A stretch of DNA of 64,000 nucleotides from contig JBBRWS010000005.1 of NCBI GenBank assembly GCA_038249055.1, forward strand, positions 1,822 to 65,821, in the 5' to 3' direction. The position numbers and the translations under genes are program-made. This DNA comes from Minisyncoccia bacterium (GTDB lineage Bacteria; Patescibacteriota; Minisyncoccia; Phycocordibacterales; UBA9973). Under the pieces are notes generated by a model. That model saw nothing but the letters and a program-made list of their open reading frames with translations, was not told where the DNA came from and did not search any database. Of this stretch, positions 1 through 64,000 are shown one piece after another. Positions within the stretch are counted from its first letter, which is position 1. The number at the start of each line of letters is the position of its first letter.

Positions 1-329
1 ATGTTGTCCAACAGCAACTCCAAAAGTACCTAGTACTAATAGAATTATTAATACTCTTTTTTTCATTTTTATAAAGTTTTAGATTGTTTTATTTGCTTCC
101 TATGCGAAAAAATAAGAAATAAATAAAACAACCTAAAACCCGACATTTGTTTAAATAGTATCATATTTAACTAAATTTGTCAATCTCCCAAGAAGGCGCC
201 CTGATATGGTTCGTTTGTCAAAATAATATTATATTAAAAAGGTTTTTATAAAAAAAACAACATATTTTATATGATGAAAATCATACTAAATATCATATTA
301 AATTTTAATTTAATATTTTTTTAATAAAA

Positions 330-366
330 AAAAGAACCTTGATTTTATTAAGGTTCTTTTTTTTAT
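330..366. terminator. Intrinsic terminator hairpin (GAACCTT-loop-AAGGTTC) with A-run upstream and T-run downstream; it serves the minus-strand gene 385..981
   Basis: Perfect 7-bp GC-containing stem followed by TTTTTTTTTATTT; mirrored A-run allows bidirectional use. Confidence 0.55.
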
Positions 367-384
367 TTAATGAAGGATATAAAA

Positions 385-981
385 TTATTTTTGGTTTATA
401 CCTTCAGCATTTTCTTTGATTTCTATTTTTACTTTATCCTCAAAGGAGTAGAAATAGATTCTGCAAATCTCATTTTTTTCAGTTTTTGCTTTAACTGGGT
501 ATTTTTTACCTTTAAATAAAAGAAATGCATTGGGATCAAGAACAAAGGTTGTATCTCTAATATTGAATAAGAAATTTACCTCATAAGTAGCATCTACTTT
601 TGAAAAATTTACGGTCACAGGAGAAGTTGCTCCTTGTCCATTTTTAATTTTAAAAGCACCGGGTGTTTTTAATAAAATGGTTTTTTCCACTGAACAAATA
701 GTGTCTATTAAGTGAACTTCCCCATTTGTAACAAAATACTTCTTTGAAAAGAAATCTCCTTCCATAATTATTTCTTTATCATTATAAAATGATACCGAAT
801 TAATTAAGTCTCCTAATTTTTTATAAAATTTTGGATGCCACGGAATAAAATTATTCTCTTCTGTTTGAATTTGTACTTTTGGGCTTTCAACAACAACTTG
901 GGGTGTTTTACAACTACTGAATATTAAAATATTCAGGCCAAAAATAGAAATCAAAAATAAAATACTCATTTGTTTTTTCAT
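385..981 (-). CDS. Hypothetical secreted lipoprotein
   Basis: 198-aa ORF with N-terminal signal/TM and lipobox-like IFSSC; no recognisable catalytic motif. Confidence 0.45.
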   Translation of the reverse strand: MKKQMSILFLISIFGLNILIFSSCKTPQVVVESPKVQIQTEENNFIPWHPKFYKKLGDLINSVSFYNDKEIIMEGDFFSKKYFVTNGEVHLIDTICSVEKTILLKTPGAFKIKNGQGATSPVTVNFSKVDATYEVNFLFNIRDTTFVLDPNAFLLFKGKKYPVKAKTEKNEICRIYFYSFEDKVKIEIKENAEGINQK

Positions 982-1128
982 CTACTGTCCTCCTTTTTAA
1001 ATTTACATTTTTATTTTTTTCTATATTCGATGAGATGATAGAAAATTATCGATTTAAGCGAACAATATAATCTTTTACGACACTTGTCAAGTATAGATAT
1101 GATTATATATACGTTATAATAAAGGAAT

Positions 1129-1381
1129 ATGAGTCTTGTTAGGAGTCACGGTCTCAGTAAATAACGGAAAAAATGAAATAAAAAAAATTAATTAATTTAA
1201 CACGAGTAGACTGTAGTTAGTTTTAAGCTAACCACTACCTGCTTCTAAATGGGATGAGTCCCTGTTCGCGATGTGCATGTTATACTTCTAACAGAAATTT
1301 CAAATTTTGATAAAATAAATATTATTAACTAAAATTAATCAGATACGTCCCGTCTAAGGAGGGACTATCTCTAACGGGATG
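1129..1381 (+). promoter_or_regulatory. Structured 5'-leader inverted-repeat element, instance 1 (5' arm ATGAGTCTTGTTAGGAGTCACGGTC; 3' arm TATCTCTAACGGG abutting the pilB ATG)
   Basis: Member of a recurring arm pair (see findings); TATAAT-like -10 hexamer ends about 8 nt upstream of the 5' arm; SD-like AAGGAGGG lies about 15 nt upstream of the ATG inside the element. Confidence 0.5.
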
Positions 1382-3079
1382 AGTATTCAATTTGATGACG
1401 AAAAACAGAAAAAAAATCTAATAGACATACGAAGACAAGAGGAAGAAGATTTAGTCCAAGTATTAGCTGAAGCTAGATATGGAATTCTTCCTATAAATCT
1501 AGCGGGGGTAATAATAGACAATAATGCATTGCGCTCTATTCCAGAAAAAGATGCTGTTTCTTTGGAAATAGCTCCTTTTAAGCTCGTGGGTAAAAACATA
1601 CATGTTGCAGTTAGATCTCCACAACCAGAAAAATTGGAGAGTTTAAATAATTATTTTACTGACCATGGATATGTGACTCATTTTTATATGGCTTCTCTTG
1701 CAAGTCTAGAAAAAGCATGGGAAAGATACAAAGAAATATCATATGCATCAGAATCAAAAATGGGAGCTGTTACTGTTTCAGGGGATATCCTAAAGTCACT
1801 CATGGCTGGTATTAAAAATATGGATGATATTAAAAATGCTATTATTGAAGCTGAAAAAGGTAAAACTCATACTACCTCTCATATTCTTGAAATTGTTTTA
1901 GCTGGTGCGATTGCAATAAATGCTTCAGATGTACACTTTGAGCCAGAAGAAAAAACTGTTCGATTAAGATTGAGACTTGATGGTGTTTTACATGAAGTAA
2001 TGGAACTAACTCCTTTTGTTCATAAATTTATAAATTCTAGAATTAAGCTTATCTCTGGGCTTAAAATTACAACTTCAGCAATTGCACAAGATGGGCGTTT
2101 CAGTATATTCTTAGATGAAAGTGAAATAAGTCTTCGTGTTTCTATAATGCCTGGAGCTTATGGGGAATCAATCGTGATGAGAATTCTTAATCCAAAATCA
2201 ATACGGGTAAAATTAGAAGATATGGGAATAGAACCAAAATTATTTGAAATTTTTATGAATGAAATAAAAAAACCAAATGGTCTTATTCTTCTTACTGGAC
2301 CAACTGGATCTGGTAAAACAACCACTCTTTATTCTTTTTTACAGAGAATTTACTCTGAGGAAATAAAAATTATTACAATAGAAGATCCTATTGAATATCA
2401 CCTACCTGGAATATCTCAAACACAAACTGATGAAGAAAAAGGTTATACATTTCTAGAGGGATTGCGTTCAGCTCTGCGCCAAGACCCTGATGTAATAATG
2501 GTGGGAGAAATCAGAGATGCTGAAACAGCCAAGACGGCGGTGGAGTCTGCTCTTACTGGTCACTTGGTTTTTTCAACTCTTCACACAAACAACGCGGCCG
2601 GAGTTATTCCCCGTTTAATTGATCTTGATATAAATCCAAAAACTTTGGTTTCGGCCTTATCTTTATCTATTGCTCAACGTTTAATAAGAAAACTTTGTAA
2701 TGATTGTAAGAAAGAAAAAATAATTTCAGAAAAAGAATCCGTAACAATAAAAAATATTATTGAGGTGGCAAAAAATAATAATAAAGATTTTTCAACTTAT
2801 GGAATAGACTTAAACGCTCCCTTTAAAATATATGAGCCTGTTGGGTGTGAAAAATGTAACAAGACTGGATATAGGGGTCAAATGGGAATATTTGAAGCAA
2901 TTTATAACGATGCGGCAATTGAAGCAATAATTCCACAAAATCCTAGTGAGCGTGAAATTAAAAAAATAGCAGCAAAACAAGGTACTTTAAATATGAAAGA
3001 GGATGGAATTGTTAAGGTGTTAAAAGGGATTACCTCTCTTGAAGAAGTAGGAAGTGTTGTAGACTTACTTGAAGAATAA
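1379..3079 (+). CDS. pilB: Type IV pilus/type II secretion assembly ATPase, PilB/GspE family
   Basis: 566 aa; GspII_E N-terminal-like region, Walker A GPTGSGKTT, Asp/His boxes, C-terminal tetracysteine (CNDCKK...CEKCNKTGYRG) typical of PilB/GspE. Confidence 0.88.
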   Translation: MSIQFDDEKQKKNLIDIRRQEEEDLVQVLAEARYGILPINLAGVIIDNNALRSIPEKDAVSLEIAPFKLVGKNIHVAVRSPQPEKLESLNNYFTDHGYVTHFYMASLASLEKAWERYKEISYASESKMGAVTVSGDILKSLMAGIKNMDDIKNAIIEAEKGKTHTTSHILEIVLAGAIAINASDVHFEPEEKTVRLRLRLDGVLHEVMELTPFVHKFINSRIKLISGLKITTSAIAQDGRFSIFLDESEISLRVSIMPGAYGESIVMRILNPKSIRVKLEDMGIEPKLFEIFMNEIKKPNGLILLTGPTGSGKTTTLYSFLQRIYSEEIKIITIEDPIEYHLPGISQTQTDEEKGYTFLEGLRSALRQDPDVIMVGEIRDAETAKTAVESALTGHLVFSTLHTNNAAGVIPRLIDLDINPKTLVSALSLSIAQRLIRKLCNDCKKEKIISEKESVTIKNIIEVAKNNNKDFSTYGIDLNAPFKIYEPVGCEKCNKTGYRGQMGIFEAIYNDAAIEAIIPQNPSEREIKKIAAKQGTLNMKEDGIVKVLKGITSLEEVGSVVDLLEE

Positions 3080-3087
3080 TAAATAAA

Positions 3088-3117
3088 AAACCCGACTTAA
3101 ATAGTCGGGTTTTTTAT
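3088..3117 (+). terminator. Intrinsic terminator after pilB (CCCGACT-TAAATA-AGTCGGG + T-run)
   Basis: Stem-loop immediately after the pilB stop, followed by TTTTTTATTT. Confidence 0.7.
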
Positions 3118-3345
3118 TTATTTTAAGAAGAAAACATAAATCTCTAAACAATCCTTTGAGAGCATACACTTACAAAGTAATATAGGATTACAGGATAGGC
3201 CCAGTAAATTTGACTAAACCAGATCGTCCTACGCACAGATATAGAGCACGGGGCCGATTGCTTAGAGATTTATATCCTCTTAATTAAAATGCTATAATAA
3301 AAACGTATCAAATTTCTATAAAGAGTATATCATATTAAAAATATA

Positions 3346-4371
3346 ATGTCAAGTACAAATAAAACAAACAAATACATTCGTCCGGAGTCCTCAGTACCTT
3401 CACGGGATGAGGGTTTTTTAGACCAAACACTTCGCCCAGAGGTGTGGGGAGAGTATATTGGCCAAGAAAACATCAAGGCAAACCTCAAAATTCTACTTAC
3501 TGCTGCAGAGGAACGTGCTCATCCCGCTGAGCATATTCTTTTTTATGGTCCGCCAGGACTTGGTAAAACAACACTTGCACATTTAATAGCAAAAGAAACA
3601 CGTAGACAAATAAAAATAACGTCAGGGCCAGCAATAGAAAAAGTGGGAGACCTCGCTTCTATTTTAACAAACCTTTCACCTGGAGATATTGTTTTTATAG
3701 ATGAAATACACAGACTAAATAAGATGGTAGAGGAAATACTTTATCCAGCCATGGAGTCAGGTGTACTTGATATTATTATTGGTAAAGGACCCTCAGCTCG
3801 AACCATACAACTTGAACTTCCTCCCTTTACTCTTATTGCTGCAACAACTCGAATAGCATTGCTTTCGTCCCCTCTTCGTTCTAGATTCTCTGGGGGTGTG
3901 TTTCGTTTAGAATTTTATACTCATGATGAAATTAAAAAAATAATAAAGCGGTCTGCAAAAATCCTTGGCGTGGAATTAGAAGATGAAGCACTTGATGAAA
4001 TAGCAAAACGCTCTCGTTTTACTCCCCGTACTGCAAATTATTTTCTAAAACGCTGTCGTGATTATGCCCAAGTAAACAAAACACCTCTATCAAAAGAAGC
4101 TGTTAAAAAAGCCTTGGCATTACTTGAGATAGACGAGCTTGGGTTATCTTCTTCTGATAGGCGTATTTTAGATATAATAATTTCAAAATTTAACGGGGGT
4201 CCAGTTGGTTTAAAAACAATTGCTGCAGCTACAAGCGAAGAAGAAGCAACAATAGAAGAAGTTGTGGAACCATATTTAATTCAACTTGGGTTATTAGACC
4301 GTACTACACGTGGAAGAATTGTGACTAAAAAGGGTTACGAGCATTTGGGTTATGAGTTTACAGATAATTAA
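3346..4371 (+). CDS. ruvB: Holliday junction branch-migration ATPase RuvB
   Basis: 341 aa; Walker [10 protein letters not shown], Walker B DEIH, sensor motifs and C-terminal winged-helix typical of RuvB. Confidence 0.93.
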
Positions 4372-4465
4372 AAATTAATAATTAACCCAGTAGGTGATTT
4401 TACTAAATCAGAATTAATAATTTAAATACTAAAATACAAATATTTATTTTTAATTTAAATAGTCT

Positions 4466-4564
4466 TATTGTGGGGGCTTGTAAAGCTGTCGAGCTGAGCA
4501 CGAGGAATTTTTCAGCAGAAAGTATTTGATTCAGCTGAATCACCTCACGGGCGTGCCCCACAAG
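4466..4564 (-). repeat. Structured repeat element E1 (outer stem CTTGTGGGGC/GCCCCACAAG enclosing the CCCGTGAGGTGATTCAGCTGAATCA motif) in the ruvB-ruvC intergenic region
   Basis: Shares a 25-nt motif with elements at 5441..5531 and 55718..55745; the inner hairpin shows compensatory base changes between copies. Confidence 0.4.
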
Positions 4565-4599
4565 AAGAGCTATTTAAATTAAAAAATTGAAACTTAATT

Positions 4600-5097
4600 A
4601 TGAAAATTTTATCAATTGATCCGGGATTTGAAAGAATAGGAATAGCTATTATAGAAAAAACTTTTTTAAAAAAAGATATTTTAGTTTATTCAACTTGTTT
4701 TAAGACATCAGCAAAAATTCCATTTCCAGAAAGACTTAAAAACATCGGCAATGAAATTGAAAAAAATATAAAAAAATATAAACCTGAAGCACTTGCGATT
4801 GAAAAATTATATTTTACAACAAACCAAAAAACGGTTATGGGTGTATCTGAAGCTCGTGGAACTATTATTTACGTAGCGGCAAAAAATAATCTCGCTGTTT
4901 ATGAATACACACCTCCACAAATAAAAGTGGCTGTGACGGGGTATGGTAAGGCAAGTAAGGATATGATTATGTCGATGGTTCCAAAACTTATAGATATAAA
5001 AACTACCATAAATTCTGATGACGAAATGGACGCAATAGCTGTTGGTCTTACTTGTCTAGCTTGTAAAAATATTGATTTAATAAAAAAATTATTATAG
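4600..5097 (+). CDS. ruvC: Holliday junction resolvase RuvC
   Basis: 165 aa; N-terminal ILSIDPG(F)ERIGIAI motif and acidic catalytic residues of the RuvC family; follows ruvB. Confidence 0.85.
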   Translation: MKILSIDPGFERIGIAIIEKTFLKKDILVYSTCFKTSAKIPFPERLKNIGNEIEKNIKKYKPEALAIEKLYFTTNQKTVMGVSEARGTIIYVAAKNNLAVYEYTPPQIKVAVTGYGKASKDMIMSMVPKLIDIKTTINSDDEMDAIAVGLTCLACKNIDLIKKLL

Positions 5098-5249
5098 GGC
5101 TATTTATAGCTTGTTTTAAAAGTGTTTTTTAGTGTATAAAATTTTTTATTTTTAATAATTAAACTAAAGGTTATCCACAACCCATAAGGTATTGCAAAGC
5201 AAATTAGATTTTGCTACAAATAGTAAATTATAATTTGCTTAAATTTTTT

Positions 5250-5429
5250 ATGAGCTATATTGACGATGAAGAGTTAAAATTGGGTGACACTGTTGAGGAG
5301 GAAGAATTAGAAGAAGACCTTGATCTTGAAGATGGTCTTGGTGATTTAGTTGATGATGATCTCGAAGAAGATGATCTTGCTGATGATCTTTTTGCTGATG
5401 AAGTAAAAGGGTTAGAAGACACAGAATAA
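5250..5429 (+). CDS. Small extremely acidic protein (D/E-rich), hypothetical
   Basis: ATG at 5250 (the track ORF starts at an upstream TTG at 5211); more than 50% Asp/Glu; a perfect DnaA box TTATCCACA lies at about 5172-5181 upstream. Confidence 0.3.
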   Translation: MSYIDDEELKLGDTVEEEELEEDLDLEDGLGDLVDDDLEEDDLADDLFADEVKGLEDTE

Positions 5430-5440
5430 TATAAACAAAA

Positions 5441-5531
5441 AATAGCCCGTGAGGTGATTCTACTGAATCAAGGTTGTATGTCTACAAGAGACGCTTAACC
5501 TTCAATTACCAAATTGATCTACTGGGCTATT
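5441..5531 (+). repeat. Structured repeat element E2 (outer stem AATAGCCC/GGGCTATT + T-run; contains CCCGTGAGGTGATTCTACTGAATCA) between convergent genes; possible bidirectional terminator or small RNA
   Basis: A-run/T-run-flanked long stem-loop; its motif is shared with E1 and E3. Confidence 0.4.
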
Positions 5532-5541
5532 TTTTTATTAT

Positions 5542-6738
5542 TTATATTATTATTTTACAAAATCTTTTTTTACCTATTCTGTATACACCCTTCTCAACTT
5601 TGTCTGAATGAGAAGAAACTTTTTTGTCTAAATCTAAATTTGTTATTGCCCCTCCATCTACAAGCCTACGAAATTCTCCTTTTGAAGCAACGATTTTATT
5701 TACTAAAAACAAATCAATTAATAAGTCGTTTTTTTCAGCCTTAATATTTTCAATATCATCAGGAATTTCATTTTTTTGAAAAGTATTTACAAAATTTTCC
5801 TCTGCTTGTTTTGCTTTTTTTTCTCCATGATAAATAGAAACAATTTCTCTTGCTAATCTCATTTTGAAATCACGAGGGTTAGCTTTACCAGAAATTATAT
5901 CTTTTTTAATTACTTCAATTTCAGACATCGACACATTTGTGCATAGTTCAAAACCAGAAGCTATTAGTCCGTCAGTCCAACTCATAATCTTTCCATATAT
6001 TTCTTCTGGAGAATCAGAAAGTGCTGCCATATTGCCTTCCGTCTTACCCATCTTTTTTCCAGAGTTATCTTCAAGAAGTTTTACAGCAATAACAAACTTT
6101 TCTTTATTTTTCATTGTCTTCATTAAATCCCGGCCACAAAGCATGTTGAAGGTTTGGTCATTACCCCCAATTTCCCCGTCAACATTCATAGCAACAGAAT
6201 CATAGGCCTGCATGAGTGGATACATAAATTCATTTATATGTATTGGCTTACCTTCTTTCATTCTCTTTTCAAACATGTCGCGTTCGAGCATTTGCTGTAC
6301 TGTCATTTGTGAAGCTAAGTTTAGGACATCTTCGAAATTCATTTTTTTAAGCCAGGTTGAATTAAATTTAAACTGAGCAGGATTTTTACCAGAAAATGAC
6401 AACAATGAACTTGCTTGTTTTTTATAATTTTTTAGGTTGGCCATCACTTCTTTATGTGAAAGCTGTTTTCTTGTAGCACTTTTATCTGTAGGATCCCCAA
6501 TCATTGCAGTAAAATCACCCATCAATAAAACAACATGGTGTCCGGACTTTTGAAAATCACTTAAAATTTTAATAGGAATAGAATGTCCTAAGTGAAGGGT
6601 TGGTCCAGTTGGATCAATCCCTAAATAAAGAGTAAGCTTTTCACCGCGATTCATTTTGCTTAAAATAAAATCTTTAGATGGGTATGTAGCTGAAATACCT
6701 CTAGTTAATAGGTTATTATTTTGTATATTGCTGTTCAT
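5542..6738 (-). CDS. tyrS: Tyrosyl-tRNA synthetase
   Basis: 398 aa; class I HIGH-type motif (GIDPTGPTLHLGH), KMSKS-type KMGKTEGN, C-terminal S4-like domain. Confidence 0.88.
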   Translation of the reverse strand: MNSNIQNNNLLTRGISATYPSKDFILSKMNRGEKLTLYLGIDPTGPTLHLGHSIPIKILSDFQKSGHHVVLLMGDFTAMIGDPTDKSATRKQLSHKEVMANLKNYKKQASSLLSFSGKNPAQFKFNSTWLKKMNFEDVLNLASQMTVQQMLERDMFEKRMKEGKPIHINEFMYPLMQAYDSVAMNVDGEIGGNDQTFNMLCGRDLMKTMKNKEKFVIAVKLLEDNSGKKMGKTEGNMAALSDSPEEIYGKIMSWTDGLIASGFELCTNVSMSEIEVIKKDIISGKANPRDFKMRLAREIVSIYHGEKKAKQAEENFVNTFQKNEIPDDIENIKAEKNDLLIDLFLVNKIVASKGEFRRLVDGGAITNLDLDKKVSSHSDKVEKGVYRIGKKRFCKIII

Positions 6739-6807
6739 AATAATACTTTACCACATTAATAAATCTTTGTCCGCAAAAAATCAAATATTGTGATATGATA
6801 GCAAAAT

Positions 6808-6942
6808 ATGAGTCCCGTTAGAAGCTGCGGTCGCAGTGAAAGGTGGGAAATATAAGTAATTTTAGTAATTTTAGTAATTTAAGTTTAATTTAGCGGGTTG
6901 ATATCATTTTATAAATGAACGCAACCTGTTTCTAATAGGATG
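6808..6942 (+). promoter_or_regulatory. Structured 5'-leader inverted-repeat element, instance 2 (5' arm ATGAGTCCCGTTAGAAGCTGCGGTCGCAGTG; 3' arm CGCAACCTGTTTCTAATAGGA abutting the PBP ATG)
   Basis: Arms pair with G-U wobbles; the loop carries a (TAGTAATTT)x3 microrepeat; extended -10-like TGATATGAT just upstream of the 5' arm; no SD next to the ATG. Confidence 0.5.
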
Positions 6943-9522
6943 AGAAAAAACACAAAAAAAGATTTTATTAAAAAGATTATTTCAATTGTCCGTGGTCTTC
7001 CTCTTTTTATTATAAAAACAACAAAAAAACACTTTAAAAAGGGAACTTTTAAAAATATTATTTTAATTATTTTGGGGCTTGGTCTTGTTTTTACTGGTAT
7101 TTTAATGGTTTGGATTAGTACATTACAAATTCCGGATTTTAAATATTTTAACGAAAGAAGGATTCAAAGTTCAACAAAAATATACGACAGGACTGGAACA
7201 ATACTACTTTATGATGTTCATCAAAACATCAAAAGAACTGTTATTCCTTATGAACAAATAGGAGCAAGTATTTTAAATGCAACAGTCGCGATTGAAGATT
7301 CTGAATTTTACAAACATAATGGTATTCGTATTTCTTCTATAATTAGAGCAACCTTTTGGGCCAAACTAACAGGTAAAAAAGTTCAAGGTGGTTCAACTAT
7401 CACACAGCAATTAATTAAAAATACACTTCTTACTCCGGAGGTATCTCTTTCTCGTAAAATAAAAGAATGGATTTTAGCCGTAAAACTTGAAAAAGTAATG
7501 GGTAAAGATGAAATTTTAACTCTTTATCTTAATGAAGCTCCTTATGGTGGAAATATTTATGGAATAGAAGAAGCAACAAAAGCTTTTTTTGGTAAGACTC
7601 CAAAAGAAATAACTTTAGCAGAGGCTGCTTATTTAGCTGCTATTCCAAATGGTCCAACTTATTATTCTCCTTATCGTAAAAATAAAGACAAACTTGATGA
7701 GCGCAAAAATTTAGTATTAAGAAGAATGCTTGAATTAAATTTTATAAATGAGAGTGATTATAATAATGCCAAAGCTGAAGTAGTAACATTTTTACCAGAA
7801 CAACCTATGCATATTGCAGCTCCTCATTTTGTGTTTTACATAAAGGAATATTTAGAAAATAAATATGGTGTTGATATGGTTGAAGGAGGTGGATTAAAAG
7901 TAATAACTACATTAGATTACGACCTTCAAAAAAAAACTGAGGAAATAGCGGAACAAAAAGCAAAAGAAAACGAAAAAAATTGGGATGGTAAAAATGCGGC
8001 CGTAGTTGTAATAGATCCTAAAACAGGACAAATACTTTCCATGGTTGGTTCTCGAGATTATTTTGATACAACTACAGATGGAAATTTTAATGTGGCAACA
8101 GCGGCAAGACAGCCGGGTTCTTCTTTTAAACCAATTATTTATTCCTTGGCTTTTGAAAAAGGTTACACAGAAAAAACAACATTATTTGATGTTAAAACAG
8201 AATTTAATTCTTCTTGTAACCCATCAGCTTCTTCTACTTCTCAAACATGTTATTCACCAGATAATTATGATAATGCTTTTCGTGGTCCATTAACACTTAG
8301 AGAAGGACTTGCTCAGTCTATCAACATTATTGCTGTAAAGCTTTTATATTTAGTTGGTGTATCAGATTCTATTAAACTAGCACACAATTTAGGTGTTAGT
8401 ACCTTAAAAAATGACCCAAATCAATATGGTTTGACTTTAGTTATTGGAGGTGGAGAAACTACCCTTCTTGATATGACTTCTGTTTATGGTGTTTTTGCTA
8501 ATAATGGAATAAAAAATCCTACCCAGGGTATTTTGTCTGTTGAAGATGGTCTTAATAATATTTTAGAAAAATATGAAAGTAAACCACAACAAATACTACA
8601 ACCAAACACTACGCATATTTTATCTAGTATTTTATCAGATGATATAGCAAGAACTCCTACTTTTGGAGCAAATTCTATTTTAAATATTCCAGGAAGAGAA
8701 GTAGCTGTTAAAACTGGTACTACAAACAACAACAAGGATGCTTGGACTATTGGATATACGCCCTCTGTTGCTGTCGGTGTTTGGGTTGGTAACAATGACA
8801 ACAAACCAATGAAAAAAGGTGGTGCTGCCCTTGCTGGGCCCATCTGGAATGCTGTAATGAGAGAGTCTCTTAAAAATTTACCAGTGGAGTCTTTTGAAAA
8901 ACCAAACGAAACAGACAAATCAATTCCTCCTATTCTTCGTGGTTTTTGGCAAGGAGGAGAAACCTTTACTATGGACTCTGTATTTGGAGGGTTAGCAACT
9001 GAATACACCCCAGAAGCACTAAAGAAAGAAATATCTATAACTAATGTTCATACTATTTTATATTGGATAGATAAGAAAAATCCTCTTCAGCCTTTTATTT
9101 CACCTCAATTAAATGATTCACAATATGAAAATTGGGAATATGGTGTTCAAAAATGGTGGGAGGTTAATAGTTATAAATATAAAATAGTAACATTGCTTGA
9201 TAAACCAACCACATACGACACAATTCACACAGATGAACAAAAACCTATTTTAGAAATAAATGGAATTGAAAATAAAATATATAAAAATGATGAAAATATT
9301 ACAATTTCAATAAATTCAAAAAATATAAACCCTCTTGTAAAAGTAGATGTTTTTATAAATAATATATATTTAACATCATTAAAAACAACTCCTTTTTCTA
9401 CATCTTTTATACCAAATGACATTAATGGTATTTCAAATTTAAATATTATTCGTGTTATGGGTGTTGATACCTTAGGAAACAAAGGGGAGCAAAGTATTTC
9501 TTTTAAAACAGAAAATATATAA
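6940..9522 (+). CDS. mrcA: Class A penicillin-binding protein (bifunctional glycosyltransferase/transpeptidase, PBP1A-like) with C-terminal extension
   Basis: 860 aa; N-terminal TM; GT51 motifs (EDSEFYKHNG, GGSTITQQL); transpeptidase motifs SSFK, SxN-like, KTGTT. Confidence 0.88.
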   Translation: MRKNTKKDFIKKIISIVRGLPLFIIKTTKKHFKKGTFKNIILIILGLGLVFTGILMVWISTLQIPDFKYFNERRIQSSTKIYDRTGTILLYDVHQNIKRTVIPYEQIGASILNATVAIEDSEFYKHNGIRISSIIRATFWAKLTGKKVQGGSTITQQLIKNTLLTPEVSLSRKIKEWILAVKLEKVMGKDEILTLYLNEAPYGGNIYGIEEATKAFFGKTPKEITLAEAAYLAAIPNGPTYYSPYRKNKDKLDERKNLVLRRMLELNFINESDYNNAKAEVVTFLPEQPMHIAAPHFVFYIKEYLENKYGVDMVEGGGLKVITTLDYDLQKKTEEIAEQKAKENEKNWDGKNAAVVVIDPKTGQILSMVGSRDYFDTTTDGNFNVATAARQPGSSFKPIIYSLAFEKGYTEKTTLFDVKTEFNSSCNPSASSTSQTCYSPDNYDNAFRGPLTLREGLAQSINIIAVKLLYLVGVSDSIKLAHNLGVSTLKNDPNQYGLTLVIGGGETTLLDMTSVYGVFANNGIKNPTQGILSVEDGLNNILEKYESKPQQILQPNTTHILSSILSDDIARTPTFGANSILNIPGREVAVKTGTTNNNKDAWTIGYTPSVAVGVWVGNNDNKPMKKGGAALAGPIWNAVMRESLKNLPVESFEKPNETDKSIPPILRGFWQGGETFTMDSVFGGLATEYTPEALKKEISITNVHTILYWIDKKNPLQPFISPQLNDSQYENWEYGVQKWWEVNSYKYKIVTLLDKPTTYDTIHTDEQKPILEINGIENKIYKNDENITISINSKNINPLVKVDVFINNIYLTSLKTTPFSTSFIPNDINGISNLNIIRVMGVDTLGNKGEQSISFKTENI

Positions 9523-9524
9523 AC

Positions 9525-9788
9525 TTATTTAATATCTAAAAAATGGGTGTCGGGTATTAAACTTTCTAATTTTATTAAAATTTGTTTTTTATAAATAAGA
9601 ACCTCACTACGTAAGATGGGGGAACCTTGTATATAAATATAACCTCCTTTTATTTTAATTGCGTCTTTTTCTATTTTATAAGAAATTTGTTCAGATATTA
9701 TTTTAACAACAAGTTCCTTTAATTCTTCTTTTTGATAAATTAGTTGTTTAAATTTATCTAAAAAATTTTTTATGTGATTATAGTCCAT
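9525..9788 (-). CDS. Small DUF721/DciA-like protein (hypothetical)
   Basis: 87 aa, basic; sits next to dnaN, where DUF721/DciA-type genes are commonly found; weak sequence signal only. Confidence 0.3.
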   Translation of the reverse strand: MDYNHIKNFLDKFKQLIYQKEELKELVVKIISEQISYKIEKDAIKIKGGYIYIQGSPILRSEVLIYKKQILIKLESLIPDTHFLDIK

Positions 9789-9830
9789 ATTTTTTAATTA
9801 TTAATTACTAATTAGTAATTAATAATTGTT

Positions 9831-10928
9831 CTACTTATTCATTGGCATAACTAAATACATAAAAGAAGGATCTCCTACTCCTTTAATAATCATTGGTTTA
9901 TTACTTCCATCCAGCTCAATACTTAAACTGTCTCCGGAAATAGATTGAAAGCAGTCTAATATATATTTATAATTAAAATTAGCAGAAACACTGTCTCCTG
10001 ATAATGCTCCAGATATTTGAGTTGTATTTTCTCCTACATCAATATTTTTTGATTCTATTTCAAATACTTTATCATTTGGTTTAATGGTTAAAATAATTTG
10101 ATTATATTTACCCGAAAAAATATTAGATATTTTTAAAGATGAAATAAAGTCTTGTTTTAAAACAATAGCTTGAGTTGTTGGATTTTTAGGAATAATTTGT
10201 TTATAGTCTGGAAAACTTCCATCCACAATGCGTGAGGTTAAATAAATGTTTTCTACAGAAAAAGATATTTGGTTTTTTTGAAGTGTAACTTTAATATCAT
10301 CCTCTATTCCATCAAAAACTTTTATTATTTCAACCACGTTTTTATAAGGTATTAATATACCAGAAAAAGATAGTTTTTGTTTTATTTTTATTTTCTTTTC
10401 TGCTAAACGGAAAGAATCAGTTGAAACAAAAACCAACATATCATCTTCTGGATAAATATAAACACTTCCTATTTCTGGTTTTATTTCTGAAATAGAAGCA
10501 CTATAATAAACTGATTTAATGCCGTCAATAAATTTTTTTGTTTGGATTAAAAAACTTTCTCCCTCCACTATTGGTATAGTTGGAAAGTCTTCATGTGAAA
10601 TACTTTTCAATAAAATTGTACTTGTTTTTGTTTTAACTAATAAGTTTCCATTTATTAATTCAAAACTAACCATTAAGTCTCCTTGTAAAATAGAAAACAA
10701 AGAAGATAAAATATCTCCACGAACAGCAACAACTCCTTCTTTTTCTATTTTAGCAGGAATTTCAATCTCTATTCCTATATTTAAATTTGTAGCCCTAAGT
10801 TTTAATGTTTTACCGGTAGCAACCCATAAAACAGAACCGAGAACAGGGAGTGTTAAATTTTTACCTGTTATTCTTTCTACTGAAACTAATGCTTTTTTAA
10901 TTCTATCTATTGAACATTCTATTTTCAT
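9831..10928 (-). CDS. dnaN: DNA polymerase III beta sliding clamp
   Basis: 365 aa; three-domain clamp-like pattern; immediately downstream of dnaA on the same strand. Confidence 0.9.
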   Translation of the reverse strand: MKIECSIDRIKKALVSVERITGKNLTLPVLGSVLWVATGKTLKLRATNLNIGIEIEIPAKIEKEGVVAVRGDILSSLFSILQGDLMVSFELINGNLLVKTKTSTILLKSISHEDFPTIPIVEGESFLIQTKKFIDGIKSVYYSASISEIKPEIGSVYIYPEDDMLVFVSTDSFRLAEKKIKIKQKLSFSGILIPYKNVVEIIKVFDGIEDDIKVTLQKNQISFSVENIYLTSRIVDGSFPDYKQIIPKNPTTQAIVLKQDFISSLKISNIFSGKYNQIILTIKPNDKVFEIESKNIDVGENTTQISGALSGDSVSANFNYKYILDCFQSISGDSLSIELDGSNKPMIIKGVGDPSFMYLVMPMNK

Positions 10929-11180
10929 AATATTTTTTTTATTAAATGACTAATTGTAATCTACTATTGTTTATAACTTATATATTAATACTTACTATTA
11001 CTATTATAGGTGTGAATATGTGAATTACTAATAAACACAATAAAACTAAACCTTTTTTTATAATTATTAATTTAATTATAATTATAACTTGTTGATTATT
11101 TTTTCTTTTTTAAATTAACAACTATTTTTCCACATTTTTAATTTCTTTAAACACAACTTTTCCACAGACTTATTAGTTTT
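10929..11180. other. oriC segment 1 (dnaA-dnaN intergenic): AT-rich with DnaA-box-like 9-mers (TTTTCCACA x2; TGTGAATAT)
   Basis: 252-nt, about 15% GC, noncoding region between dnaA and dnaN containing 8/9 matches to TTATCCACA. Confidence 0.6.
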
Positions 11181-12554
11181 TTATTTAAACATAATTCTAA
11201 TCTTTTCTATTTCTTGTAATAAAGATGGATCTGTTTTTAAATCCACCTTTATTTTTAAATGAGAGTGGATTACGGTTGTGTGGTCTCTATCCCCTAATTT
11301 TTGACCTATTAATGGATATGAAATATTAAAATCTTCACGAAGTAAATACATTGCAACTTGCCTAGCTCTAACAATTTCTTTTCTTCTTGTTTTTTCATAA
11401 ATAACTTCTTCCGCAAGGCCGTAATGGTCTGCTACAATTTTAACAATATCTTTAATAGCAACAGTTTTTTTAGGTCTAATGTTGTTTTTTATAAGTGTTT
11501 TAACTTCAGATAAAGTTAATGCTCTATTTTTTAATTGAGACTGACAAATAACAGTATTTAAACTACCCTCAAGTTCTCTTATGTTCCCTTCTAGTGATTC
11601 TGCTAAAGAAGAAACTATTTCTGGTTCAATTATACAATTAGTAGATTCAAATTTTGCTTTTATTATAGCAACACGAGATTCATAATCTGGTTCAACTATT
11701 TGAACCGTCATACCAGAAGCAAAACGAGACTGTAATCTGTCCTCAAGTCCTTGAATAAAATTTGGGTGCTTATCAGAAGAAAAAATTATTTGTTTATTGT
11801 TTTCATATAAGGTATTAAAAAGATGAAATAGCTCTTCTTGTGTTTTGTCTTTTCCAGAGATAAATTGAATATCGTCCATTATAATTACATCATATTTTCT
11901 ATATTTTTCTTTAAATGAATTAGGGTTTTTATTTTGAATAGAATTTATATAATCGATAGTAAACCGCTCTAAAGAAACATAATAAACCTTTTTTAAAGGG
12001 TGGTTTATTTTAATAGTATTACCTATTGCTTGAATCATGTGTGTTTTACCCAACCCTGTTCCCCCATAAACAAAAAAAGGATTATAGTTTTGACCAGGGT
12101 TTGTTATTATTGCTTGAGCAACAGCATAAGCAAGCTCATTAAAAGGGCCAACAATAAAAGAATTAAAATTATATTTGGGGTTTAAATTATCTTCTTTGTT
12201 TATATATAAATCATTTAAAGGAAGTTCTTTGTTTATGTTTACGGGTGTTTTTATTATAACCCGATCATTATTTTTAATTTCTTGATCATATTTTGATTCT
12301 TGTTTGTGTATAAAATATTCAACACCACGAATACTATCTTCGTTACCAATAAGAGTTTTTAGAATAAGTTTATGAAATTTATTATAAAGCCAATCTTTAA
12401 CAAATTCATTTGGAACTCCTACGTGAATAACACCTGCATCTTCCTTTATTATATAGGTATTTTTGAACCAAGTTGTAAAATTAGCTTTTGAAATACTTAA
12501 TTCAATTTCTAATAGGCACTTGTTCCAGAGTTCTTTTGTTTCCATAGGGCCCAT
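11181..12554 (-). CDS. dnaA: Chromosomal replication initiator DnaA
   Basis: 457 aa; AAA+ Walker A GGTGLGKTH, Walker B, C-terminal DnaA-box-binding helix-turn-helix. Confidence 0.95.
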   Translation of the reverse strand: MGPMETKELWNKCLLEIELSISKANFTTWFKNTYIIKEDAGVIHVGVPNEFVKDWLYNKFHKLILKTLIGNEDSIRGVEYFIHKQESKYDQEIKNNDRVIIKTPVNINKELPLNDLYINKEDNLNPKYNFNSFIVGPFNELAYAVAQAIITNPGQNYNPFFVYGGTGLGKTHMIQAIGNTIKINHPLKKVYYVSLERFTIDYINSIQNKNPNSFKEKYRKYDVIIMDDIQFISGKDKTQEELFHLFNTLYENNKQIIFSSDKHPNFIQGLEDRLQSRFASGMTVQIVEPDYESRVAIIKAKFESTNCIIEPEIVSSLAESLEGNIRELEGSLNTVICQSQLKNRALTLSEVKTLIKNNIRPKKTVAIKDIVKIVADHYGLAEEVIYEKTRRKEIVRARQVAMYLLREDFNISYPLIGQKLGDRDHTTVIHSHLKIKVDLKTDPSLLQEIEKIRIMFK

Positions 12555-12672
12555 TATACATTGTTTTTGGGTTCTTCAATAATAAAATACCTTAATTAAC
12601 ATGTTGATATCATGTGGATATGTTTTTGTTTTTATGTTGCAATATTGAGTAATATAGTATATATTATCCAAT
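12555..12672. other. oriC segment 2 (dnaA-rpmH intergenic) with DnaA-box-like TGTGGATAT and TTATCCAAT
   Basis: Divergent dnaA/rpmH arrangement; AT-rich; two near-consensus DnaA boxes. Confidence 0.6.
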
Positions 12673-12813
12673 ATGTCTCAAACGTACCAACCAAATAAAA
12701 GAAAAAGAGCAAAAACACATGGCTTTCTTGTTCGAGCTAAAACACCAAACGGCAGAAAAGTAAACACTGCACGACGCCAAAAAGGTAGAGCAAACGTATC
12801 AATAAAGAAATAA
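12673..12813 (+). CDS. rpmH: 50S ribosomal protein L34
   Basis: 46-aa [49 protein letters not shown]; below the ORF-track length cutoff; canonical position before rnpA. Confidence 0.9.
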
Positions 12814-12815
12814 AT

Positions 12816-13136
12816 ATGCTTCCAAAAAAAAAGCGGGTAACAAAAGGGGTTTTTCAAGTCCTATTAAAGGAAGGAAAAACTTTTTCTACCAAGCTTTTTT
12901 TGTTGTATTTTATAAAAAATGAAACCCCTCAATATGCGGTAGTTGCACCCAAAGGGGTGTTTAAAAGTGCAGTAAAAAGAAATAAATTTAGAAGAATTGG
13001 TTATAATATTCTTCGTTCCCTTCCAATAAAGTCAGGTATTGGGGTATTTATGTATAAAAAACAAGCAATTACAGCTGAAAACCTAGAAATAAAGGAAAAT
13101 ATTATATCTTTATTAAAAAAAATAAATATTATTTAA
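12816..13136 (+). CDS. rnpA: RNase P protein component
   Basis: 106 aa basic protein right after rpmH; RnpA-like KKRVTKG...FRRIGY motif region. Confidence 0.8.
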   Translation: MLPKKKRVTKGVFQVLLKEGKTFSTKLFLLYFIKNETPQYAVVAPKGVFKSAVKRNKFRRIGYNILRSLPIKSGIGVFMYKKQAITAENLEIKENIISLLKKINII

Positions 13137-13343
13137 ATGACTAAAATTATTGTTTGGTTAATAAATGTTTATCAAAAAACACCATTAAGGTCTCATTCAT
13201 CCTGTGTTTTTTTGCCAACGTGTTCAGAGTATACAAAACAATCTGTATTAAAATACGGGGCTTTTATGGGCATTACAAGAGGTTTTATAAGGATATTACG
13301 CTGTCATCCTTGGCAAAAGAACCACTATGATCCGGTTAAATAA
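13137..13343 (+). CDS. yidD: Membrane protein insertion efficiency factor YidD
   Basis: 68 aa; conserved C..PTCSEY motif (SCVFLPTCSEYT). Confidence 0.85.
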   Translation: MTKIIVWLINVYQKTPLRSHSSCVFLPTCSEYTKQSVLKYGAFMGITRGFIRILRCHPWQKNHYDPVK

Positions 13344-13437
13344 TTAAGAATTAATAATTAATAATTACGAACTGGAAACAACAAAGGAATAATCACAATC
13401 CTTTCTACTTTTTAACTTCTTATGATACAATAGACGA

Positions 13438-14178
13438 ATGTCAGAACTATGGAATACTGCATTTTACGAGCCAATATATAACATACTTATCTTTATAATT
13501 AACAACGTCACCTTTGGCGATGTTGGTTTTGCTGTTATTTTAGTGACTATTATTGTTAAATTAATACTCTCCCCTCTTACAAAAAAATCTATAAAAAGTC
13601 AGATTCTTATGAAGAGAATGGAGCCTGAAATAAAACAGATTAAAAAAGATTATCCAAACAAAGAAGAACAAGCCAAGCAAACATTTTTATTGTATAAAAA
13701 ATACGGGACAAACCCTTTTTCTGGTTGTTTAGTAATAATTCTTCAGCTACCAATTATTTTTGCTTTGTATTATGTTTTTTATAACGGTCTTTCTATTGAT
13801 GCCACTAAAATATATTCATTTATTCAAATACCCACTAACCTCTATACAAACTTTTTGGGCTTATTGGAAATGGGACAGAAAAGTATCTTTTTAGGATTAT
13901 TGGCTGGAGTAACACAATTTATACAAGGATATCTTGCAATCCCAATAAAAGCGAAGGTTGAAATTGTAACGGGTGCTGATTTAAATACTCCAAAAACTTT
14001 TCAAGAACAACTTTCAGATAGTATGCAAATGAACGTAAAATATATACTCCCTGTGTTTATAGCCTTTATAGCTTGGAAGATTTCTGCAGCAGTAGCATTG
14101 TATTGGGTTACAAGTAACATTTTTACAATTGTTCAAGAATGGTATATTCGAAGACAATTAGAAAAGAATTCAATATAA
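13438..14178 (+). CDS. yidC: Membrane protein insertase YidC (short form)
   Basis: 246 aa; 5 predicted TMs; YidC/Oxa1 core; position after rnpA-yidD. Confidence 0.85.
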   Translation: MSELWNTAFYEPIYNILIFIINNVTFGDVGFAVILVTIIVKLILSPLTKKSIKSQILMKRMEPEIKQIKKDYPNKEEQAKQTFLLYKKYGTNPFSGCLVIILQLPIIFALYYVFYNGLSIDATKIYSFIQIPTNLYTNFLGLLEMGQKSIFLGLLAGVTQFIQGYLAIPIKAKVEIVTGADLNTPKTFQEQLSDSMQMNVKYILPVFIAFIAWKISAAVALYWVTSNIFTIVQEWYIRRQLEKNSI

Positions 14179-14189
14179 ATATTTATTTA

Positions 14190-14292
14190 TCCCGATAGAA
14201 ATTTAACAAACAAACAAAACATGGTAAGTTTTAAAGGGATAAAAATAAAGTAAGTCCAAACCATTAGCAACTAATAAATTTCACACGGGATG
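14190..14292 (+). promoter_or_regulatory. Degenerate instance 5 of the 5'-leader inverted-repeat element (TCCCGATAGAAAT ... ATTTCACACGGG abutting the jag ATG)
   Basis: Outer 5 bp of each arm complementary (TCCCG/CGGGA, GAAAT/ATTTC); weaker than the other instances. Confidence 0.25.
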
Positions 14293-14763
14293 TATAAAAA
14301 TAAAATAAAAGAAACAGTTGAAGAAATTTTTAAACACACAGCATGTACTATTACTAAGTGTGAGTTTTCTGAAGAAAGCGGAATGCTTTGGTGTATGATA
14401 GAAACACCAGATTCAAGTTATATGATTGGAAGAGAAGGAGAAACACTTCGTTCTTTAAATCACGTCGTTCAAAAAATAGTAGAGAAAGATGTAATAAAAA
14501 CAGAGGAAAAAGGGCCAAGTATTTTTATTGATATCAATGGCTATCAAAAAAAACGATTCGAAAATTTAAAAAACATAGCTCACATGATGGCTGAACGCGC
14601 AAGATATTTTAAGAGTAATATTGAAATTGATCCAATGCCAGCATTTGAAAGAAGAATAATACACATGTTTTTAGAAGGAATTAAAGATATAAAAACAGAG
14701 TCAGAAGGATATGGTCCAACAAGAAGAGTGGTTATTAAGTACATCGGTGATAGTAGTATGTAG
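14290..14763 (+). CDS. jag: Jag/KhpB-like RNA-binding protein (KH-like + R3H domains)
   Basis: 157 aa; R3H-like motif near the C-terminus; canonical position after yidC. Confidence 0.75.
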   Translation: MYKNKIKETVEEIFKHTACTITKCEFSEESGMLWCMIETPDSSYMIGREGETLRSLNHVVQKIVEKDVIKTEEKGPSIFIDINGYQKKRFENLKNIAHMMAERARYFKSNIEIDPMPAFERRIIHMFLEGIKDIKTESEGYGPTRRVVIKYIGDSSM

Positions 14764-14802
14764 TAAGTAGTAAGGAAAAAAATAAATTTAATAAATACAA
14801 AA

Positions 14803-14834
14803 CAAAAAACTTAGACATTGTCTAAGTTTTTTGT
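14803..14834. terminator. Bidirectional intrinsic terminator (CTTAGACA-TTG-TCTAAG + T-run)
   Basis: Sits between convergent jag (+) and 14879..16384 (-); A-run on one side and T-run on the other. Confidence 0.65.
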
Positions 14835-14878
14835 TTGATGCTACCCATACTACATATTACTTTCTACCTTATCCCCTA

Positions 14879-16384
14879 TTAATTTAGTTTCAAACTCCAC
14901 AAAGTGGAATCCTTTTTGTTTGTAAAGAATAATGTATTTTCTGATTTATCTAAAAACAAATTAGTACCGTCGACAGATTTTTCATCTGAAGAATTTGCGA
15001 GTGTTTCTACACTACCATCTACTGTGTTTATTTTTATAAAATAATCATCAAAAGAAATAAGCCCTTGATACCAATAATCAGGATATTGATTACCTTTGAT
15101 GACATTTGGTACAGCACAGTAAATATTAACATTATCAATACTCCAAACACATTTTTCTGGTAAACCAAAGGTTTTAAGATCTTTTGTTGTATTTTTTTCA
15201 ATATCAAAAATACCAAGCTTTGGTCCTTCTGTTGTTGATACACTGTATAAAACAATAGAACCACTTTTGTTAATTAAGGTTGTTAGTCCTTCAATTCCAC
15301 CAAATATTTTTGAAATTGTTTTATTTGTTGTATTTAAAATAAACATACTACCAGGAACACTATAAGACGGTTTTGTTGTTAGGTATATTCTTTGGCGATT
15401 ATCCCATTGCGACAACCACTCCGTAAAAGGAGAAGAGAAAACATTATCTTTTCTAGACTCCCCAAAAGTTCCAGTAGTACCAGTTACCCCGTTACTATTT
15501 TCTGTTAAATAAAAGAATTTAGTTTTATCAATCGATATACTTAAATCGGAAATATTTTGTGGTAAAAATTCTCCATTTGAAGTACTTAATGTTGCTAGAT
15601 AAGTGTTTATTAATTTTTCACTAGAAAGATATCTATAGATAACTGTTTGACCCGTTTTATCAAAAAATGCTTCATAAATACTAGGAATTGTTGAGTTTGA
15701 AATTTTTTCCTTTGTTTTTGTGTCTAAAAACATTTTATATATATGACCATTTAACCTTTCTACATATCTTATGGAAGGAGCTTCTTCATAAAGACTTTTT
15801 TCTAAAGAACTTCCATTGGGCTGTACTGTTTTTGTAAAAAAAGGAGCAGTTTCTGTGTCTATTTTACCTGTAATAGTTAAATTATTTAATTTTTGAAAAG
15901 CTTTTATTGCTTCTATTGCTTTTTTACCCAAAGCACCATCTACTACTAATGGTGGCACAAGCGACAATTTTTCATTTAAAATTATTTGGATTTCTTTTCT
16001 TCCTTCTTTTGTCAGTGGATTGATTACTATCTGAATAGGCTCAGGTTGAGCTTCAACTGCAGTGTTTGGGTTGATTTCTATTAACCTTGTATCTTCCATA
16101 AAGGTAGCACCAGCCACAGCAAAATCCGTTATTTGAGAGAATCTTGATATTTGTGGTGTACTTCCGTTTTGGCCAGGTTCTTGACCTCCTGTTGTACCTG
16201 ATGTGTTAACAGGTGGTTCTGTTTGCCCTCCTCCACCAAAAGGATAAAATGTTTGATACCAAGGAACATCAACTTTAGTTGTTCCATCAGTTGGAGTTTT
16301 TTTCCCTAATAAATAAAGTCCAAAAACCATCGCTCCAACGATTGCAAACACTGTTGTAAAAATAATGATTGTTTTTTTAGGCAT
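14879..16384 (-). CDS. Secreted/membrane-anchored protein with peptidoglycan-binding (PG_binding_1-like) domain; last gene of the T4SS-like cluster
   Basis: 501 aa; N-terminal TM; Gly/Thr-rich linker; motif LVVDGALGKKAIEAIKAFQKLNNLTITGKIDTET resembles the PG-binding domain. Confidence 0.5.
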   Translation of the reverse strand: MPKKTIIIFTTVFAIVGAMVFGLYLLGKKTPTDGTTKVDVPWYQTFYPFGGGGQTEPPVNTSGTTGGQEPGQNGSTPQISRFSQITDFAVAGATFMEDTRLIEINPNTAVEAQPEPIQIVINPLTKEGRKEIQIILNEKLSLVPPLVVDGALGKKAIEAIKAFQKLNNLTITGKIDTETAPFFTKTVQPNGSSLEKSLYEEAPSIRYVERLNGHIYKMFLDTKTKEKISNSTIPSIYEAFFDKTGQTVIYRYLSSEKLINTYLATLSTSNGEFLPQNISDLSISIDKTKFFYLTENSNGVTGTTGTFGESRKDNVFSSPFTEWLSQWDNRQRIYLTTKPSYSVPGSMFILNTTNKTISKIFGGIEGLTTLINKSGSIVLYSVSTTEGPKLGIFDIEKNTTKDLKTFGLPEKCVWSIDNVNIYCAVPNVIKGNQYPDYWYQGLISFDDYFIKINTVDGSVETLANSSDEKSVDGTNLFLDKSENTLFFTNKKDSTLWSLKLN

Positions 16385-16393
16385 AACTATTTT

Positions 16394-17875
16394 TTAATTA
16401 AAAGCAGAACCGCAATATCTTTTATCACCAAGCCAAGCACTTTTATTTGCTGTGTATAAACTTTTTGCAATCTCTAAGTTTTTAGTTGAATCTAGTAGTA
16501 TATTTTTACATTTTTCATATAATGCTTCTTTTCCTGGTAGTAAAGAACAACTAAAACCATTATTATATTTTGGCTCTATTGCATCTTTTCCGGCTACTTT
16601 TTTATCAAACAAACCTACACATTCACTTCCCGCAAGTATACCATTTGCAGATAAATTTATTTGAAATAAACCAAAAGAAAAAGGTGTTTTACCTGGATTG
16701 CAAACATCGGTTCCACTGATTGCGTTTGTTCCACTACTTTCCATATTACAAATTTTTGACATTGCTACTGCATCATTCGGAAAATATTTAGTTAAATTTT
16801 GAACGGTGCAAGGAGAGCTAGGAGTTGTAACTGGTGTGCAGCGAATACTTTCACCATTTGAATTTTTGGGATCAGCAATACCTCTATCGTATAAAGGTTC
16901 GATACTCGCATTAACTGATTTAATGTTTATACCACCCTTCCCTAACAAGTCAGGGTTTATAGTATTTAACAAAGCGTAAGAACCAAGAGCAATTAATAAA
17001 CCTAAAATTGCCGAAGTAATTCTACTCTTGGCCTCAGTTTTTCCAAAAATAGATTCATCTCCCATATATTGAACTCCACCAATAACAATCATAATGACAG
17101 CAAGAACTCCACAAAGACCGATGGCCATTAAAAATATAGTATTAAAATATTCACCTATATTTTCAGGTGCAGTAGTTAATTTTCCTATAGGTGCTAGGAG
17201 TTTATATACCGCCGGTGTTTTGTTTGAAATATCTGTTTTAGGTGTTACAACAAAAGGTTTATCGTCTGTTCCAAGAGGTAAAATTTCTAAAAATTTTCCA
17301 TCCTCCAAGCAAGTTGCACCGTCACATTCGTAATATAGATTACCACTGGGTTTATTTAATGACTGATAAACAACACTACCATCTTTGTATAATTTAAAAT
17401 ATAAATTACAATCAAAACCTGGTCCATGTTCGCACACCTCTTCACCCAGTTGAATATGTATTGCAGAGTTGTCTGTTGGAAGTTTAATGTTTTGTTCATA
17501 TAAACCAGAATCAGTTAGAGGGTCATCAAAAGCCAGACCATCAGTTTCATAAACACTAAAAGAGATATCTGGGTAATTAATACAATCTTTTGTCTTAATT
17601 ATAATATCAGCAGTAGTTGTTCCTTCTTTAAAAAATCCATCTGGTTGTTCACCATACGGATCCCACCCAGCTGAATTAATAGTACAATCGGCTGCAGAAA
17701 CAAGGTTTTTTTGAAAAGATAAGTTATTAAAACCACTTAAGACGATATTAAAAGGTAATAAAATATTAAATATTAAAAAAACTATTAATATATAAAATGA
17801 TGTTTTTTTCATCACATTAGAAACTAATGATAATGAATTATTTTTTACTATTATATTTTTTTTATTAATTTTCAT
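16394..17875 (-). CDS. T4SS-associated cell-wall hydrolase candidate: membrane protein with C-terminal VirB1/SLT-like lytic transglycosylase domain
   Basis: 493 aa; signal/TM at N-terminus, two central TMs, C-terminal ESSGTNAISGTDV...FSFGLFQINLS matching the SLT catalytic Glu and GLxQ motif. Confidence 0.5.
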   Translation of the reverse strand: MKINKKNIIVKNNSLSLVSNVMKKTSFYILIVFLIFNILLPFNIVLSGFNNLSFQKNLVSAADCTINSAGWDPYGEQPDGFFKEGTTTADIIIKTKDCINYPDISFSVYETDGLAFDDPLTDSGLYEQNIKLPTDNSAIHIQLGEEVCEHGPGFDCNLYFKLYKDGSVVYQSLNKPSGNLYYECDGATCLEDGKFLEILPLGTDDKPFVVTPKTDISNKTPAVYKLLAPIGKLTTAPENIGEYFNTIFLMAIGLCGVLAVIMIVIGGVQYMGDESIFGKTEAKSRITSAILGLLIALGSYALLNTINPDLLGKGGINIKSVNASIEPLYDRGIADPKNSNGESIRCTPVTTPSSPCTVQNLTKYFPNDAVAMSKICNMESSGTNAISGTDVCNPGKTPFSFGLFQINLSANGILAGSECVGLFDKKVAGKDAIEPKYNNGFSCSLLPGKEALYEKCKNILLDSTKNLEIAKSLYTANKSAWLGDKRYCGSAFN

Positions 17876-17907
17876 ATTTTTTACTATAGTTTCTAACTAG
17901 ACAGATA

Positions 17908-18939
17908 TTACAAATTTATTTTTAATTGATTACTAGCTTTTTGGAATAATTCATTCATGTTTTCCATTGTAAAATTTATAGTCGCATATCCTCCACGTGA
18001 AGCCGGTCTAATGGTTAATTCGTTTCTTTTTGAAGGAGTTAATATATCTTCACTGTTTATTTTCCAATTATAACTAAAATCAGATTCATTTCCTTTTGTT
18101 GAAAAAAAATAAGGTTCAGCAACTACGGTCATTTCATCCTCATTCATAACAGTTTCTTTGTCAAGGGCATTATTATATAATATTCCCTCCGTTGGTGATT
18201 TTTTGTAAAATATTACAGTTGGTTTATACATAGGTATTTCTATTGTATTTTCTGATCCATAATTTCCACCAACAGCAGAAGCAGTTACTGATATTTGACT
18301 TTTTTCATCAAAAATACTATTTTTAAAAACATAAGAATTTTTACCATAACCAGAGGCATCTAGGTTGGTTTGACTATTATTTTTCCAAGTATATGAAATA
18401 TTTCCACTTCCAGATTTTATGCTATTAGTGTTAGGTATTGCTACTGCTCTAACAAGATCACCCATAATCGGTAAGGCTTTACCTTTGTAAAATGGAGGTG
18501 TATATCCATTAATAGATTCCCACATTATTTCAACTTCCGAAGGAATTATAATAATTTTTTTTGTTATTGTATTTAAAGACCCCACTAGCCTAATACTTAT
18601 ATTTATAATACTTGTAACATCTGGACCTTGTGCTTTAAAGGTATAGCTTTTTTTACCGATACCAGAAAGACTTGTAGTAGAGTCGGTTTGCCATGTTATT
18701 ATGGCTTTATTCAAATCAGTTGCGTAACTAGATAGAGTGATTGTCACATCTTGATATGGTTGCGGATTATTTGGAACTGTTTCAACATTAATTTCACCTT
18801 CTTGTACTTCTATTTGTGTCTCCGCAAAAGAAAAACCGGGCATATTTATTATTCCTAGAATAAAAAACCCAATAAGAAAAAATTTTATTTTTATAAATTT
18901 CACTATGTATATTATATAATAATCTTGTAAACCAAACAA
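17908..18939 (-). CDS. Secreted beta-rich protein with N-terminal membrane anchor (possible VirB8/TcpC-like channel component)
   Basis: 343 aa; N-terminal TM then soluble domain; assignment by position and topology only. Confidence 0.3.
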   Translation of the reverse strand: MFGLQDYYIIYIVKFIKIKFFLIGFFILGIINMPGFSFAETQIEVQEGEINVETVPNNPQPYQDVTITLSSYATDLNKAIITWQTDSTTSLSGIGKKSYTFKAQGPDVTSIINISIRLVGSLNTITKKIIIIPSEVEIMWESINGYTPPFYKGKALPIMGDLVRAVAIPNTNSIKSGSGNISYTWKNNSQTNLDASGYGKNSYVFKNSIFDEKSQISVTASAVGGNYGSENTIEIPMYKPTVIFYKKSPTEGILYNNALDKETVMNEDEMTVVAEPYFFSTKGNESDFSYNWKINSEDILTPSKRNELTIRPASRGGYATINFTMENMNELFQKASNQLKINL

Positions 18940-18991
18940 CTAAAGAAAGTAATATGTAGAAAGTAGAAAGAATATAAATCTATAATAAATA

Positions 18992-20824
18992 CTATTTATT
19001 ATTTGAAGCCAATAGTTCACTTTTTGCTTTTTTAATAGCAAGAATTTGAGAAGGGTCTGAGGTTATAATCTGGTCTTCTGTATATGAAGCAATTGTCTTT
19101 ATTGCGACGTGTTTTAAACCAGCAAAGAATATACCCTCCCCCACATTTGCTTCAAGTAATAGATATTTTTCTTCGTCGGTAAGATTGAAGGTTTTTTGGA
19201 GAACATCTATGGTTGCTGGCGATTGCTTTAGGAGTAATTGTATAGATGAGTTTGTAACAATAGGAATACCATACGGGCTTTTCATAAAATCCCCTACGTC
19301 TTGAGTAATAGTAGCAAGTCCTAAATAGTATTTTCTTCCACGTTTTGCAATTGAATATAAGAATGAAGCAGTATCTTCTGATTTCATCATCCACCAAGCC
19401 TCATCAACTACAAGTAATCTTTTTTTAATATTTTTACGAATAGCATTCCATATATAATGAGTAATTATATACATAGCAACAGGTTTAAGTTCGTCTTCCA
19501 TGTCTCTCACAGAGAAAACAATAAATTTTCTATTAATATCTACGTTTGATGGCTGGTTTAAGAAAGCAGACCATGAACCATGTGTATATTTAACTAAACG
19601 TTGCATAAGTGATTCACTCCCCTCCATACCAGAAAGAACAACTTCGAAGTCTGATAACATAGGAGGTTCAATATTCATAAAATCTGAATCAGTAGTAATA
19701 TCTTTTAGAGCGTATGTTTCAGTAATAGCCGCATCAATAATAGAATCTTCTTCTGGAGTAAGACCTCCAAGCATTATACGAAACAACCCAACAAGGTTTA
19801 TTGTGTTTGCTCTTAAAACATCTGCCCCTGTTTCTTCTCCTGTAGGTATTGGTAAATCAAATGGATTTATATGGTGGTCTGAAGATAAGGCAATATTAAA
19901 GTATCTACCTCCTACTGCTTCGGCTAAATATTCATATTCACGTTCAGGGTCTATTACAATAACTTCAGTATCAAACATTAGAGTACGAATTATTTCTAAT
20001 TTTGTTGCATAAGATTTACCCGCACCAGCAGTTGCAAAAGTTATAGAGTTATAGTTAGGTAAAGAAAATCTGTCAAAAAGAATTAAGCTGGAGTTGTGGC
20101 GGTTTACTCCATAGAGTATTCCTTTGTCTTCGGTTAGGTCAAAAGAAACAAAAGGAAAAATACTTGAAAGTGGTTCAGTGTTTAATTTTTGGTGTATACC
20201 TAATAGGTCTGTACCTAGAGGTATTACGCTCTTAAAACCCTCATTTTGCTGGAATAAAGCAGGTTTAAGATAAATAAGTTTTGATTCAAGAAGAGATTTT
20301 ATTTCATTCTCAATTTTAAATAAATCGTTATCATTTTCAGCATAAACTGTAATATAAAGTCCTACATCAAACATTTTTTCTTGGGCTTGCATAAGATTAT
20401 CTCTTAAATCTTCAAGATCTCTATATGCAGTATCAAGCATTGGATCACGAACAAGTCCTTTAGATTCACGAATAGAAATCTGACTTTGTACTTCAGCAAC
20501 CTTTTTTTGAAATGATCTTAATATTTCGGCGGTTTCAATTGGGTGTATAAAAATAGAAATATCAAAAACCTTATCCAAATTAACAATAGGAGAAAACCAA
20601 TTGTCACTCAAATATCTAGGATATGATATAACGAAAAAGGTTCTTGCTATTTTATCTCCAAGATTTAGTGATTTGGGTGTGATTTGAAGAGCAGAAGGTG
20701 CAATAATATCTTGAAGTTCAAGAGTTGCAGCTTTATATATTTCACTCGGCAAAACCGGCATAACCATGCTTTTATGGCTAGATAAATCTTTTTTGCCTCC
20801 AAATAATGATGATAATATTGACAT
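18992..20824 (-). CDS. virB4: VirB4/TraC/TrbE-family conjugal-transfer ATPase, ATPase (C-terminal) portion
   Basis: 610 aa; Walker A FATAGAGKSY, Walker B LLVVDEAWWMM (VirB4-type DEAW), conserved C-terminal motifs. Confidence 0.8.
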   Translation of the reverse strand: MSILSSLFGGKKDLSSHKSMVMPVLPSEIYKAATLELQDIIAPSALQITPKSLNLGDKIARTFFVISYPRYLSDNWFSPIVNLDKVFDISIFIHPIETAEILRSFQKKVAEVQSQISIRESKGLVRDPMLDTAYRDLEDLRDNLMQAQEKMFDVGLYITVYAENDNDLFKIENEIKSLLESKLIYLKPALFQQNEGFKSVIPLGTDLLGIHQKLNTEPLSSIFPFVSFDLTEDKGILYGVNRHNSSLILFDRFSLPNYNSITFATAGAGKSYATKLEIIRTLMFDTEVIVIDPEREYEYLAEAVGGRYFNIALSSDHHINPFDLPIPTGEETGADVLRANTINLVGLFRIMLGGLTPEEDSIIDAAITETYALKDITTDSDFMNIEPPMLSDFEVVLSGMEGSESLMQRLVKYTHGSWSAFLNQPSNVDINRKFIVFSVRDMEDELKPVAMYIITHYIWNAIRKNIKKRLLVVDEAWWMMKSEDTASFLYSIAKRGRKYYLGLATITQDVGDFMKSPYGIPIVTNSSIQLLLKQSPATIDVLQKTFNLTDEEKYLLLEANVGEGIFFAGLKHVAIKTIASYTEDQIITSDPSQILAIKKAKSELLASNNK

Positions 20825-21103
20825 CCCGTTAGAGATAGGAAGCGCCTAATCTATTTTTAAGATAACGCTTTCCCATTCCCGATTTTAAATATAATTCTCT
20901 CGACCGAGATTTTTCTTCGCTCTTACATGCTTCATAATAAATAATTTCAAACGGTCCTCTTCCTTTTGCATAAACAGACAGACCATTGTTGTGTTGTAGA
21001 AGGCGTTTCCGTAAATCTTTTGTACTTCCTGTGTATATATTACCATCTTTTTTACTTTTTAATATATAGGTGTAATAAAACATATATAATCTCTAACGGG
21101 ACC
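20822..21103 (-). promoter_or_regulatory. Instance 3 of the inverted-repeat element: 5' arm GGTCCCGTTAGAGAT directly before the GIY-YIG ATG; 3' arm CTATCTCTAACGGG directly before the virB4(C) ATG; the GIY-YIG ORF occupies the loop
   Basis: Perfect 13-nt arm complementarity (TCCCGTTAGAGAT / ATCTCTAACGGGA); TACAAT -10-like hexamer just upstream of the 5' arm. Confidence 0.5.
20829..21083 (-). CDS. GIY-YIG domain-only endonuclease (UPF0213/YhbQ-like)
   Basis: 84 aa; YTYILKSKKDGNIYTGSTKDLRKRLLQHN matches the GIY-x10-YIG / R / E catalytic layout. Confidence 0.7.
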   Translation of the reverse strand: MFYYTYILKSKKDGNIYTGSTKDLRKRLLQHNNGLSVYAKGRGPFEIIYYEACKSEEKSRSRELYLKSGMGKRYLKNRLGASYL

Positions 21104-21108
21104 AGTTA

Positions 21109-21762
21109 TTATTGTATTTTCATTCCCTGGCTAGTATCTCCTGGGTTAAATGTCTTATAAAAAAGTTCGACAACTTGATCTGTTTTAAGTTCAGATGTTC
21201 TTATTCCAACTCTACCGAGACCACTCATAATAACTCCTACTCTTTGGTCGAGTTGTGTTCTTTTTTCTTCAAAAGAAGCCAAATCCATAGCCTTCTTCGT
21301 ATCCTCTACTTGTTTTTTAGGAGCACTTCCACCAAGGAAACCCTCCATTATTTTATTGCCGGATTTTATTACAGTAGGACTATATGGAACAACAATAAAG
21401 AATGTTTTTGTCATTATGTTTACTTCGTCTGTAAAAGATTTAATAAAATCTATATATTCTTTGGTCTGAATTTTCAAAAGAGGCTCTGCTTGTTCTTTTA
21501 GTCTAACTTCTAGAGTAAGAAGATATGGTCGTATATCTAATCTGCGGGATTGCATACATATTTGAGTAGGAAAATCTAAGCCGTTTATAAAATTTTGGAA
21601 TTCATGTATGATGGCAGCTTGTTCGTCGGATGATTTTAAGGAAAGGTTTAAGGAAGATGCCAATAAAACAGCACGAAGACTACCATCTTTTAAAACAATG
21701 ATACCATTTCGAACTTCTTTTATTGGGACAAACTCTTGTGAACTCTTTGCGCTAATAGCCAT
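21109..21762 (-). CDS. VirB4/TrbE N-terminal domain protein (CagE_TrbE_VirB-like), separate ORF upstream of the ATPase portion
   Basis: 217 aa; IVLKDGSLRAVLLASSLNLSLKSSDEQAAIIHEFQNFINGL resembles the VirB4 N-terminal region (hydrophobic-KDGS-hydrophobic, EE..-rich second block). Confidence 0.5.
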   Translation of the reverse strand: MAISAKSSQEFVPIKEVRNGIIVLKDGSLRAVLLASSLNLSLKSSDEQAAIIHEFQNFINGLDFPTQICMQSRRLDIRPYLLTLEVRLKEQAEPLLKIQTKEYIDFIKSFTDEVNIMTKTFFIVVPYSPTVIKSGNKIMEGFLGGSAPKKQVEDTKKAMDLASFEEKRTQLDQRVGVIMSGLGRVGIRTSELKTDQVVELFYKTFNPGDTSQGMKIQ

Positions 21763-21874
21763 AAATATAATTAACCCATAGGGTGATTCTGTTGAATCAT
21801 AATTAACAATTACTAATTAAAAACAAAATAAGAACTTACTACAAACATTGTATCATAATATTATTAATTCTAAA

Positions 21875-22294
21875 TTATTTACTCCCCTCATCTTTTCCCT
21901 GCACGTCTAAACTCCAAGAAAGATCCTTGATTTTATTAGTTGTTGTCATTGGTACAATAGATACCAACGGCGCAGTCTGTGAATCTTCCTCTTTTTCTTT
22001 GTCACCCGGTTTTACTAGTCTTTGTTTCCATATATATAATTTACTGGACATAAGATAATTAATGCCAGCCTCAAGATAAAAGATAAAAGGTTTTTCATTA
22101 ATTTTATAAAAAACCAGAAGAAAAGATAAAGTTCCTACTATTAGAATCGGAATAAGTCCAAGCCAAAAACCAAGAATTTTATATATAACAAATATTATTC
22201 CTCCCCCACCTAAAAGATATATAAATTGACGAAAAGAAAATGGGCCAAACAGCTTATCTTCGACGTCAATAAATTGTGGAACTTTAAATTGCAT
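21875..22294 (-). CDS. Small two-TM membrane protein, VirB3/PrgI-like candidate
   Basis: 139 aa; hairpin of two TMs at residues about 25-75; directly upstream of the VirB4 N-terminal ORF as in Gram-positive T4SS operons. Confidence 0.35.
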   Translation of the reverse strand: MQFKVPQFIDVEDKLFGPFSFRQFIYLLGGGGIIFVIYKILGFWLGLIPILIVGTLSFLLVFYKINEKPFIFYLEAGINYLMSSKLYIWKQRLVKPGDKEKEEDSQTAPLVSIVPMTTTNKIKDLSWSLDVQGKDEGSK

Positions 22295-22338
22295 AATTAT
22301 TTTTTTATTTCAATAACACTTCCTACTTCCTACTTATC

Positions 22339-23394
22339 CTAAAACGCTTCTCGATATGGGTCGTGTGATTTTAGAGGCTGTTTTAATTTATCTCCTGTGT
22401 CATTTGCAGAAGGGGTCGTCATTTTTGTGGCAGTATAATCAGATACTGTGTGATCACTCATGGTCACACTTTTTAATTTCTCTTCCAAAATACTCATTGG
22501 AATATCTTTTGGCATACTATCTATACCGGGAGTAGTTTCGATTTTTTTTATTGGCCAAGAATCTTTTAATTCATCTTTTGTGGTGAGAGGTAATTCTATC
22601 CCTTCTGTTTCCATATTGGTTTGCTTGGTTTTTTCTTCAATTTCTGGAGCACTGCTTATTTTAGCTTCTTTTTTTGCATAAGGAGGAAGAGGTACATCTT
22701 CTCCACTTTCAACTTCTAGTGGTGCACTTTTTGTTATCTCATCTCCTTTATGTAACATTAAATCTCTAATATTTTTTAAAATATTTTCATTTACATCTTT
22801 TACAAGATTTGTAAGATTTTCTTTTGAAAGGACTATTTTAGAGTTTATACCACCTTCATATTCATCTGGGTGTATTTTATTTTGAATTAAACTAACCGTA
22901 AGGTCCTCCAAAATACCCTGCTGTTCAATATTGAGTTTATATTCTTTTGATATTTCGTAAAGTTTAATTCTCCAATCAGAGATGGCTATTGCTTCTTGAA
23001 TATCTTTTGGCATGCTAATAAAACGAGGGTCAAGAATTAATGGCTTGTTAACAAAGACTACTTTTTCTTTTTCAAAAATCTTTTTTTCTAACCCTGATTG
23101 TATTTTTTTGAAGATTTGCCTATCTAATTCATTTAATAGGTCAGACACTTCATTTTTTGATAACAATAATCTTTTTTCCAGTTCACTCTCATACTCATCA
23201 GGGTTTAAAATTCCGCAAAGAAGAAGCTCTGTTTCTGTTGTTAGGTTGTCAATTTGTTCGACTGTATATTTATCGTTCATCCCTTCTATAACATATTTCC
23301 AATTTACAGCATCAATAGCCTCCTTGCTTTCTTTTGTAAGTAGTTTTTTTGCTTCATCTATTTTAATTTGTAATATGTCTGTTGTGTAATCCAT
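22339..23394 (-). CDS. Hypothetical acidic coiled-coil protein (paralogous N-terminal domain shared with 23409..23861)
   Basis: 351 aa; N-terminal approx. 100 aa align with the neighbouring ORF (ILQxKI, AIxxVxW, IxxLxxETxLxLxGxxN). Confidence 0.45.
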   Translation of the reverse strand: MDYTTDILQIKIDEAKKLLTKESKEAIDAVNWKYVIEGMNDKYTVEQIDNLTTETELLLCGILNPDEYESELEKRLLLSKNEVSDLLNELDRQIFKKIQSGLEKKIFEKEKVVFVNKPLILDPRFISMPKDIQEAIAISDWRIKLYEISKEYKLNIEQQGILEDLTVSLIQNKIHPDEYEGGINSKIVLSKENLTNLVKDVNENILKNIRDLMLHKGDEITKSAPLEVESGEDVPLPPYAKKEAKISSAPEIEEKTKQTNMETEGIELPLTTKDELKDSWPIKKIETTPGIDSMPKDIPMSILEEKLKSVTMSDHTVSDYTATKMTTPSANDTGDKLKQPLKSHDPYREAF

Positions 23395-23408
23395 TTTTTT
23401 ATTTTTGT

Positions 23409-23861
23409 TTATAAACGATTATTTAAAGACGGAAGTTTAATATTTGTATTATTTTCTTCGTTTAAAAAAGCTGAATAATCTCCACCCGAAATAATAAAAT
23501 TTATTGTTTGCTTCCAATTTAATTGTTTGCTTCCTAAATTATTTCTTATATCGTCTTCAATTTTTATTGCTACTGGTTTAAATATTTTTTCAGTAATTTC
23601 ATCCGTTATTTTTTTGAGATCATCCTCTTTTAATTGAATCTCGTTTTGAATATTAAAAGAAAAATTATTTAAATTAACTAAACCCGTTAAAATTAATCCT
23701 GTTTCTACTTGTAATCTTTCTATCTCTTCATCAATAAGTCCAAATTTTATTCCAACCTCTTCAGTTTTTTTAACCCAGTCAACAGAATTAATAGCATCCC
23801 GATTTATTTTTGGAAGCTTTAATATTTCATCTTTAATTTTTTGTTGTAATATTTCTGTCAT
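23409..23861 (-). CDS. Hypothetical protein, paralog of the N-terminal domain of 22339..23394
   Basis: 150 aa; see alignment above. Confidence 0.45.
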   Translation of the reverse strand: MTEILQQKIKDEILKLPKINRDAINSVDWVKKTEEVGIKFGLIDEEIERLQVETGLILTGLVNLNNFSFNIQNEIQLKEDDLKKITDEITEKIFKPVAIKIEDDIRNNLGSKQLNWKQTINFIISGGDYSAFLNEENNTNIKLPSLNNRL

Positions 23862-23870
23862 AAATTTATA

Positions 23871-26621
23871 TTAATGAGTTGGTGCGTGCCCAGCACTTGC
23901 GGGGGCTGTTCCTGCTGGTTTTGCTGCTGCTGCAGGTGTTGGGTGTGCAGGCGCAGGACTTCCCCCTCCTCCATGTGAACTAACACTTTTGGTTACAATA
24001 CCTAATCTTATATTATCTACGGCTTCATCGGTACCCTTTCTTGTACTTCCTGCAGATAAAATATTAGCCCATTTGTTTAAATTACTGCCAAGCATTGTCG
24101 CGTATTCTTTTGCAAGCTGATTACTGTCGTGTTCAATTTTGTGATCAATATCTTTAATTTCTTTGGTAACACCTATTATATTTTTACCGTTTTGTGCACC
24201 TGTATCAGTATAATAATTATTCGTTCCAGCAATTTGACCACCAGATTTAATATTACTTAATTTACTATTTTCTACTCTAATTTCAGTAGAAATTCTAGCC
24301 CTTTCACCTGGGTCTGCTTCATCACTTAGTTGTTGTCTTAGTCTAACTAGGTTAGCGTCAATATCATGAATATCTTTTGAGTATTTATCCTCAATAATTT
24401 TTTTATCAACATTTGCCTTTCTTTTTTTGATTTCACTATCTTTATTAACAATTTTCTTGAGGTCTTCTGCTCTCTTTGTTCTTTTTGCAAGTTTATCTTC
24501 TTCTGCTTTTTTATAGCCACCCTCTTTTGGCTTACCGAGACTCTTTAATCCAGTATCAGAGAGACCTTTACCTGCAATTTTTACTCCACGAAGGTCCATA
24601 CTTCCACTACCCGCAGCTGCTCCACCCTTCAATAACATTTTAGCCCCAAATCCCTTAATTCCACCTTTTGATTCAATCTCAGCTAATTTACTTGAACTGG
24701 CCATTTTACTACCCAATCTACCAAGTGTTGCCCTTCCAGCTATTGCTGCTCCTCCAGTTGCTACTCCAAGAGCAAGTCCTCCTGCAACTGCTCCAACTTT
24801 TGATATAGCAGCACCTACTTCTCCAGACATATCTACAGCGATACTTTTTGCTTTCATTAGAAGAATCATTATAAAAGCGAAAGGAACTACGATAGCAATA
24901 ACAAAAGTCAATCCACCCTTACCTGTTTTCATACTAGCATCAATGATACCAAGTCCTTTATCCATAAATCCCACAATAATATACATAAAAAATGCAAACA
25001 CAGGAGCAACAAAAGCCATTTTTAAAGTATCTGGCCACCATTTTTTCCACCCTATCATTTTTATATCTTGAAGTTGGGGTACTATATAACTAAAAAATGC
25101 GAGAGGTGCCAAAATCATTGCTAGCCATAGTCCGACAACTCTTGCTATAAAAACAAAAGCGGAAGACAAAAAAGCTATAGTTCCAACGATGTTTACGGCC
25201 GTTGCAAGGAAAATAACTATTATAAAAGTACCAGTTGAAATACCCTGTTTTGTTTTTGTTTGGTCTTCACCGGTCATAGTTCCTCTAATTGGTATAGACT
25301 CAACTTCACTGGCTCTCATTATAAGTTCTTGTGGATTTACTTTTGAAACAATAGCTTCAGATAATTTAATTTCTCCAAAATCACCCAATTCACTTTTAGT
25401 TGGAAGAGGGTTACCACTAGCATCTTTTTGGGCAGTACCAGTAACAATTGTTTTTTGATTATAAAATACTCGAGTTAAAATATTTGAAGCATCTATTATT
25501 ACTTGGGTTGCAAACAAACTAAAATTTATCAAAAGCCCGATAATAACAACATTTATTATCATTTCTTTTGTTTTGACATTGTGTAAATTTAAAATAGTTC
25601 CAAATGCAATATAGAGCAAAACGAAAATAAAGAACATATTACAAAAATCTTTTACTATTCCCCATCCTTCTACAACAAAAGATGAACGATAAGAAGTGTC
25701 ACTAATAGAATACATCAATGTAAAGTCTAATGCTTTTCCAGAAAGACCAAAAACAAATGAAGATGTTTTAAAAAATAAGTAATATAGAGCTTGAGCAATA
25801 CAACCTGAAAACCAAGAACTTGGGCTAGTAACATCACAAGTTGGAAGATCTCCAGCATTGCTTCCTTCTGATATTTTAACTTCACCACTACCCAGAGCAC
25901 CTATATTTTGTTGTATTTTGTTTGCAGTTGTTAAAGGATTTAATGTTGCTGCAGGAAAGTAACTTTTTTCTTCTGTAACTCCAGAAATTGATTCTCCATT
26001 ACCCTCCGCACTTCCGCACTGCGACGCCGTACAAGCAAGATAGTATAATGTTGTTTTATAAGAAGTATCTGGTTCCAATTGTGTAAAGTCGCCATTTATA
26101 TTTTTTCTAATAGAAATATCCAACTCTATACTAGTAGGCATTGTAGATTCCCCTCTCATTTCTGTATAATTTTTACCAGGTGGAGTTAAAATAAATGAAG
26201 TAGCATCTAACCACCCAACTTTATTTGTTTTTAAATTTTCAAATTTTAAAATAAAAGTATTAGGAGTTTCAAAATTTTTACAAGCACCCCCTAAAGTAAG
26301 AACACACGTCGCAATATTACCTGAAGTTGCTACATATTTCCAAGCATCGCTTGCGTTGGAATTTTTAGGTAATCCCGTATCTAATATAAGATGTAGGTCT
26401 GCAGTTGCCAGTGTTTCATCTACGTAAGTTGTATTATTGCGACTTAAAATACTAGCTGAAAAGTTTTGAGTGAATGCTTCTTTTGAGCCATCTCTTTCTA
26501 CTGCTTCTGCTTTTGAACTTTTTATTTCTATACTTTTTCCATCTAACCCAACACTAATAGGCGCGAAGAGATTCGCGAAGATGATAAAAGATATTAAAGT
26601 ATATGATAAAACTTTTTTCAT
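23871..26621 (-). CDS. Large polytopic membrane protein with signal peptide and Pro/Ala-rich C-terminal tail; VirB6/TrbL-like candidate
   Basis: 916 aa; N-terminal signal; about 300-aa periplasmic region; at least 6 TMs between residues about 290-620; coiled-coil; C-terminus GGGGSPAPAHPTPAAAAKPAGTAPASAGHAPTH encoded by a locally GC-rich segment. Confidence 0.35.
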   Translation of the reverse strand: MKKVLSYTLISFIIFANLFAPISVGLDGKSIEIKSSKAEAVERDGSKEAFTQNFSASILSRNNTTYVDETLATADLHLILDTGLPKNSNASDAWKYVATSGNIATCVLTLGGACKNFETPNTFILKFENLKTNKVGWLDATSFILTPPGKNYTEMRGESTMPTSIELDISIRKNINGDFTQLEPDTSYKTTLYYLACTASQCGSAEGNGESISGVTEEKSYFPAATLNPLTTANKIQQNIGALGSGEVKISEGSNAGDLPTCDVTSPSSWFSGCIAQALYYLFFKTSSFVFGLSGKALDFTLMYSISDTSYRSSFVVEGWGIVKDFCNMFFIFVLLYIAFGTILNLHNVKTKEMIINVVIIGLLINFSLFATQVIIDASNILTRVFYNQKTIVTGTAQKDASGNPLPTKSELGDFGEIKLSEAIVSKVNPQELIMRASEVESIPIRGTMTGEDQTKTKQGISTGTFIIVIFLATAVNIVGTIAFLSSAFVFIARVVGLWLAMILAPLAFFSYIVPQLQDIKMIGWKKWWPDTLKMAFVAPVFAFFMYIIVGFMDKGLGIIDASMKTGKGGLTFVIAIVVPFAFIMILLMKAKSIAVDMSGEVGAAISKVGAVAGGLALGVATGGAAIAGRATLGRLGSKMASSSKLAEIESKGGIKGFGAKMLLKGGAAAGSGSMDLRGVKIAGKGLSDTGLKSLGKPKEGGYKKAEEDKLAKRTKRAEDLKKIVNKDSEIKKRKANVDKKIIEDKYSKDIHDIDANLVRLRQQLSDEADPGERARISTEIRVENSKLSNIKSGGQIAGTNNYYTDTGAQNGKNIIGVTKEIKDIDHKIEHDSNQLAKEYATMLGSNLNKWANILSAGSTRKGTDEAVDNIRLGIVTKSVSSHGGGGSPAPAHPTPAAAAKPAGTAPASAGHAPTH

Positions 26622-26654
26622 TTATTATCTAACAAAACCATTATAGCATTTTAA

Positions 26655-26690
26655 TTTAATATTAAATTAAAATGCTAATTTTTTAAACAA
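26655..26690. repeat. Perfect AT-only palindrome TAGCATTTTAATTTAAT/ATTAAATTAAAATGCTA between two co-oriented cluster genes
   Basis: 16-bp perfect inverted repeat; candidate operator or weak attenuator. Confidence 0.4.
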
Positions 26691-26800
26691 AAACTTAACT
26701 AAAAACTTCAGATTCATTTCATCTCCACTTCCTAATTTAATTATTAATTAGTAGTTTTGATTTAATAAAATCTCTCCTAGATTAATTATTAATTAAACCA

Positions 26801-29800
26801 CTACCAAATATTTAAAATTCTTTCTGTGCTATTCATATCTATGCTATCTACCCATTTACAACCCCTATCTATATTTTGATAATAATTACTAGGAAGTCCT
26901 CCCTCTGATCCTGTTTTTAATCCAGTTCCCCATGCCCAACAGTTTGAATATTCATTATTACCTATATTAAAGTTATTAAAGGTATCACAATCAATTCCGT
27001 CTGTAGTTTTACCTGTAAAATATCCAGATGCAACCCTGCATGATACATTTCTACCACTAGCATTATATATAGGTTCTAATAAACCAACTTCAGTGTAGCC
27101 AAATTGATCAGTGTCGGTGTCTGCTATTTTGTAAGGGTATGAACCATTTGTTCCTTTTGTATACCATGGATTTCCATGTCTAATTCCTGTAAAACCATTA
27201 GCATAAGGATTCGTTCCAAGATTAAATACAAAATTACTGTTTGCTTCTCTTGCAAATTCTGCTCCAGAATTAGCTTCACACAAATCTTTGTTACGTGAGC
27301 AAAAATCATTAAAACCACTATTATCATTTAGTTCCAAGTAGCATTTTTTTGTTAGGTTATCAATTTGACTAGCAAAATTTGTATTCTGTTCAATCTCATT
27401 ATATATTGTTGAAATATCTTCTACTGTTTTAAGGGATGATGATATTAGATAAAATTTGCGAAGCAATATGTCCAGTTGTGCTTTTTCTGCATCGTTAAAT
27501 GTTAAAGGGTTTTGTTCTATTAATAAACATTTATTGGCTCCACCACTTTCACATTTGTCCCCGTTTACAACTTTAGGTGGCTTACAGTCAGATTTATTTA
27601 TACATGCTTTTGTCTCAGTATCAGTTATCATCGGAGAAACACAAGGTCCAGGAACTTCACACTTGTCCCCAATTACAATTTTAGGTGACTTACAATCAGA
27701 TTTATTTATACATGCTTTTGTCTCAGTATCAGTTATCATCGGAGAAACACAAGGTCCAGGAACTTCACACTTGTCCCCAATTACAATTTTAGGTGACTTA
27801 CAGTCAGATTTATTTATACACAGTTTAGTTTCAGTGTCTGTGATTTTTGGAGAAAGACAAGGTACTGGTAATGAACTTGTTACTGTAAATGTTGTCCAGG
27901 CTCCACAGTTATTGTTTTCATTTACTTCTGTAATTAATCCATCGTCTACTGCTGATTTTTTATCTGCACAGGCACGTATATAATATGTACCCGCAGAAGT
28001 AAATTTATATGAAACTTTTGCAGTGTTACTAGTTTTTGGTGACATTATTGGAATAGTAACATCAAGCGACACCAGAGAAGAAGAGTTAGATGAGCTACTT
28101 GTACCAGGATTACTTTGAGTTATTGCAAAGAAAGATGAAAATGTTTTTAAAGTAGAACCACCCCCAATATTTGTTATTGTTGAGGAAAGCGTTGTTTGTG
28201 TATTTATAAGAGAGCTTGCAGGAGTAACATTTCCAGCTGTTAAATCAGGTTCTGTTCCTGAAGGAGAAGTTGATTCTGAGTTGTGTTCAGCTACATATTC
28301 TTTATTTAAATCCCCATTAACGTGACACTCAGGATCCGCATTGTCTATTAGTAAGTCGTTGTCGTTATTATTTATTTTATCGTTACATTCATATTTTGTT
28401 TCACCAAATCCACTTACAAAAATATTTACAAAACCAGCACCTGAGCCGAGATCTCCTTTACAGGTTACAGAGTATGAAGTATTTTCTGTAAGTGGTCCTG
28501 TTTCAAAAGAGCCAGCAGTAGCAGTTCCTCTTCCAGTTCCTGCATCACAAGATGTACTGTTTGTTGAGGTCCAATTAATAGTTGAAGAAGCTCCAAGTGC
28601 AACTGAACTCGGACTGGCAGTAACTTTGACTGTTGGAAAAGTATTACTTCCACCGGTAACAAAAACATAAACACTATTGTTGCTTGAACCGTTTAATCCC
28701 GTACATGTTACTGAATATGAATTACTGTCTTTGAGTGGTCCTGTTTCAAAAGAACCAGAAGTTCCAGACCCCCTTCCAGTTCCTGCGTCACAAGACGTAC
28801 TGTTTGTGGAAGTCCAACTTATAGTTGAAGATGCACCAGGAGCAACTGAACTTGGGCTAGCTGTAACACGGACTGTTGGAAATTTATTTCCAAAACCAAA
28901 ATCGTCACAAGTAGGAGGATTTATTGCTCCGTTTATACATTTATTAGAATCAATAGGACCAGTAGTACAAACAGGAGGATTTGTTGCTCCATTTATACAT
29001 TTATTAGAATCAATAGGACCAGTAGTACAAACAGGAGGATTTGTTGTTCCATTTATACACTTGTTGTCGGTACCCACGTTACAAATCTCAGGATTTATTG
29101 CTCCATTTAGACATTTATTATCAGAAGTAATAGTACAAAGCGGAGGATTAATTGTTCCATTTATACACTTATTGTCAGAAGTAATAGTACAAAGCTGAGG
29201 ATTTGTTGCCCCATTGAGACACTTGTTGTCAGAGCCAATAGTACAAAGCTGAGGATTTGTTGCCCCATTGAGACACTTGTTGTCAGAGCCAATAGTACAA
29301 AGCTGAGGATTTGTTGCCCCATTAAGACATTTATTATCGGAGCCCACAGTACAAATTGGAGGATTAATTGTTCCATTTATACATTTATTATCAGAAGTAA
29401 TAGTACAAAGTGGAGGATTAATTGTTCCATTCACACATTTATTTTCAGAACCTATAGTACAAAGCGGAGGATTAATAGCTCCATTAATACATTCACTTTC
29501 TAAAATACTATCGCAAAGAGGAGGGTTGTTTGCTTTGTTTAGACACGTATTGTCAGAGTTAATAGTACAAAGCGGAGGATTAATTGTTCCATTTATACAT
29601 TTATTATCAGACCCTACAGTACAAAGCGGAGGATTAATTGTTCCATTTAAACATGAACCATTTACTAAAATAGTACAAAGTGGAGGATTAATTGTTTCGT
29701 TTAAACATAAATTACGTGAAACTGTAGTACAATTTGGGGGGTTGTTTGCCCCATTTAAACATAAATTATTTGAGTCTATAGTACAAAGTGGAGAATTAAC

Positions 29801-30775
29801 CGCTCCGTTTACGCATGCTTTTTTAGAGGGAGTCACGTTAAATAAATTATTTAAAAATCTAGAGAAAGAATCAAAAAAAGTATTTGTAGCTCCACTGTTT
29901 CTTATTGTAATTCTACCACTACCCTCATTGGATATATTTTCATTTGCGATACCGAATACCGAACTTCCTGCGGTTGTTTTTATTATTGTAGGATTGAAAA
30001 GAGATACGCCATCACCTTTTTTAAGATCTTCACCTGCTTGAGCTATTATTTTTAAAGAATTACCAAAAAGATTTTCGTCTCCTGGAGAACCCCAAGCTCT
30101 TGTGTTGGGATTAAACAACCACTCTCCTCCACTAGGATTCAATGTCCAAACTTTTGTATTTGAATCATAAACCCAACCACCTGTTGGTGGTACAGGGACG
30201 GTCTCAGGTGAAACCCAGGCTCTAGCTGTTGAATCATAAACCCAACCTCCGCCAGTTGTACTTAGTGTCCATTTTCTTGTATCGGAACTGTATATCCATC
30301 CACCTACTGGCTGTGATGGAATACCTTGCGGTGCAATCCATTTTCCTGAATTAGAATTAAATACCCACTCTCCTTTGTTTGGATTAAGTGTCCATTCGCC
30401 TTTTCCTGGGTTAAATTTCCAACCCCCAATATTTAAGGTATTGTTATTTATTAAAATTTCCCCTTTATCATTATATTTTATGTCACTTAATGCAAAACCA
30501 AACACATCCGTGCCCCCGGTTGCTTTTATTACAATTGGATTTACTAGAGATACCTCATCCCCCTTTTTTATATCACCACCTGCTTTAGTTGTTATAGATA
30601 CACCTTTTGAGTTACTTGATGGTAACAAAGGAGAAAATATTTTAGCAATAGTGTTTGAAGTTTTTACACCAAAAATATCTCGATTTTTGATTAATAAATA
30701 TCCCAAAATCAAAAGAAATAGAATAACAATCAATGTTATTATTAGCGCTTTACTTTTTTTGGGTTTATTTTCCAT
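26801..30775 (-). CDS. Giant repeat-rich cell-surface protein (1324 aa) with Trp-repeat region, about 12 Cys-containing 19-20-aa repeats (CxNGxxNPPxCTxxSDNK), two ~75-aa Ig-like repeats and three ~40-aa CxSPxITDTETKxCINKSDCK repeats
   Basis: N-terminal TM/signal; internal periodicity visible at protein level and as perfect DNA repeats (e.g. 57-60-nt units at about 28.96-29.32 kb; ~120-nt units at about 27.6-27.85 kb). Confidence 0.55.
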   Translation of the reverse strand: MENKPKKSKALIITLIVILFLLILGYLLIKNRDIFGVKTSNTIAKIFSPLLPSSNSKGVSITTKAGGDIKKGDEVSLVNPIVIKATGGTDVFGFALSDIKYNDKGEILINNNTLNIGGWKFNPGKGEWTLNPNKGEWVFNSNSGKWIAPQGIPSQPVGGWIYSSDTRKWTLSTTGGGWVYDSTARAWVSPETVPVPPTGGWVYDSNTKVWTLNPSGGEWLFNPNTRAWGSPGDENLFGNSLKIIAQAGEDLKKGDGVSLFNPTIIKTTAGSSVFGIANENISNEGSGRITIRNSGATNTFFDSFSRFLNNLFNVTPSKKACVNGAVNSPLCTIDSNNLCLNGANNPPNCTTVSRNLCLNETINPPLCTILVNGSCLNGTINPPLCTVGSDNKCINGTINPPLCTINSDNTCLNKANNPPLCDSILESECINGAINPPLCTIGSENKCVNGTINPPLCTITSDNKCINGTINPPICTVGSDNKCLNGATNPQLCTIGSDNKCLNGATNPQLCTIGSDNKCLNGATNPQLCTITSDNKCINGTINPPLCTITSDNKCLNGAINPEICNVGTDNKCINGTTNPPVCTTGPIDSNKCINGATNPPVCTTGPIDSNKCINGAINPPTCDDFGFGNKFPTVRVTASPSSVAPGASSTISWTSTNSTSCDAGTGRGSGTSGSFETGPLKDSNSYSVTCTGLNGSSNNSVYVFVTGGSNTFPTVKVTASPSSVALGASSTINWTSTNSTSCDAGTGRGTATAGSFETGPLTENTSYSVTCKGDLGSGAGFVNIFVSGFGETKYECNDKINNNDNDLLIDNADPECHVNGDLNKEYVAEHNSESTSPSGTEPDLTAGNVTPASSLINTQTTLSSTITNIGGGSTLKTFSSFFAITQSNPGTSSSSNSSSLVSLDVTIPIMSPKTSNTAKVSYKFTSAGTYYIRACADKKSAVDDGLITEVNENNNCGAWTTFTVTSSLPVPCLSPKITDTETKLCINKSDCKSPKIVIGDKCEVPGPCVSPMITDTETKACINKSDCKSPKIVIGDKCEVPGPCVSPMITDTETKACINKSDCKPPKVVNGDKCESGGANKCLLIEQNPLTFNDAEKAQLDILLRKFYLISSSLKTVEDISTIYNEIEQNTNFASQIDNLTKKCYLELNDNSGFNDFCSRNKDLCEANSGAEFAREANSNFVFNLGTNPYANGFTGIRHGNPWYTKGTNGSYPYKIADTDTDQFGYTEVGLLEPIYNASGRNVSCRVASGYFTGKTTDGIDCDTFNNFNIGNNEYSNCWAWGTGLKTGSEGGLPSNYYQNIDRGCKWVDSIDMNSTERILNIW
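27560..29720. repeat. Intragenic perfect and near-perfect tandem DNA repeats inside the giant surface-protein gene
   Basis: Identical 57-60-nt units in tandem (x2 and x3) and ~120-nt units; all in-frame coding repeats. Confidence 0.7.
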
Positions 30776-30801
30776 AATTTATTTAATATATTAACTATTT
30801 A

Positions 30802-33800
30802 TTATCTTCGATATCCACTACCACCACTAACAGATGTTCTTGTTCCACTAGTACCTGGATTTACATAACCAGGACAAGTTGGGTCGTTCTTGTCTGCTAA
30901 TCCATTTAAGTCATCATCTATTCCGTTAAAACATCTTTCAAAATCAACAGATATATTTGAAATAGAGCTTGCATCATAAACTTGAATATTTTCTTCAGCA
31001 AAACATTCCTTATATTCTTTTAAGTAGTCTTCCTTAGATAGAATTTTACCAGTAGTTACTAATTCATTTATACATGCGTAATATTCTCTATCACAAGCGA
31101 CAGTACCACGTTCATTTTCCATACACTCAGTTTTAGCATCTTCACATGTTGATGTTGCGGTTGAATTAATTTTATTTATTTGTAGTAATAAATTAGCATC
31201 GCGTCTGTTTTGAGCGGCCACAATTATTTTACTAACTTCAGTTCTAATAGATTCAAGTTTAGAAATATTTATTTTTGCCTGAGCGACAGAATCACTGTAT
31301 TCTTGTTTTGATTTATAAATCTCATTATCATAAAAGATAATGTCTTTTGTTAAATCATAACCACCTGCAGCCATTGGCATATATGATGGATTTTTATAAG
31401 TATTTGCGGGTTCAGATTCTACTTCAACGTATTCCTTAGTTACATTATTGAAATATAGTCTATTGATCATTTTATCAAATGAGTCATAAAACCCCTGGAA
31501 CAAGAAATTGTTTACATAATCTGTAAAGCTGTCTTTATATCTTGTCCTCAATTGTATTCTGTCGTCTTCATCTGAACTTAATTTAGAATTATTGTCGTAA
31601 GTATAACTTCCCCCACTAGCATCCCAAAATCTAGTAAAAGTCCATATCAAATTCCATTGAGATTTCCACCCAGTTAAAAGTGTTGCCCATACTTTTTGGT
31701 TATCTTTATAAATATTTTGCAAATTATCATATGTCCATTGACCAGGACCATCTATTTTTACTCCAAATCTTTTATTTGAGCTATCGATTGCACCCACAAA
31801 TATTGAACCAACCCAATTTTGATATGCACTTTGTGCCTCAGCTGAATTTGATTTGTAGCTTGGATTTGGGCCAGGAAGACAGTAATCTAACTCTCCTAGT
31901 TTTGGCATTACTGTGGGTAAAACTTTTAGTATTTCAGTTGCAGCAACTACATAATCTTGTTGTATTTGAATGACACCACGGTTTTTTATAGGACTAGGTT
32001 GTCCTTTTTTCCAGTTTTGCCACTCATATCCATTCCAGAAAGCTCTATCGCCAACTTGCCATCCGTTATATCCATTATCAACAATCTTTGTGTTTCCTGG
32101 AGTTGTTACTTCCCAATATATATTTGTAGATATTTGGTTTTTGTTGTCATCATATACTGGAGGCAGATAACCACTCATTATTTGATCAAATTTGTCTGTT
32201 CTATTTATACTAGAATTTGCATTCCAAGTTCCTGCTTTATATGTATTTTCGTGTATATAAGTATTTCCTAAATCTCTGGTTAAATTAAACCCATCATAAG
32301 CGCCGTTGTTATCATATGGAGTGTTTCCATCTAAACTAGTAAAACTATTTATGTTGTCAGTCCAATTTGATGTATTTTCTACTTTATCTGAAAGCCCAGA
32401 AAGACCACCACCTTCTAGTTTTGAAATTAAAATAGAAAATAAAGCATTTAGCGAGTCATTTATGGTTTTTGCAAGTTCGAGCTGGCGTTCTGGGGAGTTT
32501 AGATAATTGGTTGTCTTATCTCGGATAATGCTTCCTGGTGTTGTTATTTTCCAATCAACACACTTGTCGAAATTTGGAGTTGTTGTACTTTTTGTTGGTT
32601 TAAATACCGATGTGGTCATAGTTTTTAAACCAGCAGCGGCAGATTTGGCAGAGATGGATGGAGTTTCTTTAAGAGGGTCACCTTCTTTGTCGTACCACTG
32701 CCACAATATGCACTCCTTTTGACTTAAAAATCCATTATTTTCAGCGAGTTGAGATTTTTGTTCCGTAACCTGTTGGACTTGGGTGTTTGTTAAATATTGA
32801 TTAGCAAGCATACTAAAACCCAAAGGATTGTTTTGGTCTCTTTGTGTTAATGCCATATACCCATCCCAACCACCCACAGAAAAATCATTTTGAAAATTAT
32901 TGTTTGCTTGTTGAGCTCTTTGAAGAGCTGTTTGAGTATTGTCTACTTGGTTTAATTGATCATTTGAATAAAAAGATTTTGGGTCTGAAATAAAAGCTCC
33001 TAAATCAGATTGAAGTCCCCCAAGAAAACCAGAGGAACTTGCCCCCACTCCTAAATTGCTTCGACTACTTGTTATTTTTGTTTCAGCAAATTCTCTAGCA
33101 TATGGATTTCCAAAAGCTTTATCAAGAAGGATGTCTGTTCCTGTTTCGATTACATTTCTTTCAATACTATTTGTAAAATTACGCATATTTTGAACGAAGA
33201 AGGGGTTACCTCCATATCCAGAATTCACCCAATTCATTGCACTACGAGTCATAGCGGTAAGTTGATTCTTTGCAAGAGTAATAGCAATTCCATCTAAACA
33301 TTGCTCCTTTGTGGATGTTTCAGCTGCTTGCTCATTTGCCTTATTTAATTCTTGGATAGTTTCTTTGCTTGTTGCATCAACGGCAGCTTTACACGCGTCT
33401 TCTCCTCCAATTTTTAATTCTTCAAGCCCTGTTTTTAATGCAGTAACTAAATCATTAACAAAAGGAATTGAACCTACTCCTGCTTCAGCACCTGTCTTTA
33501 TTCCAGCACAGGCTGTTCTAAGTTGTTCCCTTGTTTTTTTTATTTTATCTGCAGCAGCAAGTGCTGTTTTTTTAGGAGATTGTATAAATTTAATCATCCA
33601 AGTTGAAACTTTGTTTACAATACCTGTACACCCAACAACGTTTGTAAGTAAGTTTGAATTTACAACATCACTAATTTTAAATTTGTATGGATTGCTGCCT
33701 CCTTGGTTTGGGTTAGAATAAAGGTCGGACATATTAGTGGCTGCATATGTAGGTAAAGCAAATTGAAAAATAGATACTATAAATACAAACATAATCAATC

Positions 33801-33834
33801 CTGAAATTATTTTTGTGATAGTTTGTTTATTCAT
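30802..33834 (-). CDS. Large secreted protein (1010 aa), hypothetical; Cys-rich C-terminal module
   Basis: Cleavable-looking signal (..FALPTYAATN); no recognisable enzymatic motif. Confidence 0.45.
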   Translation of the reverse strand: MNKQTITKIISGLIMFVFIVSIFQFALPTYAATNMSDLYSNPNQGGSNPYKFKISDVVNSNLLTNVVGCTGIVNKVSTWMIKFIQSPKKTALAAADKIKKTREQLRTACAGIKTGAEAGVGSIPFVNDLVTALKTGLEELKIGGEDACKAAVDATSKETIQELNKANEQAAETSTKEQCLDGIAITLAKNQLTAMTRSAMNWVNSGYGGNPFFVQNMRNFTNSIERNVIETGTDILLDKAFGNPYAREFAETKITSSRSNLGVGASSSGFLGGLQSDLGAFISDPKSFYSNDQLNQVDNTQTALQRAQQANNNFQNDFSVGGWDGYMALTQRDQNNPLGFSMLANQYLTNTQVQQVTEQKSQLAENNGFLSQKECILWQWYDKEGDPLKETPSISAKSAAAGLKTMTTSVFKPTKSTTTPNFDKCVDWKITTPGSIIRDKTTNYLNSPERQLELAKTINDSLNALFSILISKLEGGGLSGLSDKVENTSNWTDNINSFTSLDGNTPYDNNGAYDGFNLTRDLGNTYIHENTYKAGTWNANSSINRTDKFDQIMSGYLPPVYDDNKNQISTNIYWEVTTPGNTKIVDNGYNGWQVGDRAFWNGYEWQNWKKGQPSPIKNRGVIQIQQDYVVAATEILKVLPTVMPKLGELDYCLPGPNPSYKSNSAEAQSAYQNWVGSIFVGAIDSSNKRFGVKIDGPGQWTYDNLQNIYKDNQKVWATLLTGWKSQWNLIWTFTRFWDASGGSYTYDNNSKLSSDEDDRIQLRTRYKDSFTDYVNNFLFQGFYDSFDKMINRLYFNNVTKEYVEVESEPANTYKNPSYMPMAAGGYDLTKDIIFYDNEIYKSKQEYSDSVAQAKINISKLESIRTEVSKIIVAAQNRRDANLLLQINKINSTATSTCEDAKTECMENERGTVACDREYYACINELVTTGKILSKEDYLKEYKECFAEENIQVYDASSISNISVDFERCFNGIDDDLNGLADKNDPTCPGYVNPGTSGTRTSVSGGSGYRR

Positions 33835-33869
33835 AAATAATTATTTATAGTATATCATTTTTATGTCTT

Positions 33870-34763
33870 TTATTGCAAAATTAAAGAAATTTTTTCTAGG
33901 TCAGAAGCAAGGGCGTCGCTATAATTCTTATAATTTAAAATTGCTTTCATTCCAAGAATTGGATCAGATAACACTTTTGATAAATCTAATATTGATTGAC
34001 CAGTTTTTTCATAATTATTTGCAGCACTTAAATGAGCAGGAATTAAAGATCTAGGAACAGATAATCCTATCATATTGTCACCAAAAGATTGATATGCACG
34101 AGCTACTGTAATTGCTGCATATAGTGCCTGTTCGTCTTGATTACTTATTCCCTGGATAATAAATGTTAGTTCACTGCCTATATCAGAATTAGAATATTTG
34201 CTTACAAGACCACCCAATTCATCATGATATGTGTTAAAAGATTCTTCTGAATCACTTACTACTGTTAGCATTTTTACTTCATACATATCAGGAATAGGAG
34301 TAGGTGAAACATTTTGTCCCAAAGCTTCTGAAACCGAGTTCATTGATTCCTCGTTTAATTCTCCTGTTTGTTGTAGTGAAATAATTGTTGCAAAAAATTG
34401 CCTAGAAAGTAAATCATTGTCGGTTATTGATTCTGAATCATCCATGTTTGTTATTATCCCATTTTGTTCAAGAGTTTTTTTCTTTGCTAGTATAAACTCT
34501 TTATTTTCGGGGCCACTTTTAGTAGGATCTAATCCCCATAAGTATTCCTCATAATCCGGAATACCATTTTTATTACTATCCTTTTGTGAAATACTTTCAG
34601 GAGTTCCAATAGTTAGTTTTATCGGTTCATTGTTTGTGGTATTTTTATTATTAAAAAAAGAAATTATTCCTCTAACTGTGAAAAATAAGATTATAATTAC
34701 AGCAATAATTAGGATTAATGTTATGAATTTTTTACTTGGAAGATAATTTTTATAATTATTCAT
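33870..34763 (-). CDS. Membrane-anchored hypothetical protein (first gene of the minus-strand cluster)
   Basis: 297 aa; single N-terminal TM. Confidence 0.4.
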   Translation of the reverse strand: MNNYKNYLPSKKFITLILIIAVIIILFFTVRGIISFFNNKNTTNNEPIKLTIGTPESISQKDSNKNGIPDYEEYLWGLDPTKSGPENKEFILAKKKTLEQNGIITNMDDSESITDNDLLSRQFFATIISLQQTGELNEESMNSVSEALGQNVSPTPIPDMYEVKMLTVVSDSEESFNTYHDELGGLVSKYSNSDIGSELTFIIQGISNQDEQALYAAITVARAYQSFGDNMIGLSVPRSLIPAHLSAANNYEKTGQSILDLSKVLSDPILGMKAILNYKNYSDALASDLEKISLILQ

Positions 34764-34850
34764 ATTATGATTAGCTCTAGAAAAAATAAAGAAAAGTAGT
34801 AAATTTCAGAAGTTTTACTACTTGATTATACAACTTAATATTTAAATATC

Positions 34851-35711
34851 CTAAATATCTGTGGATAAATAGCGTGATATTTCAAGCCAAATTTCAAATT
34901 TTATATCTTCAGCGCGGGCTTTTGAGTTTATTTTTAATTTTTCAAAAATTTCATCTATTTGACCGGGGGTTTTTTGAAAAAATTCAAGATTTTTACGAAG
35001 AACTTTTCTTTTGTGCGCAAAACCCGCTTTAATTATATTAAAAAAGTTTTTTTCATCGTAATTATCCTTAAAATTAGCCTTAGAAATATTGGTTATTGCG
35101 ATAATTGCAGAATCCACCTTTGGTGCCGGGTTAAAAAATCTTTTGGCTACTTTCATCATATACTTTGGGGTTCCATAGGTTTTTACGCTTAAAGACAAGA
35201 TACTTTCTTTCCCGTTACGCGCAACAATACGCTCGGCAACCTCTTTTTGCACCAAAAGCACCATTGTTTTTGGTTGTTCTGTTGAAGATAAAAACTTTTT
35301 GAAGATTGCCCCCGTAATATTGTACGGGATGTTTGCAATTATTTTATATTGCCCACTTTTTAAACCATAATTTTTTACATCTATTTCTAAAATATCTCCA
35401 TTTATAAGTTCTAGTTTTCCGCTTTTTATTTCTGATGAAAATTTTTCTTTTAAAAAATCAAAGAGTTCCCTGTCTTTTTCTATTGCTAAAACTTTTTGAG
35501 CAACAAGGAGAAGTTTTGTTGTTAGTGCACCTTTACCGGGACCGATTTCGAGAACCACATCATGGTTGTTCACTTCTCCTGCTTCACACATTTTTTTAAG
35601 AGCAGGTTCAGATTTTAGAAAATTTTGTCCCAAAGACTTTTTAGCGTGAAAAGAAGAAGTTTCGTTGTGAAACTTTTTTATTTCAAATGACTTTTTTTCT
35701 TTGTGAAACAT
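34851..35711 (-). CDS. rsmA: 16S rRNA (adenine1518/1519-N6)-dimethyltransferase KsgA/RsmA
   Basis: SLGQNFL motif near the N-terminus when started at MFHKEKK (ATG at 35711); SAM-binding VLEIGPGKGALT; the track ORF extends 12 codons further to 35747. Confidence 0.8.
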   Translation of the reverse strand: MFHKEKKSFEIKKFHNETSSFHAKKSLGQNFLKSEPALKKMCEAGEVNNHDVVLEIGPGKGALTTKLLLVAQKVLAIEKDRELFDFLKEKFSSEIKSGKLELINGDILEIDVKNYGLKSGQYKIIANIPYNITGAIFKKFLSSTEQPKTMVLLVQKEVAERIVARNGKESILSLSVKTYGTPKYMMKVAKRFFNPAPKVDSAIIAITNISKANFKDNYDEKNFFNIIKAGFAHKRKVLRKNLEFFQKTPGQIDEIFEKLKINSKARAEDIKFEIWLEISRYLSTDI

Positions 35712-35732
35712 AATTATATAGTAGCACTTTTG

Positions 35733-35769
35733 GAGGTCCAACCTCAAATTGGCTTCGGAGGTTGTACCT
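35733..35769 (-). other. 13-bp imperfect stem-loop (GAGGTACAACCTC ... GAGGTTGGACCTC on the minus strand) between the uvrD stop and the rsmA start
   Basis: Not followed by a U-run; more likely a processing or attenuation structure than an intrinsic terminator. Confidence 0.35.
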
Positions 35770-37719
35770 CTATAAATAAACTATTTTTTCTCGGCCAGAA
35801 TTGTGTGCTTGTTCAAAGACCGTGAGATGTGCAGGAATGTCATAAATAAATTCACTGGGTTGATTTACTTGTTTCATTCCATAAATTGTACGGAGGGTGG
35901 CGTAAGATAAAAATAATTTTTCTCTTGCACGAGTGATGGCTACATAAAATAATCTTCTCTCTTCTTCTGTGTCCTCTTTTCTTTTCATACGATCTTTAAT
36001 ATGAGGAAAAAGATCTTGTTCTAATCCAGTAATAAAAACATATTTAAATTCTAATCCCTTTGAAGCATGAACAGTCATTAGTCTCACACCCCTACCTTTA
36101 TTTTCATGCATAAGTGTATCTTGATCACTTGATAAAGATGCATCTTCGAGAAGTTTTTCCATTCCTATTCCATCTGGTAAATTATCATATTTAATAGCTA
36201 GAGTTACTAATTCCATCATATTTTCCAAGCGTTCTTGCTCGTCTGTAGTACCATGAGATAATTCATCTTTTATTCCACTTTTTTCTATTACGTATCTAAT
36301 TGATTCCGAAGGTTTGTGTGTTTCTACATAATTATGAATATCATCAACTATTTTATAAAAATTATTAATTTTTTCTTGAGTACCACGTGGTAACTCATTC
36401 ATTTGGTTTGCAAAAAGTTTTGCAATTGTAACCTTACCTATTCCTCGAGCGGGAATATTTATTATTCTTTTAATGTCCGATAAACCCTCCTTGTTATAAG
36501 AGACACGTATATATGCAAGTACATCTTTAATCTCTTTACGTTCAAAAAACTTAACACCAAGAACTTGATAAGGAATTTGTTTATCAAGTAGTGCTTCTTC
36601 TATTACTCGGGATTGGAAGTTGGCACGATAAAGAATTGCAATATTTTCAGGGTCATTATTTTTTAATAATTCATCTATTTTTGATGCAACAAAAGAAGCT
36701 TCACTTTGTTCGTCAAAAGCTTCACAAATACTAATCTCTTCACCTGCGACATTTTCTGTAAATAAAATTTTAGGAACACGATATTGATTCTTTTCTATAA
36801 TACTATTTGCAGCCTCAATAATATTTTTTGTTGAACGATAATTTTGTTCTAATAAAATTATTTTTGCTGTAGGAAAATCTTTTTCAAAATGAAGCATGTT
36901 TTTAATATTTGCTCCACGCCAGCTATAAATGTTTTGGTCAGTATCACCAACAACACAAATATTTTCCTCTTTTCCTACTAATAGTTTTGTCATCTCATAT
37001 TGAACTTCATTTGTATCCTGATACTCATCAATATGAAGATACTTCCATCTAGCTTGATAGCGAAGTTTTACTTCCGGATATTTTTTTAGTATTAAAACAC
37101 TTTCAAGTAATAAATCATCAAAATCTAAAGCCTTTTCTTTTTTGAGCTGAGCTTCATAATCACGCCATATAACAGATACAATACTCTGCACTGCACTATT
37201 CACATTATCACTAAAAGTATCTACAGTTATAAAATCACCTTTTGATTTAGAAATAATAGATTTGATTTTTCTTGGCTCGTGTTGTTTTGGGTCAATGTCA
37301 CGCACCTTCATAATATTTTTAATAATACTCAAAGCACCACCTTCATCCATAATTGTAAAGTATTTATTTAATCCAATTAAATGAGAATTTTCTTTTATTA
37401 TATGCACCCCAAGAGAATGAAAAGTAGAGACAAATGGCACATTATCTGTATTACCAAAATTATCTTTTTTGATATCATTTCCATGAATTGGCTCGTTTAA
37501 CATAGTCATTATTCTATCCCGCATCTCCTTTGAAGCTTTATTTGTGAATGTTACTGCCAGAATGGACTGTGGATCTATTCCCTTGTGTATAAGGTGTATT
37601 ATTCGATGAGTTATTGTTTTAGTTTTTCCTGCCCCTGCTCCAGCTACAATTAAAAGTGGTCCTTCTGTGTAAAGAACGGCTTCTTTTTGTTTTTCATTTA
37701 AAGAATCAAGATATTTCAT
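35770..37719 (-). CDS. pcrA: UvrD/PcrA/Rep-family DNA helicase
   Basis: 649 aa; Walker A AGAGAGKT, helicase motifs II-VI (DEYQDT, ..GDTDQNIYSWRGA, VTFHSLG...), C-terminal motif region. Confidence 0.88.
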   Translation of the reverse strand: MKYLDSLNEKQKEAVLYTEGPLLIVAGAGAGKTKTITHRIIHLIHKGIDPQSILAVTFTNKASKEMRDRIMTMLNEPIHGNDIKKDNFGNTDNVPFVSTFHSLGVHIIKENSHLIGLNKYFTIMDEGGALSIIKNIMKVRDIDPKQHEPRKIKSIISKSKGDFITVDTFSDNVNSAVQSIVSVIWRDYEAQLKKEKALDFDDLLLESVLILKKYPEVKLRYQARWKYLHIDEYQDTNEVQYEMTKLLVGKEENICVVGDTDQNIYSWRGANIKNMLHFEKDFPTAKIILLEQNYRSTKNIIEAANSIIEKNQYRVPKILFTENVAGEEISICEAFDEQSEASFVASKIDELLKNNDPENIAILYRANFQSRVIEEALLDKQIPYQVLGVKFFERKEIKDVLAYIRVSYNKEGLSDIKRIINIPARGIGKVTIAKLFANQMNELPRGTQEKINNFYKIVDDIHNYVETHKPSESIRYVIEKSGIKDELSHGTTDEQERLENMMELVTLAIKYDNLPDGIGMEKLLEDASLSSDQDTLMHENKGRGVRLMTVHASKGLEFKYVFITGLEQDLFPHIKDRMKRKEDTEEERRLFYVAITRAREKLFLSYATLRTIYGMKQVNQPSEFIYDIPAHLTVFEQAHNSGREKIVYL

Positions 37720-38120
37720 GAGTAGTATTGTAGCATTTTATTTGTGAATTTAGTTTTGATTTAAAAATATTTTATTGCTTTACCCTTTTTTGAATTTTTG
37801 GCTAAATTTTTCATATGTGTTCTAATAAATAAACTGTGGATTACTTTATTGACTATGAAACTTATCTGAGATACCCTTATATGTAGGACCTCTAACAAGG
37901 GTTCTAAAGTACTGAAATCTCATAAAAAGCTTTATATTATAAGCTTTCTCAGAAAAGATTGTAACAATTATACTAACTTTACTTACAATTACAGCTCTCG
38001 CTTATAGCGGTCGCACTGTGATTCCTAATCGAGGGGTAGGATAGTACAATTACTTAACTTAGGCTTATTCAACAAAAAATAAAAGATTCTAAAGACAGTC
38101 CCTATAGAGGATATCTTAAG

Positions 38121-39233
38121 ATGAAAATATCGTTATTTTCCAAGCCTTATATCAATAAGGTCTATTCTTTTTTATTAATGATTACTTTGATGAGTGGTAC
38201 TCCTTTGTTCGCTAGTGCAAACTGGATTTCCGATTTTTTTACAGGAGAACAAGTCCAAGCTAGTGATGAAGTTGTGGATATAGATAATACCGGTACAGAT
38301 TCAAATTTACAAAATATGGACCTATTTAATTCTGAATCATCGGTTAATCCTGACAGAAAAAATATTGATGAACAAAAAGATAAAGTTATAGTTCAAGAAG
38401 ATTCTTTTATCTACAGTGATGGATTGTTTGGTTCAGATGTAAGTTTTGAGAAAAGTCCACTTTCTGACCAAATTAACGTCTATACAGTAAAAGAAGGCGA
38501 TACTATATCTGAGATAGCAGAATTATTTAACATATCTATAAATACTATCCGCTGGGAAAACAATATATCTGGTCAAAATATCTCAGTTGGACAGAAACTC
38601 AACATTCTACCAGTTACCGGTGTTAAATATATTATAAAAAGTGGTGATACTATAAGTAAAATAGCAGATATACATGAGGCGGAAACAGAGGATATTTATA
38701 TCTTTAATGATATAACAAAAGATAGTGTTCTTAAAAAAGGAGATGTCATCTTTGTGCCAAACGGTATTATTAAGCCAGTTGTTGTAAAGAAGACACCTTC
38801 TACTACTCCAAGTAAGGTATCCCCTTCAAATACTAAAATTCAATCAGGTTATTATATGAGGCCAGTTGTTGGAATTACCACCTCACCATATGGCTCAAGA
38901 CGTGGAGGATTCCATGCAGGAGTTGATATTGGGAACAAGAGAGGAACACCGGTAGTAGCTGCTGCTTCAGGTTTAGTTGTTAAGGTTGTAAGTGGTTGTG
39001 TAGAAGGAAGAACAAGTTGTGGTGGACGTTACGGAAATTATATTGAGATAGAACATTCAAATGGTACTAAAACCATTTATGCTCACCTAAGTAAGGTCTC
39101 TGTAAGGGTAGGCCAAACAGTTTCAGCAGGTTCACATATTGGTTCTCTCGGTAATACAGGTAGGTCTACCGGCCCACACCTACACTTTGAAATAGAAAAT
39201 TCAAATGGTTCAAAGATGAGACCTTCATTTTAA
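38121..39233 (+). CDS. Cell-wall endopeptidase: two LysM domains + M23 (LytM) peptidase domain
   Basis: 370 aa; signal/TM; LysM repeats (YTVKEGDTISEIA..., YIIKSGDTISKIA...); M23 motifs HAGVDIG ... HSNG...YAHL ... GNTGRSTGPHLHFE. Confidence 0.88.
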   Translation: MKISLFSKPYINKVYSFLLMITLMSGTPLFASANWISDFFTGEQVQASDEVVDIDNTGTDSNLQNMDLFNSESSVNPDRKNIDEQKDKVIVQEDSFIYSDGLFGSDVSFEKSPLSDQINVYTVKEGDTISEIAELFNISINTIRWENNISGQNISVGQKLNILPVTGVKYIIKSGDTISKIADIHEAETEDIYIFNDITKDSVLKKGDVIFVPNGIIKPVVVKKTPSTTPSKVSPSNTKIQSGYYMRPVVGITTSPYGSRRGGFHAGVDIGNKRGTPVVAAASGLVVKVVSGCVEGRTSCGGRYGNYIEIEHSNGTKTIYAHLSKVSVRVGQTVSAGSHIGSLGNTGRSTGPHLHFEIENSNGSKMRPSF

Positions 39234-39256
39234 TTCTAAATTTTAAATACAAATAA

Positions 39257-39287
39257 ATCCCCCGAAGTGAAGTCTCGGGGGATTTTG
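39257..39287 (+). terminator. Intrinsic terminator after the LysM-M23 gene (ATCCCCCGA-loop-TCGGGGGAT + T-run)
   Basis: 9-bp GC-rich stem followed by TTTTG. Confidence 0.7.
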
Positions 39288-39349
39288 ATAGGGCTATCTC
39301 TTTGGTTGTGTTTTTGTCATAGAGGTTTATTTTCAACCTCAGACCTCTT

Positions 39350-39949
39350 TTAAAGAGCGCTTGTTTTTTTTCTTTTACAAATTTTTTCAATCATAGATAT
39401 TCTCTTTTTAAGAATTGGGTGCAAGATTTCATTACGATAAGAATTAATAAAATCTTGAGCAAAAACTTTTTCCCAATTATCTTCATAAAAGAAGGCCTGT
39501 TCAATTGATTGGTATTTGTCTATTTCTTTAGCAAAGATGGAATTTTTGTCTTCTCCTTTTTCAAACCGAAGCCAGAGATTAAACATTTCTTTTCCCTTAA
39601 ATCCAAGCGGCTTTGTAATTTCAAGCATGGCAGCAAATTCACGTTTGAATTTTTCAGCTTTTAGACGTTTCTTTTCTTCAGGGTCATTAGTTACAATAAC
39701 TTCATCCCCGTTAATTTTTTCTGGATAATCATGAACTTCAAGTATATCTAGAATTTCTGAAATATCATTATTTGAAAATTCTGTAAGATAAATTATTAGT
39801 TCACAAACTAATTCTCTACAAGAGGTGGTGTGTTTTTGGACTGATTCAGGGTTTTTGACTCCTCTTCTTACCCAACCCTCTCTATGTATTTCGTCTAGAG
39901 CATTCCAAACATCAGGAACAATTTTTGCGTACTTAAGTTCAGAGTTCAT
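39350..39949 (-). CDS. HD-domain phosphohydrolase (YfbR-like 5'-deoxynucleotidase family)
   Basis: 199 aa; H...H ... HD..E ... D spacing (QKHTTS ... EVHDYPEKINGD). Confidence 0.55.
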   Translation of the reverse strand: MNSELKYAKIVPDVWNALDEIHREGWVRRGVKNPESVQKHTTSCRELVCELIIYLTEFSNNDISEILDILEVHDYPEKINGDEVIVTNDPEEKKRLKAEKFKREFAAMLEITKPLGFKGKEMFNLWLRFEKGEDKNSIFAKEIDKYQSIEQAFFYEDNWEKVFAQDFINSYRNEILHPILKKRISMIEKICKRKKTSAL

Positions 39950-40045
39950 AAAGATAAATTTTAATGATTTTTCTTTAGATTACTTTTTACTAAACAATTT
40001 GTCAATTGAATGTTTTAGTTTATTTTGTCTGTGTTTTAATTGTTA

Positions 40046-41635
40046 TTAATTTATTTCTCTTGGTCTATATTGAAGTGCTTCTAGTATATGTGATGTTAAA
40101 ATATTTTCACTTCCAGATAAATCTGCAATAGTACGAGCAAGTTTTATTGTGCGATGATATGCACGGGCAGAAAGTTGTAAACGCTCCGCACTTTGATTTA
40201 GTATTTTTTTTGTTTCATCAGAAAGAGGAGCATATATATTTAATTCCTTAACATTAATTTCACTATTGGTATTTATTTTTCTTGTAGAACCTTTAAATCT
40301 TTTTGTTTGAATATCTCGGGCATTTTTTACTCTTTCTTTTATTGTTTCTGTTTTATCACCTTCTTGAATATTACTTGAAAGTTTTTCATAATCTACATTT
40401 CCAACTGTGACCCAGATATCAATGCGGTCCATAATGGGACCTGAAAGTTTTCTTTTATATCTATCTAAATCATTGGGTTTACAAATACAATCTTTTTGTT
40501 TACTTCCCTTATTGCCACAAGGGCACGGATTCATAGCTGCAACTAAAATAAAATTTGATGGGAAAATAGCTGAACCCCGAGCACGGGAAATGGAAACAAT
40601 ATTATCTTCAAGGGGTTGGCGTAATGATTCTAAAACTCTTTTTTCAAATTCAGGAAATTCATCAAGAAAAAGAACTCCCTTGTGAGCAAGGGTTACTTCT
40701 CCCGGTTTTGGGTTTGCTCCACCACCAATCATCGATACATAGCTCGCGGTGTGATGAGGGGCACGAAATGGTGATTCGGTTAGAAGCGTGTCTTCTAACA
40801 GCCCCACAATTGAATGTATCCCAGTAACTTCAAGACAGTCCTCTGTATTTAAATCTGGAAGTATATGAGAAAAAACACGAGCCAGCATTGTTTTACCAGT
40901 TCCTGGAGGCCCAGACATTGCAATATTATGACCACCTGCTGCAGCAATTTCTAATCCACGTTTTGCACCTTCTTGACCTTTAATATCAGAAAAATCTATA
41001 TTACTATTTTTTTCCTTCCTTTTAATTTCTGTTTTTGGAAATGGTGATAATTTTGGTTTTTCTTTTTCTAATAAATTTCCATTTCTATCTTTTTTGCAAA
41101 TATAAATATGATCTATTACTTCTTTTAAATTTTTAGCACCATAAATTGTTATCCCTTCTACAAGAGCAGCTTCATTAGCATTTTCATATGGTAAAAATAT
41201 TTCTTTATAACCCAATTTTTTGGCTTCTTGAGTAAGAGGTAATGCTCCTTTTATTGGACGTAATTCACCATTGAGGGATAACTCCCCCAAGAAAATTCTT
41301 CCTTCCGGGTTAAAATTTATATCTTCTGCTGAAAGAAGGTATGCAAGAGCGATAGCTAAATCAAAATAAGGACCTTCTTTTTTAAGGTCGGCAGGAGAAA
41401 GAGAAATAACTATTTTTTGATTCTGATTTTTAGGAGAATTAAACCCAGAATTTTTTAAAGCAGAACTCATTCGGTCTTTTGATTCATCGACAGCTTTATC
41501 TGGTAGACCAACAAGAGTAAAAGAATGCAAAGTTTTTTTGGTAATATCTATTTCAACAGTAACGATTTTGCCTTTTAATAAATTTGTTTGAGCCGAGTAT
41601 ATTCTTGAAAATGACATGTAAATATAAAAACCCAA
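40046..41635 (-). CDS. comM: Mg-chelatase-family AAA+ protein ComM/YifB (Lon-like N-terminal domain + ChlI ATPase)
   Basis: 529 aa; Walker A MSGPPGTGKTMLAR, Walker B LFLDEFPEF, C-terminal ChlI-like region. Confidence 0.85.
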   Translation of the reverse strand: MGFYIYMSFSRIYSAQTNLLKGKIVTVEIDITKKTLHSFTLVGLPDKAVDESKDRMSSALKNSGFNSPKNQNQKIVISLSPADLKKEGPYFDLAIALAYLLSAEDINFNPEGRIFLGELSLNGELRPIKGALPLTQEAKKLGYKEIFLPYENANEAALVEGITIYGAKNLKEVIDHIYICKKDRNGNLLEKEKPKLSPFPKTEIKRKEKNSNIDFSDIKGQEGAKRGLEIAAAGGHNIAMSGPPGTGKTMLARVFSHILPDLNTEDCLEVTGIHSIVGLLEDTLLTESPFRAPHHTASYVSMIGGGANPKPGEVTLAHKGVLFLDEFPEFEKRVLESLRQPLEDNIVSISRARGSAIFPSNFILVAAMNPCPCGNKGSKQKDCICKPNDLDRYKRKLSGPIMDRIDIWVTVGNVDYEKLSSNIQEGDKTETIKERVKNARDIQTKRFKGSTRKINTNSEINVKELNIYAPLSDETKKILNQSAERLQLSARAYHRTIKLARTIADLSGSENILTSHILEALQYRPREIN

Positions 41636-41665
41636 AATAATAAATACTTTGGGTTTTTAATAAAG

Positions 41666-42028
41666 TTAAATAATTTTATCCATACACTCTTTACAAGTTT
41701 TTGAAGCTGGGTTTACTTCTAAACGATCTTCTTCAATTTCTTTTTTACAATTTTCACAAATTCCAAAATTTTCTCCGCTAATCTTTCCTAGAGCTTTGTT
41801 TATATCTTCAAGTCTTGTTTCAAGAGAATTTAATTTAAGAGAACGTTCCTCGTAATCTTCGGCCCGCTCTGCCATGTCAGCCTCATCTTGTACTTCCTGA
41901 GTACTCATATCAGCTTCTGGGGTTGCTTCCCAATCACCAGTTTTATCTACCTTGCCAAGAGAGCTTAGCTCATCTTCTAGTAATTTCTTTTCTTCTTCTA
42001 ATTTTGTTTTGTAATTATTTGCATTCAT
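41666..42028 (-). CDS. DksA/TraR-family C4 zinc-finger protein (general stress protein 16O-like)
   Basis: 120 aa; N-terminal coiled coil; C-terminal CENCKK...CKEC four-Cys finger. Confidence 0.6.
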   Translation of the reverse strand: MNANNYKTKLEEEKKLLEDELSSLGKVDKTGDWEATPEADMSTQEVQDEADMAERAEDYEERSLKLNSLETRLEDINKALGKISGENFGICENCKKEIEEDRLEVNPASKTCKECMDKII

Positions 42029-42171
42029 TCTGTAGTGAAAAATGGATTATAGATTTCCCATTTTTTATTAATATTAATAGACTTTAAATTTATTCCTAAA
42101 ATTTTTAATCCCATTTTTTACTAAAGGATTAACATTTATATATTAACAATTTATAAAATAAATAACAATAA

Positions 42172-43077
42172 TTACAATACTGGAGCATTTTTTGTAATCA
42201 GTCTTGTAATTATTTCTCTTAATGTTTCTATGTTGTTAGTAATTACGAAATTATTTTTATTAACAAAAGTATAATAAAGTATTCCTTCCCCGCTCTCTCC
42301 ATATAGGACACGAGCATCTTTGTTGTTTACTATAATATCCTTCCATTCTTTTTCAAATAACTCAGAGTTTGATTCTGGTATATTAATATTAAAAAGAATA
42401 TATAAATCACTTAACATATTTTTTTCCCAATCGAGCATAGACGCATAAGCAAGACTGTAGTCAGTAGTTTGAAAAATTAAAAATATAGTTGACTCACTAT
42501 TTAAAGCGCCAACATTCATATTTGAATATTTACCAACAAGATATTTATCTGATAGCGACCTTGTTAGTGCCCCAGGAGCACGGGCCCCAATTAATGAAAG
42601 AAAATTATTAGACGTTATTATTTCTGATAAGCCGTTTATTTTTTTTATAGGGAATAATGCTTTTACTAAACCAGGCCCAGCTAAAGATGATTGTTTGATT
42701 GTGTTTGAAATCTCACTAATATTTTTTGAATTAGTTATATCTATATTTTCATGAGAATCATAAGCAATGAAAGTATCGATGTCTTTTGTAATGCTTACTG
42801 GGGTTTCCTCGGCCTTCTTTTTTTGAATTAAAAAATAAGAACCAAATAGAGCTGCTGCGATTAAAATAACTCCTCCTATTATTAGGAAAATTTTTGAAGT
42901 GTTTGTTCCCTCTGCCTCTTTGTAGATTTCTTCTCGTTCTCTTTTATCTTTTTCAGCGAGGGCAATTTTAATAACAGATACTTCATTGGTTCTGATTACA
43001 TCTGCCATATCTGAAGTATAGGTTCTTAGGGTTTTTATATCTTTTTCGCTATTTAGTTGTGTTTTATTTTCTTCCAT
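42172..43077 (-). CDS. Membrane-anchored hypothetical protein
   Basis: 301 aa; single TM at residues about 62-85. Confidence 0.4.
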   Translation of the reverse strand: MEENKTQLNSEKDIKTLRTYTSDMADVIRTNEVSVIKIALAEKDKREREEIYKEAEGTNTSKIFLIIGGVILIAAALFGSYFLIQKKKAEETPVSITKDIDTFIAYDSHENIDITNSKNISEISNTIKQSSLAGPGLVKALFPIKKINGLSEIITSNNFLSLIGARAPGALTRSLSDKYLVGKYSNMNVGALNSESTIFLIFQTTDYSLAYASMLDWEKNMLSDLYILFNINIPESNSELFEKEWKDIIVNNKDARVLYGESGEGILYYTFVNKNNFVITNNIETLREIITRLITKNAPVL

Positions 43078-43263
43078 ATTGTAGTAAAAATGAAATTATC
43101 TCTTTATCATTTTAATTATTTTTTTAACAATAATTTACTTTATTTGTTAAAACAAAACTTACATCCCTATTCTAACATAATTGTAATTGTTTTTTATTTT
43201 TAAATTTAATTTTTATTAATTTAAATTACTTTATAAGCAGTTTAAATTGATAAAATAATTAAT

Positions 43264-45402
43264 TTATATTTTTAGTGGTTCTTCTTTTTTAAAGAAGTTT
43301 GCGTTTGCTTCCTTTATAGATAAATTTAGGCGTCCTCTTTCATCCACCTTTATAACTTTTACTGGAACAATTGCTCCTTCTTTAAGGATGTCAGTAACTT
43401 TTTCTACGCGAAATGGTGCAATTTCAGAAATATGAACTAGTCCTTCTGTGTCATGTCCTATTTTTACAAAAGCTCCAAAATCCATAATTTTTACAACTTC
43501 ACCTTCTGCTGTGTCACCAATTTTATATTCATGAGTCATGCTTTCAATGATAGCTACGGCTTTTTCTGCTCCACCATTTTTACCTGTTACAAAAACAGTT
43601 CCATCTTCTTCTATTGTTATTTCTGTTCCTGTTTGTTCACGAATAGCATTTATATTTTTTCCACCTGGTCCGATAACCATTCCTATTTGATCTTTTTTAA
43701 TTTTAACAGTCAAAATCATTGGAGCATTTGGAGAAATATTTGCACGTGGTGTTGAAATTTCAGCTGTGATTGCTTCAAGAATTTTTAGACGTGCTACTTT
43801 TGCACGACCTAGAGCCTCCTTTAGTATAGATAGTTTAACGCCATCAACTTTAACATCTAGCTGAATAGCAGTGATTCCATTTTTAGTTCCGGCAACTTTA
43901 AAGTCCATATCACCATAATGGTCTTCTGGTCCTTGAATGTCCGATAGAAGCACATATTTATTTGTGTCCTTTTCATCTGACATTAGTCCGATAGAAATTC
44001 CAGCCACAGGAGTTTTGATTGGCACACCACCATCCATAAGAGCAATAGTTGCTGCACAAATAGAAGCTTGAGAGGTAGAACCATTTGATGCAGTTGATTC
44101 TGATACTACGCGAATAGTATAAGGGAATAAACTTTTTTCTGGAATAACAGGAGTGAGTGCTTTCTCAGCTAAAAATCCATGACCCATTTCTCTTCTGTTT
44201 ATTCCACCAACACGACCTGTTTCACCGCCAGAGTATGGAGGGAAATTGTAGTGATGCATGAAACGTTTCTTTGATTCCGACTCCATTCCTTGAACAGCCA
44301 ACATATCTTCTGGTCCTCCTAGTGCAAGAACTGAAAGAACATGAGTTTCACCTCTGTAGAAAATTCCAGAACCGTGTAACACATCGGAGATACCTCCAGC
44401 CTTAGCATAAAGAGATCTAATTTCATCTACAGCTCTTCCATCTGCACGAATTCCTTGAAGCAAAGCCATCTTGTGAAACGCACCGTCTAAGTAATGATGT
44501 AGATAATCTTCGGCAACAGCTTTTTCTTTACTATCTTCATCGTCTTTGTATTTTTCATCTAATATTTCATTCCAAAGAGTTTCAGCTTCGCTTGTAACCT
44601 TTTTACTTTCTTTTGAAAAAAGTTTTTCTTCAAGCATTGGTCTTATTTTTGCATCAAAAATAGATACGATGTCCGTGTCCATTTGAGTTTTTGGAAATAG
44701 TAGTTTTTCTTTACCAAGTTCAGTTGATAATGTCTTTTGGAAGTCTTCCCATTTTGAAATTTCAATTGATGCTAAATCAAAACATTGACCCATTTCTTCA
44801 TCAGACAATTCAAAGGCCATAGCCTCAATCATGTTGATTGTTTTGTCTTTTCCACAAACAAGTAAATCTAGTTCATAAACCGCCTCGTCCGCGTTTGGAA
44901 TATAATTGTTAACTTTTATTGTTTGGTCTTCTTTTGTTTTACTTATTTGAATAGCACCAATTGGTCCATTCCAAGGAATATCTGATGTATGAAGTGCAAT
45001 TGAAACCGCATTTATTCCTAAAGTTTTTGGGTCTGTATTCCCAACTGCAATAACAGTGACAATAACTTGTACAGCATTTTTTATATGCTGATCGAAAAGA
45101 GGTCGGATTGTGCGGTCTATCATACGAGCAGCCAATATAGATTGGTCACTTGGACGGCCCTCTCTCTTATTGTATTGACCTCCTAGTATTTTACCGGCAG
45201 CATAAAACTTTTCTAAATACTCAACAGTTAGATTGAAGTAGCCCATGTTTTTACTTCCATCTTTTGAAATCACAGCTGTTGCCATAACTACTGTTCCCTC
45301 ACTTTTTAAAATTACAGAGCCATTTGCCTGGTTTGCTAAATCTGAAAAAATTGCGGTAATAGTTTTTCCGCCTATTTCTACTTCGTATTCTTTACTTTGC
45401 AT
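43264..45402 (-). CDS. pnp: Polyribonucleotide nucleotidyltransferase (PNPase)
   Basis: 712 aa; two RNase PH domains, KH and S1 domains (FGAFVKIGHDTEGLVHISEI). Confidence 0.95.
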   Translation of the reverse strand: MQSKEYEVEIGGKTITAIFSDLANQANGSVILKSEGTVVMATAVISKDGSKNMGYFNLTVEYLEKFYAAGKILGGQYNKREGRPSDQSILAARMIDRTIRPLFDQHIKNAVQVIVTVIAVGNTDPKTLGINAVSIALHTSDIPWNGPIGAIQISKTKEDQTIKVNNYIPNADEAVYELDLLVCGKDKTINMIEAMAFELSDEEMGQCFDLASIEISKWEDFQKTLSTELGKEKLLFPKTQMDTDIVSIFDAKIRPMLEEKLFSKESKKVTSEAETLWNEILDEKYKDDEDSKEKAVAEDYLHHYLDGAFHKMALLQGIRADGRAVDEIRSLYAKAGGISDVLHGSGIFYRGETHVLSVLALGGPEDMLAVQGMESESKKRFMHHYNFPPYSGGETGRVGGINRREMGHGFLAEKALTPVIPEKSLFPYTIRVVSESTASNGSTSQASICAATIALMDGGVPIKTPVAGISIGLMSDEKDTNKYVLLSDIQGPEDHYGDMDFKVAGTKNGITAIQLDVKVDGVKLSILKEALGRAKVARLKILEAITAEISTPRANISPNAPMILTVKIKKDQIGMVIGPGGKNINAIREQTGTEITIEEDGTVFVTGKNGGAEKAVAIIESMTHEYKIGDTAEGEVVKIMDFGAFVKIGHDTEGLVHISEIAPFRVEKVTDILKEGAIVPVKVIKVDERGRLNLSIKEANANFFKKEEPLKI

Positions 45403-45548
45403 ATATTGATGTCTAGTCTCCAGACTCTAGTTTTGAAACTCATATTTATGGCTTCAACTCTAATTGTCCGGAGATTAGAAATTAAACTATTAATACCTAG
45501 AGCATAGCAAAAATCCCTCCTTTTTCAAAGAGAGATTTAATAGGTAGT

Positions 45549-45740
45549 TTATTTATCTTTTTCGTTTCGCCCAATAGAATAAGCAATCAGTGCTATTCCA
45601 AAAATAAGACATATCCAAGAATAATTATCTTGAGCATGAAATTCTGGCATATTTATTTCCATCTTTCTGTATGAAAATAAAGTTATTATAGAACCAATAC
45701 TTACAATAATTCCGATAATTAAGGAAGATTTTTCTTTCAT
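45549..45740 (-). CDS. Small two-TM membrane protein, hypothetical
   Basis: 63 aa; two hydrophobic helices; between the NYN gene and pnp. Confidence 0.25.
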   Translation of the reverse strand: MKEKSSLIIGIIVSIGSIITLFSYRKMEINMPEFHAQDNYSWICLIFGIALIAYSIGRNEKDK

Positions 45741-45840
45741 GATTGTTTTACTTTTTGTTTTTTTGAGTATGATATTTATTTAATAAATTGTCAAATAAAA
45801 AACCTAGAGAATAATCTAGGTTTTTTATTAAATTTATTTT

Positions 45841-46347
45841 TTAGTATATTAAATACTTTCTGTAGTTGTTCGATAAATCTAAGAAATCATCTGCTTGTTC
45901 TTTTAGTTTCATAGATGCACTTTTTCCAAAAGATACTACTTCTACTTGAACTCCAGATGTACTTTGCAAATATTCTACTAGTGGTACGAAATCTCCATCT
46001 CCTGCGACTAAAATAACCGCATCAAGTTTTGGGGCCATCTTCATTGCATCAACTGCAAGTCCAACATCCCAATCCCCCTTTTTGGCTCCACCAGCAAAGA
46101 TTTGTAAATCTTTTGTCCTTGTTTCTATTCCAAGTTTTGTTAATGCTTCAAAAAAATTTTTCTCTTCACCTCCTTCACTTGTAATAACATAAGCAATTGC
46201 ACGAACGAGTTTACGTCCAGCAACTGCATCTTTTAAAACTGCTCCAAAGTTTACTTTTCTTTTATATAAATTTTTAGCAGAGTGATATAGATTTGATGTA
46301 TCTATAAAAACTCCCACTCTTTGTTCTTTGTGTTTGATTACACTCAT
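45841..46347 (-). CDS. NYN/LabA-like domain protein (predicted RNase)
   Basis: Start taken at ATG 46347 (MSVIKHKEQRVGVFID...), which directly follows the element's 3' arm; NYN motifs GVFIDTSN ... VLVAGDGDF; the track ORF begins at an upstream GTG (46383) inside the element. Confidence 0.65.
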   Translation of the reverse strand: MSVIKHKEQRVGVFIDTSNLYHSAKNLYKRKVNFGAVLKDAVAGRKLVRAIAYVITSEGGEEKNFFEALTKLGIETRTKDLQIFAGGAKKGDWDVGLAVDAMKMAPKLDAVILVAGDGDFVPLVEYLQSTSGVQVEVVSFGKSASMKLKEQADDFLDLSNNYRKYLIY

Positions 46348-46468
46348 CCCGTTAGAAGCAGGTCGTGGTCTTTTAAAACTCACATACCTACCTAATTAAA
46401 TTGTTATATTATATGAACCCGCCATATTTTCTATAGATGCCATGACCACGGCTTCTAACGGGACTCAT
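46345..46468 (-). promoter_or_regulatory. Instance 4 of the inverted-repeat 5'-leader element (5' arm ATGAGTCCCGTTAGAAGCCGTGGTC; 3' arm GACCACGACCTGCTTCTAACGGG + ATG) between rpsO and the NYN gene
   Basis: About 22-bp near-perfect long-range stem enclosing about 65 nt; the start codon immediately follows the 3' arm. Confidence 0.55.
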
Positions 46469-46576
46469 ATTTTTTATTCTTTGTATTAAAAATTAATCAT
46501 CGACCATTGTTAGGTTAACAATATTGTTATTATATAACAAAAGACCCTCCCGAGTAAGTCTCAGAAGGGAATTTTG

Positions 46577-46837
46577 TTATGATTTTAATTTTTTAGTTTC
46601 AGTTGCAAATCTTTCTTTATCTGTCTTTTCTAGGTATTTTAAATGATTTCTGCGATCAGCAACCATTTTAATAAGTCCACGGCGTGAGTGATTGTCTTTC
46701 TTGTGTTCTTTTAAGTGACCTGCAAGTTCGTCGATTCTTTTGCTTAAAATAGCAATCTGCACTTCTGGACTACCTGTATCTGTAGCGTGCAATTGACTCT
46801 TTTTTATAATATTTTGCTTTTTCTTTGTTGTTAACAT
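46577..46837 (-). CDS. rpsO: 30S ribosomal protein S15
   Basis: 86 aa; conserved S15 sequence ([34 protein letters not shown]); classical rpsO-pnp neighbourhood. Confidence 0.9.
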
Positions 46838-46994
46838 TGTGCGTGTATATTAGCATAAATTATTAAATAATGCAAGAGCTCCCCCGTAGGCCTATTTTTA
46901 GGGTCTTTTTTCCTGTTTTTAAAAATTTTATAAAAATATAGTTATCCACATACTTTACTTGACTAAAGTACTTTACTAAGATAAAGTATAGAGT

Positions 46995-47315
46995 ATGAAA
47001 GAATTAAATTGGGACACAAAAGAAAATCGACAACTGATAGATGCTTTACTTTCTATTAAAAATAAAGACGAAGCAAGTCGATTTTTACGCGATCTCATGA
47101 CTCAAGGTGAAATTGAAGAATTTTCAAATAGACTAGAAGCTGCTCGCCTACTTATGAATAATACCCAGTACGCTGCAATTATAGAAAGGACAGGTCTTTC
47201 TTCTACAACAATTGCTAGAATCTCAAAATGGCTAAAAGGTCCACTTGGTGGATATCGTTTGATTTTAAATAAACTACATCATCCTATCTCAAAAACTGAG
47301 AAAGGGTTGTCTTGA
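46995..47315 (+). CDS. YerC/YecD-family TrpR-like DNA-binding protein
   Basis: 106 aa; helix-turn-helix region STTIARISKWLKG; a perfect DnaA box TTATCCACA at about 46943-46951 upstream. Confidence 0.6.
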   Translation: MKELNWDTKENRQLIDALLSIKNKDEASRFLRDLMTQGEIEEFSNRLEAARLLMNNTQYAAIIERTGLSSTTIARISKWLKGPLGGYRLILNKLHHPISKTEKGLS

Positions 47316-47346
47316 TGTGTGTAATTAATTTTTTATATAAAGCCAA

Positions 47347-47380
47347 CCCCTTCTCAATTTTTGAGGAGGGGTTTTATTTA
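47347..47380 (+). terminator. Intrinsic terminator (CCCCTTCTC-AATTTTT-GAGGAGGGG + T-run)
   Basis: 9-bp stem with one G-U pair; followed by TTTTATTTATT; it overlaps the TTG start of track ORF 47361, so ATG 47400 is the likelier start. Confidence 0.6.
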
Positions 47381-47399
47381 TTATTCTTATATAAAAATT

Positions 47400-47936
47400 A
47401 TGAAAACAAATCAAAAAATTCAAATAGGTGTTATGGGCTCAGCTAGCGACCTTGGTTATTCTGAAAAGATTGCCATTCTTGCGGAGGAAGTAGGTTTTTG
47501 TGTAGCTCAAAAAGGAGCAGCTCTTATTTTTGGAGCTGAGAAAGATTGTGACTCTCTATCTACCTCTGCTTGTCGTGGAGCTAAAAAAGCAGGTGGTCTA
47601 ACTGTCGGTGTTACTTATGGAAAAGGAAAAGATGTATATGAGAAGGAAACAGCAGATATTATTATATCAAGTGGACTTGAGAGAGGTGGTGGCAGAGAGC
47701 TGACATTAGTGCTTAGTTGTGATGGCATTATCACAATTGGAGGAGGTTCAGGAACTCTTACGGAGATGGCAATTGCATATCAGGCTAACATTCCAATTGT
47801 CGCAATTGAAGATACTGGAGGGTGGAGTGATAAGTTGGCAGGAGAGTATATAGACGAAAGAAAGAGGTTTAAGGTCGAAAAAGCCAAGACGCCAAAAGAA
47901 GCCGTTGATTTATTATTAGAATTAATCAACGAATAA
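47400..47936 (+). CDS. LOG/TIGR00725-like Rossmann-fold nucleotide-binding protein
   Basis: 178 aa from ATG 47400; GxMGSAS N-terminal motif, GGGSGTLTEM motif typical of LOG/SLOG superfamily. Confidence 0.55.
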   Translation: MKTNQKIQIGVMGSASDLGYSEKIAILAEEVGFCVAQKGAALIFGAEKDCDSLSTSACRGAKKAGGLTVGVTYGKGKDVYEKETADIIISSGLERGGGRELTLVLSCDGIITIGGGSGTLTEMAIAYQANIPIVAIEDTGGWSDKLAGEYIDERKRFKVEKAKTPKEAVDLLLELINE

Positions 47937-47938
47937 TT

Positions 47939-48624
47939 ATGAAAAATATTTCTAACATAGATAAAAATAAGCCGACAATATTTTTAGATCTAGATGGAAC
48001 TTTATATCTTTTTAAAAGTGGCAGTTTTTCTAAATCAAATCTAAAAAAATAGTTATCAAAAATGCAAAACTTTTTATAATGAATAAATTAAAAGTAAATT
48101 CTGCTGAATCAAATAAAGTATTAATAAATATAAATAATTTATATGGAGAAAATATTAGTACTGGATTGGAGGAGTTATATCAAATACCTAAAAAAACATA
48201 TTTTGATAATGTTTGGAATATTAAAGCAAAAAATATCATTAAATATGATAAGAGACTGAATAATTTAGTAACAAAACTAAAAATTAAATTTAATGTTTTG
48301 GTTGTTTCTGATGCACCTATAGTTTGGATTATAAATGCTCTTAAGGAAATGAAGATATATTCATTATTAAAAAATAACATAATTTCAGGTGAAGGAAAAT
48401 ATCGTAAAGGTCTGGGTAATCAGTTTGCAAGAATATTAAAAATTTATAATTTAAAACCAGATAAATGTATTGCTGTAGGAGATCAAGAAAAAAGTGATAT
48501 TATACCAGCTTATAATTTGGGGATAAGAACAATATTTGTGAGTAAGGTACAAAGTGAATATGCAGATTATACTACTTTAAATATCAATAATATTTATAAA
48601 ATAATTACAAAACTAAATATATGA
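47939..48624 (+). pseudogene. HAD-superfamily hydrolase interrupted by a frameshift at an A7 run (N-terminal 37-codon ORF with DxDGT motif I; remainder in another frame)
   Basis: 47939..48052 encodes MKNISNIDKNKPTIFLDLDGTLYLF... then TAG; the frame carrying 48079..48624 is open back to about 48034; motif AVGDQEKSDI in the downstream part; shift site within CTAAAAAAAT. Confidence 0.55.
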
Positions 48625-48905
48625 AAAAAATTAACTACAAAAATAACATCAAACACCATATAAACCTTTTCTTAGAAGAGGCTTGTTGTAGATAGAATTA
48701 ATTTTCTCTACAGAATACCTCTTCTCGGAAGAGGTATTTCTTTTGAAGAAGAGTAGTTAGTTCTTTAACAATTAAATAAATATTATTTTGATGAATTAAT
48801 TTAATTAAAATAAAGATATTTTTTCAACAGACATTTATCTACTCTTACTAAGAGATTAAAGTAGATTCAGTTGTTATAATTTTTTAACCAATTAATAACT
48901 TTAAA

Positions 48906-49769
48906 ATGAAAACAAAATCTTATGTTGTTTCAGCAGATATCTATCTGCTTCTTACTAAGTGGGCAAAAGAAAAAAATTTCATTTTGCCGAGTAAAGAATT
49001 CTTTGATAAATTAAGAAAAGAATTCTCTCTCTACATGCTTCAAATTTTTTCTTCTTTTGAATTTATTTCAGAAGAAGAAATTTTGAAGCACATGCAAAGT
49101 GTTACAATAGAAAGTTTTCTTCCTGTTGTAACACTCGATTAAGTTTATTGCCCTTCTGTTTATGGTATAGATCTTACTAGGAAAGTAGATTTAAAGGGTG
49201 TAGACAAGGGTCTCTATGGCCGTTTTGGTAGCCCATCATTTTTGAAACAAATTAATGATTTAAAAATGAAAGGCATAAGACAAATTTGTTTAGTTGATGA
49301 TGTCATTTTTTCTGGAGTACTCATTGATAGGTTGATAAAGGTGCTTTGTGGTTATGGAATAACTGTTCCCCTAGTGTGTGCAGGTATAGGAATAATAGAA
49401 GGCATAGATCGTATCACAAATGGGAAAAAGATTAAAATTGATTGTGCAAAAGTTTATGATGATGTAATTGATGAAGTATGTGAAAGAGATTTTTATCTTG
49501 GCGTACCTTATTCTGGAAGATCAGTAATAGATAACGAGAATATCAGTATTCCTTATTTTCTTCCTTATGGTAAACCAGGAGATTGGGCATCTATTCCAAT
49601 CCCCTTTGAAATTGAGTTTTCAAAATTTTGCATAGGCCAATCAATTTCTTTATTTGAAGAAATAGAGATAGTGTCAAAAAGAAAAGTTTGCTGTTCAGAT
49701 ATTGAACGCAAAATACCAAAACAACCTAAAGTAGGGAATTATGTTGATTTCTTAAAAAGTATTATTTAA
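48906..49769 (+). pseudogene. Phosphoribosyltransferase (PRT)-type protein interrupted by a single in-frame TAA (49140-49142)
   Basis: ORFs 48906..49142 and 49242..49769 are in the same frame with no other stop between; PRPP-binding-like CLVDDVIFSGVL would lie at residue about 130 of the fused 288-codon frame. Confidence 0.5.
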
Positions 49770-49847
49770 ATTTATTAAAACCTTGGATTAAGCGATTCAA
49801 GGTTTTTATTTTACGACATTAAAAAATAAAATGATATAATCTATCAT

Positions 49848-50783
49848 ATGGTAAGTGAACTAGAACAACTAAAAAGGGAATTTCTTGAACACGTTGAAAT
49901 AGAAAAAGGAAACAGCCTAAAAACTGTAAATAATTATAATTATTACATTTCGCGATTTTTTGAATTTGCAAAAATATCGGAACCAAAAGAAATAACTGAT
50001 GAAAAAATTCGTGAGTTCAGGTTGTATTTGAATCGTCAACCGGGTGTAAAAATAAAAGGTCAACAATCAGGTACTCTTAAAAAAAATACTCAGAATTATC
50101 ATTTGATTGCTCTCCGAACTTTTCTTAAATATCTAATGAAAAGAGGCATTACTTCTCTCTCCCCCGAACGTATAGACTTGGCTAAAATAAAAGAGCGCTC
50201 GCTTGATTTGATTTCGTCTGCAGAATTAAATAGATTATTGAATGCACCGATGACACAACCCATTACAGATAAGAAATTTGATAATCAAAAAAGATTAAGA
50301 GACAAAGCAATTTTAGAATTATTTTTTTCAACAGGATTACGTTTGTCTGAACTTTGCTCTATTAATAGAGATTTGGATTTATCAAAAGATGAATTTTCAA
50401 TTCGTGGAAAAGGAGAAAAAGTGAGAGTTGTGTTTTTATCTGATTCAGCAAAAGAGGCAATTCGTGAATATTTAAAAAGTCGTAAAGATATGGATGAACC
50501 CCTATTTATTCAATATTCAAGTAATGTAGGAGAAAGTAATAGACTGACACCTCGTTCGATAGAAAGAATTGTAAAATATTATGCTATTGTAGCTGGTATC
50601 TCAAAAAAGGTTACACCTCATATTATTCGTCACTCTTTTGCTACAGATTTACTTTCAAATGGTGCGGATATACGTTCTGTTCAGATGATGCTCGGACATG
50701 CAAATATAGCAACCACACAAATCTATACACATATTACTGATAAGCAACTTAAAGATGTTCATAAAAAATTTCACAGTAAATAA
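49848..50783 (+). CDS. xerD: Tyrosine site-specific recombinase, XerC/XerD-like
   Basis: 311 aa; N-terminal SAM-like domain; C-terminal R..HxxR..Y catalytic set (RHSFATDLL ... LGHANIATTQIYTH). Confidence 0.8.
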   Translation: MVSELEQLKREFLEHVEIEKGNSLKTVNNYNYYISRFFEFAKISEPKEITDEKIREFRLYLNRQPGVKIKGQQSGTLKKNTQNYHLIALRTFLKYLMKRGITSLSPERIDLAKIKERSLDLISSAELNRLLNAPMTQPITDKKFDNQKRLRDKAILELFFSTGLRLSELCSINRDLDLSKDEFSIRGKGEKVRVVFLSDSAKEAIREYLKSRKDMDEPLFIQYSSNVGESNRLTPRSIERIVKYYAIVAGISKKVTPHIIRHSFATDLLSNGADIRSVQMMLGHANIATTQIYTHITDKQLKDVHKKFHSK

Positions 50784-50792
50784 ATATAAAAC

Positions 50793-50826
50793 GCTCACAG
50801 GTTTTTAATCTGTGAGCATTTTTTAT
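50793..50826. terminator. Bidirectional intrinsic terminator (GCTCACAG-loop-CTGTGAGC) between convergent xerD and 50823..51356
   Basis: 8-bp stem, A-run upstream, T-run downstream. Confidence 0.65.
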
Positions 50827-51356
50827 TTTATGTTTATTAAATTGGGATTTTGTAATACAATATCCCAAAGTCCATTATACCCCATTTTTTCAGGGTATGA
50901 GACTGCTTCTTCTGCAGAAAGAGCAAAAATAAAATTTTTAATGTCTTCTCCTTTAATAACAAGTCCCCAAAAATGATTACAGTTAATTTTCTTTGCAATT
51001 TCTAATTTTTCTTCGGGTCCTTTGTCTTTTAGAAATAGCTCAGTTTTTGAGGTTAGAGCGCCAGAAATCATTTTCCAAAAACCATGATGGTTTATTTTTT
51101 CTATTATATTAAAGGCGGTCACAACATCTGTGTCCTCTCTTGTAATGTAACTTATTGGAACTTTCCAGCTATCTCCCTCATAAGCAAAAGCAATAATTTC
51201 AGCTTCTCTGTTGGTTAATTTTGGGTTTAAAATTTCTGAAACCCATAATTCCAAATCGTTAATTTTTTTTAGAAGATGAACTTTATCTACCAACTGCTTG
51301 TCCTCGGCTCCGTTTGAGCCTTCATCAAAATTTTTTTTAAAGTCAAAATTTTTCAT
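50823..51356 (-). CDS. Hypothetical protein
   Basis: 177 aa; no recognisable motif. Confidence 0.35.
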   Translation of the reverse strand: MKNFDFKKNFDEGSNGAEDKQLVDKVHLLKKINDLELWVSEILNPKLTNREAEIIAFAYEGDSWKVPISYITREDTDVVTAFNIIEKINHHGFWKMISGALTSKTELFLKDKGPEEKLEIAKKINCNHFWGLVIKGEDIKNFIFALSAEEAVSYPEKMGYNGLWDIVLQNPNLINIK

Positions 51357-51442
51357 TTCAGGCCTCCTTTAATTTAAATGATTTTATCTTTTTCACATTA
51401 TAACACTTTTTAATAGTCAACGTATTTTTTATAATATATAAT

Positions 51443-52237
51443 ATGACAATGAAGATTATATCTTGGAATACAAATGGATTACGAGCAACAGTAAAACAAG
51501 GGAACTTTATTCCCCTCTTTGCTTTTAATAACCCAGATATTGTTTGTTTTCAGGAAACCAAATGTGAAAAAGATCAGCTTGACGAAAAAACGAGAAATTT
51601 AAATGGTTATAATTCATATTTTTCACATTCAAAAGACAAAAAAGGCTATAGTGGTGTAGCTATATATTCAAAATTAAAACCAGACAATGTAGAATATGGG
51701 ATTGGAATTCCTAAATTTGATGACGAAGGAAGAACAATCGTCGCATATTATAAAGATTTTATTTTAATAAACTGTTATTTTCCTAATGGAGGTGGGGGCC
51801 CAGAACGGTTAAAATATAAATTGGAATTTTATGACGCTTTTTTGTTGTTTATTAATAAATTAAAGGATGAAAAGAAAAATGTAATATTTTGTGGTGATGT
51901 GAATACTGCTCACGAAGAAATAGATTTAGCACGTCCAAAAGCAAACGAAGATAATACCGGTTTTCTTCCTGTGGAGCGTGCTTGGCTTGATGAAGTTATA
52001 AATAATGGATGGGTAGATATATTTCGAAATTTTTATCCAGAAAAAAGAGAAGTTTATACTTATTGGGATATGAAAACTCGGGCACGAGATAGAAATGTAG
52101 GATGGAGGATAGATTATTTTTTTACCAACCAGTCTTTTGTAAAAAATATAAAAAGTTTTAAAACAATGTCAGATTATTATGGATCAGATCATTGCCCTAT
52201 AATGATTGACATTAAACTCCAATCGGGCGTACAATAG
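51443..52237 (+). CDS. xth: Exodeoxyribonuclease III / AP endonuclease
   Basis: 264 aa; MKIISWNTNGLRA start, EEP-fold catalytic residues (FQETK, NGGG, SDHCP). Confidence 0.88.
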   Translation: MTMKIISWNTNGLRATVKQGNFIPLFAFNNPDIVCFQETKCEKDQLDEKTRNLNGYNSYFSHSKDKKGYSGVAIYSKLKPDNVEYGIGIPKFDDEGRTIVAYYKDFILINCYFPNGGGGPERLKYKLEFYDAFLLFINKLKDEKKNVIFCGDVNTAHEEIDLARPKANEDNTGFLPVERAWLDEVINNGWVDIFRNFYPEKREVYTYWDMKTRARDRNVGWRIDYFFTNQSFVKNIKSFKTMSDYYGSDHCPIMIDIKLQSGVQ

Positions 52238-52454
52238 AACTATATTTGTCCTTTGTGATTGATTGCACTATATATTGATTGATTGTATTTGATCCTGCCT
52301 TTGTTGGCGATTTAATTCTCATTGGTTAATAATAATGGTTTTCTTTCTTGTTTTTAAATGGAAAATAGGCTTAGTTTATCTAAGCCTATTTTTATTTGAC
52401 TAAATTCGTTATAAGTCGTAATATCAAGAAAAAATATACCTAAAATTTATAACT

Positions 52455-52910
52455 ATGAGTTTTGAAGAAGATGAAGAAGTATTTGATGTTGAAATATTAA
52501 ATACTGATATGCCTGAAGATTTGAAGGTTTTTATGGAAAAATGGGAGTTATCCTTACAAGATGAATTACCTCTAATTAGCCCTGGATTTAAAAAACTGGG
52601 ATTAAAAAATATTTCTATGAAACTGTCTGAAATTTATTTATATTTAGACCAAATTTCTTCTCAGGCGGACACGGCAAATGCCTGTCATCTTGGTTTTGCG
52701 TATGGTCTTTTGAATAACAAAGAAAAAATTCCTAAAGAACTAAAAGAATACATTCTTATTTTTAAGACAATCTTTGTAGACAAGCAAGGTCTTAAATCTT
52801 TTATGTGCTTAGATTGTGCTTATGGAAAAAAAGAATGGGGTTTTAATTTTATTGCTGAAGGTTTTATTACCCCACCAGAAAGAGCCCGTTTTCTTTGTTG
52901 TATTGAATAG
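52455..52910 (+). CDS. Hypothetical protein
   Basis: 151 aa; acidic N-terminus; no motif. Confidence 0.3.
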   Translation: MSFEEDEEVFDVEILNTDMPEDLKVFMEKWELSLQDELPLISPGFKKLGLKNISMKLSEIYLYLDQISSQADTANACHLGFAYGLLNNKEKIPKELKEYILIFKTIFVDKQGLKSFMCLDCAYGKKEWGFNFIAEGFITPPERARFLCCIE

Positions 52911-52956
52911 TATAAAAATAATAATTTAAAACCAGAACGATTTTTTCGCTCTGGTT

Positions 52957-53952
52957 TTAATTTTTTTCGGCTATTTTTTGTAGTGCTTTTTCTTGTTCCT
53001 CGTTTAGTAATCCATTAAAGAGATTTTTGAATACACTTTTTTTAATTTCAGGAGATAAATATTTCCATGGGCCAGCAAGTGGTTTTCCGGACTTTTCCCA
53101 TTTTGTAAATACATCTTGTAAAACATTATTGTTTATTTCCACATATATAATATCATCCACCTCAACACCACGCATTTTTGCTTTATTTATTTGCTCCATT
53201 TTGTGTTCTGATTTGCTTGTGTTTGTAGTAAATTGAACACCGATTGATTTTTCTTCAAATTGACTTTCAAGTTTATTTATACCCACTCCACGTTTTTTCT
53301 GTTTAGTATTAATAATAAAATCTATTTTATTATTAACATCCTGATATGCATTTGCTTCTAATATTGTAAAACCTAAGTCTGAGTGGTCTATAGATAAACC
53401 TTCAAGAACTCCGATAATAATTTGTTCAGCAATAACTCCAAATTGTTTACTTTCAACACCCGAACGAATCGCGATTTGATTATAAGCTTCAGCCTTTAGC
53501 GCATCATCATTTTTTGTTGTTTTTGAAAGACTTGAAGCTAATTCCTTGTTTAATTTCTGATATAAATGGTCATTTAATATAGATTCTGTCATCAATTTAC
53601 GAATTTTTTTGCCATCACCTGATGACTCTATTGATTCAGGTATTGTAAATTGTATACCTAATCTTCTTGCGCTAACAATATTACCAATACTTACATCTTT
53701 TTCACTTCCAGCAGAGAAGGTTTTTTTATATTTGTCATATCCTACTAGTCTACCTTCTTGTGTTTCCATAGTTTCTTTTATTTGTGGAATTTCTTTTTCA
53801 ATGTCTTTAATTATGCCAGAGATAGTATTTTGTTCAATAAATATAGACTCATCGCCCAAAAATGAATTGGCATTTTGATTTGAATTATAAAAATTAATAT
53901 TTTCTTTGGAAATATTGTTTTTTGTGGGGTTTGTTTCCATTTTAAATTCCAT
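52957..53952 (-). CDS. Hypothetical protein
   Basis: 331 aa; no motif recognised. Confidence 0.35.
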   Translation of the reverse strand: MEFKMETNPTKNNISKENINFYNSNQNANSFLGDESIFIEQNTISGIIKDIEKEIPQIKETMETQEGRLVGYDKYKKTFSAGSEKDVSIGNIVSARRLGIQFTIPESIESSGDGKKIRKLMTESILNDHLYQKLNKELASSLSKTTKNDDALKAEAYNQIAIRSGVESKQFGVIAEQIIIGVLEGLSIDHSDLGFTILEANAYQDVNNKIDFIINTKQKKRGVGINKLESQFEEKSIGVQFTTNTSKSEHKMEQINKAKMRGVEVDDIIYVEINNNVLQDVFTKWEKSGKPLAGPWKYLSPEIKKSVFKNLFNGLLNEEQEKALQKIAEKN

Positions 53953-53972
53953 AGGCCTATTATATCATTCTT

Positions 53973-55520
53973 TTAAACACCGTGCTTTTTATGTAACTTT
54001 TCAACTTCTTCTTCTTCCATTTTGTCTTTTTTCTCTTTACCCCTCTCCCCTAGAACTTTTAGTTCAGCATCTCCAAGCATATTTAGTGATTTTACTAATT
54101 CAGATAAGTGAATTTCTGTATTTTTGGATGGGTCATCTAGAACTTCTTCAAGAAGTGCACTTAAAATCCAGCCCATACGAGGAGATGGTTTCACATGTAA
54201 CGTTTTAATCATATATTCCCCATCTATAGCTAATTGGCCTACAGATATTGGATCATGTAGAACCTCTTCAATCATAGCGTGATATTTACGTAAGCGATAT
54301 GGGGCCTCTTTCTTTTTCATACCAACCCTATCACATTCTCGTACATTCATAAGTTCCCAAATATGTTCCTTCCCTACATTTTGAACAACACGACGGACTG
54401 CGGAAAGAGTGATTGTTTCTGTATCTGAGAAAAACATATGACCACGAACCAATTTCAACACCAAGTCGGTTGTTTTTTGGGGAAATTTTAATCTATCCAT
54501 TATTTGTTTCGTCATTCTGGCTCCAACAACTTCATGTCCGTAAAATGTATATTTCCCTTTTCCACCAGCTTTTGTTCCGTCCCAGCGTCTTGTTTTAGGT
54601 TTACCGACATCGTGAAACAGCGCCGCTAATCGAATTTCTAGAGACCAACTTTTTTTTACCGCATGGCCAAGAGCATGAAGTAAATGTTCCCATACGTCAT
54701 AAATATGCTCACCTTTTTGCTCACATCCAATTCCCTCTTCCAGTTCAGGAATTATATATTTAAGAAGATTAAGTTTAGAAAGAAGACTAAGGCCAAGAAC
54801 TGAGTCATCTGACATAATGATTTTTATAAATTCATCTCTAATGCGTTCAAAAGATATATTCTTGATTAATTCTGAATTATCAACAATTGCTCGTGTTATA
54901 TCACTAGATAATATAAATCCCAGTTGAGCTGAAAAACGGATAGCGCGAATCATTCGAAGGGCATCCTCATTAAATCTATCTTCGGGATTTCCGACTGCTC
55001 TTATAATTTTGTCCTTTATGTCCTTTTGTCCATTAAAATAATCAACAATTTGTCCTTTTCCTGGATTATATGCTAAAGCGTTTATTGTAAAATCACGTCT
55101 TTTAAGATCATCTTCTAAATTATTACTAAATTTTACATCATCTGGATGTCTAAAATCACTATATTTTGCTTCAATTCTATATGGAGTTACTTCAATTATA
55201 TAATACTTTGTTTCAGGTGAAACAATATTTTTACTCATTTCTGATGTTTCACATGTAACATTATTTAATTCCTTTGGTATACACACACCAACTGTGCCAA
55301 ATTTGTTCTCGTATATAGTCTTTTCAAATAATGAAATAATTTCGTCTGGTTTTGCGTTTGTAGTAATATCCCAATCGTTTGGTTCCCTGTTCATTATAAG
55401 ATCACGGACACAACCCCCGACTAAAAAAACTTGAAATCCGGATTTTTCAAGTGTTTCTGTTACACGTGTAACATATTTTGGGATTAAATTATTATTTATA
55501 GTCGTTAGTTTTTTTTCCAT
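53973..55520 (-). CDS. cca: CCA-adding tRNA nucleotidyltransferase with HD domain
   Basis: 515 aa; Pol-beta-type head FLVGGCVRDLIM..DWD; RNA-binding body; C-terminal HD (HDVGK). Confidence 0.82.
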   Translation of the reverse strand: MEKKLTTINNNLIPKYVTRVTETLEKSGFQVFLVGGCVRDLIMNREPNDWDITTNAKPDEIISLFEKTIYENKFGTVGVCIPKELNNVTCETSEMSKNIVSPETKYYIIEVTPYRIEAKYSDFRHPDDVKFSNNLEDDLKRRDFTINALAYNPGKGQIVDYFNGQKDIKDKIIRAVGNPEDRFNEDALRMIRAIRFSAQLGFILSSDITRAIVDNSELIKNISFERIRDEFIKIIMSDDSVLGLSLLSKLNLLKYIIPELEEGIGCEQKGEHIYDVWEHLLHALGHAVKKSWSLEIRLAALFHDVGKPKTRRWDGTKAGGKGKYTFYGHEVVGARMTKQIMDRLKFPQKTTDLVLKLVRGHMFFSDTETITLSAVRRVVQNVGKEHIWELMNVRECDRVGMKKKEAPYRLRKYHAMIEEVLHDPISVGQLAIDGEYMIKTLHVKPSPRMGWILSALLEEVLDDPSKNTEIHLSELVKSLNMLGDAELKVLGERGKEKKDKMEEEEVEKLHKKHGV

Positions 55521-55832
55521 AAGAAAATTAGACTACGATATTTTTGTGCGATAGATATCTAGGAGAATCGCGAGATACTCTAGCTGGTACTTTTCTATCT
55601 TCGATAAGGAAAAGTCTTCCGATTCTCCTATGAGAGCAAAACTATTTGCTCTCTATCCCGCACAAAAAGCTTAGCTTATTTTTGTGCGGGATACCCAGTA
55701 GGTCATTTTGCTAAATGACCCGTGAGGTCATTCTACTGAATGAGGATCATCAATTCCGATTCTCCTATTAAATTTAACCTGCAATATCGTTCTACTTGTT
55801 AACTTATACATAATAACCGTATATTTTTTTTG

Positions 55833-55903
55833 TGCGGGATAGGAGAATCGGACTCCTGTCTCATCCTTGGCAAGGACGTGTTCTACCACTAAACCAATCC
55901 CGC
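55833..55903 (-). tRNA. tRNA-Gly (anticodon GCC)
   Basis: Cloverleaf folded by hand: acceptor GCGGGAT/ATCCCGC, D-stem GTTT/GAAC, anticodon stem CGTCC/GGATG, loop TTGCCAA, T-arm AGGAG-TCCGATT-CTCCT; close to E. coli tRNA-Gly(GCC); no encoded CCA. Confidence 0.85.
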
Positions 55904-56034
55904 AACCATAAAATAACTTATAAAGTATAATCATTTTTAGTAAAAAATGCAATTATGAATAAATGCTTATTTTAAAAGCTGATTTACTAAAAAATAAAAT
56001 TAGTATACAATAATATTAATCAAATATTGTATAT

Positions 56035-56106
56035 GCGCCCGTAGCTCAACGGATAGAGTACTTGTCTTCGGAACAAGTGATGTGGGTTCGATTCCTGCCG
56101 GGCGCA
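56035..56106 (+). tRNA. tRNA-Arg (anticodon UCG)
   Basis: Acceptor GCGCCCG/CGGGCGC, D-arm GCTC-AACGGAT-AGAG(T), anticodon stem CTTGT/ACAAG, loop CTTCGGA (U33, UCG, G37), T-loop TTCGATT; no encoded CCA. Confidence 0.8.
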
Positions 56107-56310
56107 CAAAAAGCCCGAGCTCCGTCCCTGCGGACGGAGCGTGCAGGAATCGAAAGATTTTTCGATGTCGAGCTTGTGAGACCGAAAAATACCAGACTAA
56201 GTAATAGTCGATTCCTGCCGGGCTAAATCAAAATCTTAAACTTATTTTAAAATGTGAAATGTACACTGAGAATGGTAAATAATTCTACTCGCGGTCCTGC
56301 CGGGCGCACC
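56107..56310 (+). repeat. tRNA-Arg 3'-end-derived copies (TCGATTCCTGCCGGGC at 56208-56223; GGTCCTGCCGGGCGCACC at 56293-56310) plus structured module X1 (CTGCGGACGGAGCGT + expanded T-arm-like stem GCAGGAATCGAAAGATTTTTCG ... TCGATTCCTGC)
   Basis: Direct repeats of the last 16-18 nt of the adjacent tRNA; 11-bp stem that mimics and extends the tRNA-Arg T-stem. Confidence 0.55.
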
Positions 56311-56719
56311 CTATATTTCCTGAATATACAAATTAAATACGAGACCTTACTTTTGACCTTTATGCGTCCTTTATCCCCACAAAAAAGCCTTAAAAATTAA
56401 TAATTTTGTGGATAACTATGTGTGTATTGTTTATAAAAGACAATTATGTCATAGTAGTTTTGAAAGACATTATTTTAAAATTCAATAATATATGTTGTTA
56501 TATAAAGATATTTTTAGATTTGAGTCCTTAATCGAAGATTTTTGTCCATTAAAGACAAAATCGTTTCACGTGAAACGATTTAATTTGTTACACATGTAAC
56601 AAAGCTGTTAAATATATGAATTTACAAAAATTTTTTAATAAACATAGATTATTAGTAATATATTTTACACAATTCTATTATTTTAAATATAAAAATGAAT
56701 TGAGTAAATAATTTGGCTG

Positions 56720-57115
56720 ATGAAGAATTTTATATCTGGTACACAAAAAATAGGAGAATTAGGTGAAGGAGTTGCCTGTATGTTTCTTGTGAAACATGGT
56801 TTTGATATTTTGGAAAGAAATTATACTAAAAAATGGGGAGAAATTGATATTATTGCTCAAAAAGGTGATAAAAGATACTTTATTGAAGTTAAATCTAAAA
56901 GTGTACTAAGTTTAGATTTTGTATCAAATAATGAAGGAAGACCCGAAGAAAATATGCATCCATGGAAGATGAAGAGACTAAGAAGGGTAGTTGAAACGTA
57001 TTTAATCAGTCAAAGACTTGGGTATGTTGATTGGCAGTTTGATCTATTTGTAGTGTATTTGGATATAGATGGTAGAAAAGCGAGAGTTAAGGTGATGGAG
57101 AATATAATATTGTAA
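56720..57115 (+). CDS. yraN: YraN-family (UPF0102) PD-(D/E)xK-fold endonuclease-like protein
   Basis: 131 aa; GELGEGVACMFL...GEIDIIA..YFIEVKS pattern typical of YraN. Confidence 0.65.
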   Translation: MKNFISGTQKIGELGEGVACMFLVKHGFDILERNYTKKWGEIDIIAQKGDKRYFIEVKSKSVLSLDFVSNNEGRPEENMHPWKMKRLRRVVETYLISQRLGYVDWQFDLFVVYLDIDGRKARVKVMENIIL

Positions 57116-57164
57116 GATATTATTTGAGTTTTTATCAATTTTAGTGTATATTATTATGGTATTT

Positions 57165-57235
57165 GCGGGATTAGTTTATCGGTAAAATAACAGTTTTCCA
57201 AACTGTGGTGAAGGGTTCGACTCCCTTATCCCGCA
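57165..57235 (+). tRNA. tRNA-Gly (anticodon UCC)
   Basis: Acceptor GCGGGAT/ATCCCGC, D-stem GTTT/AAAT, anticodon stem ACAGT/ACTGT, loop TTTCCAA, T-arm AAGGG-TTCGACT-CCCTT. Confidence 0.8.
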
Positions 57236-57242
57236 CAATTAT

Positions 57243-57267
57243 AAAAACCAGCTTCGGCTGGTTTTTA
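57243..57267. terminator. Intrinsic terminator (CCAGC-TTCG-GCTGG) flanked by A5/T5
   Basis: GC stem with stable TTCG tetraloop immediately after tRNA-Gly(UCC). Confidence 0.7.
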
Positions 57268-57268
57268 T

Positions 57269-57492
57269 GTGCGGGATAGGAAGCAGACTACTCTGCTTCC
57301 GTAAGGGAGTCAAAGGGCTTTTCATTATAAATTTAGACCCTGTCTAAATTTATTGAAAAGGCATACTGTCCTCGTAGAGGAAGGCTCCCTTTGTTTTTAT
57401 CTGCGGACGGAGCGTAAGGGAGTCGAAAGATTTTTCTTTATTTTGATATTAATCAAAATAGAAAAATACCCGAATAGGTTGTATTCGACTCC
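57269..57492 (+). repeat. tRNA-derived fragments and module X2 (inverted copy of the tRNA-Gly(GCC) 3' end GTGCGGGATAGGA; CTGCGGACGGAGCGT + expanded T-arm-like stem AAGGGAGTCGAAAGATTTTTC ... TTCGACTCCCT mimicking the tRNA-Gly(UCC) T-arm)
   Basis: Shares the 15-nt CTGCGGACGGAGCGT block and the GAATCGAAAGATTTTTCG-type hairpin with X1. Confidence 0.5.
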
Positions 57493-57754
57493 CTAATTTA
57501 ATTTATCTGGATGCCATATTTTATTAAACCTGGACTATGAGTAGAACCGGGATATATTCCTGTATTCATGGCCGGGACCGGCATTAGCCTTATCGAAAAT
57601 TACAGGAATATTTGAATAGGGTCCGGGATCGTGAGTACACTTATCGACGATTACATCGTCAGGTACTTTTCGCTCTGGCTAATGCCAGAGAACGAAAAAT
57701 CTTTCGATTCCCGGGCACGAGTGAAGCAGTTCACTCGTTCACCCCGACAATAAG

Positions 57755-57788
57755 TAAAAACCACAATAATAAATTATTGTGGTTTTTA
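57755..57788. terminator. Bidirectional terminator (CCACAATAA-TAAA-TTATTGTGG) flanked by A5/T5
   Basis: 9-bp stem; downstream of tRNA-Pro on the minus strand. Confidence 0.6.
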
Positions 57789-57795
57789 CTTATTG

Positions 57796-57866
57796 TCGGG
57801 GTGCCGGGAATCGAACCCGGCCCTTATGTTCCCAAAACATAGATACTACCGATATACTACACCCCG
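57796..57866 (-). tRNA. tRNA-Pro (anticodon UGG)
   Basis: Acceptor CGGGGTG/CACCCCG, D-stem GTAT/GTAT (two G-U pairs), anticodon stem TATGT/ACATA, loop TTTGGGA (UGG, G37), T-arm CCGGG-TTCGATT-CCCGG. Confidence 0.75.
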
Positions 57867-57934
57867 ATGTAATTTATCTATCTTAGCATATTTTGTACTA
57901 AAAACAATTTTTAATATTTTGACAAATTTGTTAA

Positions 57935-58414
57935 TTGCAAGTGACTTGCATTTGTGATAAACTAAATATTGTGAAAAATACAAATGATAATATATTTAAT
58001 ATTGATAATTTATTAAAGGAGAAAGGATATAAAGTTACCCAAGCTCGAATCGCTATCTTAAATTTGTTTTTAAAAAGTAAATTTCCACTTAGTGCACTAG
58101 ATATTTATAAAGAAATAATTAAAAATAATAAAATAAAAAAAATTAATGAGGTTACAATATATAGAACTTTATCATCATTAGAAAAAAGTGAAATTTTAAA
58201 AAAAATAAACTTAAGAAGAGATTCAGTATATTTTGAATTAAATAATGATCATCATCACCATATTATTTGTACCAGCTGCGGGCTCCTTGAGGATTTTAAA
58301 GAAAATAAAGATATAGAAAAATTATTGGAAAATATTATAGAAAAGTCGACTAAGTTTAAAAAAGTAAAAGAGCACTCCTTGGAATTATTTGGGATTTGTA
58401 AGGTTTGTAATTAA
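57935..58414 (+). CDS. zur: Fur-family metalloregulator (Zur-like)
   Basis: 159 aa; winged-helix N-terminus; HHHHxxC..C and C..C metal sites; precedes a ZIP transporter. Confidence 0.8.
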   Translation: MQVTCICDKLNIVKNTNDNIFNIDNLLKEKGYKVTQARIAILNLFLKSKFPLSALDIYKEIIKNNKIKKINEVTIYRTLSSLEKSEILKKINLRRDSVYFELNNDHHHHIICTSCGLLEDFKENKDIEKLLENIIEKSTKFKKVKEHSLELFGICKVCN

Positions 58415-58419
58415 TAAAA

Positions 58420-59169
58420 ATGATAATAAATTATTTATATGCAATTATTAGTGTTGTCGCGGTGAGCCTTGTCTCACTCATAGGAGTATTTTCTCTTTCT
58501 TTAAAGGAAGATATTTTAAAGAAATATATTAATTTGTTTATTAGTTTAGCAATTGGAGCTTTGTTGGGAGACGCTTTTATACACATTATTCCTGAAGCTT
58601 TTGAGAGTAGACTCGGATCTAATCTAGCCAGTATTTTAGTTATTATTGGAATCTTATTATTTTTTATAATAGAGAAATTTATTCATTGGCATCACCACGG
58701 AGAAGATACAGAAGAAAGTCATGTACATCCAGTTGGTAAATTAGTTTTATTTACAGATGGATTTCACAATTTTATTGATGGCGTTATTATAGGAGCTAGT
58801 TTTATTGTTAGTATTCCAGTTGGGATTGCTACGACCCTCGCTGTTATTTTACACGAGATCCCGCAAGAAATAGGGGATTTCGCTGTTTTGATTCATGCTG
58901 GATATACAAAAAAACGTGCTCTATGGTTGAATTTGATTTCAGCTCTTGCTTCTGTTTTAGGATTAATTGTAGTTTTTATTTTTGGAAATATTATTGATGA
59001 TATTGCATTGTGGTTTATACCTATTGCAGCTGGTGGTTTTATATATATTGCAGTTGCAGATTTAATTCCAGAGCTTCATAAAACAAAAAATATCAAACAT
59101 TCATTTATCCAGTTGTCAGTAATAATGATTGGCGTTATGTCTATGGTTGCACTAACATTTTTAGAATAG
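58420..59169 (+). CDS. zupT: ZIP-family zinc transporter (ZupT-like)
   Basis: 249 aa; 8 TMs; HEIPQEIGDF signature in TM5; His-rich loop. Confidence 0.82.
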   Translation: MIINYLYAIISVVAVSLVSLIGVFSLSLKEDILKKYINLFISLAIGALLGDAFIHIIPEAFESRLGSNLASILVIIGILLFFIIEKFIHWHHHGEDTEESHVHPVGKLVLFTDGFHNFIDGVIIGASFIVSIPVGIATTLAVILHEIPQEIGDFAVLIHAGYTKKRALWLNLISALASVLGLIVVFIFGNIIDDIALWFIPIAAGGFIYIAVADLIPELHKTKNIKHSFIQLSVIMIGVMSMVALTFLE

Positions 59170-59271
59170 AATTGTTTGCTGATAATTTAATTATAAAAAG
59201 AAAAAAACCACTCATAGATAGAATAGAGTGATTTTTTTCTTAGATTTAATTGCTTTATAATAACAATCAAA

Positions 59272-59544
59272 TTATTTAACAGCGTCTTTAAGAGCCTTTG
59301 CTGCTCTAAACTTTGGAACTGTTGTTGCGGCTACTTTAACTTGTTCTCCTGTTTTAGGATTACGAGCCATACGTGCTGCACGTGCTTTTACTGAAAATAT
59401 TCCAATACCTGCTATTGATACTTCGCCTCCCTTTTTCAAGGTAGCAACGATTGCATCAAATATTCCATTCACAACTTCTTCGGCTTGAACTTTTGTTCCA
59501 CCAATTTTTTCATGAACGAGTTCTACTATTGCTTGTTTATTCAT
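59272..59544 (-). CDS. hup: Nucleoid-associated protein HU
   Basis: 90 aa; conserved HU arm RNPKTGE and GIGIFSV motif. Confidence 0.9.
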   Translation of the reverse strand: MNKQAIVELVHEKIGGTKVQAEEVVNGIFDAIVATLKKGGEVSIAGIGIFSVKARAARMARNPKTGEQVKVAATTVPKFRAAKALKDAVK

Positions 59545-59704
59545 TATTTATGTTCTGTATTTTTAAAGATACAGAATATTATTTGAATAATAATTCGACC
59601 GTTTTCAAACGATCCCTAATAAATAGGTATAATGTTATTATATACCAAGCCAATATTAATACAAGGGTTTTAGGTGTTTGACAAAATTACTCTTTGTGTT
59701 TAAT

Positions 59705-60496
59705 TTATTCACTAATTTTGTCGCTTGCTTGATTCCACGCGATCTCAAACATCATTTTCATAAAATCAGCTATAGATTTATTTGTAATAATTATTGAATG
59801 AAGTCCTTGATCCCAGATAGTAAAGACTGTATGATTTTTCCATGTAGAAAAATTTAAATTTGGATTTAATATTGATTTTGAAATAACCCTCGTTTCTCTC
59901 ATTTTTATTCTAGCTTCATTTAGTTCATCTATAGCAAGAGGAGAATCTGTTATTATGTTTCTAGAACGTATCCCTTTTTTTCTGCGAGCTACCCCGTAAC
60001 CCTTTAATCTATTGCGAGCTACGGTGAAAGTCTCTACATCTCCAGACATTCTTACAACTTCACCCCCTTTTTCTTGCTCTAGTGACCTAAAATATGTTTC
60101 AATAAACCCATCTTCTCCTTCTAAATACTCAACATCAATCTTTTCACTTTCACCACGAAGAGCAAAAAATGCTCTTAAGTCTGGAAGTACGGATTCAAGC
60201 TCAAGCATCTTATTATTCACAATATTTTGCTCGTATTCAACTAATTTCTTTATTTTTTCAGGCTTTTCGATATATATCATTCTCCTTTTACCTAATATTG
60301 TTATACCGAGAACATTTTTTGCAATTAGATTCTCTACTGCCAAGTGTATGGTGGAGCGAGGAAGTTTGACTCCTTGTGCAATATCAGCAATATTTGAAAC
60401 TCCATTTTTGAATAAGTAAAAAATAACCTGTTGTTCTGCCATATCTAGGCCGATATTCTTTAAAGTTTTTTTAATTTCTTGAGATATTTCTATCAT
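59705..60496 (-). CDS. Transcriptional regulator with N-terminal winged HTH (TrmB-like)
   Basis: 263 aa; N-terminal 70 aa helix-turn-helix (LDMAEQQVIFYLFKNGVSNIADIAQGVKLPRSTIHLAV). Confidence 0.45.
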   Translation of the reverse strand: MIEISQEIKKTLKNIGLDMAEQQVIFYLFKNGVSNIADIAQGVKLPRSTIHLAVENLIAKNVLGITILGKRRMIYIEKPEKIKKLVEYEQNIVNNKMLELESVLPDLRAFFALRGESEKIDVEYLEGEDGFIETYFRSLEQEKGGEVVRMSGDVETFTVARNRLKGYGVARRKKGIRSRNIITDSPLAIDELNEARIKMRETRVISKSILNPNLNFSTWKNHTVFTIWDQGLHSIIITNKSIADFMKMMFEIAWNQASDKISE

Positions 60497-60950
60497 AAAT
60501 GGATTATATCATATACATTAAAAATGACAAATATTTATGACAAAAATATGAAATATCTATATTTTACTTATATATTTAGACAAAATACACACAGAGTATC
60601 AAAATACCTTGTCAAAATACTTGACTATACATTAAATTATGTTAATCTATGCAAATAGTAATGAAAGACAATAATTCATTATATAAGTGTTCGTTAAAAG
60701 TTCTTGAAAGGTAGATTTTAGGTATTATTTTAATAAATGATACTCAAGATCTTCCTTTTAAGGATAAAGATGAGGCGGTGGCAACCGACGATCAGGGTTT
60801 ATTTACATAAGTGCACGCGTGTAATATAAACTACAAGCCTGGGTTATAGAGACTAGATAAAACTGAACATTAAAAATCGGAACAATTTTTAATGGACCAT
60901 TGTAGGTATGGAAAGTAGGCAGAGTCTACCCAACAAAATGTCTCAAAACA

Positions 60951-61085
60951 AAGGAGAAACAAATGCTTAGGCAAATGTTTCTCCTCATTATTCAGTTCGT
61001 AAGCGTGTCCCGTAGTGAGCTTTACTCTACTACCAGGATAATTTTGTGGATTGATAGTTAAATTGTTCTTTTAAATCACATGATA
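60951..61085 (+). repeat. Repeat unit R1 (copy a): terminator-like hairpin GGAGAAACA...TTTCTCC + conserved block TCATTATTCAGTTC...TTTGTGGATTGATAGT.A.ATTGTTCTTT.AAA preceding a small-peptide gene
   Basis: About 85% identical to 61575..61680. Confidence 0.55.
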
Positions 61086-61246
61086 TGAAAAAAATTAGAG
61101 AATTTGTGAGAGATTTTGCTGATAATTATCCATGGTTGACTGCGATTATAACCATTTGTTTGGTGATTTATTTGCTTCAGATTTCCGGATTTGTCGCTTG
61201 GCACCAACATTTTTTGGATTCTTTTTGGGAGAATAAAAGATTCTAG
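61085..61246 (+). CDS. Small hydrophobic peptide (53 aa, one TM), hypothetical
   Basis: MKKIREFVRDFADNYPWLTAIITICLVIYLLQISGFVAWHQHFLDSFWENKRF; follows repeat R1a; below the ORF-track cutoff. Confidence 0.35.
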   Translation: MKKIREFVRDFADNYPWLTAIITICLVIYLLQISGFVAWHQHFLDSFWENKRF

Positions 61247-61301
61247 GAAAATAAGTGAGCCTAATAGTAAAATCACTTACAATTAATTTAATTTTTTATA
61301 A

Positions 61302-61541
61302 ATGAAAAAACTGAAGTTGGCGATTGGACAAAAAGTATTTGTTGTAAACTTAATTCATGGGGTTGTAAGAAATAGTGAGTATGGAAAGTTATCGGAAGTT
61401 AACGAACCTAACAACATTATTTTATCATTACAACCTTTTGGTGAAAGTATTATCCCTATTGATAATGGGAGCGACAAGATACTTAAAATTTATGACAAAC
61501 AAGGATATGTCATTTATGATGCCGAAACCAGTATTAAATAA
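61302..61541 (+). CDS. Hypothetical small protein (79 aa)
   Basis: Track ORF; followed by the conserved GAGCCTnATAGTAAAATCA block and a palindromic terminator GGAGAAGAATTCTTCTCC. Confidence 0.35.
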   Translation: MKKLKLAIGQKVFVVNLIHGVVRNSEYGKLSEVNEPNNIILSLQPFGESIIPIDNGSDKILKIYDKQGYVIYDAETSIK

Positions 61542-61574
61542 TCCTGAAGGAAATGGATGAGCCTCATAGTAAAA

Positions 61575-61680
61575 TCATCTACAAACAGGAGAAGAATTCT
61601 TCTCCTCATTATTCAGTTCATAAATTAATTTGTGGATTGATAGTGAGATTGTTCTTTAAAACAAATTTAATTGGTTCCCA
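61575..61680 (+). repeat. Repeat unit R1 (copy b) preceding a second small-peptide gene
   Basis: See 60951..61085. Confidence 0.55.
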
Positions 61681-61723
61681 TAGTTTCTATTTGGAGGTTA
61701 TGGAAACCAATTAAATTTTAAAT

Positions 61724-61882
61724 ATGAAAAAGTTTTTTCTTCGAGCACTCATTTTAATTGTGTTACTGGTGGCGTATTTTATTAATCCTGGAGCAGCTCT
61801 ATTTTTAGCAGTCTATGTTTCATTGAGATTATTATCACCAACTATTGCCGTATTTCTATCTAATCATTTTAGAAAAAAAGTA
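61724..61882 (+). CDS. Small hydrophobic peptide (52 aa, two TMs), hypothetical
   Basis: MKKFFLRALILIVLLVAYFINPGAALFLAVYVSLRLLSPTIAVFLSNHFRKKVK; follows repeat R1b. Confidence 0.35.
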
Positions 61883-61908
61883 AAGTAGTCAGTTAAACAA
61901 TCATTAAG

Positions 61909-62202
61909 ATGTATGTGTGCCTTGAGGGCTATCAAACACCTCGTGAAATCGTGGAGCATGACGGAAAACTGTATTTTGAAGTGGCGGAACAAGGTCACTG
62001 CAGTATCTGTCAGTCACGAATCAGTCACATATATGGTGTTGTTGCTCGTAAGAAATTACAAGTAACATACGGCCATTTAATGGACCGATTCCCGCGTGAT
62101 GCGAGGACCTTATGGGTCGGGTTAGAAAAATCTAAGGTCGAGATGAGTAATGAAGAGATTAAAAACCTTTTCCGTGAAACTCTCGAGCTTCCGATATTCT
62201 AA
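61909..62202 (+). CDS. Hypothetical protein encoded in a GC-rich islet
   Basis: 97 aa; local GC visibly higher (about 43-45%) than the about 30% background. Confidence 0.4.
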   Translation: MYVCLEGYQTPREIVEHDGKLYFEVAEQGHCSICQSRISHIYGVVARKKLQVTYGHLMDRFPRDARTLWVGLEKSKVEMSNEEIKNLFRETLELPIF

Positions 62203-62518
62203 TCTATGCTGATAGCCTGGAAAAATCCAAACAAGGAAAACCGAAGTAAAGTAAGTAATCCGCTGGTTCTAGATTCTCATCTGGATTTGTCTTATAGACA
62301 TGAGAATAGTGTTTTGTCCCCATTTGTCACAGTAACAAAAGGAGAGCCTAGAGAAAGCAGAGTCTCAAAAGTCACGAGGAGAGATTAACTCTCTCCTCAC
62401 TATAACAAGATGAATGTCTTGTCTGATGAGTCCAAAAGGACGAAATAGTAAATAGTTCATTCATAATATAAATATATTTAATTTAAAACTGGGGACAGGG
62501 AACTGAACAAAATTTGAG

Positions 62519-63046
62519 ATGGAAAGTAACATTATTGGTCAAATCCAGAATAATGAAGGAATTAACGACACGCAAATTCTTAAATTGGTTAAAAACAAGA
62601 AATCACTTCTAGTTCATGCTGTTAATGGTTCTTTGTTTTTTACTTTATATCACGAAGAGATGGATATGAGAATTATCGGCTCTTGTATAAATGAAATTAA
62701 TATCAATGTACGAAGTTTACCAACCAAGCAAGCCCTTGTTGATATATACGACATAAAAAAAGACTACCCACAAGAAGATACTTTTAAATCCCTTGGAGTT
62801 AGTCTTGATGATTTGTGTTTAAATCAACATCAGATTATTGATTTTATTTATTCAAACCAAAAAAGAATTTGTAGCGAAAGACAAACTTACATCCCTTTTA
62901 AAATAGAAGATAATTTCTTTTTTGTTTCGGTCAAGAAATATAAAATGAAGGGAGTTTTTGCTCCTGTGCTCTGGTTTGGTGTTCTTAATAATGAATCGCG
63001 ATTCTTTAAAATGGATAATCCTCGTATTCTTGTTAAACACATATAG
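62519..63046 (+). CDS. Hypothetical protein
   Basis: 175 aa; no motif. Confidence 0.35.
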   Translation: MESNIIGQIQNNEGINDTQILKLVKNKKSLLVHAVNGSLFFTLYHEEMDMRIIGSCINEININVRSLPTKQALVDIYDIKKDYPQEDTFKSLGVSLDDLCLNQHQIIDFIYSNQKRICSERQTYIPFKIEDNFFFVSVKKYKMKGVFAPVLWFGVLNNESRFFKMDNPRILVKHI

Positions 63047-63101
63047 TTTATATATTTAATTGTGTTCAATAAGATTAGAACCCTGTCTGTAAAGATGGGG
63101 T

Positions 63102-63866
63102 TTGTTTTATTTAGTTTATAAATATTATTGGGAGTTGTTAACCAATTGTGAGATAATATATAGTATGAATTTTAATCCAAATAAATGGAACACAGTAGAT
63201 GATAATAAAAAAAATCAATTGAATAATAAACTTATTGATCATGAGTATAAAAGAAAAGATAATATTGAGTTTAAACTTGGAGATACAGATATAAAATTAA
63301 AATATTCTTCTCCTGATTTTAGTTATTTATTTAAGATGCTTTTTAAAAAACCAGCTAGTTTTGAACCATCTATTGGAAATTTAAACATATTAATAAATTT
63401 AAGAAAAATAGATGAATTAATTATTGAGAATTCTTCCGATACATATTCAACAAAAGATATTTTAACAAAAGATTGGCAAATATTTTTTTGGACAATTAAA
63501 AATATAAACTTTAGAAGTTCTATAAGTTTAGAGGAAAAAATAATTTTTTTAGAAGAAGATCCCTTAACCTCAAAAGGAATATTACAGCTGGCTCATGAAA
63601 TTGGCCATTTTGAGCAAGATCAAATTTTATCAAAAGAAGAAAAGAAAATAAGAGAAAATATTAGAGTTGGACTCAACTTAGGAATAGTTGATAATGAAAG
63701 TAAGGGTATTATTATCCAAGAAGAAAGAACCGCTTGGGCATATGCTTTAAATCATTTTAGGCATTTTAATAAAGATTTAAATATTTCCAACAATGATATT
63801 GAAGAAACTGTTCACAGAGAATGTCTTAAAAGTTATGAGGAAAATATTGAGAATTTAAACAATTAA
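63102..63866 (+). CDS. Putative zinc metallopeptidase (HExxH; ImmA/IrrE-like candidate)
   Basis: 254 aa; LQLAHEIGHFEQD HExxH motif, with a Glu about 20 residues downstream. Confidence 0.4.
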   Translation: MFYLVYKYYWELLTNCEIIYSMNFNPNKWNTVDDNKKNQLNNKLIDHEYKRKDNIEFKLGDTDIKLKYSSPDFSYLFKMLFKKPASFEPSIGNLNILINLRKIDELIIENSSDTYSTKDILTKDWQIFFWTIKNINFRSSISLEEKIIFLEEDPLTSKGILQLAHEIGHFEQDQILSKEEKKIRENIRVGLNLGIVDNESKGIIIQEERTAWAYALNHFRHFNKDLNISNNDIEETVHRECLKSYEENIENLNN

Positions 63867-63877
63867 TATAAAAAATA

Positions 63878-63918
63878 AAATCCCCCACATATTAAATATG
63901 TGGGGGATTTTATTTTTT
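63878..63918 (+). terminator. Intrinsic terminator (TCCCCCACATATT-AAA-TATGTGGGGGA + T-run)
   Basis: 12-bp stem followed by TTTTATTTTTTT. Confidence 0.75.
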
Positions 63919-64000
63919 TCTATCTTGCGTATTCTATAATTCTATTTTCTCTTATCATTGTAACTCTGATTTCACCTGGGTAGGTGAGCTCTTGTTCTAT

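Follow-up and report, generated by a model that had tools for sequence, protein, structure and literature searches.

A probable family of small, start-codon-inserting mobile DNA elements in Patescibacteria with a GIY-YIG nuclease-coding full-length form

Results

Element copies in the 64-kb window

The window, i.e., the whole 64-kb stretch of DNA that was analysed, contains six copies of an inverted-repeat element, and the repeats occur far more often than expected by chance. The original prediction described this element as a 5' leader whose 3' arm ends at the start codon, and all five of its loci were found at their coordinates. Locus 1129-1381 is real; however, it is not a single copy but a tandem of two short copies, 1a (1134..1254, plus strand) and 1b (1259..1379, plus strand), in which ATGAGT occurs three times. 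A hexamer that is -10-like by sequence, TATAAT (1115..1120, plus strand), lies 8 nt upstream of the 5' copy of the pilB start (ATGAG, 1129..1133, plus strand), which opens the mini-ORF MSLVRSHGLSK followed by a stop. The first copy of a 4-nt target duplication, TGAG, occupies positions 1130-1133, and the same bases at 1255-1258 and 1380-1383 flank copy 1b. The upstream half of the tandem, copy 1a, has degenerate arms (T-CTTGTTAGGAG ... GCTTCTAAATGGG-A). In copy 1b, the 5' arm has decayed (CCCTGTTCGCGA), the 3' arm is perfect (ATCTCTAACGGG), a subterminal hairpin GTCCC..GGGAC is present, and the terminal A at 1379 doubles as the first base of the pilB ATG. This host gene (1379..3079, plus strand) encodes a PilB/T2SSE ATPase (Pfam PF00437, E=1e-114).

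Short copy 2 (6813..6940, plus strand) has the arms T-CCCGTTAGAAGC ... GTTTCTAATAGG-A and the inner stem TGCGGTCGCA, and is followed by a gene for a class A PBP (transglycosylase and transpeptidase; 6940..9522, plus strand). The TGAG duplication is found at 6809-6812 and 6941-6944. The 5' ATG at 6808 opens the mini-ORF MSPVRSCGRSERWEI, followed by a stop, and a -10-like TATGAT (6794..6799, plus strand; extended form TGnTATGAT) lies 8 nt upstream of this ATG. The locus described earlier as a degenerate copy (14190..14292) indeed holds a decayed short copy (14190..14290, plus strand) with the arms T-CCCGATAGAAAT ... ATTTCACACGGG-A and the flanks TTTA/TGTA. It lies 12 nt past the yidC stop and adjoins the ATG of a Jag/KhpB-like gene (14290-14763).

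The full-length element (20824..21101, minus strand) has the arms T-CCCGTTAGAGAT ... ATCTCTAACGGG-A around an 84-aa GIY-YIG nuclease ORF (20829..21083, minus strand; Pfam PF01541, E=7e-17, 61.9 bits against a gathering cutoff of 22.6; UPF0213 protein 1zg2, E=8e-9). This ORF stops at 20831-20829 on the TAA that belongs to the 3' arm, and the host ATG (20824) follows 4 nt further on. The element is flanked by a TraC-like gene (stop at 21109) and by a gene for a TraG/VirB4-like P-loop ATPase (18992..20824, minus strand), and a Nomurabacteria relative carries an element at the same TraC/VirB4 locus.

The best-preserved short copy, copy 4 (46347..46463, minus strand), has the arms T-CCCGTTAGAAGC ... 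GCTTCTAACGGG-A, the inner stem CGTGGTC/GACCACG with an ACCT bulge, and a predicted fold of -40.4 kcal/mol (z=-4.7). It is flanked by TGAG at 46467-46464 and 46346-46343, and the 5' ATG at 46468-46466 opens the mini-ORF MSPVRSRGHGIYRKYGGFI, which ends at a stop. The host gene (45841..46347, minus strand; ATG at 46347) encodes a 168-aa NYN/LabA-like protein.

A covariance model, R1, was built on 125 relatives. It matched copy 1a at 1139-1248 (31.2 bits, E=1e-5), copy 1b at 1261-1378 (23.0 bits, E=0.0015), copy 2 (44.5 bits, E=3e-9, sense scoring above antisense) and copy 4 (64.8 bits). The scores of the window copies other than the decayed one were thus 64.8, 44.5, 31.2, 23.0 and 20.4 bits, with the gene strand always higher, and the decayed copy scored 10 bits (E=3.9). 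A possible 88-nt relic, assigned with low confidence, was noted at 17812..17901 (minus strand; arms T-CTAGTTAGAAAC ... GTTTCTAATGTG-A, then an ATG at 17812-17810); it is open, in frame with the ORF at 16394-17875 and gave no R1 match. An R1 candidate at 4386-4505 was dropped as an element copy because it had no arms.

A -10 hexamer had been claimed ahead of each 5' arm. This claim holds for the loci of pilB and the PBP, is weak at the NYN locus (46345..46468) and fails at the loci 20822..21103 and 14190..14292, both of which are operon-internal.

Ends, target duplication and rebuilding of the start codon

The arm consensus is T-CCCGTTAGA(R)NN on the 5' side and NN(Y)TCTAACGGG-A on the 3' side, where the arm directly abuts the ATG of a real gene. 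The first sample comprised 154 exact-arm copies in 0.94 Mb and was biased, since its search pattern required an ATG; an ATG adjoined 144 of these copies. Downstream of 131 of the 146 oriented copies there was an ORF of at least 60 aa, and 108 of the 146 had a further ATG six bases ahead of the 5' arm. The two bases after both ATGs were identical in 99 of these 108 copies, so that ATGNN stood on both sides.

The bases at -1 and +1 were complementary in 149 of the 154 copies (T/A in 142, C/G in 6 and G/C in 1) and therefore belong to the inverted repeat of the element. With them, this repeat measures at least 13 bp (T-CCCGTTAGARNN ... NNYTCTAACGGG-A). Because the flanking T and A are the ends of the element, the direct repeat is 4 nt long (TGNN); it was exact in 106 of the 154 copies, and its sequence varied by locus. 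The original prediction had overlooked this direct repeat, which is a key feature of the element. The regenerated start codon is completed by the terminal A of the element, or by a terminal G to give GTG. The orientation was strongly biased, with only 6 of approximately 140 copies inverted. Start codons are the insertion site of the T/A subfamily, and the ATG is rebuilt from the terminal A and the duplicated TGNN.

Distribution and subfamilies

The pattern CCCGTTAGAR-N80-110-YTCTAACGGGATG matched at least 120 loci in contigs taken at one genome per species. Among the matches listed for this short version, nearly all were from Patescibacteria (Saccharibacteria, Paceibacterota, Kaiser-, Nomura- and Wolfebacteria, and others). 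The 260-290-nt version was found at no fewer than 120 loci in metagenomes. Viral contigs gave two matches only, and carriage by phages was rejected on this ground.

An unbiased sample consisted of loci fetched by patterns without the ATG. In this sample, 42 of the 46 long T/A elements had an ORF beginning at the terminal A, as did 7 of the 12 short ones. Of the C/G-terminated class, whose arms are identical, 10 of the 47 long copies and 3 of the 37 short ones lay at a start; most were found elsewhere, and the duplications of this class include TTTA, TAGA, TCAA and CTCG. Since C/G copies mostly lie off starts, the start-codon rule is limited to the T/A subfamily, to which all window copies belong. 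The contrast between the two classes, together with the expectation that selection would filter both alike, suggests that the targeting of start codons by the T/A subfamily is real.

The GIY-YIG protein sequences did not cluster by T/A versus C/G ends, and a link between the nuclease and the choice of target is therefore unsupported. The idea that a structure-specific nuclease targets open complexes at transcription starts was also weakened. Of the upstream genes that run in the same direction, half have their end 20 nt or less from the element, and simple targeting of transcription starts fails on this ground.

Evidence for mobility

Pairs of elements that were 96-98% identical within a genome, or 91% identical between genomes, had unrelated flanks and different duplications (ATGAA and ATGCG). 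The rpsO-NYN synteny of the window NYN locus is retained in four relatives. In the relative with a 98%-identical NYN protein, the start-codon site is empty (...cttataataaaATGAGTGTAATC). Of the relatives at 87% NYN identity, one has an empty site and the other carries a different element subtype, and the relative at 94% identity retains an element remnant. Tandem re-insertions were also present, including that at window locus 1129-1381. The earlier observation that the arms serve unrelated genes extends well beyond the window: the genes downstream of 115 copies represented 141 Pfam families, each with four members at most. Copies at unrelated genes and empty sites fit the insertion of a selfish element and do not fit a regulon-specific riboregulator.

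Several features by which MITEs are recognised were present. Units of 50-149 nt (205 copies) carry neither a conserved peptide nor a transposase gene, and they have terminal inverted repeats, a duplication of fixed length, insertion polymorphism and near-identical copies in number. The partner with the same ends encodes a GIY-YIG nuclease and not a known transposase. The suggestion of a MITE-like mobile leader was supported by the inverted repeats, the target duplication, the near-identical copies, the empty sites and the coding partner. Of the counter-case stated with the original prediction, transposon termini with target duplications and no association with start codons, only half applies: the arms are such termini, but in the T/A subfamily the association is real and extreme. 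The mobility of the elements, their ends and duplication, their ORF layout, and their bias in frame and orientation were considered demonstrated.

Full-length form and its short derivatives

A GIY-YIG ORF of approximately 85 aa was found in 84 of 104 single elements of 260-290 nt and, in the T/A class, was co-directional with the host gene. Its stop codon lay at the junction in 77 of 80 cases, comprising 47 (A/G)TGA overlaps, 18 arm TAA codons and 12 stops at +7. Among the 37 elements having a 5' ATG, this ATG opened an ORF of at least 80 aa in 20, mostly a 93-95-aa GIY-YIG protein (MNPVRD...LSLTG, then a stop). Because the ORF runs from the duplicated host ATG, the arms of the full-length form are themselves coding sequence, and the 5' arm specifies xPVR.

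Across 80 element ORFs with a mean identity of 62%, Y6, Y17, G19, R27, H31 and E51/E63 were invariant, and N77 was present in 97%. The window nuclease had at least 998 homologous protein clusters, the best 120 of which were 79-100% identical to it. Among solved structures, the UPF0213 proteins 1zg2 and 1ywl are nearest to it; the Slx1 match was weak. The score of the element nuclease with TIGR01453 (group I intron endonuclease) was 25.5 bits, against a cutoff of 56. With 84-95 aa, the protein consists of the catalytic domain alone, with no DNA-binding domain.

In the 1.73 Mb of fetched loci, every unit bounded by arms was 300 nt or shorter, and neither the arm pairs nor the unpaired arms yielded a transposase. 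The coding partner with the shared ends is probably the autonomous form. The 3' ends of short copies (..GCTTCCTAYCTCTAACGGG, peptide ..ASYL/F and a stop) match the end of the GIY-YIG ORF, which indicates that the short copies (50-135 bp) are non-coding deletion derivatives, that is, MITEs. A conserved small peptide in the short copies was rejected; only the arm-encoded MxPVR and the tail are common to them.

Translation through the element

In the genome of the window, Shine-Dalgarno sequences are rare, and many genes have the leaderless arrangement of TAnAAT, 6-7 nt and ATG. The spacing of TAnnnT ahead of the 5' ATG of the elements peaks at 6-7 nt as well. That the served genes have no Shine-Dalgarno sequence, as had been stated, is true but not special to them, being a genome-wide feature.

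The frame of the 5' ATG was free of stops in 36 of 103 short copies, compared with 13 and 9 for the other frames, 12-15 for antisense frames and 10.6 for shuffled sequences. This frame was thus open in approximately one-third of the short copies, 3.4 times the expectation from shuffling. The spacing between the two ATGs, taken modulo 3, was distributed as 53/27/23 (p=4e-4). All 36 open frames ended at the arm TAA or at the ATGA overlap, and none was fused with the host gene. In 49 of 138 copies, an open stretch of 90 nt or more ended at the arm TAA in its frame; the frame of the host gene had one in only 7 of 138. A stop-start layout was therefore found both for the GIY-YIG ORF (77 of 80) and in the short copies (36 of 103, with 10.6 expected). 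The open 3' frames may be partly inherited from the parent GIY-YIG ORF.

In approximately two-thirds of the short copies, including all short copies in the window, the mini-ORF stops early, and coupling at the junction cannot account for host expression in these copies. An internal in-frame Shine-Dalgarno sequence with a start codon was rejected as a general route of host expression, as it was found in only 6 of 132 copies. The best overall reading is that of a selfish element that would be expressed from the host start codon and would return the ribosomes to the host gene.

RNA stem

The search for relatives that had been proposed as a check yielded at least 120 loci, and the arms covary among 125 copies. 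AU and GC pairs replace each other at positions 10, 11 and 13 of the helix, where 44-56 double changes were counted. Stem mismatches comprised 32 G-U and 26 A-C pairs (p=0.5), or 12 and 6 at variable positions. The minimum free energy was 1.2 kcal/mol lower for the sense strand than for the antisense strand (p=0.009). Alignment and folding with MAFFT/RNAalifold recovered the terminal helix alone and no conserved interior RNA structure, and the interior motifs CGGGA, AGTCG and CCTR each occurred in minorities of copies. The Rfam search gave only tRNAs at the gathering score and, on two loci, nothing meaningful at E<=10, in agreement with the earlier remark that this is not a described RNA family. 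A predicted stem and covariation are also expected from paired transposon ends. Long-range pairing in the RNA is probably, in the main, a side effect of the repeats in the DNA, and it may modulate expression.

Discussion

Proposed mechanism

From the comparison of copies and sites, we consider it quite probable that these sequences are a family of small mobile DNA elements specific to Patescibacteria (CPR), which insert at start codons and have a full-length form coding for a GIY-YIG nuclease. An element would insert at a start codon in such a way that the original ATGNN is left upstream and the terminal A, together with the second TGNN, remakes the host ATG. The nuclease gene, which has neither a promoter nor a ribosome-binding site of its own, would be read from the duplicated host ATG. 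Initiation would take place at this ATG, either without a leader or through coupling to the gene upstream. After translation of the nuclease or the mini-ORF, the ribosome may restart at the host ATG via TAA-CGGG-ATG or ATGA; since the ORF terminates at the junction, terminating ribosomes can restart on the host gene. In copies with early stops, the likeliest route would be that the ribosome on the mini-ORF opens the stem and thereby unmasks the host AUG.

The nuclease may mobilise the element, perhaps by cutting the arm hairpin or a cruciform, although GIY-YIG nucleases act by hydrolysing DNA and strand transfer by them is not known. It is tentatively proposed, with somewhat more doubt than confidence, that the elements represent a new class of transposable element, whose sole protein would be a minimal structure-specific GIY-YIG nuclease that recognises its own arms, directs insertion to start codons and lives as a translational parasite. 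If this is true, the element would be an analogue of introns and inteins that is neutralised at translation initiation, and its spread would have been favoured by the leaderless, Shine-Dalgarno-poor gene organisation of Patescibacteria.

Alternative explanations

The alternative that survives best, which we nevertheless regard as unlikely, is that the elements are ordinary MITEs moved in trans by a DDE-type transposase and that the GIY-YIG ORF is a homing-endonuclease-like passenger whose translation is guaranteed at this position. The duplication of 4 bp and the inverted repeats at the ends are what DDE transposition typically shows. Strand transfer is not known from GIY-YIG nucleases, the nuclease phylogeny does not follow end type, and other GIY-YIG ORFs in these genomes lie between unrelated hairpin repeats, all of which is in its favour. 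However, the 1.73 Mb of fetched loci contained neither an arm-bounded unit above 300 nt nor a transposase between arms, the GIY-YIG ORF is present with intact catalytic residues in 84 of 104 long elements, and the short copies owe their 3' ends to the terminal part of this very ORF.

It is improbable that the element is in essence a cis-regulatory RNA leader, retained because a stem formed by the 5' end and the region before the AUG controls translation or processing. The target genes are unrelated, the same gene is expressed in close relatives that have no element there, and the site is empty in the relative with a 98%-identical NYN protein. Target duplications and near-identical copies at unrelated loci indicate insertion. 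Although the helix positions covary, the outer 10 bp are kept in sequence beyond what pairing requires, and the G-U mismatches are not in excess over A-C (32 against 26). The stem does adjoin the AUG in every T/A copy and has a folding z of -4.7 in the best window copy, but the C/G subfamily has the same arms away from genes, and in the full-length form the arms are coding. The 1.2 kcal/mol advantage of the sense fold (p=0.009), the strong orientation bias and the frequent presence of a copy at orthologous genes of different species remain in favour of a leader; Rfam provided no match. A conserved regulatory 5'UTR stem, proposed originally as the primary nature of the element, was thus not upheld.

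Ribosome hopping or shunting, in which the ribosome slides across the unopened base of the stem from the 5' AUGNN to the identical AUGNN, is very improbable. Matched take-off and landing sequences do flank a stable stem; the match, however, is accounted for by the target duplication, with NN new at each locus. Moreover, the putative take-off codon is not followed by a stop codon, the frame statistics favour read-through to the junction stop, and translation runs through the full-length form. Least credible of all is an RNA that behaves like an intron or cleaves itself, being excised or cut at the stem base to give a leaderless mRNA starting with AUG. In its favour, the stem brings the two AUGNN copies together, a nuclease ORF lies inside as in many group I introns, and the elements have leaderless genes as hosts. 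However, no ribozyme or intron family matched even at E<=10, the interior is not conserved and is unalignable beyond the ends, short copies go down to 50-70 nt, and the selection on frame and junction stop, sensible only if the element stays in translated mRNA, points to an element that is kept there. Integron attC sites, IS200/IS605 and Tn3-type ends were dropped since their end sequences and duplication lengths do not fit.

Comparison with known systems

As mobile elements of the kind preferred here, the copies resemble bacterial MITEs such as the Correia elements of Neisseria and the Rickettsia palindromic elements, which are likewise small and multicopy with inverted repeats and a short duplication, are co-transcribed with their neighbours and form RNA stems. 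Rickettsia palindromic elements also survive through in-frame read-through. Unlike these MITEs, the T/A subfamily inserts at the start codon and rebuilds this codon from its own terminal base, its coding partner is a GIY-YIG nuclease and not a DDE transposase, and members with almost unchanging 10-bp ends are spread over many candidate phyla of the Patescibacteria.

Free-standing GIY-YIG homing genes (T4 seg; the I-TevI family) are similarly selfish, packed between host genes and co-expressed with them. However, the protein of the element has no DNA-binding domain and is nearer to UPF0213/Slx1 than to I-TevI, and the element has inverted repeats, 4-nt duplications and many unrelated loci, whereas homing keeps to one locus. 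On the grounds of the absent DNA-binding domain, the many loci and the target duplications, a homing endonuclease gene was rejected. Slx1/UPF0213 (YhbQ) proteins have catalytic residues in common with the element nuclease, but theirs are single-copy housekeeping or repair genes, whereas the nuclease is multicopy, framed by inverted repeats and shared among lineages at 80-95% identity.

The introner elements found in algae and fungi are reportedly DNA transposons that create introns. In them, too, an element end and the duplication restore a host signal, which is a splice site there and the start codon or stop-start junction here; neutralisation here would be translational rather than by splicing, and the hosts are bacterial. 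T4 gene 60 and mitochondrial byp sequences are likewise inserts with matching flanking codons and a stem that are handled by the ribosome. They differ in that the present insert lies at the start codon and not within an ORF, and the statistics favour translation to the junction stop and restart, not hopping.

Literature on the arm sequences, on leaderless genes of Patescibacteria and Saccharibacteria, on GIY-YIG proteins in CPR and on UPF0213/YhbQ gave no description of such an element. If the proposed mechanism is true, it would be a lifestyle of mobile elements not described before, in which the insert is neutralised by translation and the start codon is rebuilt from the end of the insert. 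Transposition chemistry from a minimal GIY-YIG nuclease would then be possible. Indirectly, the genomic data also suggest that translation in Patescibacteria relies chiefly on leaderless initiation and termination-reinitiation. The 10-bp ends, being conserved, offer a simple marker by which CPR DNA can be recognised and insertion polymorphism followed within populations. The family would also explain the very abundant small genes annotated as 'GIY-YIG nuclease family protein' in CPR genomes, as well as many wrong start-codon calls, in which host gene models have been extended into the element, e.g., the 180-aa NYN and the 92-aa GIY-YIG models.

Copies at orthologous genes and in the sister subfamily

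A copy of the element was often found in both species at orthologous genes, sometimes as different subtypes. Such pairs were L002/L011, L015/L070, L024/L078, L035/L052, L063/L103, L066/L115 and L071/L099 (L numbers denote database loci outside the window that carry copies of the element or its relatives, with coordinates local to each locus). The L071 and L099 copies had interior sequence in common, and the proteins encoded downstream were just 49% identical; the 5' repeat was of unequal length in the two loci (ATGG vs ATGGAA). Either insertion at these orthologs was recurrent, or the shared copies were retained for a very long time.

The CCCGTTAGA arms were also common to the C/G-terminated sister subfamily, for which start codons were mostly not the insertion site (both among the matches listed, loci L121-L240; for example, L168 10251-10371, L129 272-380 and L199 8096-8216). 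The ends of this subfamily were often longer, TTYAC-CCCG...CGGG-GTRAA, and its 4-nt duplications included TTTA, TAGA, TCAA and CTCG.

Minimal, viral and decayed copies

Minimal versions of 50-99 nt, which comprised the arms, a GC-rich inner stem and little else, were found in L040 (1795-1863), L046 (2169-2243), L074 (5696-5765) and 35 others. Only two matches were found in viral contigs, L241 6554-6671 and L242 8692-8809; the two contigs shared one copy, 118 nt long and bordered in each by cgcactac and tgcgacac, at a site other than an ATG.

In the window, a possible 88-nt decayed copy was located at 17812-17901 (-), between the stop codon of ORF 17908-18939 and the ATG at 17812. Because this possible relic contained no stop codon in the reading frame of ORF 16394-17875, the annotated N-terminus of that ORF may be element-derived.

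Initiation signals

SD-like purine-rich 5-mers peaked 35-39 nt 5' of the host ATG, with 22 in this bin vs 1-8 in the other bins. They were present in the window at 46383-46395 (-) and in type-B copies in L005, L039, L073, L085, L091, L093, L099 and L104. In the window copy, which precedes the NYN gene, AGGTAGG was followed by an in-frame GTG at 46383, where gene callers start NYN, giving the 180-aa model P0122.

Most gene starts in the window lacked a Shine-Dalgarno sequence and instead had a -10 box, sometimes extended, 6-7 nt before the ATG (for example, 13438, 35770, 49848, 52957 and 59705). The genome appears to rely largely on leaderless mRNAs and within-operon coupling. Four tRNA genes at 55832-57866 (Gly-GCC, Arg-TCG, Gly-TCC and Pro-TGG) had no relation to the element.

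GIY-YIG cassettes and their surroundings

The full-length GIY-YIG element of the window lies in a conjugation/type IV secretion-like cluster at 18992-23394 (-), with PrgI, TraC-like and TraG P-loop genes. The element was conserved at the corresponding junction of the Nomurabacteria MAG GCA_026395965.1 (L243), whose cluster also contained a 23S_rRNA_IVP family gene.

Further small GIY-YIG ORFs were flanked by unrelated hairpin-containing repeats in L013 (2229-2462), L061 (1953-2156), L004 (4454-4645) and L044 (3599-3688), which suggests that additional GIY-YIG cassette families with different ends exist. Identity to the window ORF was 35-40% over most of the ORF for L013, L061 and L004; the L044 match was a 30-aa fragment only, 67% identical.

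Follow-up and report, generated by a model that had tools for sequence, protein, structure and literature searches.

A REP-like palindromic unit of 25 nt, probably mobile, in the intergenic DNA of Paceibacterota genomes

Copies of the unit in the 64-kb window

The window analysed here is a 64-kb stretch of a Minisyncoccia contig that spans dnaA-dnaN-rnpA (the origin region). It contains an unusually large number of copies of a 25-nt hairpin unit. Homologues of its RuvC protein are named Paceibacterota, Pacebacteria and Nomurabacteria. A first-pass annotation had reported three copies of a hairpin motif in the window, and these are present as described (4527–4551, minus strand; 5446–5470 and 55719–55743, plus strand). 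Four more copies were identified (4386–4410, 5502–5526, 21775–21799 and 55694–55718), so that the window holds seven copies against three reported and none expected. The full 25-nt pattern matches six times in the window and in none of 100 shuffles, confirming that the motif is not due to chance; the bare 10-mer is only weakly above chance, matching three times where 0.7 would be expected, a count reached by 3 of 100 shuffles. With its filters off, a covariance model derived from 85 metagenome copies found all seven units, and an independent Logan assembly (L125) shows the identical layout.

The first unit, U1 (4386–4410, plus strand; CCCAGTAGGTGATTTTACTAAATCA), carries the GTAG tag in the CCCAGTAGGT form and lies 15 nt past the ruvB stop codon; it was found by both the pattern and the covariance model (49.6 bits), as were all the others except U4. 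U2 (4527–4551, minus strand; CCCGTGAGGTGATTCAGCTGAATCA; 28.2 bits) sits at the three-way junction of the element termed the E1 host. U3 (5446–5470, plus strand; CCCGTGAGGTGATTCTACTGAATCA; 36.2 bits) and the diverged U4 (5502–5526, minus strand; CCCAGTAGATCAATTTGGTAATTGA; 16.9 bits, E = 0.06, by the model) face each other head-to-head within E2, and U4-like variants with a TCAAT stem also occur in two metagenome loci (L007 and L008). U5 (21775–21799, plus strand; CCCATAGGGTGATTCTGTTGAATCA; 22 bits) has a degenerate tag and is located between an unknown gene and a PrgI-like gene assigned by Pfam. U6 (55694–55718, plus strand; CCCAGTAGGTCATTTTGCTAAATGA; 44.8 bits) directly abuts U7 (55719–55743, plus strand; CCCGTGAGGTCATTCTACTGAATGA), forming a head-to-tail tandem. 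Dimers of all three geometries were thus observed, head-to-head at 5446/5502 and 4386/4527, head-to-tail at 55694/55719 and tail-to-tail in L008. Five of the seven window units lie on the presumed lagging-strand template when the origin is taken next to dnaA, which is not significant.

The E1 host (4453–4588, plus strand) is a conserved two-hairpin element enclosed in a long covarying outer stem. Hairpin A has a UCGG-type loop and hairpin B reads GGAAUUUUUC-AGCA-GAAA.... In a four-sequence alignment 13 of 36 pairs are compensatory, and the element is also matched by nhmmer; no Rfam match was found for it. The outer stem CTTGTGGGGC/GCCCCACAAG noted earlier is present. Orthologues of the host in L126, L127 and L129 carry no unit, and a unit-free host was also found in L074. 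By this comparison the E1 host is a separate conserved element outside the repeat family, and U2 is a unit inserted into it, on the strand opposite to the likely transcription of the host. As an incidental consequence, U2 gives this conserved element of the ruvB-ruvC spacer an extra arm.

E2 (5436–5537) is a composite shaped like a bidirectional terminator between a small ORF (plus strand) and tyrS (minus strand). It consists of an A-run, a unit, a central hairpin (5471–5501; AGGTTGTATGTCT-ACAAG-AGACGCTTAACCT), an inverted unit and a T-run; the T-run and the outer stem AATAGCCC/GGGCTATT had been annotated correctly. E2 can form a single long hairpin, with fold z-scores of −5.4 on the plus strand and −4.7 on the minus strand (−3.1 to −5.4 across E1 and E2). 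The central hairpin resembles an 'H' hairpin family (GTTGGACCTCT / AGAGGTCCAAC). The same position is occupied by unrelated plain hairpin terminators in nine relatives (L126, L128, L129, L131, L133, L135 and L137–L139) and by an H-type hairpin in L127. E2 is made of two units placed head-to-head about a hairpin of a third kind, at a place where relatives have plain bidirectional terminators. The dimer contributes to the terminator hairpin that separates the small ORF from tyrS, again an incidental consequence. At the third site, taking out U6 and U7 joins GCGGGATA|GGA, the reverse complement of the 3′ end of tRNA-Gly(GCC); judged by this junction, the two tandem units sit within the decayed 3′ end of a tRNA-Gly gene.

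In the first-pass annotation, E1, E2 and the third copy had been regarded as structured RNAs that are related and share a function at the RNA level. This view is not borne out, because only the 25-nt insertion-like unit is common to all three, the outer stem of E1 belongs to another element with unit-free orthologues, the E2 position holds unrelated terminators in relatives, and no orientation preference was found. The comparison shows the three sites to be three examples of unit dimers or mosaic clusters.

Make-up, conservation and gene context

The unit is a discrete block of 25 nt made up of CCC, AGTA or GTGA, and GG, followed by a 6-bp stem with a 4-nt loop. Its consensus 5′ tag, (A)CCCA-GTAG-G, is single-stranded, with GTGA in a local subtype, and its loop is a URCU tetraloop, to which inspection of the sequence shows the AGUA of the tag to be complementary. 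Among the matches listed (136 instances), the AGTA tag, giving CCCA-GTAG-G before the stem, is present in 111, although the search pattern permitted 24 alternatives; the tag variants are GGTA and, in seven instances that include the three copies reported first, GTGA. The loop reads TACT in 63 and TGCT in 44 of these instances, and the S-S′ stem pair is complementary in 129. The conservation of tag and loop concerns positions that the pattern left free, as it did the flanks, where base −1 is A in 85% of the matches listed, +1 is G in 61% and +2 is a purine in 89%.

Two stem pairs covary, one between G-C and C-G and the closing pair among C-G, U-A and G-C. Across the 85 distinct units listed, all 510 stem cells are paired in a perfect 6-bp stem, one of the two variable pairs having been pre-filtered for complementarity by the search pattern, and the closing pair is C-G in 39, U-A in 28, G-C in 17, G-U in one and unpaired in none. 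The swap from G-C to C-G between copies, noted earlier, is thus genuine in the sequence, and the compensatory changes do keep the pairing. The first-pass annotation had taken covariation as an argument for an RNA-level function. The covariation does show selection for a hairpin; a hairpin in single-stranded DNA explains it as well as one in RNA.

Outside the window, at least 120 metagenome contigs with GC contents of 28–60% carry the unit, from Pacebacteria-like genomes to Kaiserbacteria, its near-identity across this range being partly imposed by the search pattern. The bearers include a Paceibacterota MAG (L004) and a Candidatus Kaiserbacteria genome of 58% GC (L006). Copy density is low in most contigs, with about 12 extra units detected over the 753 kb of sequence examined elsewhere versus seven in the 64-kb window, and the scan of a genome collection undercounts the unit since its pattern excluded the dominant AGTA form. 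No unit match was found in the 2.9 M viral contigs of IMG/VR or in the plasmids of PLSDB, and a phage or plasmid origin was rejected on this result.

About 88% of the units among the matches listed are intergenic. Their orientation relative to the two flanking genes is unbiased in the same set (opposite/opposite 23, same/same 22, opposite/same 14, same/opposite 13), and of the six window units scored, two are sense and four antisense with respect to the upstream gene. Units in sense orientation just past stop codons include those at 4386, after ruvB, and 5446, after the small ORF. By crude gene calls on the matches listed, 45 gaps are co-directional, 13 convergent and 14 divergent, so that divergent (promoter) gaps are not depleted. 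The TAG of the tag serves as a stop codon in five loci. In-frame translation runs through the unit in two loci (L048 and L109), a number too small for interpretation.

An association with a particular gene was considered and rejected. All-against-all clustering of 529 neighbour ORFs yielded no family in more than six loci, the families proving to be ABC transporter, serine recombinase, DGR-type reverse transcriptase, LepA, LeuRS and similar. The DGR cases (L005, L036, L057, L062 and L078) collapse to one orthologous site, which has an empty counterpart in L051.

In searches of Rfam 15 that covered the window together with 28 loci, with gathering or E-value cut-offs, no family matches the units; the matches elsewhere in these loci are tRNA, tmRNA and 16S rRNA genes. 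Weak sub-threshold matches to unrelated families fall in the coding region 5293–5400, on the minus strand of E2 (MIR841, 15 bits), in the tRNA-derived hairpin at 55654–55693, or away from units and host elements. SRP RNA, a tRNA-like or anticodon-arm mimic, the kink-turn, the sarcin-ricin motif, hammerhead and other ribozymes and a Cas12a-type repeat were all rejected on the negative Rfam result and on inspection of the sequence, which lacks the core motifs and has a loop of 4–6 nt instead of 7. Literature matches to CCCAGTAGGT represent a primer for random amplification, GTTTCCCAGTAGGTCTC, whose sequence departs after 10 nt; an adapter or primer artefact is excluded because the covariation is natural and the assemblies are independent.

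Filled and empty sites

In approximately nine comparisons, filled and empty sites differ by exactly 25 nt and the target is not duplicated, the insertion usually falling at A|GR. At MITE ends, the pair L059/L052 shows presence and absence of exactly 25 nt at GCG|GGAAT, and further exact pairs are L124/L007, L075/L108, L057/L051, L060/L092 and L039/L049. The H hairpin differs in the same way between L007 and L083; another unit stands just before the murJ stop codon in L006 and is absent in L140–L144. The site of U1 downstream of ruvB is filled in the window and L126 and empty in L127 and L129. Units are also nested within units (L009 and L063). The landing sites often lie in or beside other hairpins, namely terminators, MITE ends, loops of structured elements and other units, and insertions into structured elements add an arm while leaving the host pairing intact. 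Some relatives have no units across the same 5-kb region and no replacement element.

What is inserted is one hairpin of 25 nt whose ends are unambiguous; it lacks the two distinct subterminal hairpins, left and right, of IS200/IS605 elements and the PATE/MITE elements derived from them, which may or may not carry tnpA/tnpB. A target-site duplication, suggested by AT-rich direct repeats near 4386 and 21775, was rejected as none occurs in the clean filled/empty pairs. From these presence/absence patterns we infer that the unit is mobile, and insertion is preferred to loss because units have entered multi-copy MITE ends exactly, with empty sister copies, and have nested in one another. Few known genomes are as small and streamlined as some of those in the candidate phyla radiation (CPR), and little selfish DNA is generally expected in them; exact gain and loss of a 25-nt repeat across Paceibacterota orders would mean that CPR intergenic DNA is actively remodelled.

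The search for a mobilising enzyme covered several sets of proteins. No RAYT/Y1 transposase (PF01797) was found by Pfam among all 62 window ORFs, no match to E. coli RayT by phmmer among the 4,720 ORFs of all loci, and no Y1/HUH gene within about 5 kb of 120 metagenome units; among the 150 ORFs lying closest to units, each Pfam family matched two at most. Tentatively, and at rather long odds, the unit may be moved by an enzyme other than a RAYT, either an unrecognised conserved ssDNA hairpin nuclease or transferase of Paceibacterota or a recruited housekeeping enzyme. Such an enzyme would explain the near base-for-base conservation across genomes of 31% to 58% GC, the low copy number, the exact insertion at A|GR and the absence of a nearby transposase. 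Few known mobile DNA units would then be as small, and the unit, the H hairpin and the two-hairpin element A-B would together make up a CPR-specific system of nested intergenic hairpin modules.

A REP-like reading, its alternatives and related systems

We consider the motif to be a GTAG-tagged, REP-like mobile palindromic unit of 25 nt acting at the DNA level, with a probability of roughly 0.6. A sequence-specific enzyme of the HUH/Y1 type (RAYT-like), or one equivalent in function, may recognise the hairpin in single-stranded DNA. It would cut 3′ of an A on either side of the unit (NA|CCC...TSA|GR) and ligate the unit into a site of similar sequence. This cut-and-join model would explain the need for stem pairing, the conserved tag and loop, and the lack of duplication.

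The strict conservation of tag and loop with a covarying stem across 28–60% GC, together with the tag-loop complementarity, the sense copies just past the ruvB and small-ORF stops and the arms added to structured elements with unbroken host pairing, could also be expected of a functional RNA module, such as a protein-binding hairpin or a processing or stability signal copied into many transcripts. We regard this as unlikely, since such a module accounts poorly for random orientation relative to genes, the antisense majority among the scored window units, presence and absence among close relatives without a compensating element, nesting, the lack of an Rfam family and of a consistent upstream or downstream gene class. 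Less probable still is a DNA-level binding or structural site for a nucleoid protein, a topoisomerase or a replication or segregation factor, made patchy by loss and recombination. Orientation independence, intergenic position and the unit-rich origin region fit such a site, and E. coli REPs bind gyrase and IHF (PMC3733652, PMC8266576). However, a dimeric DNA-binding site predicts neither compensatory stem changes nor a one-sided 9-nt tag, the MITE-end and nesting cases indicate insertion, and relatives are unit-free over the same 5 kb with nothing in place. That E1 and E2 are paralogous ~90-nt small-RNA genes with the motif as their conserved core is very improbable and already contradicted by the orthologue comparison: both fold well within a closing outer stem, with a T-run terminating E2, but they have nothing in common beyond the unit, the E1 host occurs unit-free in four loci with its own unit opposite to its likely transcription, and nine relatives have unrelated terminators at the E2 site. 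Units and mosaics mimic structured RNAs, terminators and sRNA genes and should be masked before ncRNA calling in CPR genomes; by supplying stop codons and terminator arms, they can also alter gene ends.

The REP-like reading rests on a detailed likeness. REPs are 20–50 nt long, with a GTAG tag 5′ of a 5–13 bp stem and a 2–4 nt loop, and show subfamilies with complementary stem changes, head-to-head, tail-to-tail and head-to-tail dimers, and use of the TAG of the tag as a stop codon (PMC3733652, PMC8266576). The unit falls in this size range, resembling especially the short perfect palindromes of group 3 (PMC3733652, PMC8266576, PMC3333891). It shares with GTAG REPs an unpaired GTAG-type tetranucleotide 1–2 nt 5′ of a perfect 5–9 bp stem with a 2–4 nt loop, conserved loop bases, complementary stem subfamilies, a mostly intergenic location, the same dimers, mosaic clusters, the stop-codon use and tag variants such as GTRG. 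Nevertheless, CCCA precedes GTAG as part of the unit, whereas the REP tag is terminal; the three copies first reported carry GTGA; and no RAYT was found in the window or the listed loci. Classical REPs number hundreds per genome, REP stems are usually lineage-specific, and proteobacterial REPs are depleted from divergent gaps; in contrast, the unit has a low copy density in most genomes here, is nearly one sequence across lineages of very different GC, and does not avoid divergent gaps, which number 14 to the 13 convergent ones. For the unit, the insertion boundaries are mapped to the base and an A|GR target is established, and we know of no such record for classical REPs. Its host is a CPR phylum, outside the eight phyla listed in 2013 for REP systems. 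To our knowledge, how REP-type hairpins spread is unsolved even in E. coli, and the unit offers unusually clean material for this question, with unambiguous ends, mapped targets and many filled/empty pairs.

Inverted pairs 30–120 nt apart, accompanied by other conserved intergenic motifs, are shared with BIMEs/REPINs (PMC3116915, PMC2817692), E2 and the pair 4386/4527 being examples, but the paired units are not near-identical, the doublet is not evidently the replicating entity and single units insert alone. Like IS200/IS605 elements, the unit inserts 3′ of a short target without duplication, and both junctions are cut after a similar short sequence (here NA|). For their single-strand 'peel and paste' transposition, IS200/IS605 elements, like the unit, combine a hairpin with a 5′ guide tetranucleotide; they have two different hairpins, tnpA and a well-conserved 4–5-mer target, whereas the unit has one hairpin and no gene. 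The small dispersed repeats (SDRs) described in heterocystous cyanobacteria (Elhai et al. 2008, Genome Res 18:1484; cited in PMC5861425 and PMC3116915) are reportedly hairpin-capable repeats of 21–27 nt with exact insertions, restricted to Nostocaceae, whose families SDR1–8 are said to nest in one another and to sit in other repeats or structured regions. They have no known mobilising enzyme and are not known to carry a GTAG-type tag. The unit differs from SDRs in sequence and phylum, yet both are tiny hairpin repeats without a known enzyme that insert exactly, nest, and land in repeats or structured regions.

Structure and host range of the unit

The hairpin motif for which a first-pass annotation had listed three copies lies at 4527-4551 (-), 5446-5470 (+) and 55719-55743 (+) of the window, and is a 25-nt unit composed of CCC, four bases, GG and a stem-loop of 6 bp and four loop nucleotides, written T-S-ATT-N / loop / N'-AAT-S'-A. 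The four bases behind CCC are AGTA in most copies and GTGA in these three. The 10-mer CCCGTGAGGT by itself is marginally unexpected (3 matches against 0.7 expected, with 3 of 100 shuffles reaching 3). The full motif CCCRTRAGGTSATTYNRCTRAATSA, with at most three mismatches, matches the window six times and none of 100 shuffles, confirming that it is not a chance repeat. The additional matches are found at 4386-4410 directly after the ruvB stop codon, at 21775-21799, and at 55694-55718 adjoining the copy at 55719-55743. A covariance model made from metagenome copies of the unit and run on the window recovered a diverged seventh copy at 5502-5526 (-), and the same arrangement of copies is present in an independent Logan assembly (L125).

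An exact-pattern scan of a metagenome collection identified the unit in at least 120 contigs. The pattern fixed many positions, so only its free positions are informative, and among the matches listed these are strikingly non-random. There, the tag AGTA follows CCC in 111 of 136 instances to give CCCA-GTAG-G, the loop is TACT in 63 and TGCT in 44, and complementarity holds at one variable stem pair in 129 and at the other in 126 of the 136; the base 5' of the unit is A in 85%, and the two bases 3' of it are G (61%) and then a purine (89%). The closing pair, whose identity was neither filtered nor imposed by the search, is C-G in 39, U-A in 28, G-C in 17 and G-U in one of 85 distinct units and is unpaired in none, so the compensatory stem changes reported for the first copies extend to further ones. 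The loop UACU is fully complementary to the tag AGUA, and the loop UGCU is so apart from one G-U pair; in C-G-closed units, CAGUAG and CUACUG can instead pair over 6 bp, in a hairpin incompatible with the main stem. Units of the GTGA subtype lack this tag-loop complementarity.

Well-formed instances among the matches listed occur on contigs with a GC content of 0.28-0.60. The contigs include a Paceibacterota MAG (L004) and a Candidatus Kaiserbacteria contig of 58% GC (L006), and the window's RuvC homologues, 80-88% identical, are named Candidatus Paceibacterota, Pacebacteria and Nomurabacteria. A search of 2.9 million viral contigs found no match, and plasmids yielded none that was credible. 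The unit represents an unexpectedly clean, phylogenetically broad mini-repeat in genomes of the candidate phyla radiation (CPR).

Presence and absence of the unit at orthologous sites

Judged from the compared sequences, the unit is an insertion; what decides this is that exactly 25 nt are present in one sequence and lacking in another that otherwise aligns with it. Three copies of a MITE-like repeat on contig L059 end ...CATTCCCGCGAAAGCG|GGAATCCAG and are unit-free; a fourth copy on this contig and both ends of the L052 copy carry CCCAGTAGGTCATTTTGCTAAATGA between GCG and GGAAT, with boundaries that cannot be shifted by one base and with no duplication. Clean filled/empty pairs of contigs are L124/L007 (target GGCA|GG), L075/L108 (TTCTA|GG), L039/L049, and L057/L051 and L060/L092, the last two with the unit in the tetraloop of a host hairpin. 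The unit also sits directly 5' of the murJ stop codon in the Kaiserbacteria contig (L006), ACGGCT[TGATTCAGCAGAATCACCTACTGGG]TAA, where the stop is now the unit's own TGA; this site is empty in L140-L144 (ACGGCTTAA or ACGGCTTAG). The unit at 4386 is common to the window and its closest relative, L126, and missing in L127 and L129; the whole region around this site is free of units in nine more syntenic loci. Read from the junctions, the usual target is A|GR. Tandem and nested units arise because the unit ends in A and itself holds TA|GG, and nesting at CCCAGTA|GGT is seen in L009 and L063.

At one site, a unit variant appears to be swapped for another (7534-7562 in L093 and 6376-6404 in L119 versus 441-469 in L114). 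The flanks are near-identical for ~45 nt on each side with one variable position, and the units have three differences, among them a compensatory change from G-C to C-G, which looks like replacement or conversion of the unit variant at a single site. A large serine recombinase gene lies 250 nt downstream of the unit in L114.

Host sequences at the three first-described sites

The first-pass annotation had argued for a common RNA-level function of E1 in the ruvB-ruvC spacer, E2 in the gap between a small ORF and the convergent tyrS, and the third copy. Both E1 and E2 do have their outer stems in the sequence, as E2 has the T-run behind it, and of this interpretation the non-chance origin and the selected hairpin stand; the shared function is unsupported, as the E1 host is unit-free in relatives and the E2 hairpin is unrelated in each relative.

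The E1 outer stem CTTGTGGGGC/GCCCCACAAG is the stem of a host element at 4453-4588, which holds the unit (4527-4551, -) at its junction, in an orientation opposite to ruvB and ruvC. The spacers of L126 (1207-1316), L127 (2876-2987) and L129 (2877-2988) contain the same conserved element of ~95 nt, in which a long outer stem encloses two hairpins; among only four sequences, 13 of 36 pairs show compensatory change, with stem variants CAAAGGGG/CCCUUUG, CAAGGGG/CCCCUUG and CAGAGGGG/CCCUCUG in the relatives. Among the spacer orthologues compared, only the window and L125 carry the unit. The host is a three-way-junction element of ~70-110 nt with a variable, covarying outer stem, a hairpin A (GAGCGCG-ACGG/UCGG-CGCGAG) and a hairpin B (GGAAUUUUUC-AGCA-GAAAAAUAUCC) with a bulged A; the AGCA loop is conserved. 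Dispersed and multi-copy, the element receives unit insertions and is found next to various genes and on either strand, with further copies in L074 (2857-2968, -), L009 (~5760-5875, ~7840-7960, ~9320-9430), L092 (~630-760, ~7540-7670, ~8940-9065) and L060 (unit in one loop). It was not found in the ruvB-ruvC spacers of L131-L139 and has no Rfam match, and it could be a small-RNA family or a further repeat family.

In each relative, a hairpin stands between an A-run and a T-run in the E2 gap, and these hairpins are mutually unrelated: plain ones in L126, L128, L129, L131, L133, L135 and L137-L139, and one of a family named H in L127. A conserved small-RNA gene at E2 was rejected on this ground. 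In the window, head-to-head units (5446+ and 5502-) flank a 31-nt hairpin (5471-5501) resembling the H family, and E2 folds well on both strands. As its hairpin differs among relatives and is made of two units in the window, E2 is, on the aligned gaps, best read as a bidirectional terminator colonised by units. H hairpins (AGAGGTCCAACCTC-nnnTGGCTTCGG-AGGTTGKACCTCT, ~40 nt) are highly conserved across contigs, serve as inter-gene hairpin or terminator and often host unit insertions; the one in L007 carries a unit and its L083 counterpart is empty. They occur at 35732-35771 in the window, ~3380-3421 in L083, 2340-2460 in L008, ~1800-1840 and ~5780-5830 in L007, 1558, 3524-3563 and 3840-3915 in L127, and in many copies in L067. 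Beside E2, a conserved promoter-like block, GGTTATCCACA...GGTATTGCAAAGAAAATTATATTTTGATACAAATAGTGCATTATAAT (5100-5215), is kept in the syntenic L126-L139 and contains a perfect DnaA-box-like TTATCCACA in many relatives; it sits upstream of the small acidic ORF (5211-5429), which has no Pfam match.

At the third site, two tandem units interrupt one of three decayed 3'-end copies of tRNA-Gly(GCC) (55540-55830) next to the tRNA-Gly(GCC) gene (55832-55903, -), and their deletion restores GCGGGATA|GGA. The decayed copies include a perfect 15-bp inverted pair, TATCCCGCACAAAAA / TTTTTGTGCGGGATA, and one is split at ~55632-55656 by 25 nt made up of another hairpin, GAGAGCAAAACTATTTGCTCTC, and a TAT repeat. 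By their sequence, these copies look like scars left by integration events that recurred at the tRNA. The E1 host element and the H hairpins are the two other hairpin families, both unclassified, observed along with the unit.

Gene context and possible mobilisation

Among the matches listed, ~88% of units are intergenic by crude gene calls, which also give no avoidance of divergent gaps, and units point at random with respect to the genes on either side (opp/opp 23, same/same 22, opp/same 14, same/opp 13). Clustering of 529 neighbour ORFs from these matches yielded no family in more than six loci, and no Pfam family matched more than two of the 150 ORFs nearest units. The most frequent neighbours are ordinary genes, together with a serine recombinase and a reverse transcriptase of the diversity-generating-retroelement (DGR) type, each representing a single orthologous site. 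In five of the loci listed, the upstream ORF terminates at the TAG within the tag. Some 12 extra units were found in 753 kb, most contigs holding only the unit that brought them in; unit-rich are the window (7 in 64 kb), L004 (4 in 3.8 kb) and L067 (5 in 15 kb).

The DGR-like site (L005 365, L036 36, L057 1728, L062 617, L078 1046; empty in L051, ~2373-2421) lies in the non-coding spacer of a cassette with a reverse transcriptase gene and a downstream Asn-codon-rich template-like repeat, and the unit is inserted into a small, conserved hairpin, within its UACG loop. Units at 5540-5564 (-) of L048 and 7342-7366 (+) of L109 lie within stop-free stretches of 317 and 687 codons, where they are read through in the one open frame as P-V-G-D-(F/S)-(A/T)-(K/E)-S and connect the reading frames on either side. 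None of 121 well-formed units is closed by an A-U pair, with which this frame would contain TAA.

In our view the motif is best explained, with a probability of about 0.6, as a mobile, REP-like palindrome that functions at the level of DNA. The unit is a discrete 25-nt block without duplication, with an A|GR target, a compensated hairpin and a one-sided conserved tag and loop; it occurs in both orientations, as dimers and nested, one variant replaces another between near-identical flanks, and these traits are those of repetitive extragenic palindromes (REPs) and IS200/IS605 hairpin ends. In those systems, an HUH/Y1 enzyme binds the folded single strand before strand transfer, and a tetranucleotide 5' of the stem selects the dinucleotide cleavage site, on either side (PMC8266576, PMC3333891, PMC3733652). 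Both unit junctions lie 3' of A (NA|CCC, TSA|GR), which fits cutting and rejoining at like sites, presumably by an enzyme of the HUH/Y1 type. The closest described form is that of the 'group 3' REPs, short perfect palindromes whose GTAG is separated by one or two nucleotides from a stem of 5 bp and whose cleavage requires loop bases.

The unit has the structure that defines GTAG-tagged REPs and a REP-like organisation. It differs from them by its CCCA extension, its low density in most genomes, its near-identity across very different GC contents, its failure to avoid divergent gaps, and the lack of a REP-associated Y1/HUH transposase (RAYT) within reach. Pfam searches of all 62 window ORFs recovered no Y1/HUH transposase, only a Xer-like tyrosine recombinase, a small GIY-YIG protein and genes resembling type IV secretion ones; E. 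coli RayT had no match among 4,720 ORFs of all loci. Because RAYTs are normally single-copy, this absence is weak evidence. Our literature search found no paper tying REPs or RAYTs to Parcubacteria, Patescibacteria or CPR genomes. In its tiny size, exact insertion, nesting and insertion into structured elements, the unit also recalls the small dispersed repeats of cyanobacteria (Elhai 2008, which PMC5861425 cites), whose means of mobilisation is reportedly unknown. A new mobilising mechanism is, in our estimate, rather improbable. The unit is not a new RNA class. No Rfam match to it was obtained at gathering or permissive thresholds in the window and 28 related loci.

Elsewhere in the window, dnaN(-) and dnaA(-) are followed by rnpA, yidD, yidC and a jag-like R3H gene (+) between 9831 and 14763. 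The dnaN-dnaA-rnpA gene order suggests that the window spans the replication origin at ~12.55-12.8 kb; the GC skew is not clean, and DnaA-box matches (33 against 23 expected) are barely above chance.

What the first reader, a model, noticed from the sequence alone, without database searches (positions are those of the whole stretch)
14879..34763. ~20 kb unidirectional cluster encoding a Gram-positive-type T4SS-like core without coupling protein or relaxase, plus giant repeat surface proteins
Thirteen co-oriented genes are almost all predicted secreted or membrane proteins. The recognisable parts are VirB4 (two ORFs), a VirB1-like lytic transglycosylase fused to TM helices, a VirB3-like two-TM protein, a 916-aa polytopic VirB6-like protein, a peptidoglycan-binding protein, and two very large surface proteins (1324 aa repeat-rich; 1010 aa). 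No VirD4/TraG-like coupling ATPase, relaxase or oriT-like feature is seen. This fits a secretion or DNA-uptake/surface-attachment machine rather than a conjugative element, and is conceivably used for host-cell interaction by an episymbiotic CPR bacterium. Most components have no recognisable homolog by eye.
Basis: partly seen in the sequence, partly recalled or inferred. Interest (0 to 1): 0.75.

Follow-up and report, generated by a model that had tools for sequence, protein, structure and literature searches.

The report
Known Patescibacteria type IV secretion cluster
This 20-kb gene cluster is a real chromosomal type IV secretion machine of the kind already described in ultra-small Patescibacteria (CPR) bacteria; it has no DNA-transfer genes nearby, and its one locally new detail is a pilin-like protein fused to an exchangeable cell-wall-cutting domain.

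Summary

Gene order is conserved in 80 Paceibacteria/Nomurabacteria genomes, so this is not an ICE. Corrections: the "two VirB4 ORFs" are the ancestral TrsD+VirB4 pair, here separated by an inserted GIY-YIG cassette. The 343-aa protein is a TM helix plus three Ig-like domains, not VirB8/TcpC. Only 8 of 13 proteins are membrane or secreted.

Side findings: pilin-hydrolase fusions with swapped hydrolase modules, and a start-codon-targeting GIY-YIG/TIR mobile element.

The parts
33870..34763 (-). 297-aa bitopic protein (N-terminal TM) with a DTDGDGIxDWEE Ca-binding-type motif. First gene of the cluster, next to ksgA.
   Evidence: TM. Conserved motif in alignment A5. Syntenic in 25/40 loci with a full upstream flank. 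No Pfam or PDB sequence match.
30802..33834 (-). 1010-aa secreted or anchored Cys-containing protein of unknown fold. Conserved neighbour of the T4SS core.
   Evidence: N-terminal hydrophobic segment, 14 Cys. Invariant TPGS, GGW and C..PGPN motifs across 36 orthologues. No Pfam or PDB match. Found in 30/40 loci.
26801..30775 (-). 1324-aa repeat-rich surface protein. It has GGW repeats, about 16 copies of an 18-aa Cys repeat, two Ig-like modules, CARDB and three copies of a 36-aa repeat. It occupies a variable slot.
   Evidence: Translation. CARDB 1e-07. TRF arrays at 28914-29806 and 27548-27863. 62 Cys. Detectable in only 11-13 of 80 loci.
23871..26621 (-). 916-aa extended VirB6-like polytopic protein. 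It has a signal/TM segment, a beta ectodomain (aa 50-250), a helical TM bundle (aa 267-620, nt 24762-25823) and a long helical C-terminal tail.
23409..23861 (-). 150-aa cytoplasmic protein, a paralogue of the next gene. Function unknown.
   Evidence: No TM. BLASTP against the 351-aa protein gives E 4e-10. No Pfam or NCBIfam hit.
22339..23394 (-). 351-aa cytoplasmic protein with two copies of the ~100-aa domain shared with the 150-aa protein, plus an acidic tail.
   Evidence: tblastn-detectable in 51/80 loci.
21875..22294 (-). 139-aa VirB3-like (PrgI family) protein with two TM helices.
   Evidence: Pfam PrgI 1.2e-07, 32.6 bits above the cut-off of 27; TcpE weak. Two TM segments. Present in 39/40 loci.
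21109..21762 (-). 217-aa TrsD-like protein, a free-standing VirB4 N-terminal domain.
   Evidence: NCBIfam hits: VirB4_plasma positions 102-233 at 3.2e-08, TrsD 8e-06, CD1110 positions 2-119. It sits directly upstream of virB4 in all 80 loci, usually 1-7 nt apart.
20824..21101 (-). Inserted mobile cassette: an 84-aa GIY-YIG nuclease ORF (20829-21083) bounded by perfect 13-bp inverted repeats (TCCCGTTAGAGAT / ATCTCTAACGGGA). It is not part of the T4SS.
   Evidence: Pfam GIY-YIG 7e-17. Inverted repeats. Absent from this junction in the 80 relatives. The same element occurs elsewhere.
18992..20824 (-). 610-aa VirB4 ATPase, the motor domain.
   Evidence: NF045971 at 369.5 bits, above the cut-off of 325. 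P-loop_TraG, AAA_10 and DUF87 domains. More than 8000 homologues; the top 120 clusters are 89-97% identical and all about 610 aa.
17908..18939 (-). 343-aa bitopic protein (start codon uncertain): an N-terminal TM helix plus three tandem Ig/FN3-like beta-sandwich domains.
16394..17875 (-). 493-aa three-part protein: signal/TM segment, Cys-rich ectodomain, VirB2-like pilin hairpin (aa 240-297, nt 16985-17158) and a lysozyme-like C-terminal domain (aa 320-493, nt 16397-16918).
   Evidence: T4SS_pilin scores 22.5 bits here, below the 26.6 cut-off. However 38/38 orthologues match PF18895 and 20 match TrbC/VirB2. The C-terminus has C..ES and SFGLFQIN motifs, SLT_3 E 0.059 and c-type lysozyme E 0.18. 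Orthologues carry NlpC/P60, VanY, M15, SLT, YkuD, amidase or 3D domains instead.
14879..16384 (-). 501-aa bitopic protein with PG_binding_1 (aa 127-179, nt 15848-16006) and a conserved ~300-aa C-terminal domain of unknown fold. Last gene of the cluster.
   Evidence: PF01471 at 34.9 bits, above the cut-off of 23. TM. Alignment A8. No PDB sequence match. Present in 54/55 loci.
14800..14836 (-). Terminator-like hairpin (17-pair stem followed by a T tract) just after the last gene.
   Evidence: This is a consensus scan only.

Best explanation
This is the resident chromosomal type IV secretion system of a Paceibacteria (Nomurabacteria-like) Patescibacterium. It belongs to the Patescibacteria-specific branch of the monoderm MPF_FATA machinery and is inherited vertically next to the replication origin. 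It is not a conjugative element.

Shown:
- A VirB4 motor with intact Walker motifs, together with its free-standing N-domain partner TrsD.
- A VirB3/PrgI membrane anchor.
- An extended VirB6-like polytopic protein.
- A single VirB2-like pilin module embedded in a larger extracytoplasmic protein.
- A peptidoglycan-binding protein.
- Conserved large surface proteins.

Inferred mechanism: TrsD/VirB4, docked on PrgI and a VirB6-like channel platform, powers assembly of a short envelope-spanning conduit. The pilin-domain protein contributes to this conduit, and its fused wall hydrolase opens peptidoglycan locally. The TM-anchored triple-Ig protein and the PG-binding protein brace the conduit across the wall. 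The 1010-, 1324- and 297-aa surface proteins dock it to the host cell. No coupling protein or relaxase is encoded nearby. The machine is therefore most likely used to exchange macromolecules with the host. My preference is uptake of host-derived material, with export of Sec-delivered proteins second. Conjugative DNA transfer is unlikely.
For: Identity of parts: VirB4, TrsD, PrgI, PG_binding_1; VirB6 fold; pilin fusion.

Taxon.

Vertical inheritance and a fixed ksgA...dnaA position in 80 genomes.

No composition break. No T4CP, relaxase or adjacent integrase in the window.

Strong purifying selection on VirB4, at 89-97% identity while its neighbours are 25-60% identical.

Literature:
- The homologous Saccharibacteria T4SS is essential for epibiotic growth and lacks a cluster-encoded T4CP and relaxase (PMC10633639).
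- The phylum-wide survey reports the same repertoire and the dnaA/ksgA neighbourhood (PMC12102498).
- The uptake or conduit hypothesis is raised in PMC12857230 and PMC11665869.
- Tubular structures at a parasite-host interface are reported in bioRxiv 10.64898/2026.06.21.733656.
Against: No experiment bears on this organism.

The direction and the substrate of transport are unknown.

A T4CP could be encoded elsewhere in the genome; PMC12102498 finds this commonly.

The VirB6 assignment rests on a predicted structure (pTM 0.49) with only 9-17% identity.

The window protein's own pilin score is below Pfam's gathering cut-off, and its hydrolase domain is sub-threshold.

The roles assigned to the Ig-like, PG-binding and surface proteins are inferred from position and topology only.
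Confidence: 0.78

Rival explanations
1. The cluster is a conjugative element (ICE) or its remnant. The cluster would be the mating-pair-formation module, with its coupling protein, relaxase and oriT lying outside the window.
For: VirB4, PrgI and TrsD are homologous to conjugation proteins of pCF10, CTn2 and pGO1. About 17.7 kb of the 81.7-kb source contig and the rest of the genome could not be inspected. A tyrosine recombinase lies at 49848-50783.
Against: The same genes sit in the same chromosomal slot between ksgA and dnaA in 80 species-level genomes. There is no GC break. The recombinase is 15 kb away and looks like XerC/D. No MOB or T4CP family was found in the window. Only 109 relaxases were found in 3,035 Patescibacteria genomes, and these were rarely near virB4 (PMC12102498).
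Confidence: 0.05
2. The cluster is a dedicated nucleic-acid import machine, working like H. pylori ComB or the archaeal Ced system. In this reading the T4SS pulls host DNA or RNA into a nucleotide-auxotrophic episymbiont.
For: The cluster has no T4CP, as in ComB. There is a weak CedB-like signal in VirB4 (7.4e-07, 28 bits). The literature proposes uptake (PMC11665869, PMC12857230). Host-RNA feeding with T4SS-like tubes is reported in bioRxiv 10.64898/2026.06.21.733656. PNPase, ComM-like and PilB genes lie in the same window.
Against: No DNA-binding or channel protein of the ComEA/ComEC type is in the cluster. The CedB score is far below its cut-off of 700. Nothing here shows the direction of transport. 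The neighbouring genes are housekeeping and are not co-conserved evidence.
Confidence: 0.35
3. The cluster is an export or display system for Sec-delivered surface proteins and wall hydrolases, working like the T4CP-less Ptl system. Its substrates would be the co-encoded 1010-, 1324-, 297- and 501-aa proteins or the hydrolase domain, delivered onto or into the host envelope.
For: Eight of 13 products carry N-terminal signal/TM segments. The large surface proteins are conserved neighbours. The hydrolase module fused to the pilin is exchanged between species. Wang et al. suggest protein export (PMC10633639).
Against: No effector or secretion signal has been identified. Co-location could simply reflect structural roles as adhesins or braces.
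Confidence: 0.3

Closest known systems
Patescibacteria-clade T4SS (Southlakia epibionticum SEML1_0006-0019, Wang et al. 2023, PMC10633639; phylum survey by Quinonero-Coronel et al. 2025, PMC12102498)
   Same: It shares TrsD+VirB4, PrgI/VirB3, VirB6 and a VirB2-like PF18895 pilin module. It has no relaxase or T4CP in the cluster. It is chromosomal and lies beside dnaA, dnaN, rnpA and ksgA, as reported for Paceibacteria.
   Different: Saccharibacteria carry an array of about six small pilins. This lineage has one pilin module (two in 4 of 70 loci), buried in a 400-600-aa protein between an ectodomain and a wall-hydrolase domain. A conserved triple-Ig bitopic protein follows virB4, and no VirB8-like protein was found. 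These points are not mentioned in the papers read.
Monoderm conjugative MPF_FATA systems (pCF10 Prg/Pcf, CTn2 CD1110 family, pGO1/pIP501 Trs/Tra)
   Same: VirB4 passes the CD1110-family cut-off. PrgI family membership holds. TrsD+TrsE-like two-gene VirB4 arrangement. The local order VirB6-like ... VirB3 - VirB4 - wall hydrolase parallels prgH-prgI-prgJ-prgK.
   Different: It has no PcfC/VirD4, relaxase, PrgL/VirB8-like protein or LPXTG adhesins. It has a pilin module, which Gram-positive systems lack. It is not on a mobile element.
R388 TrwI / VirB6 (PDB 7o3v, 8rt9)
   Different: Identity is only 9-17%. The protein adds a 200-aa beta ectodomain and a ~300-aa helical tail ('extended VirB6'). 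No Pfam TrbL/VirB6 hit was found in 41 orthologues.
T4CP-less T4SSs (H. pylori ComB for DNA uptake; Bordetella Ptl for toxin export)
   Same: A VirB4-driven machine without a cluster-encoded coupling protein or relaxase.
   Different: Those are diderm systems with a VirB7/9/10 core. There is no sequence relationship beyond VirB4, VirB3, VirB6 and VirB2. The resemblance concerns possible mode of action only.

Membership tests
Patescibacteria-type T4SS (MPF_FATA-derived) | VirB4 ATPase of the MPF_FATA / Patescibacteria lineage | tested here: met
   NF045971 (CD1110) scores 369.5 bits, above the cut-off of 325. The nearest 120 clusters are 89-97% identical, and those that carry a source name are called Paceibacteria, Nomurabacteria or Patescibacteria. 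No phylogenetic tree was computed.
Patescibacteria-type T4SS (MPF_FATA-derived) | TrsD-like VirB4-N-domain gene adjacent to virB4 | tested here: met
   (TrsD 8e-06; VirB4 N-terminal models). Adjacent in 80/80 loci.
Patescibacteria-type T4SS (MPF_FATA-derived) | VirB3/PrgI homologue near virB4 | tested here: met
   PF12666 scores 32.6 bits, above the cut-off of 27.
Patescibacteria-type T4SS (MPF_FATA-derived) | VirB6-like polytopic protein | tested here: met
Patescibacteria-type T4SS (MPF_FATA-derived) | VirB2-like pilin (PF18895/PF04956) near virB4 | tested here: met
   The window protein scores 22.5 bits, below the 26.6 cut-off. However 38/38 positional orthologues match PF18895 and 20 match TrbC, and a lineage HMM gives 9e-37.
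Patescibacteria-type T4SS (MPF_FATA-derived) | No relaxase in the neighbourhood; chromosomal, near dnaA/ksgA | tested here: met
   (no MOB family). dnaA lies at 11181-12554 and ksgA at 34851-35747.
Conjugative element (ICE or plasmid MPF module) | Relaxase, oriT and a type IV coupling protein | tested here: not met
   None found in the 64-kb window. oriT is not testable with these tools.
Conjugative element (ICE or plasmid MPF module) | Variable presence or position, an integrase and att flanks | tested here: not met
   The position is fixed in 80 genomes. There is no adjacent integrase or tRNA and no GC break.
VirB8 / TcpC / PrgL (NTF2-like bitopic T4SS protein), tested for the 343-aa protein | N-terminal TM plus an alpha+beta NTF2-like extracytoplasmic domain | tested here: not met
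   The TM helix is present, but the ectodomain is three all-beta Ig/FN3-like sandwiches. hhalign against PrgL gives probability 0.8%.
VirB1-like lytic transglycosylase (SLT), tested for the 493-aa C-terminus | Significant match to an SLT/lysozyme-like family with the catalytic Glu-Ser motif | tested here: inconclusive
   ES and GLFQIN motifs are conserved in 4 homologues. The matches are only sub-threshold: SLT_3 E 0.059 and c-type lysozyme E 0.18.
DNA-import T4SS (Ced/ComB) | CedB/ComB-type ATPase and partner proteins | tested here: not met
   CedB NF041017 scores 28 bits against a cut-off of 700. No other Ced or ComB components were found.

The most novel reading that the evidence does not exclude
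In Paceibacteria the T4SS 'pilin' is not a free pilus subunit. It is the membrane hairpin of a three-part protein: ectodomain, VirB2-like hairpin, wall hydrolase. The hydrolase module has been repeatedly swapped between species (NlpC/P60, VanY/M15, SLT, YkuD, amidase, lysozyme-like) independently of the VirB4 phylogeny. The most novel reading is that this hydrolase is aimed at the host's cell wall, not the symbiont's own, and that module swapping tracks host-wall chemistry. The pilin-tethered enzyme would then be the host-range-determining 'drill' of an uptake conduit. The triple-Ig protein would replace VirB8.
Probability: 0.2. Interest if true: 0.65.

Novelty: already known. Interest (0 to 1): 0.3.

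Why it matters
The Patescibacteria T4SS is one of the few machines shown to be essential for the epibiotic lifestyle, in Saccharibacteria. Its substrate and direction of transport are still unknown.

This window adds no new kind of system. It does give a clean Paceibacteria example with structural support for the hard-to-detect VirB6. It offers a candidate non-NTF2 replacement for the 'missing' VirB8. It also shows that the only pilin module is fused to an exchangeable wall hydrolase. That leads to concrete, testable hypotheses about how the machine crosses two cell walls.

Tried and rejected
1. Group I intron around the GIY-YIG ORF: Rfam found nothing.

2. 'VirB4 split by the GIY-YIG gene': rejected. 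All 80 relatives have a separate 217-aa TrsD ORF, usually 1-7 nt before a ~610-aa VirB4.

3. VirB8/TcpC fold for the 343-aa protein: rejected.

4. Sequence-level VirB6 evidence: none was found, whether from Pfam on 41 orthologues, a PDB profile search, tblastn against plasmids, or hhalign against PrgH. Precomputed PF19590 tags on four homologues were not reproduced.

5. PDB profile searches for the 1010-, 297- and 501-aa proteins gave only noise.

6. Looking beyond the window for a T4CP or relaxase: the 81.7-kb source contig is not in the look-up index.

7. The afdb50 fold library was unavailable.

8. The idea that ORF-less TIR elements carry a mini-ORF ending at the right-end stop codon: rejected.

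9. The promoter scan was not above chance.

Full report
**What is there**

The minus strand of window 14879-34763 carries 13 tightly spaced ORFs. In transcription order they encode:
- 297 aa
- 1010 aa
- 1324 aa
- 916 aa
- 150 aa
- 351 aa
- 139 aa
- 217 aa
- 84 aa
- 610 aa
- 343 aa
- 493 aa
- 501 aa

A strong terminator-like hairpin follows the last gene, at 14836-14800.

The flanks are housekeeping genes:
- On one side: ksgA (34851-35747) and a UvrD/PcrA helicase.
- On the other side: the origin block jag/khpB, yidC, rnpA, dnaA and dnaN.

G+C content is about 0.29-0.36 throughout, with no break at the cluster edges.

**Identity of the parts**

- **VirB4 (610 aa).** It passes NCBIfam's cut-off for the CD1110 family of VirB4-like conjugal ATPases (369.5 bits against 325, model positions 183-734). 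It carries P-loop_TraG, AAA_10 and DUF87 domains. Walker A (AGAGKS) and Walker B (LLVVDEAW) can be read in the sequence.
- **TrsD-like protein (217 aa).** It matches the N-terminal region of VirB4 models and TrsD.
- **PrgI/VirB3 (139 aa).** This two-TM protein is a PrgI-family member above the Pfam cut-off.
- **PG-binding protein (501 aa).** It has PG_binding_1 above the cut-off.
- **Repeat protein (1324 aa).** It has CARDB, 62 cysteines and verified tandem repeats.
- **Topology.** Eight of the 13 products have an N-terminal hydrophobic segment or TM helices. TrsD, VirB4, the 84-, 150- and 351-aa proteins do not.
- **150- and 351-aa proteins.** They are paralogues (E 4e-10).

**The 916-aa protein**

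Sequence methods found nothing:
- Pfam on 41 orthologues.
- A profile search of PDB sequences.
- tblastn against plasmids.
- hhalign against pCF10 PrgH.

An AlphaFold2 model built from 54 homologues has mean pLDDT 75 and pTM 0.49. It shows three regions:
- a confident beta ectodomain
- a helical membrane bundle (aa 267-620)
- a long helical tail

It fits the 'extended VirB6' class described in PMC12857230.

**The 343-aa protein**

The suggested VirB8/TcpC likeness is not supported. The protein is nevertheless conserved directly after virB4 in 54 of 55 loci. It is thus a candidate functional stand-in for the VirB8 that surveys fail to find in most Patescibacteria (PMC12102498). This is inference.

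**The 493-aa protein**

Its two central TM helices are a VirB2-like pilin hairpin:
- The window protein itself scores 22.5 bits on PF18895, below the 26.6 cut-off.
- All 38 positional orthologues match PF18895, and 20 match TrbC/VirB2.
- A lineage-specific HMM gives 9e-37.

The hairpin is preceded by an ectodomain (IPT/TIG in some orthologues) and followed by a C-terminal domain. In the orthologues this domain is NlpC/P60 (8), VanY (6), Peptidase_M15_4 (2), SLT (2), SLT_2 (2), SLT_4 (1), YkuD (2), Amidase_5 (2) or 3D (1).

In the window the C-terminal domain has conserved C..ES and SFGLFQIN motifs. Its database matches are only sub-threshold: SLT_3 (E 0.059) and c-type lysozyme (E 0.18). 'VirB1-like lytic transglycosylase' is therefore plausible but unproven.

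Two further points bear on module swapping:
- The window's C-terminal module is shared with L030, L023 and L039 (VirB4 about 79-81% identical). It is not shared with the closest relatives by VirB4. The N-terminal ectodomain, in contrast, is shared with closer relatives (VirB4 82-90% identical). This indicates module exchange.
- Of 80 pilin-core matches, 75 have at least 100 aa after the core. Most loci (66 of 70) have one such gene, and none has a small free-standing pilin.

I found no mention of this fusion in the papers read.

**Is it a split VirB4?**

No. VirB4 has more than 8000 homologues. The top 120 clusters are 89-97% identical and all about 610 aa.

In 80 genome loci a separate TrsD-like ORF sits directly upstream, usually 1-7 nt away. 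PMC12102498 reports TrsD as the commonest T4SS component next to virB4 in Patescibacteria.

What is unusual in this window is a 278-bp insert at that junction. It holds an 84-aa GIY-YIG nuclease ORF bounded by perfect 13-bp inverted repeats. Rfam finds no intron.

**Context and inheritance**

All 80 loci come from Paceibacteria, Nomurabacteria or Patescibacteria MAGs; about a third of the record titles are labelled 'uncultured Candidatus Saccharibacteria bacterium'. The shared gene order is:

ksgA - 297 - 1010 - (variable slot, here the 1324-aa protein) - 916 - (150/351) - prgI - trsD - virB4 - 343 - pilin fusion - 501 - [jag yidC rnpA] - dnaA

The core genes are present in 97-100% of loci with enough flank.

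No T4CP, relaxase or adjacent integrase occurs in the window. The only tyrosine recombinase is 15 kb away. This excludes a recently acquired ICE.

The remaining 17.7 kb of the 81.7-kb source contig and the rest of the genome could not be reached. PMC12102498 shows that VirD4-like genes are commonly encoded far from virB4. 'No coupling protein' therefore holds only locally.

**Comparison with what is known**

- Wang et al. 2023 (PMC10633639) described an essential T4SS in the Saccharibacterium Southlakia. It resembles Gram-positive conjugative systems, carries pilins, and lacks a recognisable coupling protein and relaxase.
- Quinonero-Coronel et al. 2025 (PMC12102498) found VirB4 in 2,417 of 3,035 Patescibacteria assemblies. 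Most form a monophyletic clade inside MPF_FATA, with TrsD, PrgI, VirB6 and VirB2-like pilins nearby and almost no relaxases. In Paceibacteria the locus has a dnaA/dnaN/rnpA/ksgA neighbourhood.
- The 2025 FEMS review (PMC12857230) and PMC11665869 discuss a conduit or uptake role.
- A 2026 preprint (10.64898/2026.06.21.733656) reports tubular, possibly T4SS, structures at a parasite-host interface.

The finding and its interpretation are therefore already in the literature. The gene order also parallels pCF10 prgH-prgI-prgJ-prgK.

**Mechanism**

What is shown is the part list. What follows is inferred. TrsD/VirB4 on a PrgI/VirB6-like platform would assemble a short wall-spanning conduit. The pilin-domain protein would contribute to that conduit, and its fused hydrolase would open peptidoglycan. 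The triple-Ig and PG-binding proteins would brace it. The large surface proteins would dock the host.

Without a cluster-encoded T4CP or relaxase, there are two live options for transport: uptake of host macromolecules, or export of Sec-delivered proteins. I lean to uptake, at low confidence.

**Verdict**

The cluster is real, well supported and correctly interpreted, but already known. The added value lies in four points:
- fold support for the VirB6-like protein
- refutation of the VirB8/TcpC idea
- the pilin-hydrolase fusion with module swapping
- the mobile GIY-YIG/TIR element noticed in passing

Noticed in passing
window 20824-21101 (GIY-YIG copy); 46348-46462; 6814-6939; 1347-1378. Also L020 8522-8797 and 9881-10000; L007 1291-1408; L029 17671-17735; L053 7343-7455; L074 12901-12976; L032 9243-9358.: This is a family of small elements bounded by inverted repeats (CCCGTTAGA[GA][AG]... 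/ ...TCTAACGGG). Some copies are ORF-less (65-126 bp) and some carry an 84-aa GIY-YIG nuclease ORF (276 bp). They sit directly in front of the start codons of real genes: virB4, prgI, trsD, pilB, a PBP, a NYN-domain gene and dnaA-side genes. The start codon is duplicated in the flanks (ATGAGT, ATGAAT or ATGGAT on both sides). The nuclease stop codon TAA lies inside the right repeat, 4 nt before the restored host ATG.
   Followed up: partly
metagenome loci L082-L161: An exact-TIR scan (CCCGTTAGAGAT-N240-265-ATCTCTAACGGG) hit at least 120 metagenome stretches. Of the 81 elements in the 80 loci held, 76 keep a GIY-YIG-like frame of at least 75 aa, with divergent sequence. Of 75 with both flanks, 36 are followed directly by ATG and 10 by GTG, and 24 have ATG at position -6 of the left flank. 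In many copies the open frame runs from the repeat itself (PVRD...). This is consistent with the nuclease reading in frame with the duplicated host start codon and so borrowing the host gene's RBS and ATG (frame not checked copy by copy). No description of this was found in two literature searches.
   Followed up: partly
L049 2999-3379, L060 9565-9960, L080 9594-9929 (the trsD|virB4 junction): The junction that holds the GIY-YIG cassette in the window holds 112-132-aa '23S rRNA-intervening sequence protein' genes (PF05635, E 1e-19 to 1e-35) in three other genomes. L020 has an ORF-less TIR element there. The start of the highly conserved virB4 gene is thus an insertion hot spot for small selfish genes.
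   Followed up: partly
window 18992-20824 compared with its neighbours: VirB4 is unusually conserved. Its top 120 homologue clusters (of the database clustered at 90% identity) are 89-97% identical, and it is 75-95% identical across the 80 genomes. The adjacent cluster genes are only 25-65% identical in the same genomes.
   Followed up: no
window 22339-23861: Two adjacent cytoplasmic paralogues (150 and 351 aa; the latter has two copies of the ~100-aa domain) lie between the VirB6-like gene and prgI. They match no family. They recur in most relatives and could be adaptors or chaperones of the system.
   Followed up: partly
window 1379-3079, 38121-39233, 40046-41635, 43264-45402: Other envelope and nucleic-acid genes lie in the same 64 kb. 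They are a PilB-type T2SSE ATPase, a LysM+M23 peptidase, a ComM/YifB-like Mg-chelatase-family ATPase and PNPase.
   Followed up: no
window 17908-18939: The 343-aa ORF starts at a TTG in the mechanical ORF list. A database entry identical over its whole 311-aa length starts 32 codons later, which would remove the TM helix. Orthologues (about 331 aa) conserve the hydrophobic N-terminus, so the longer form with a non-ATG start is more likely.
   Followed up: partly
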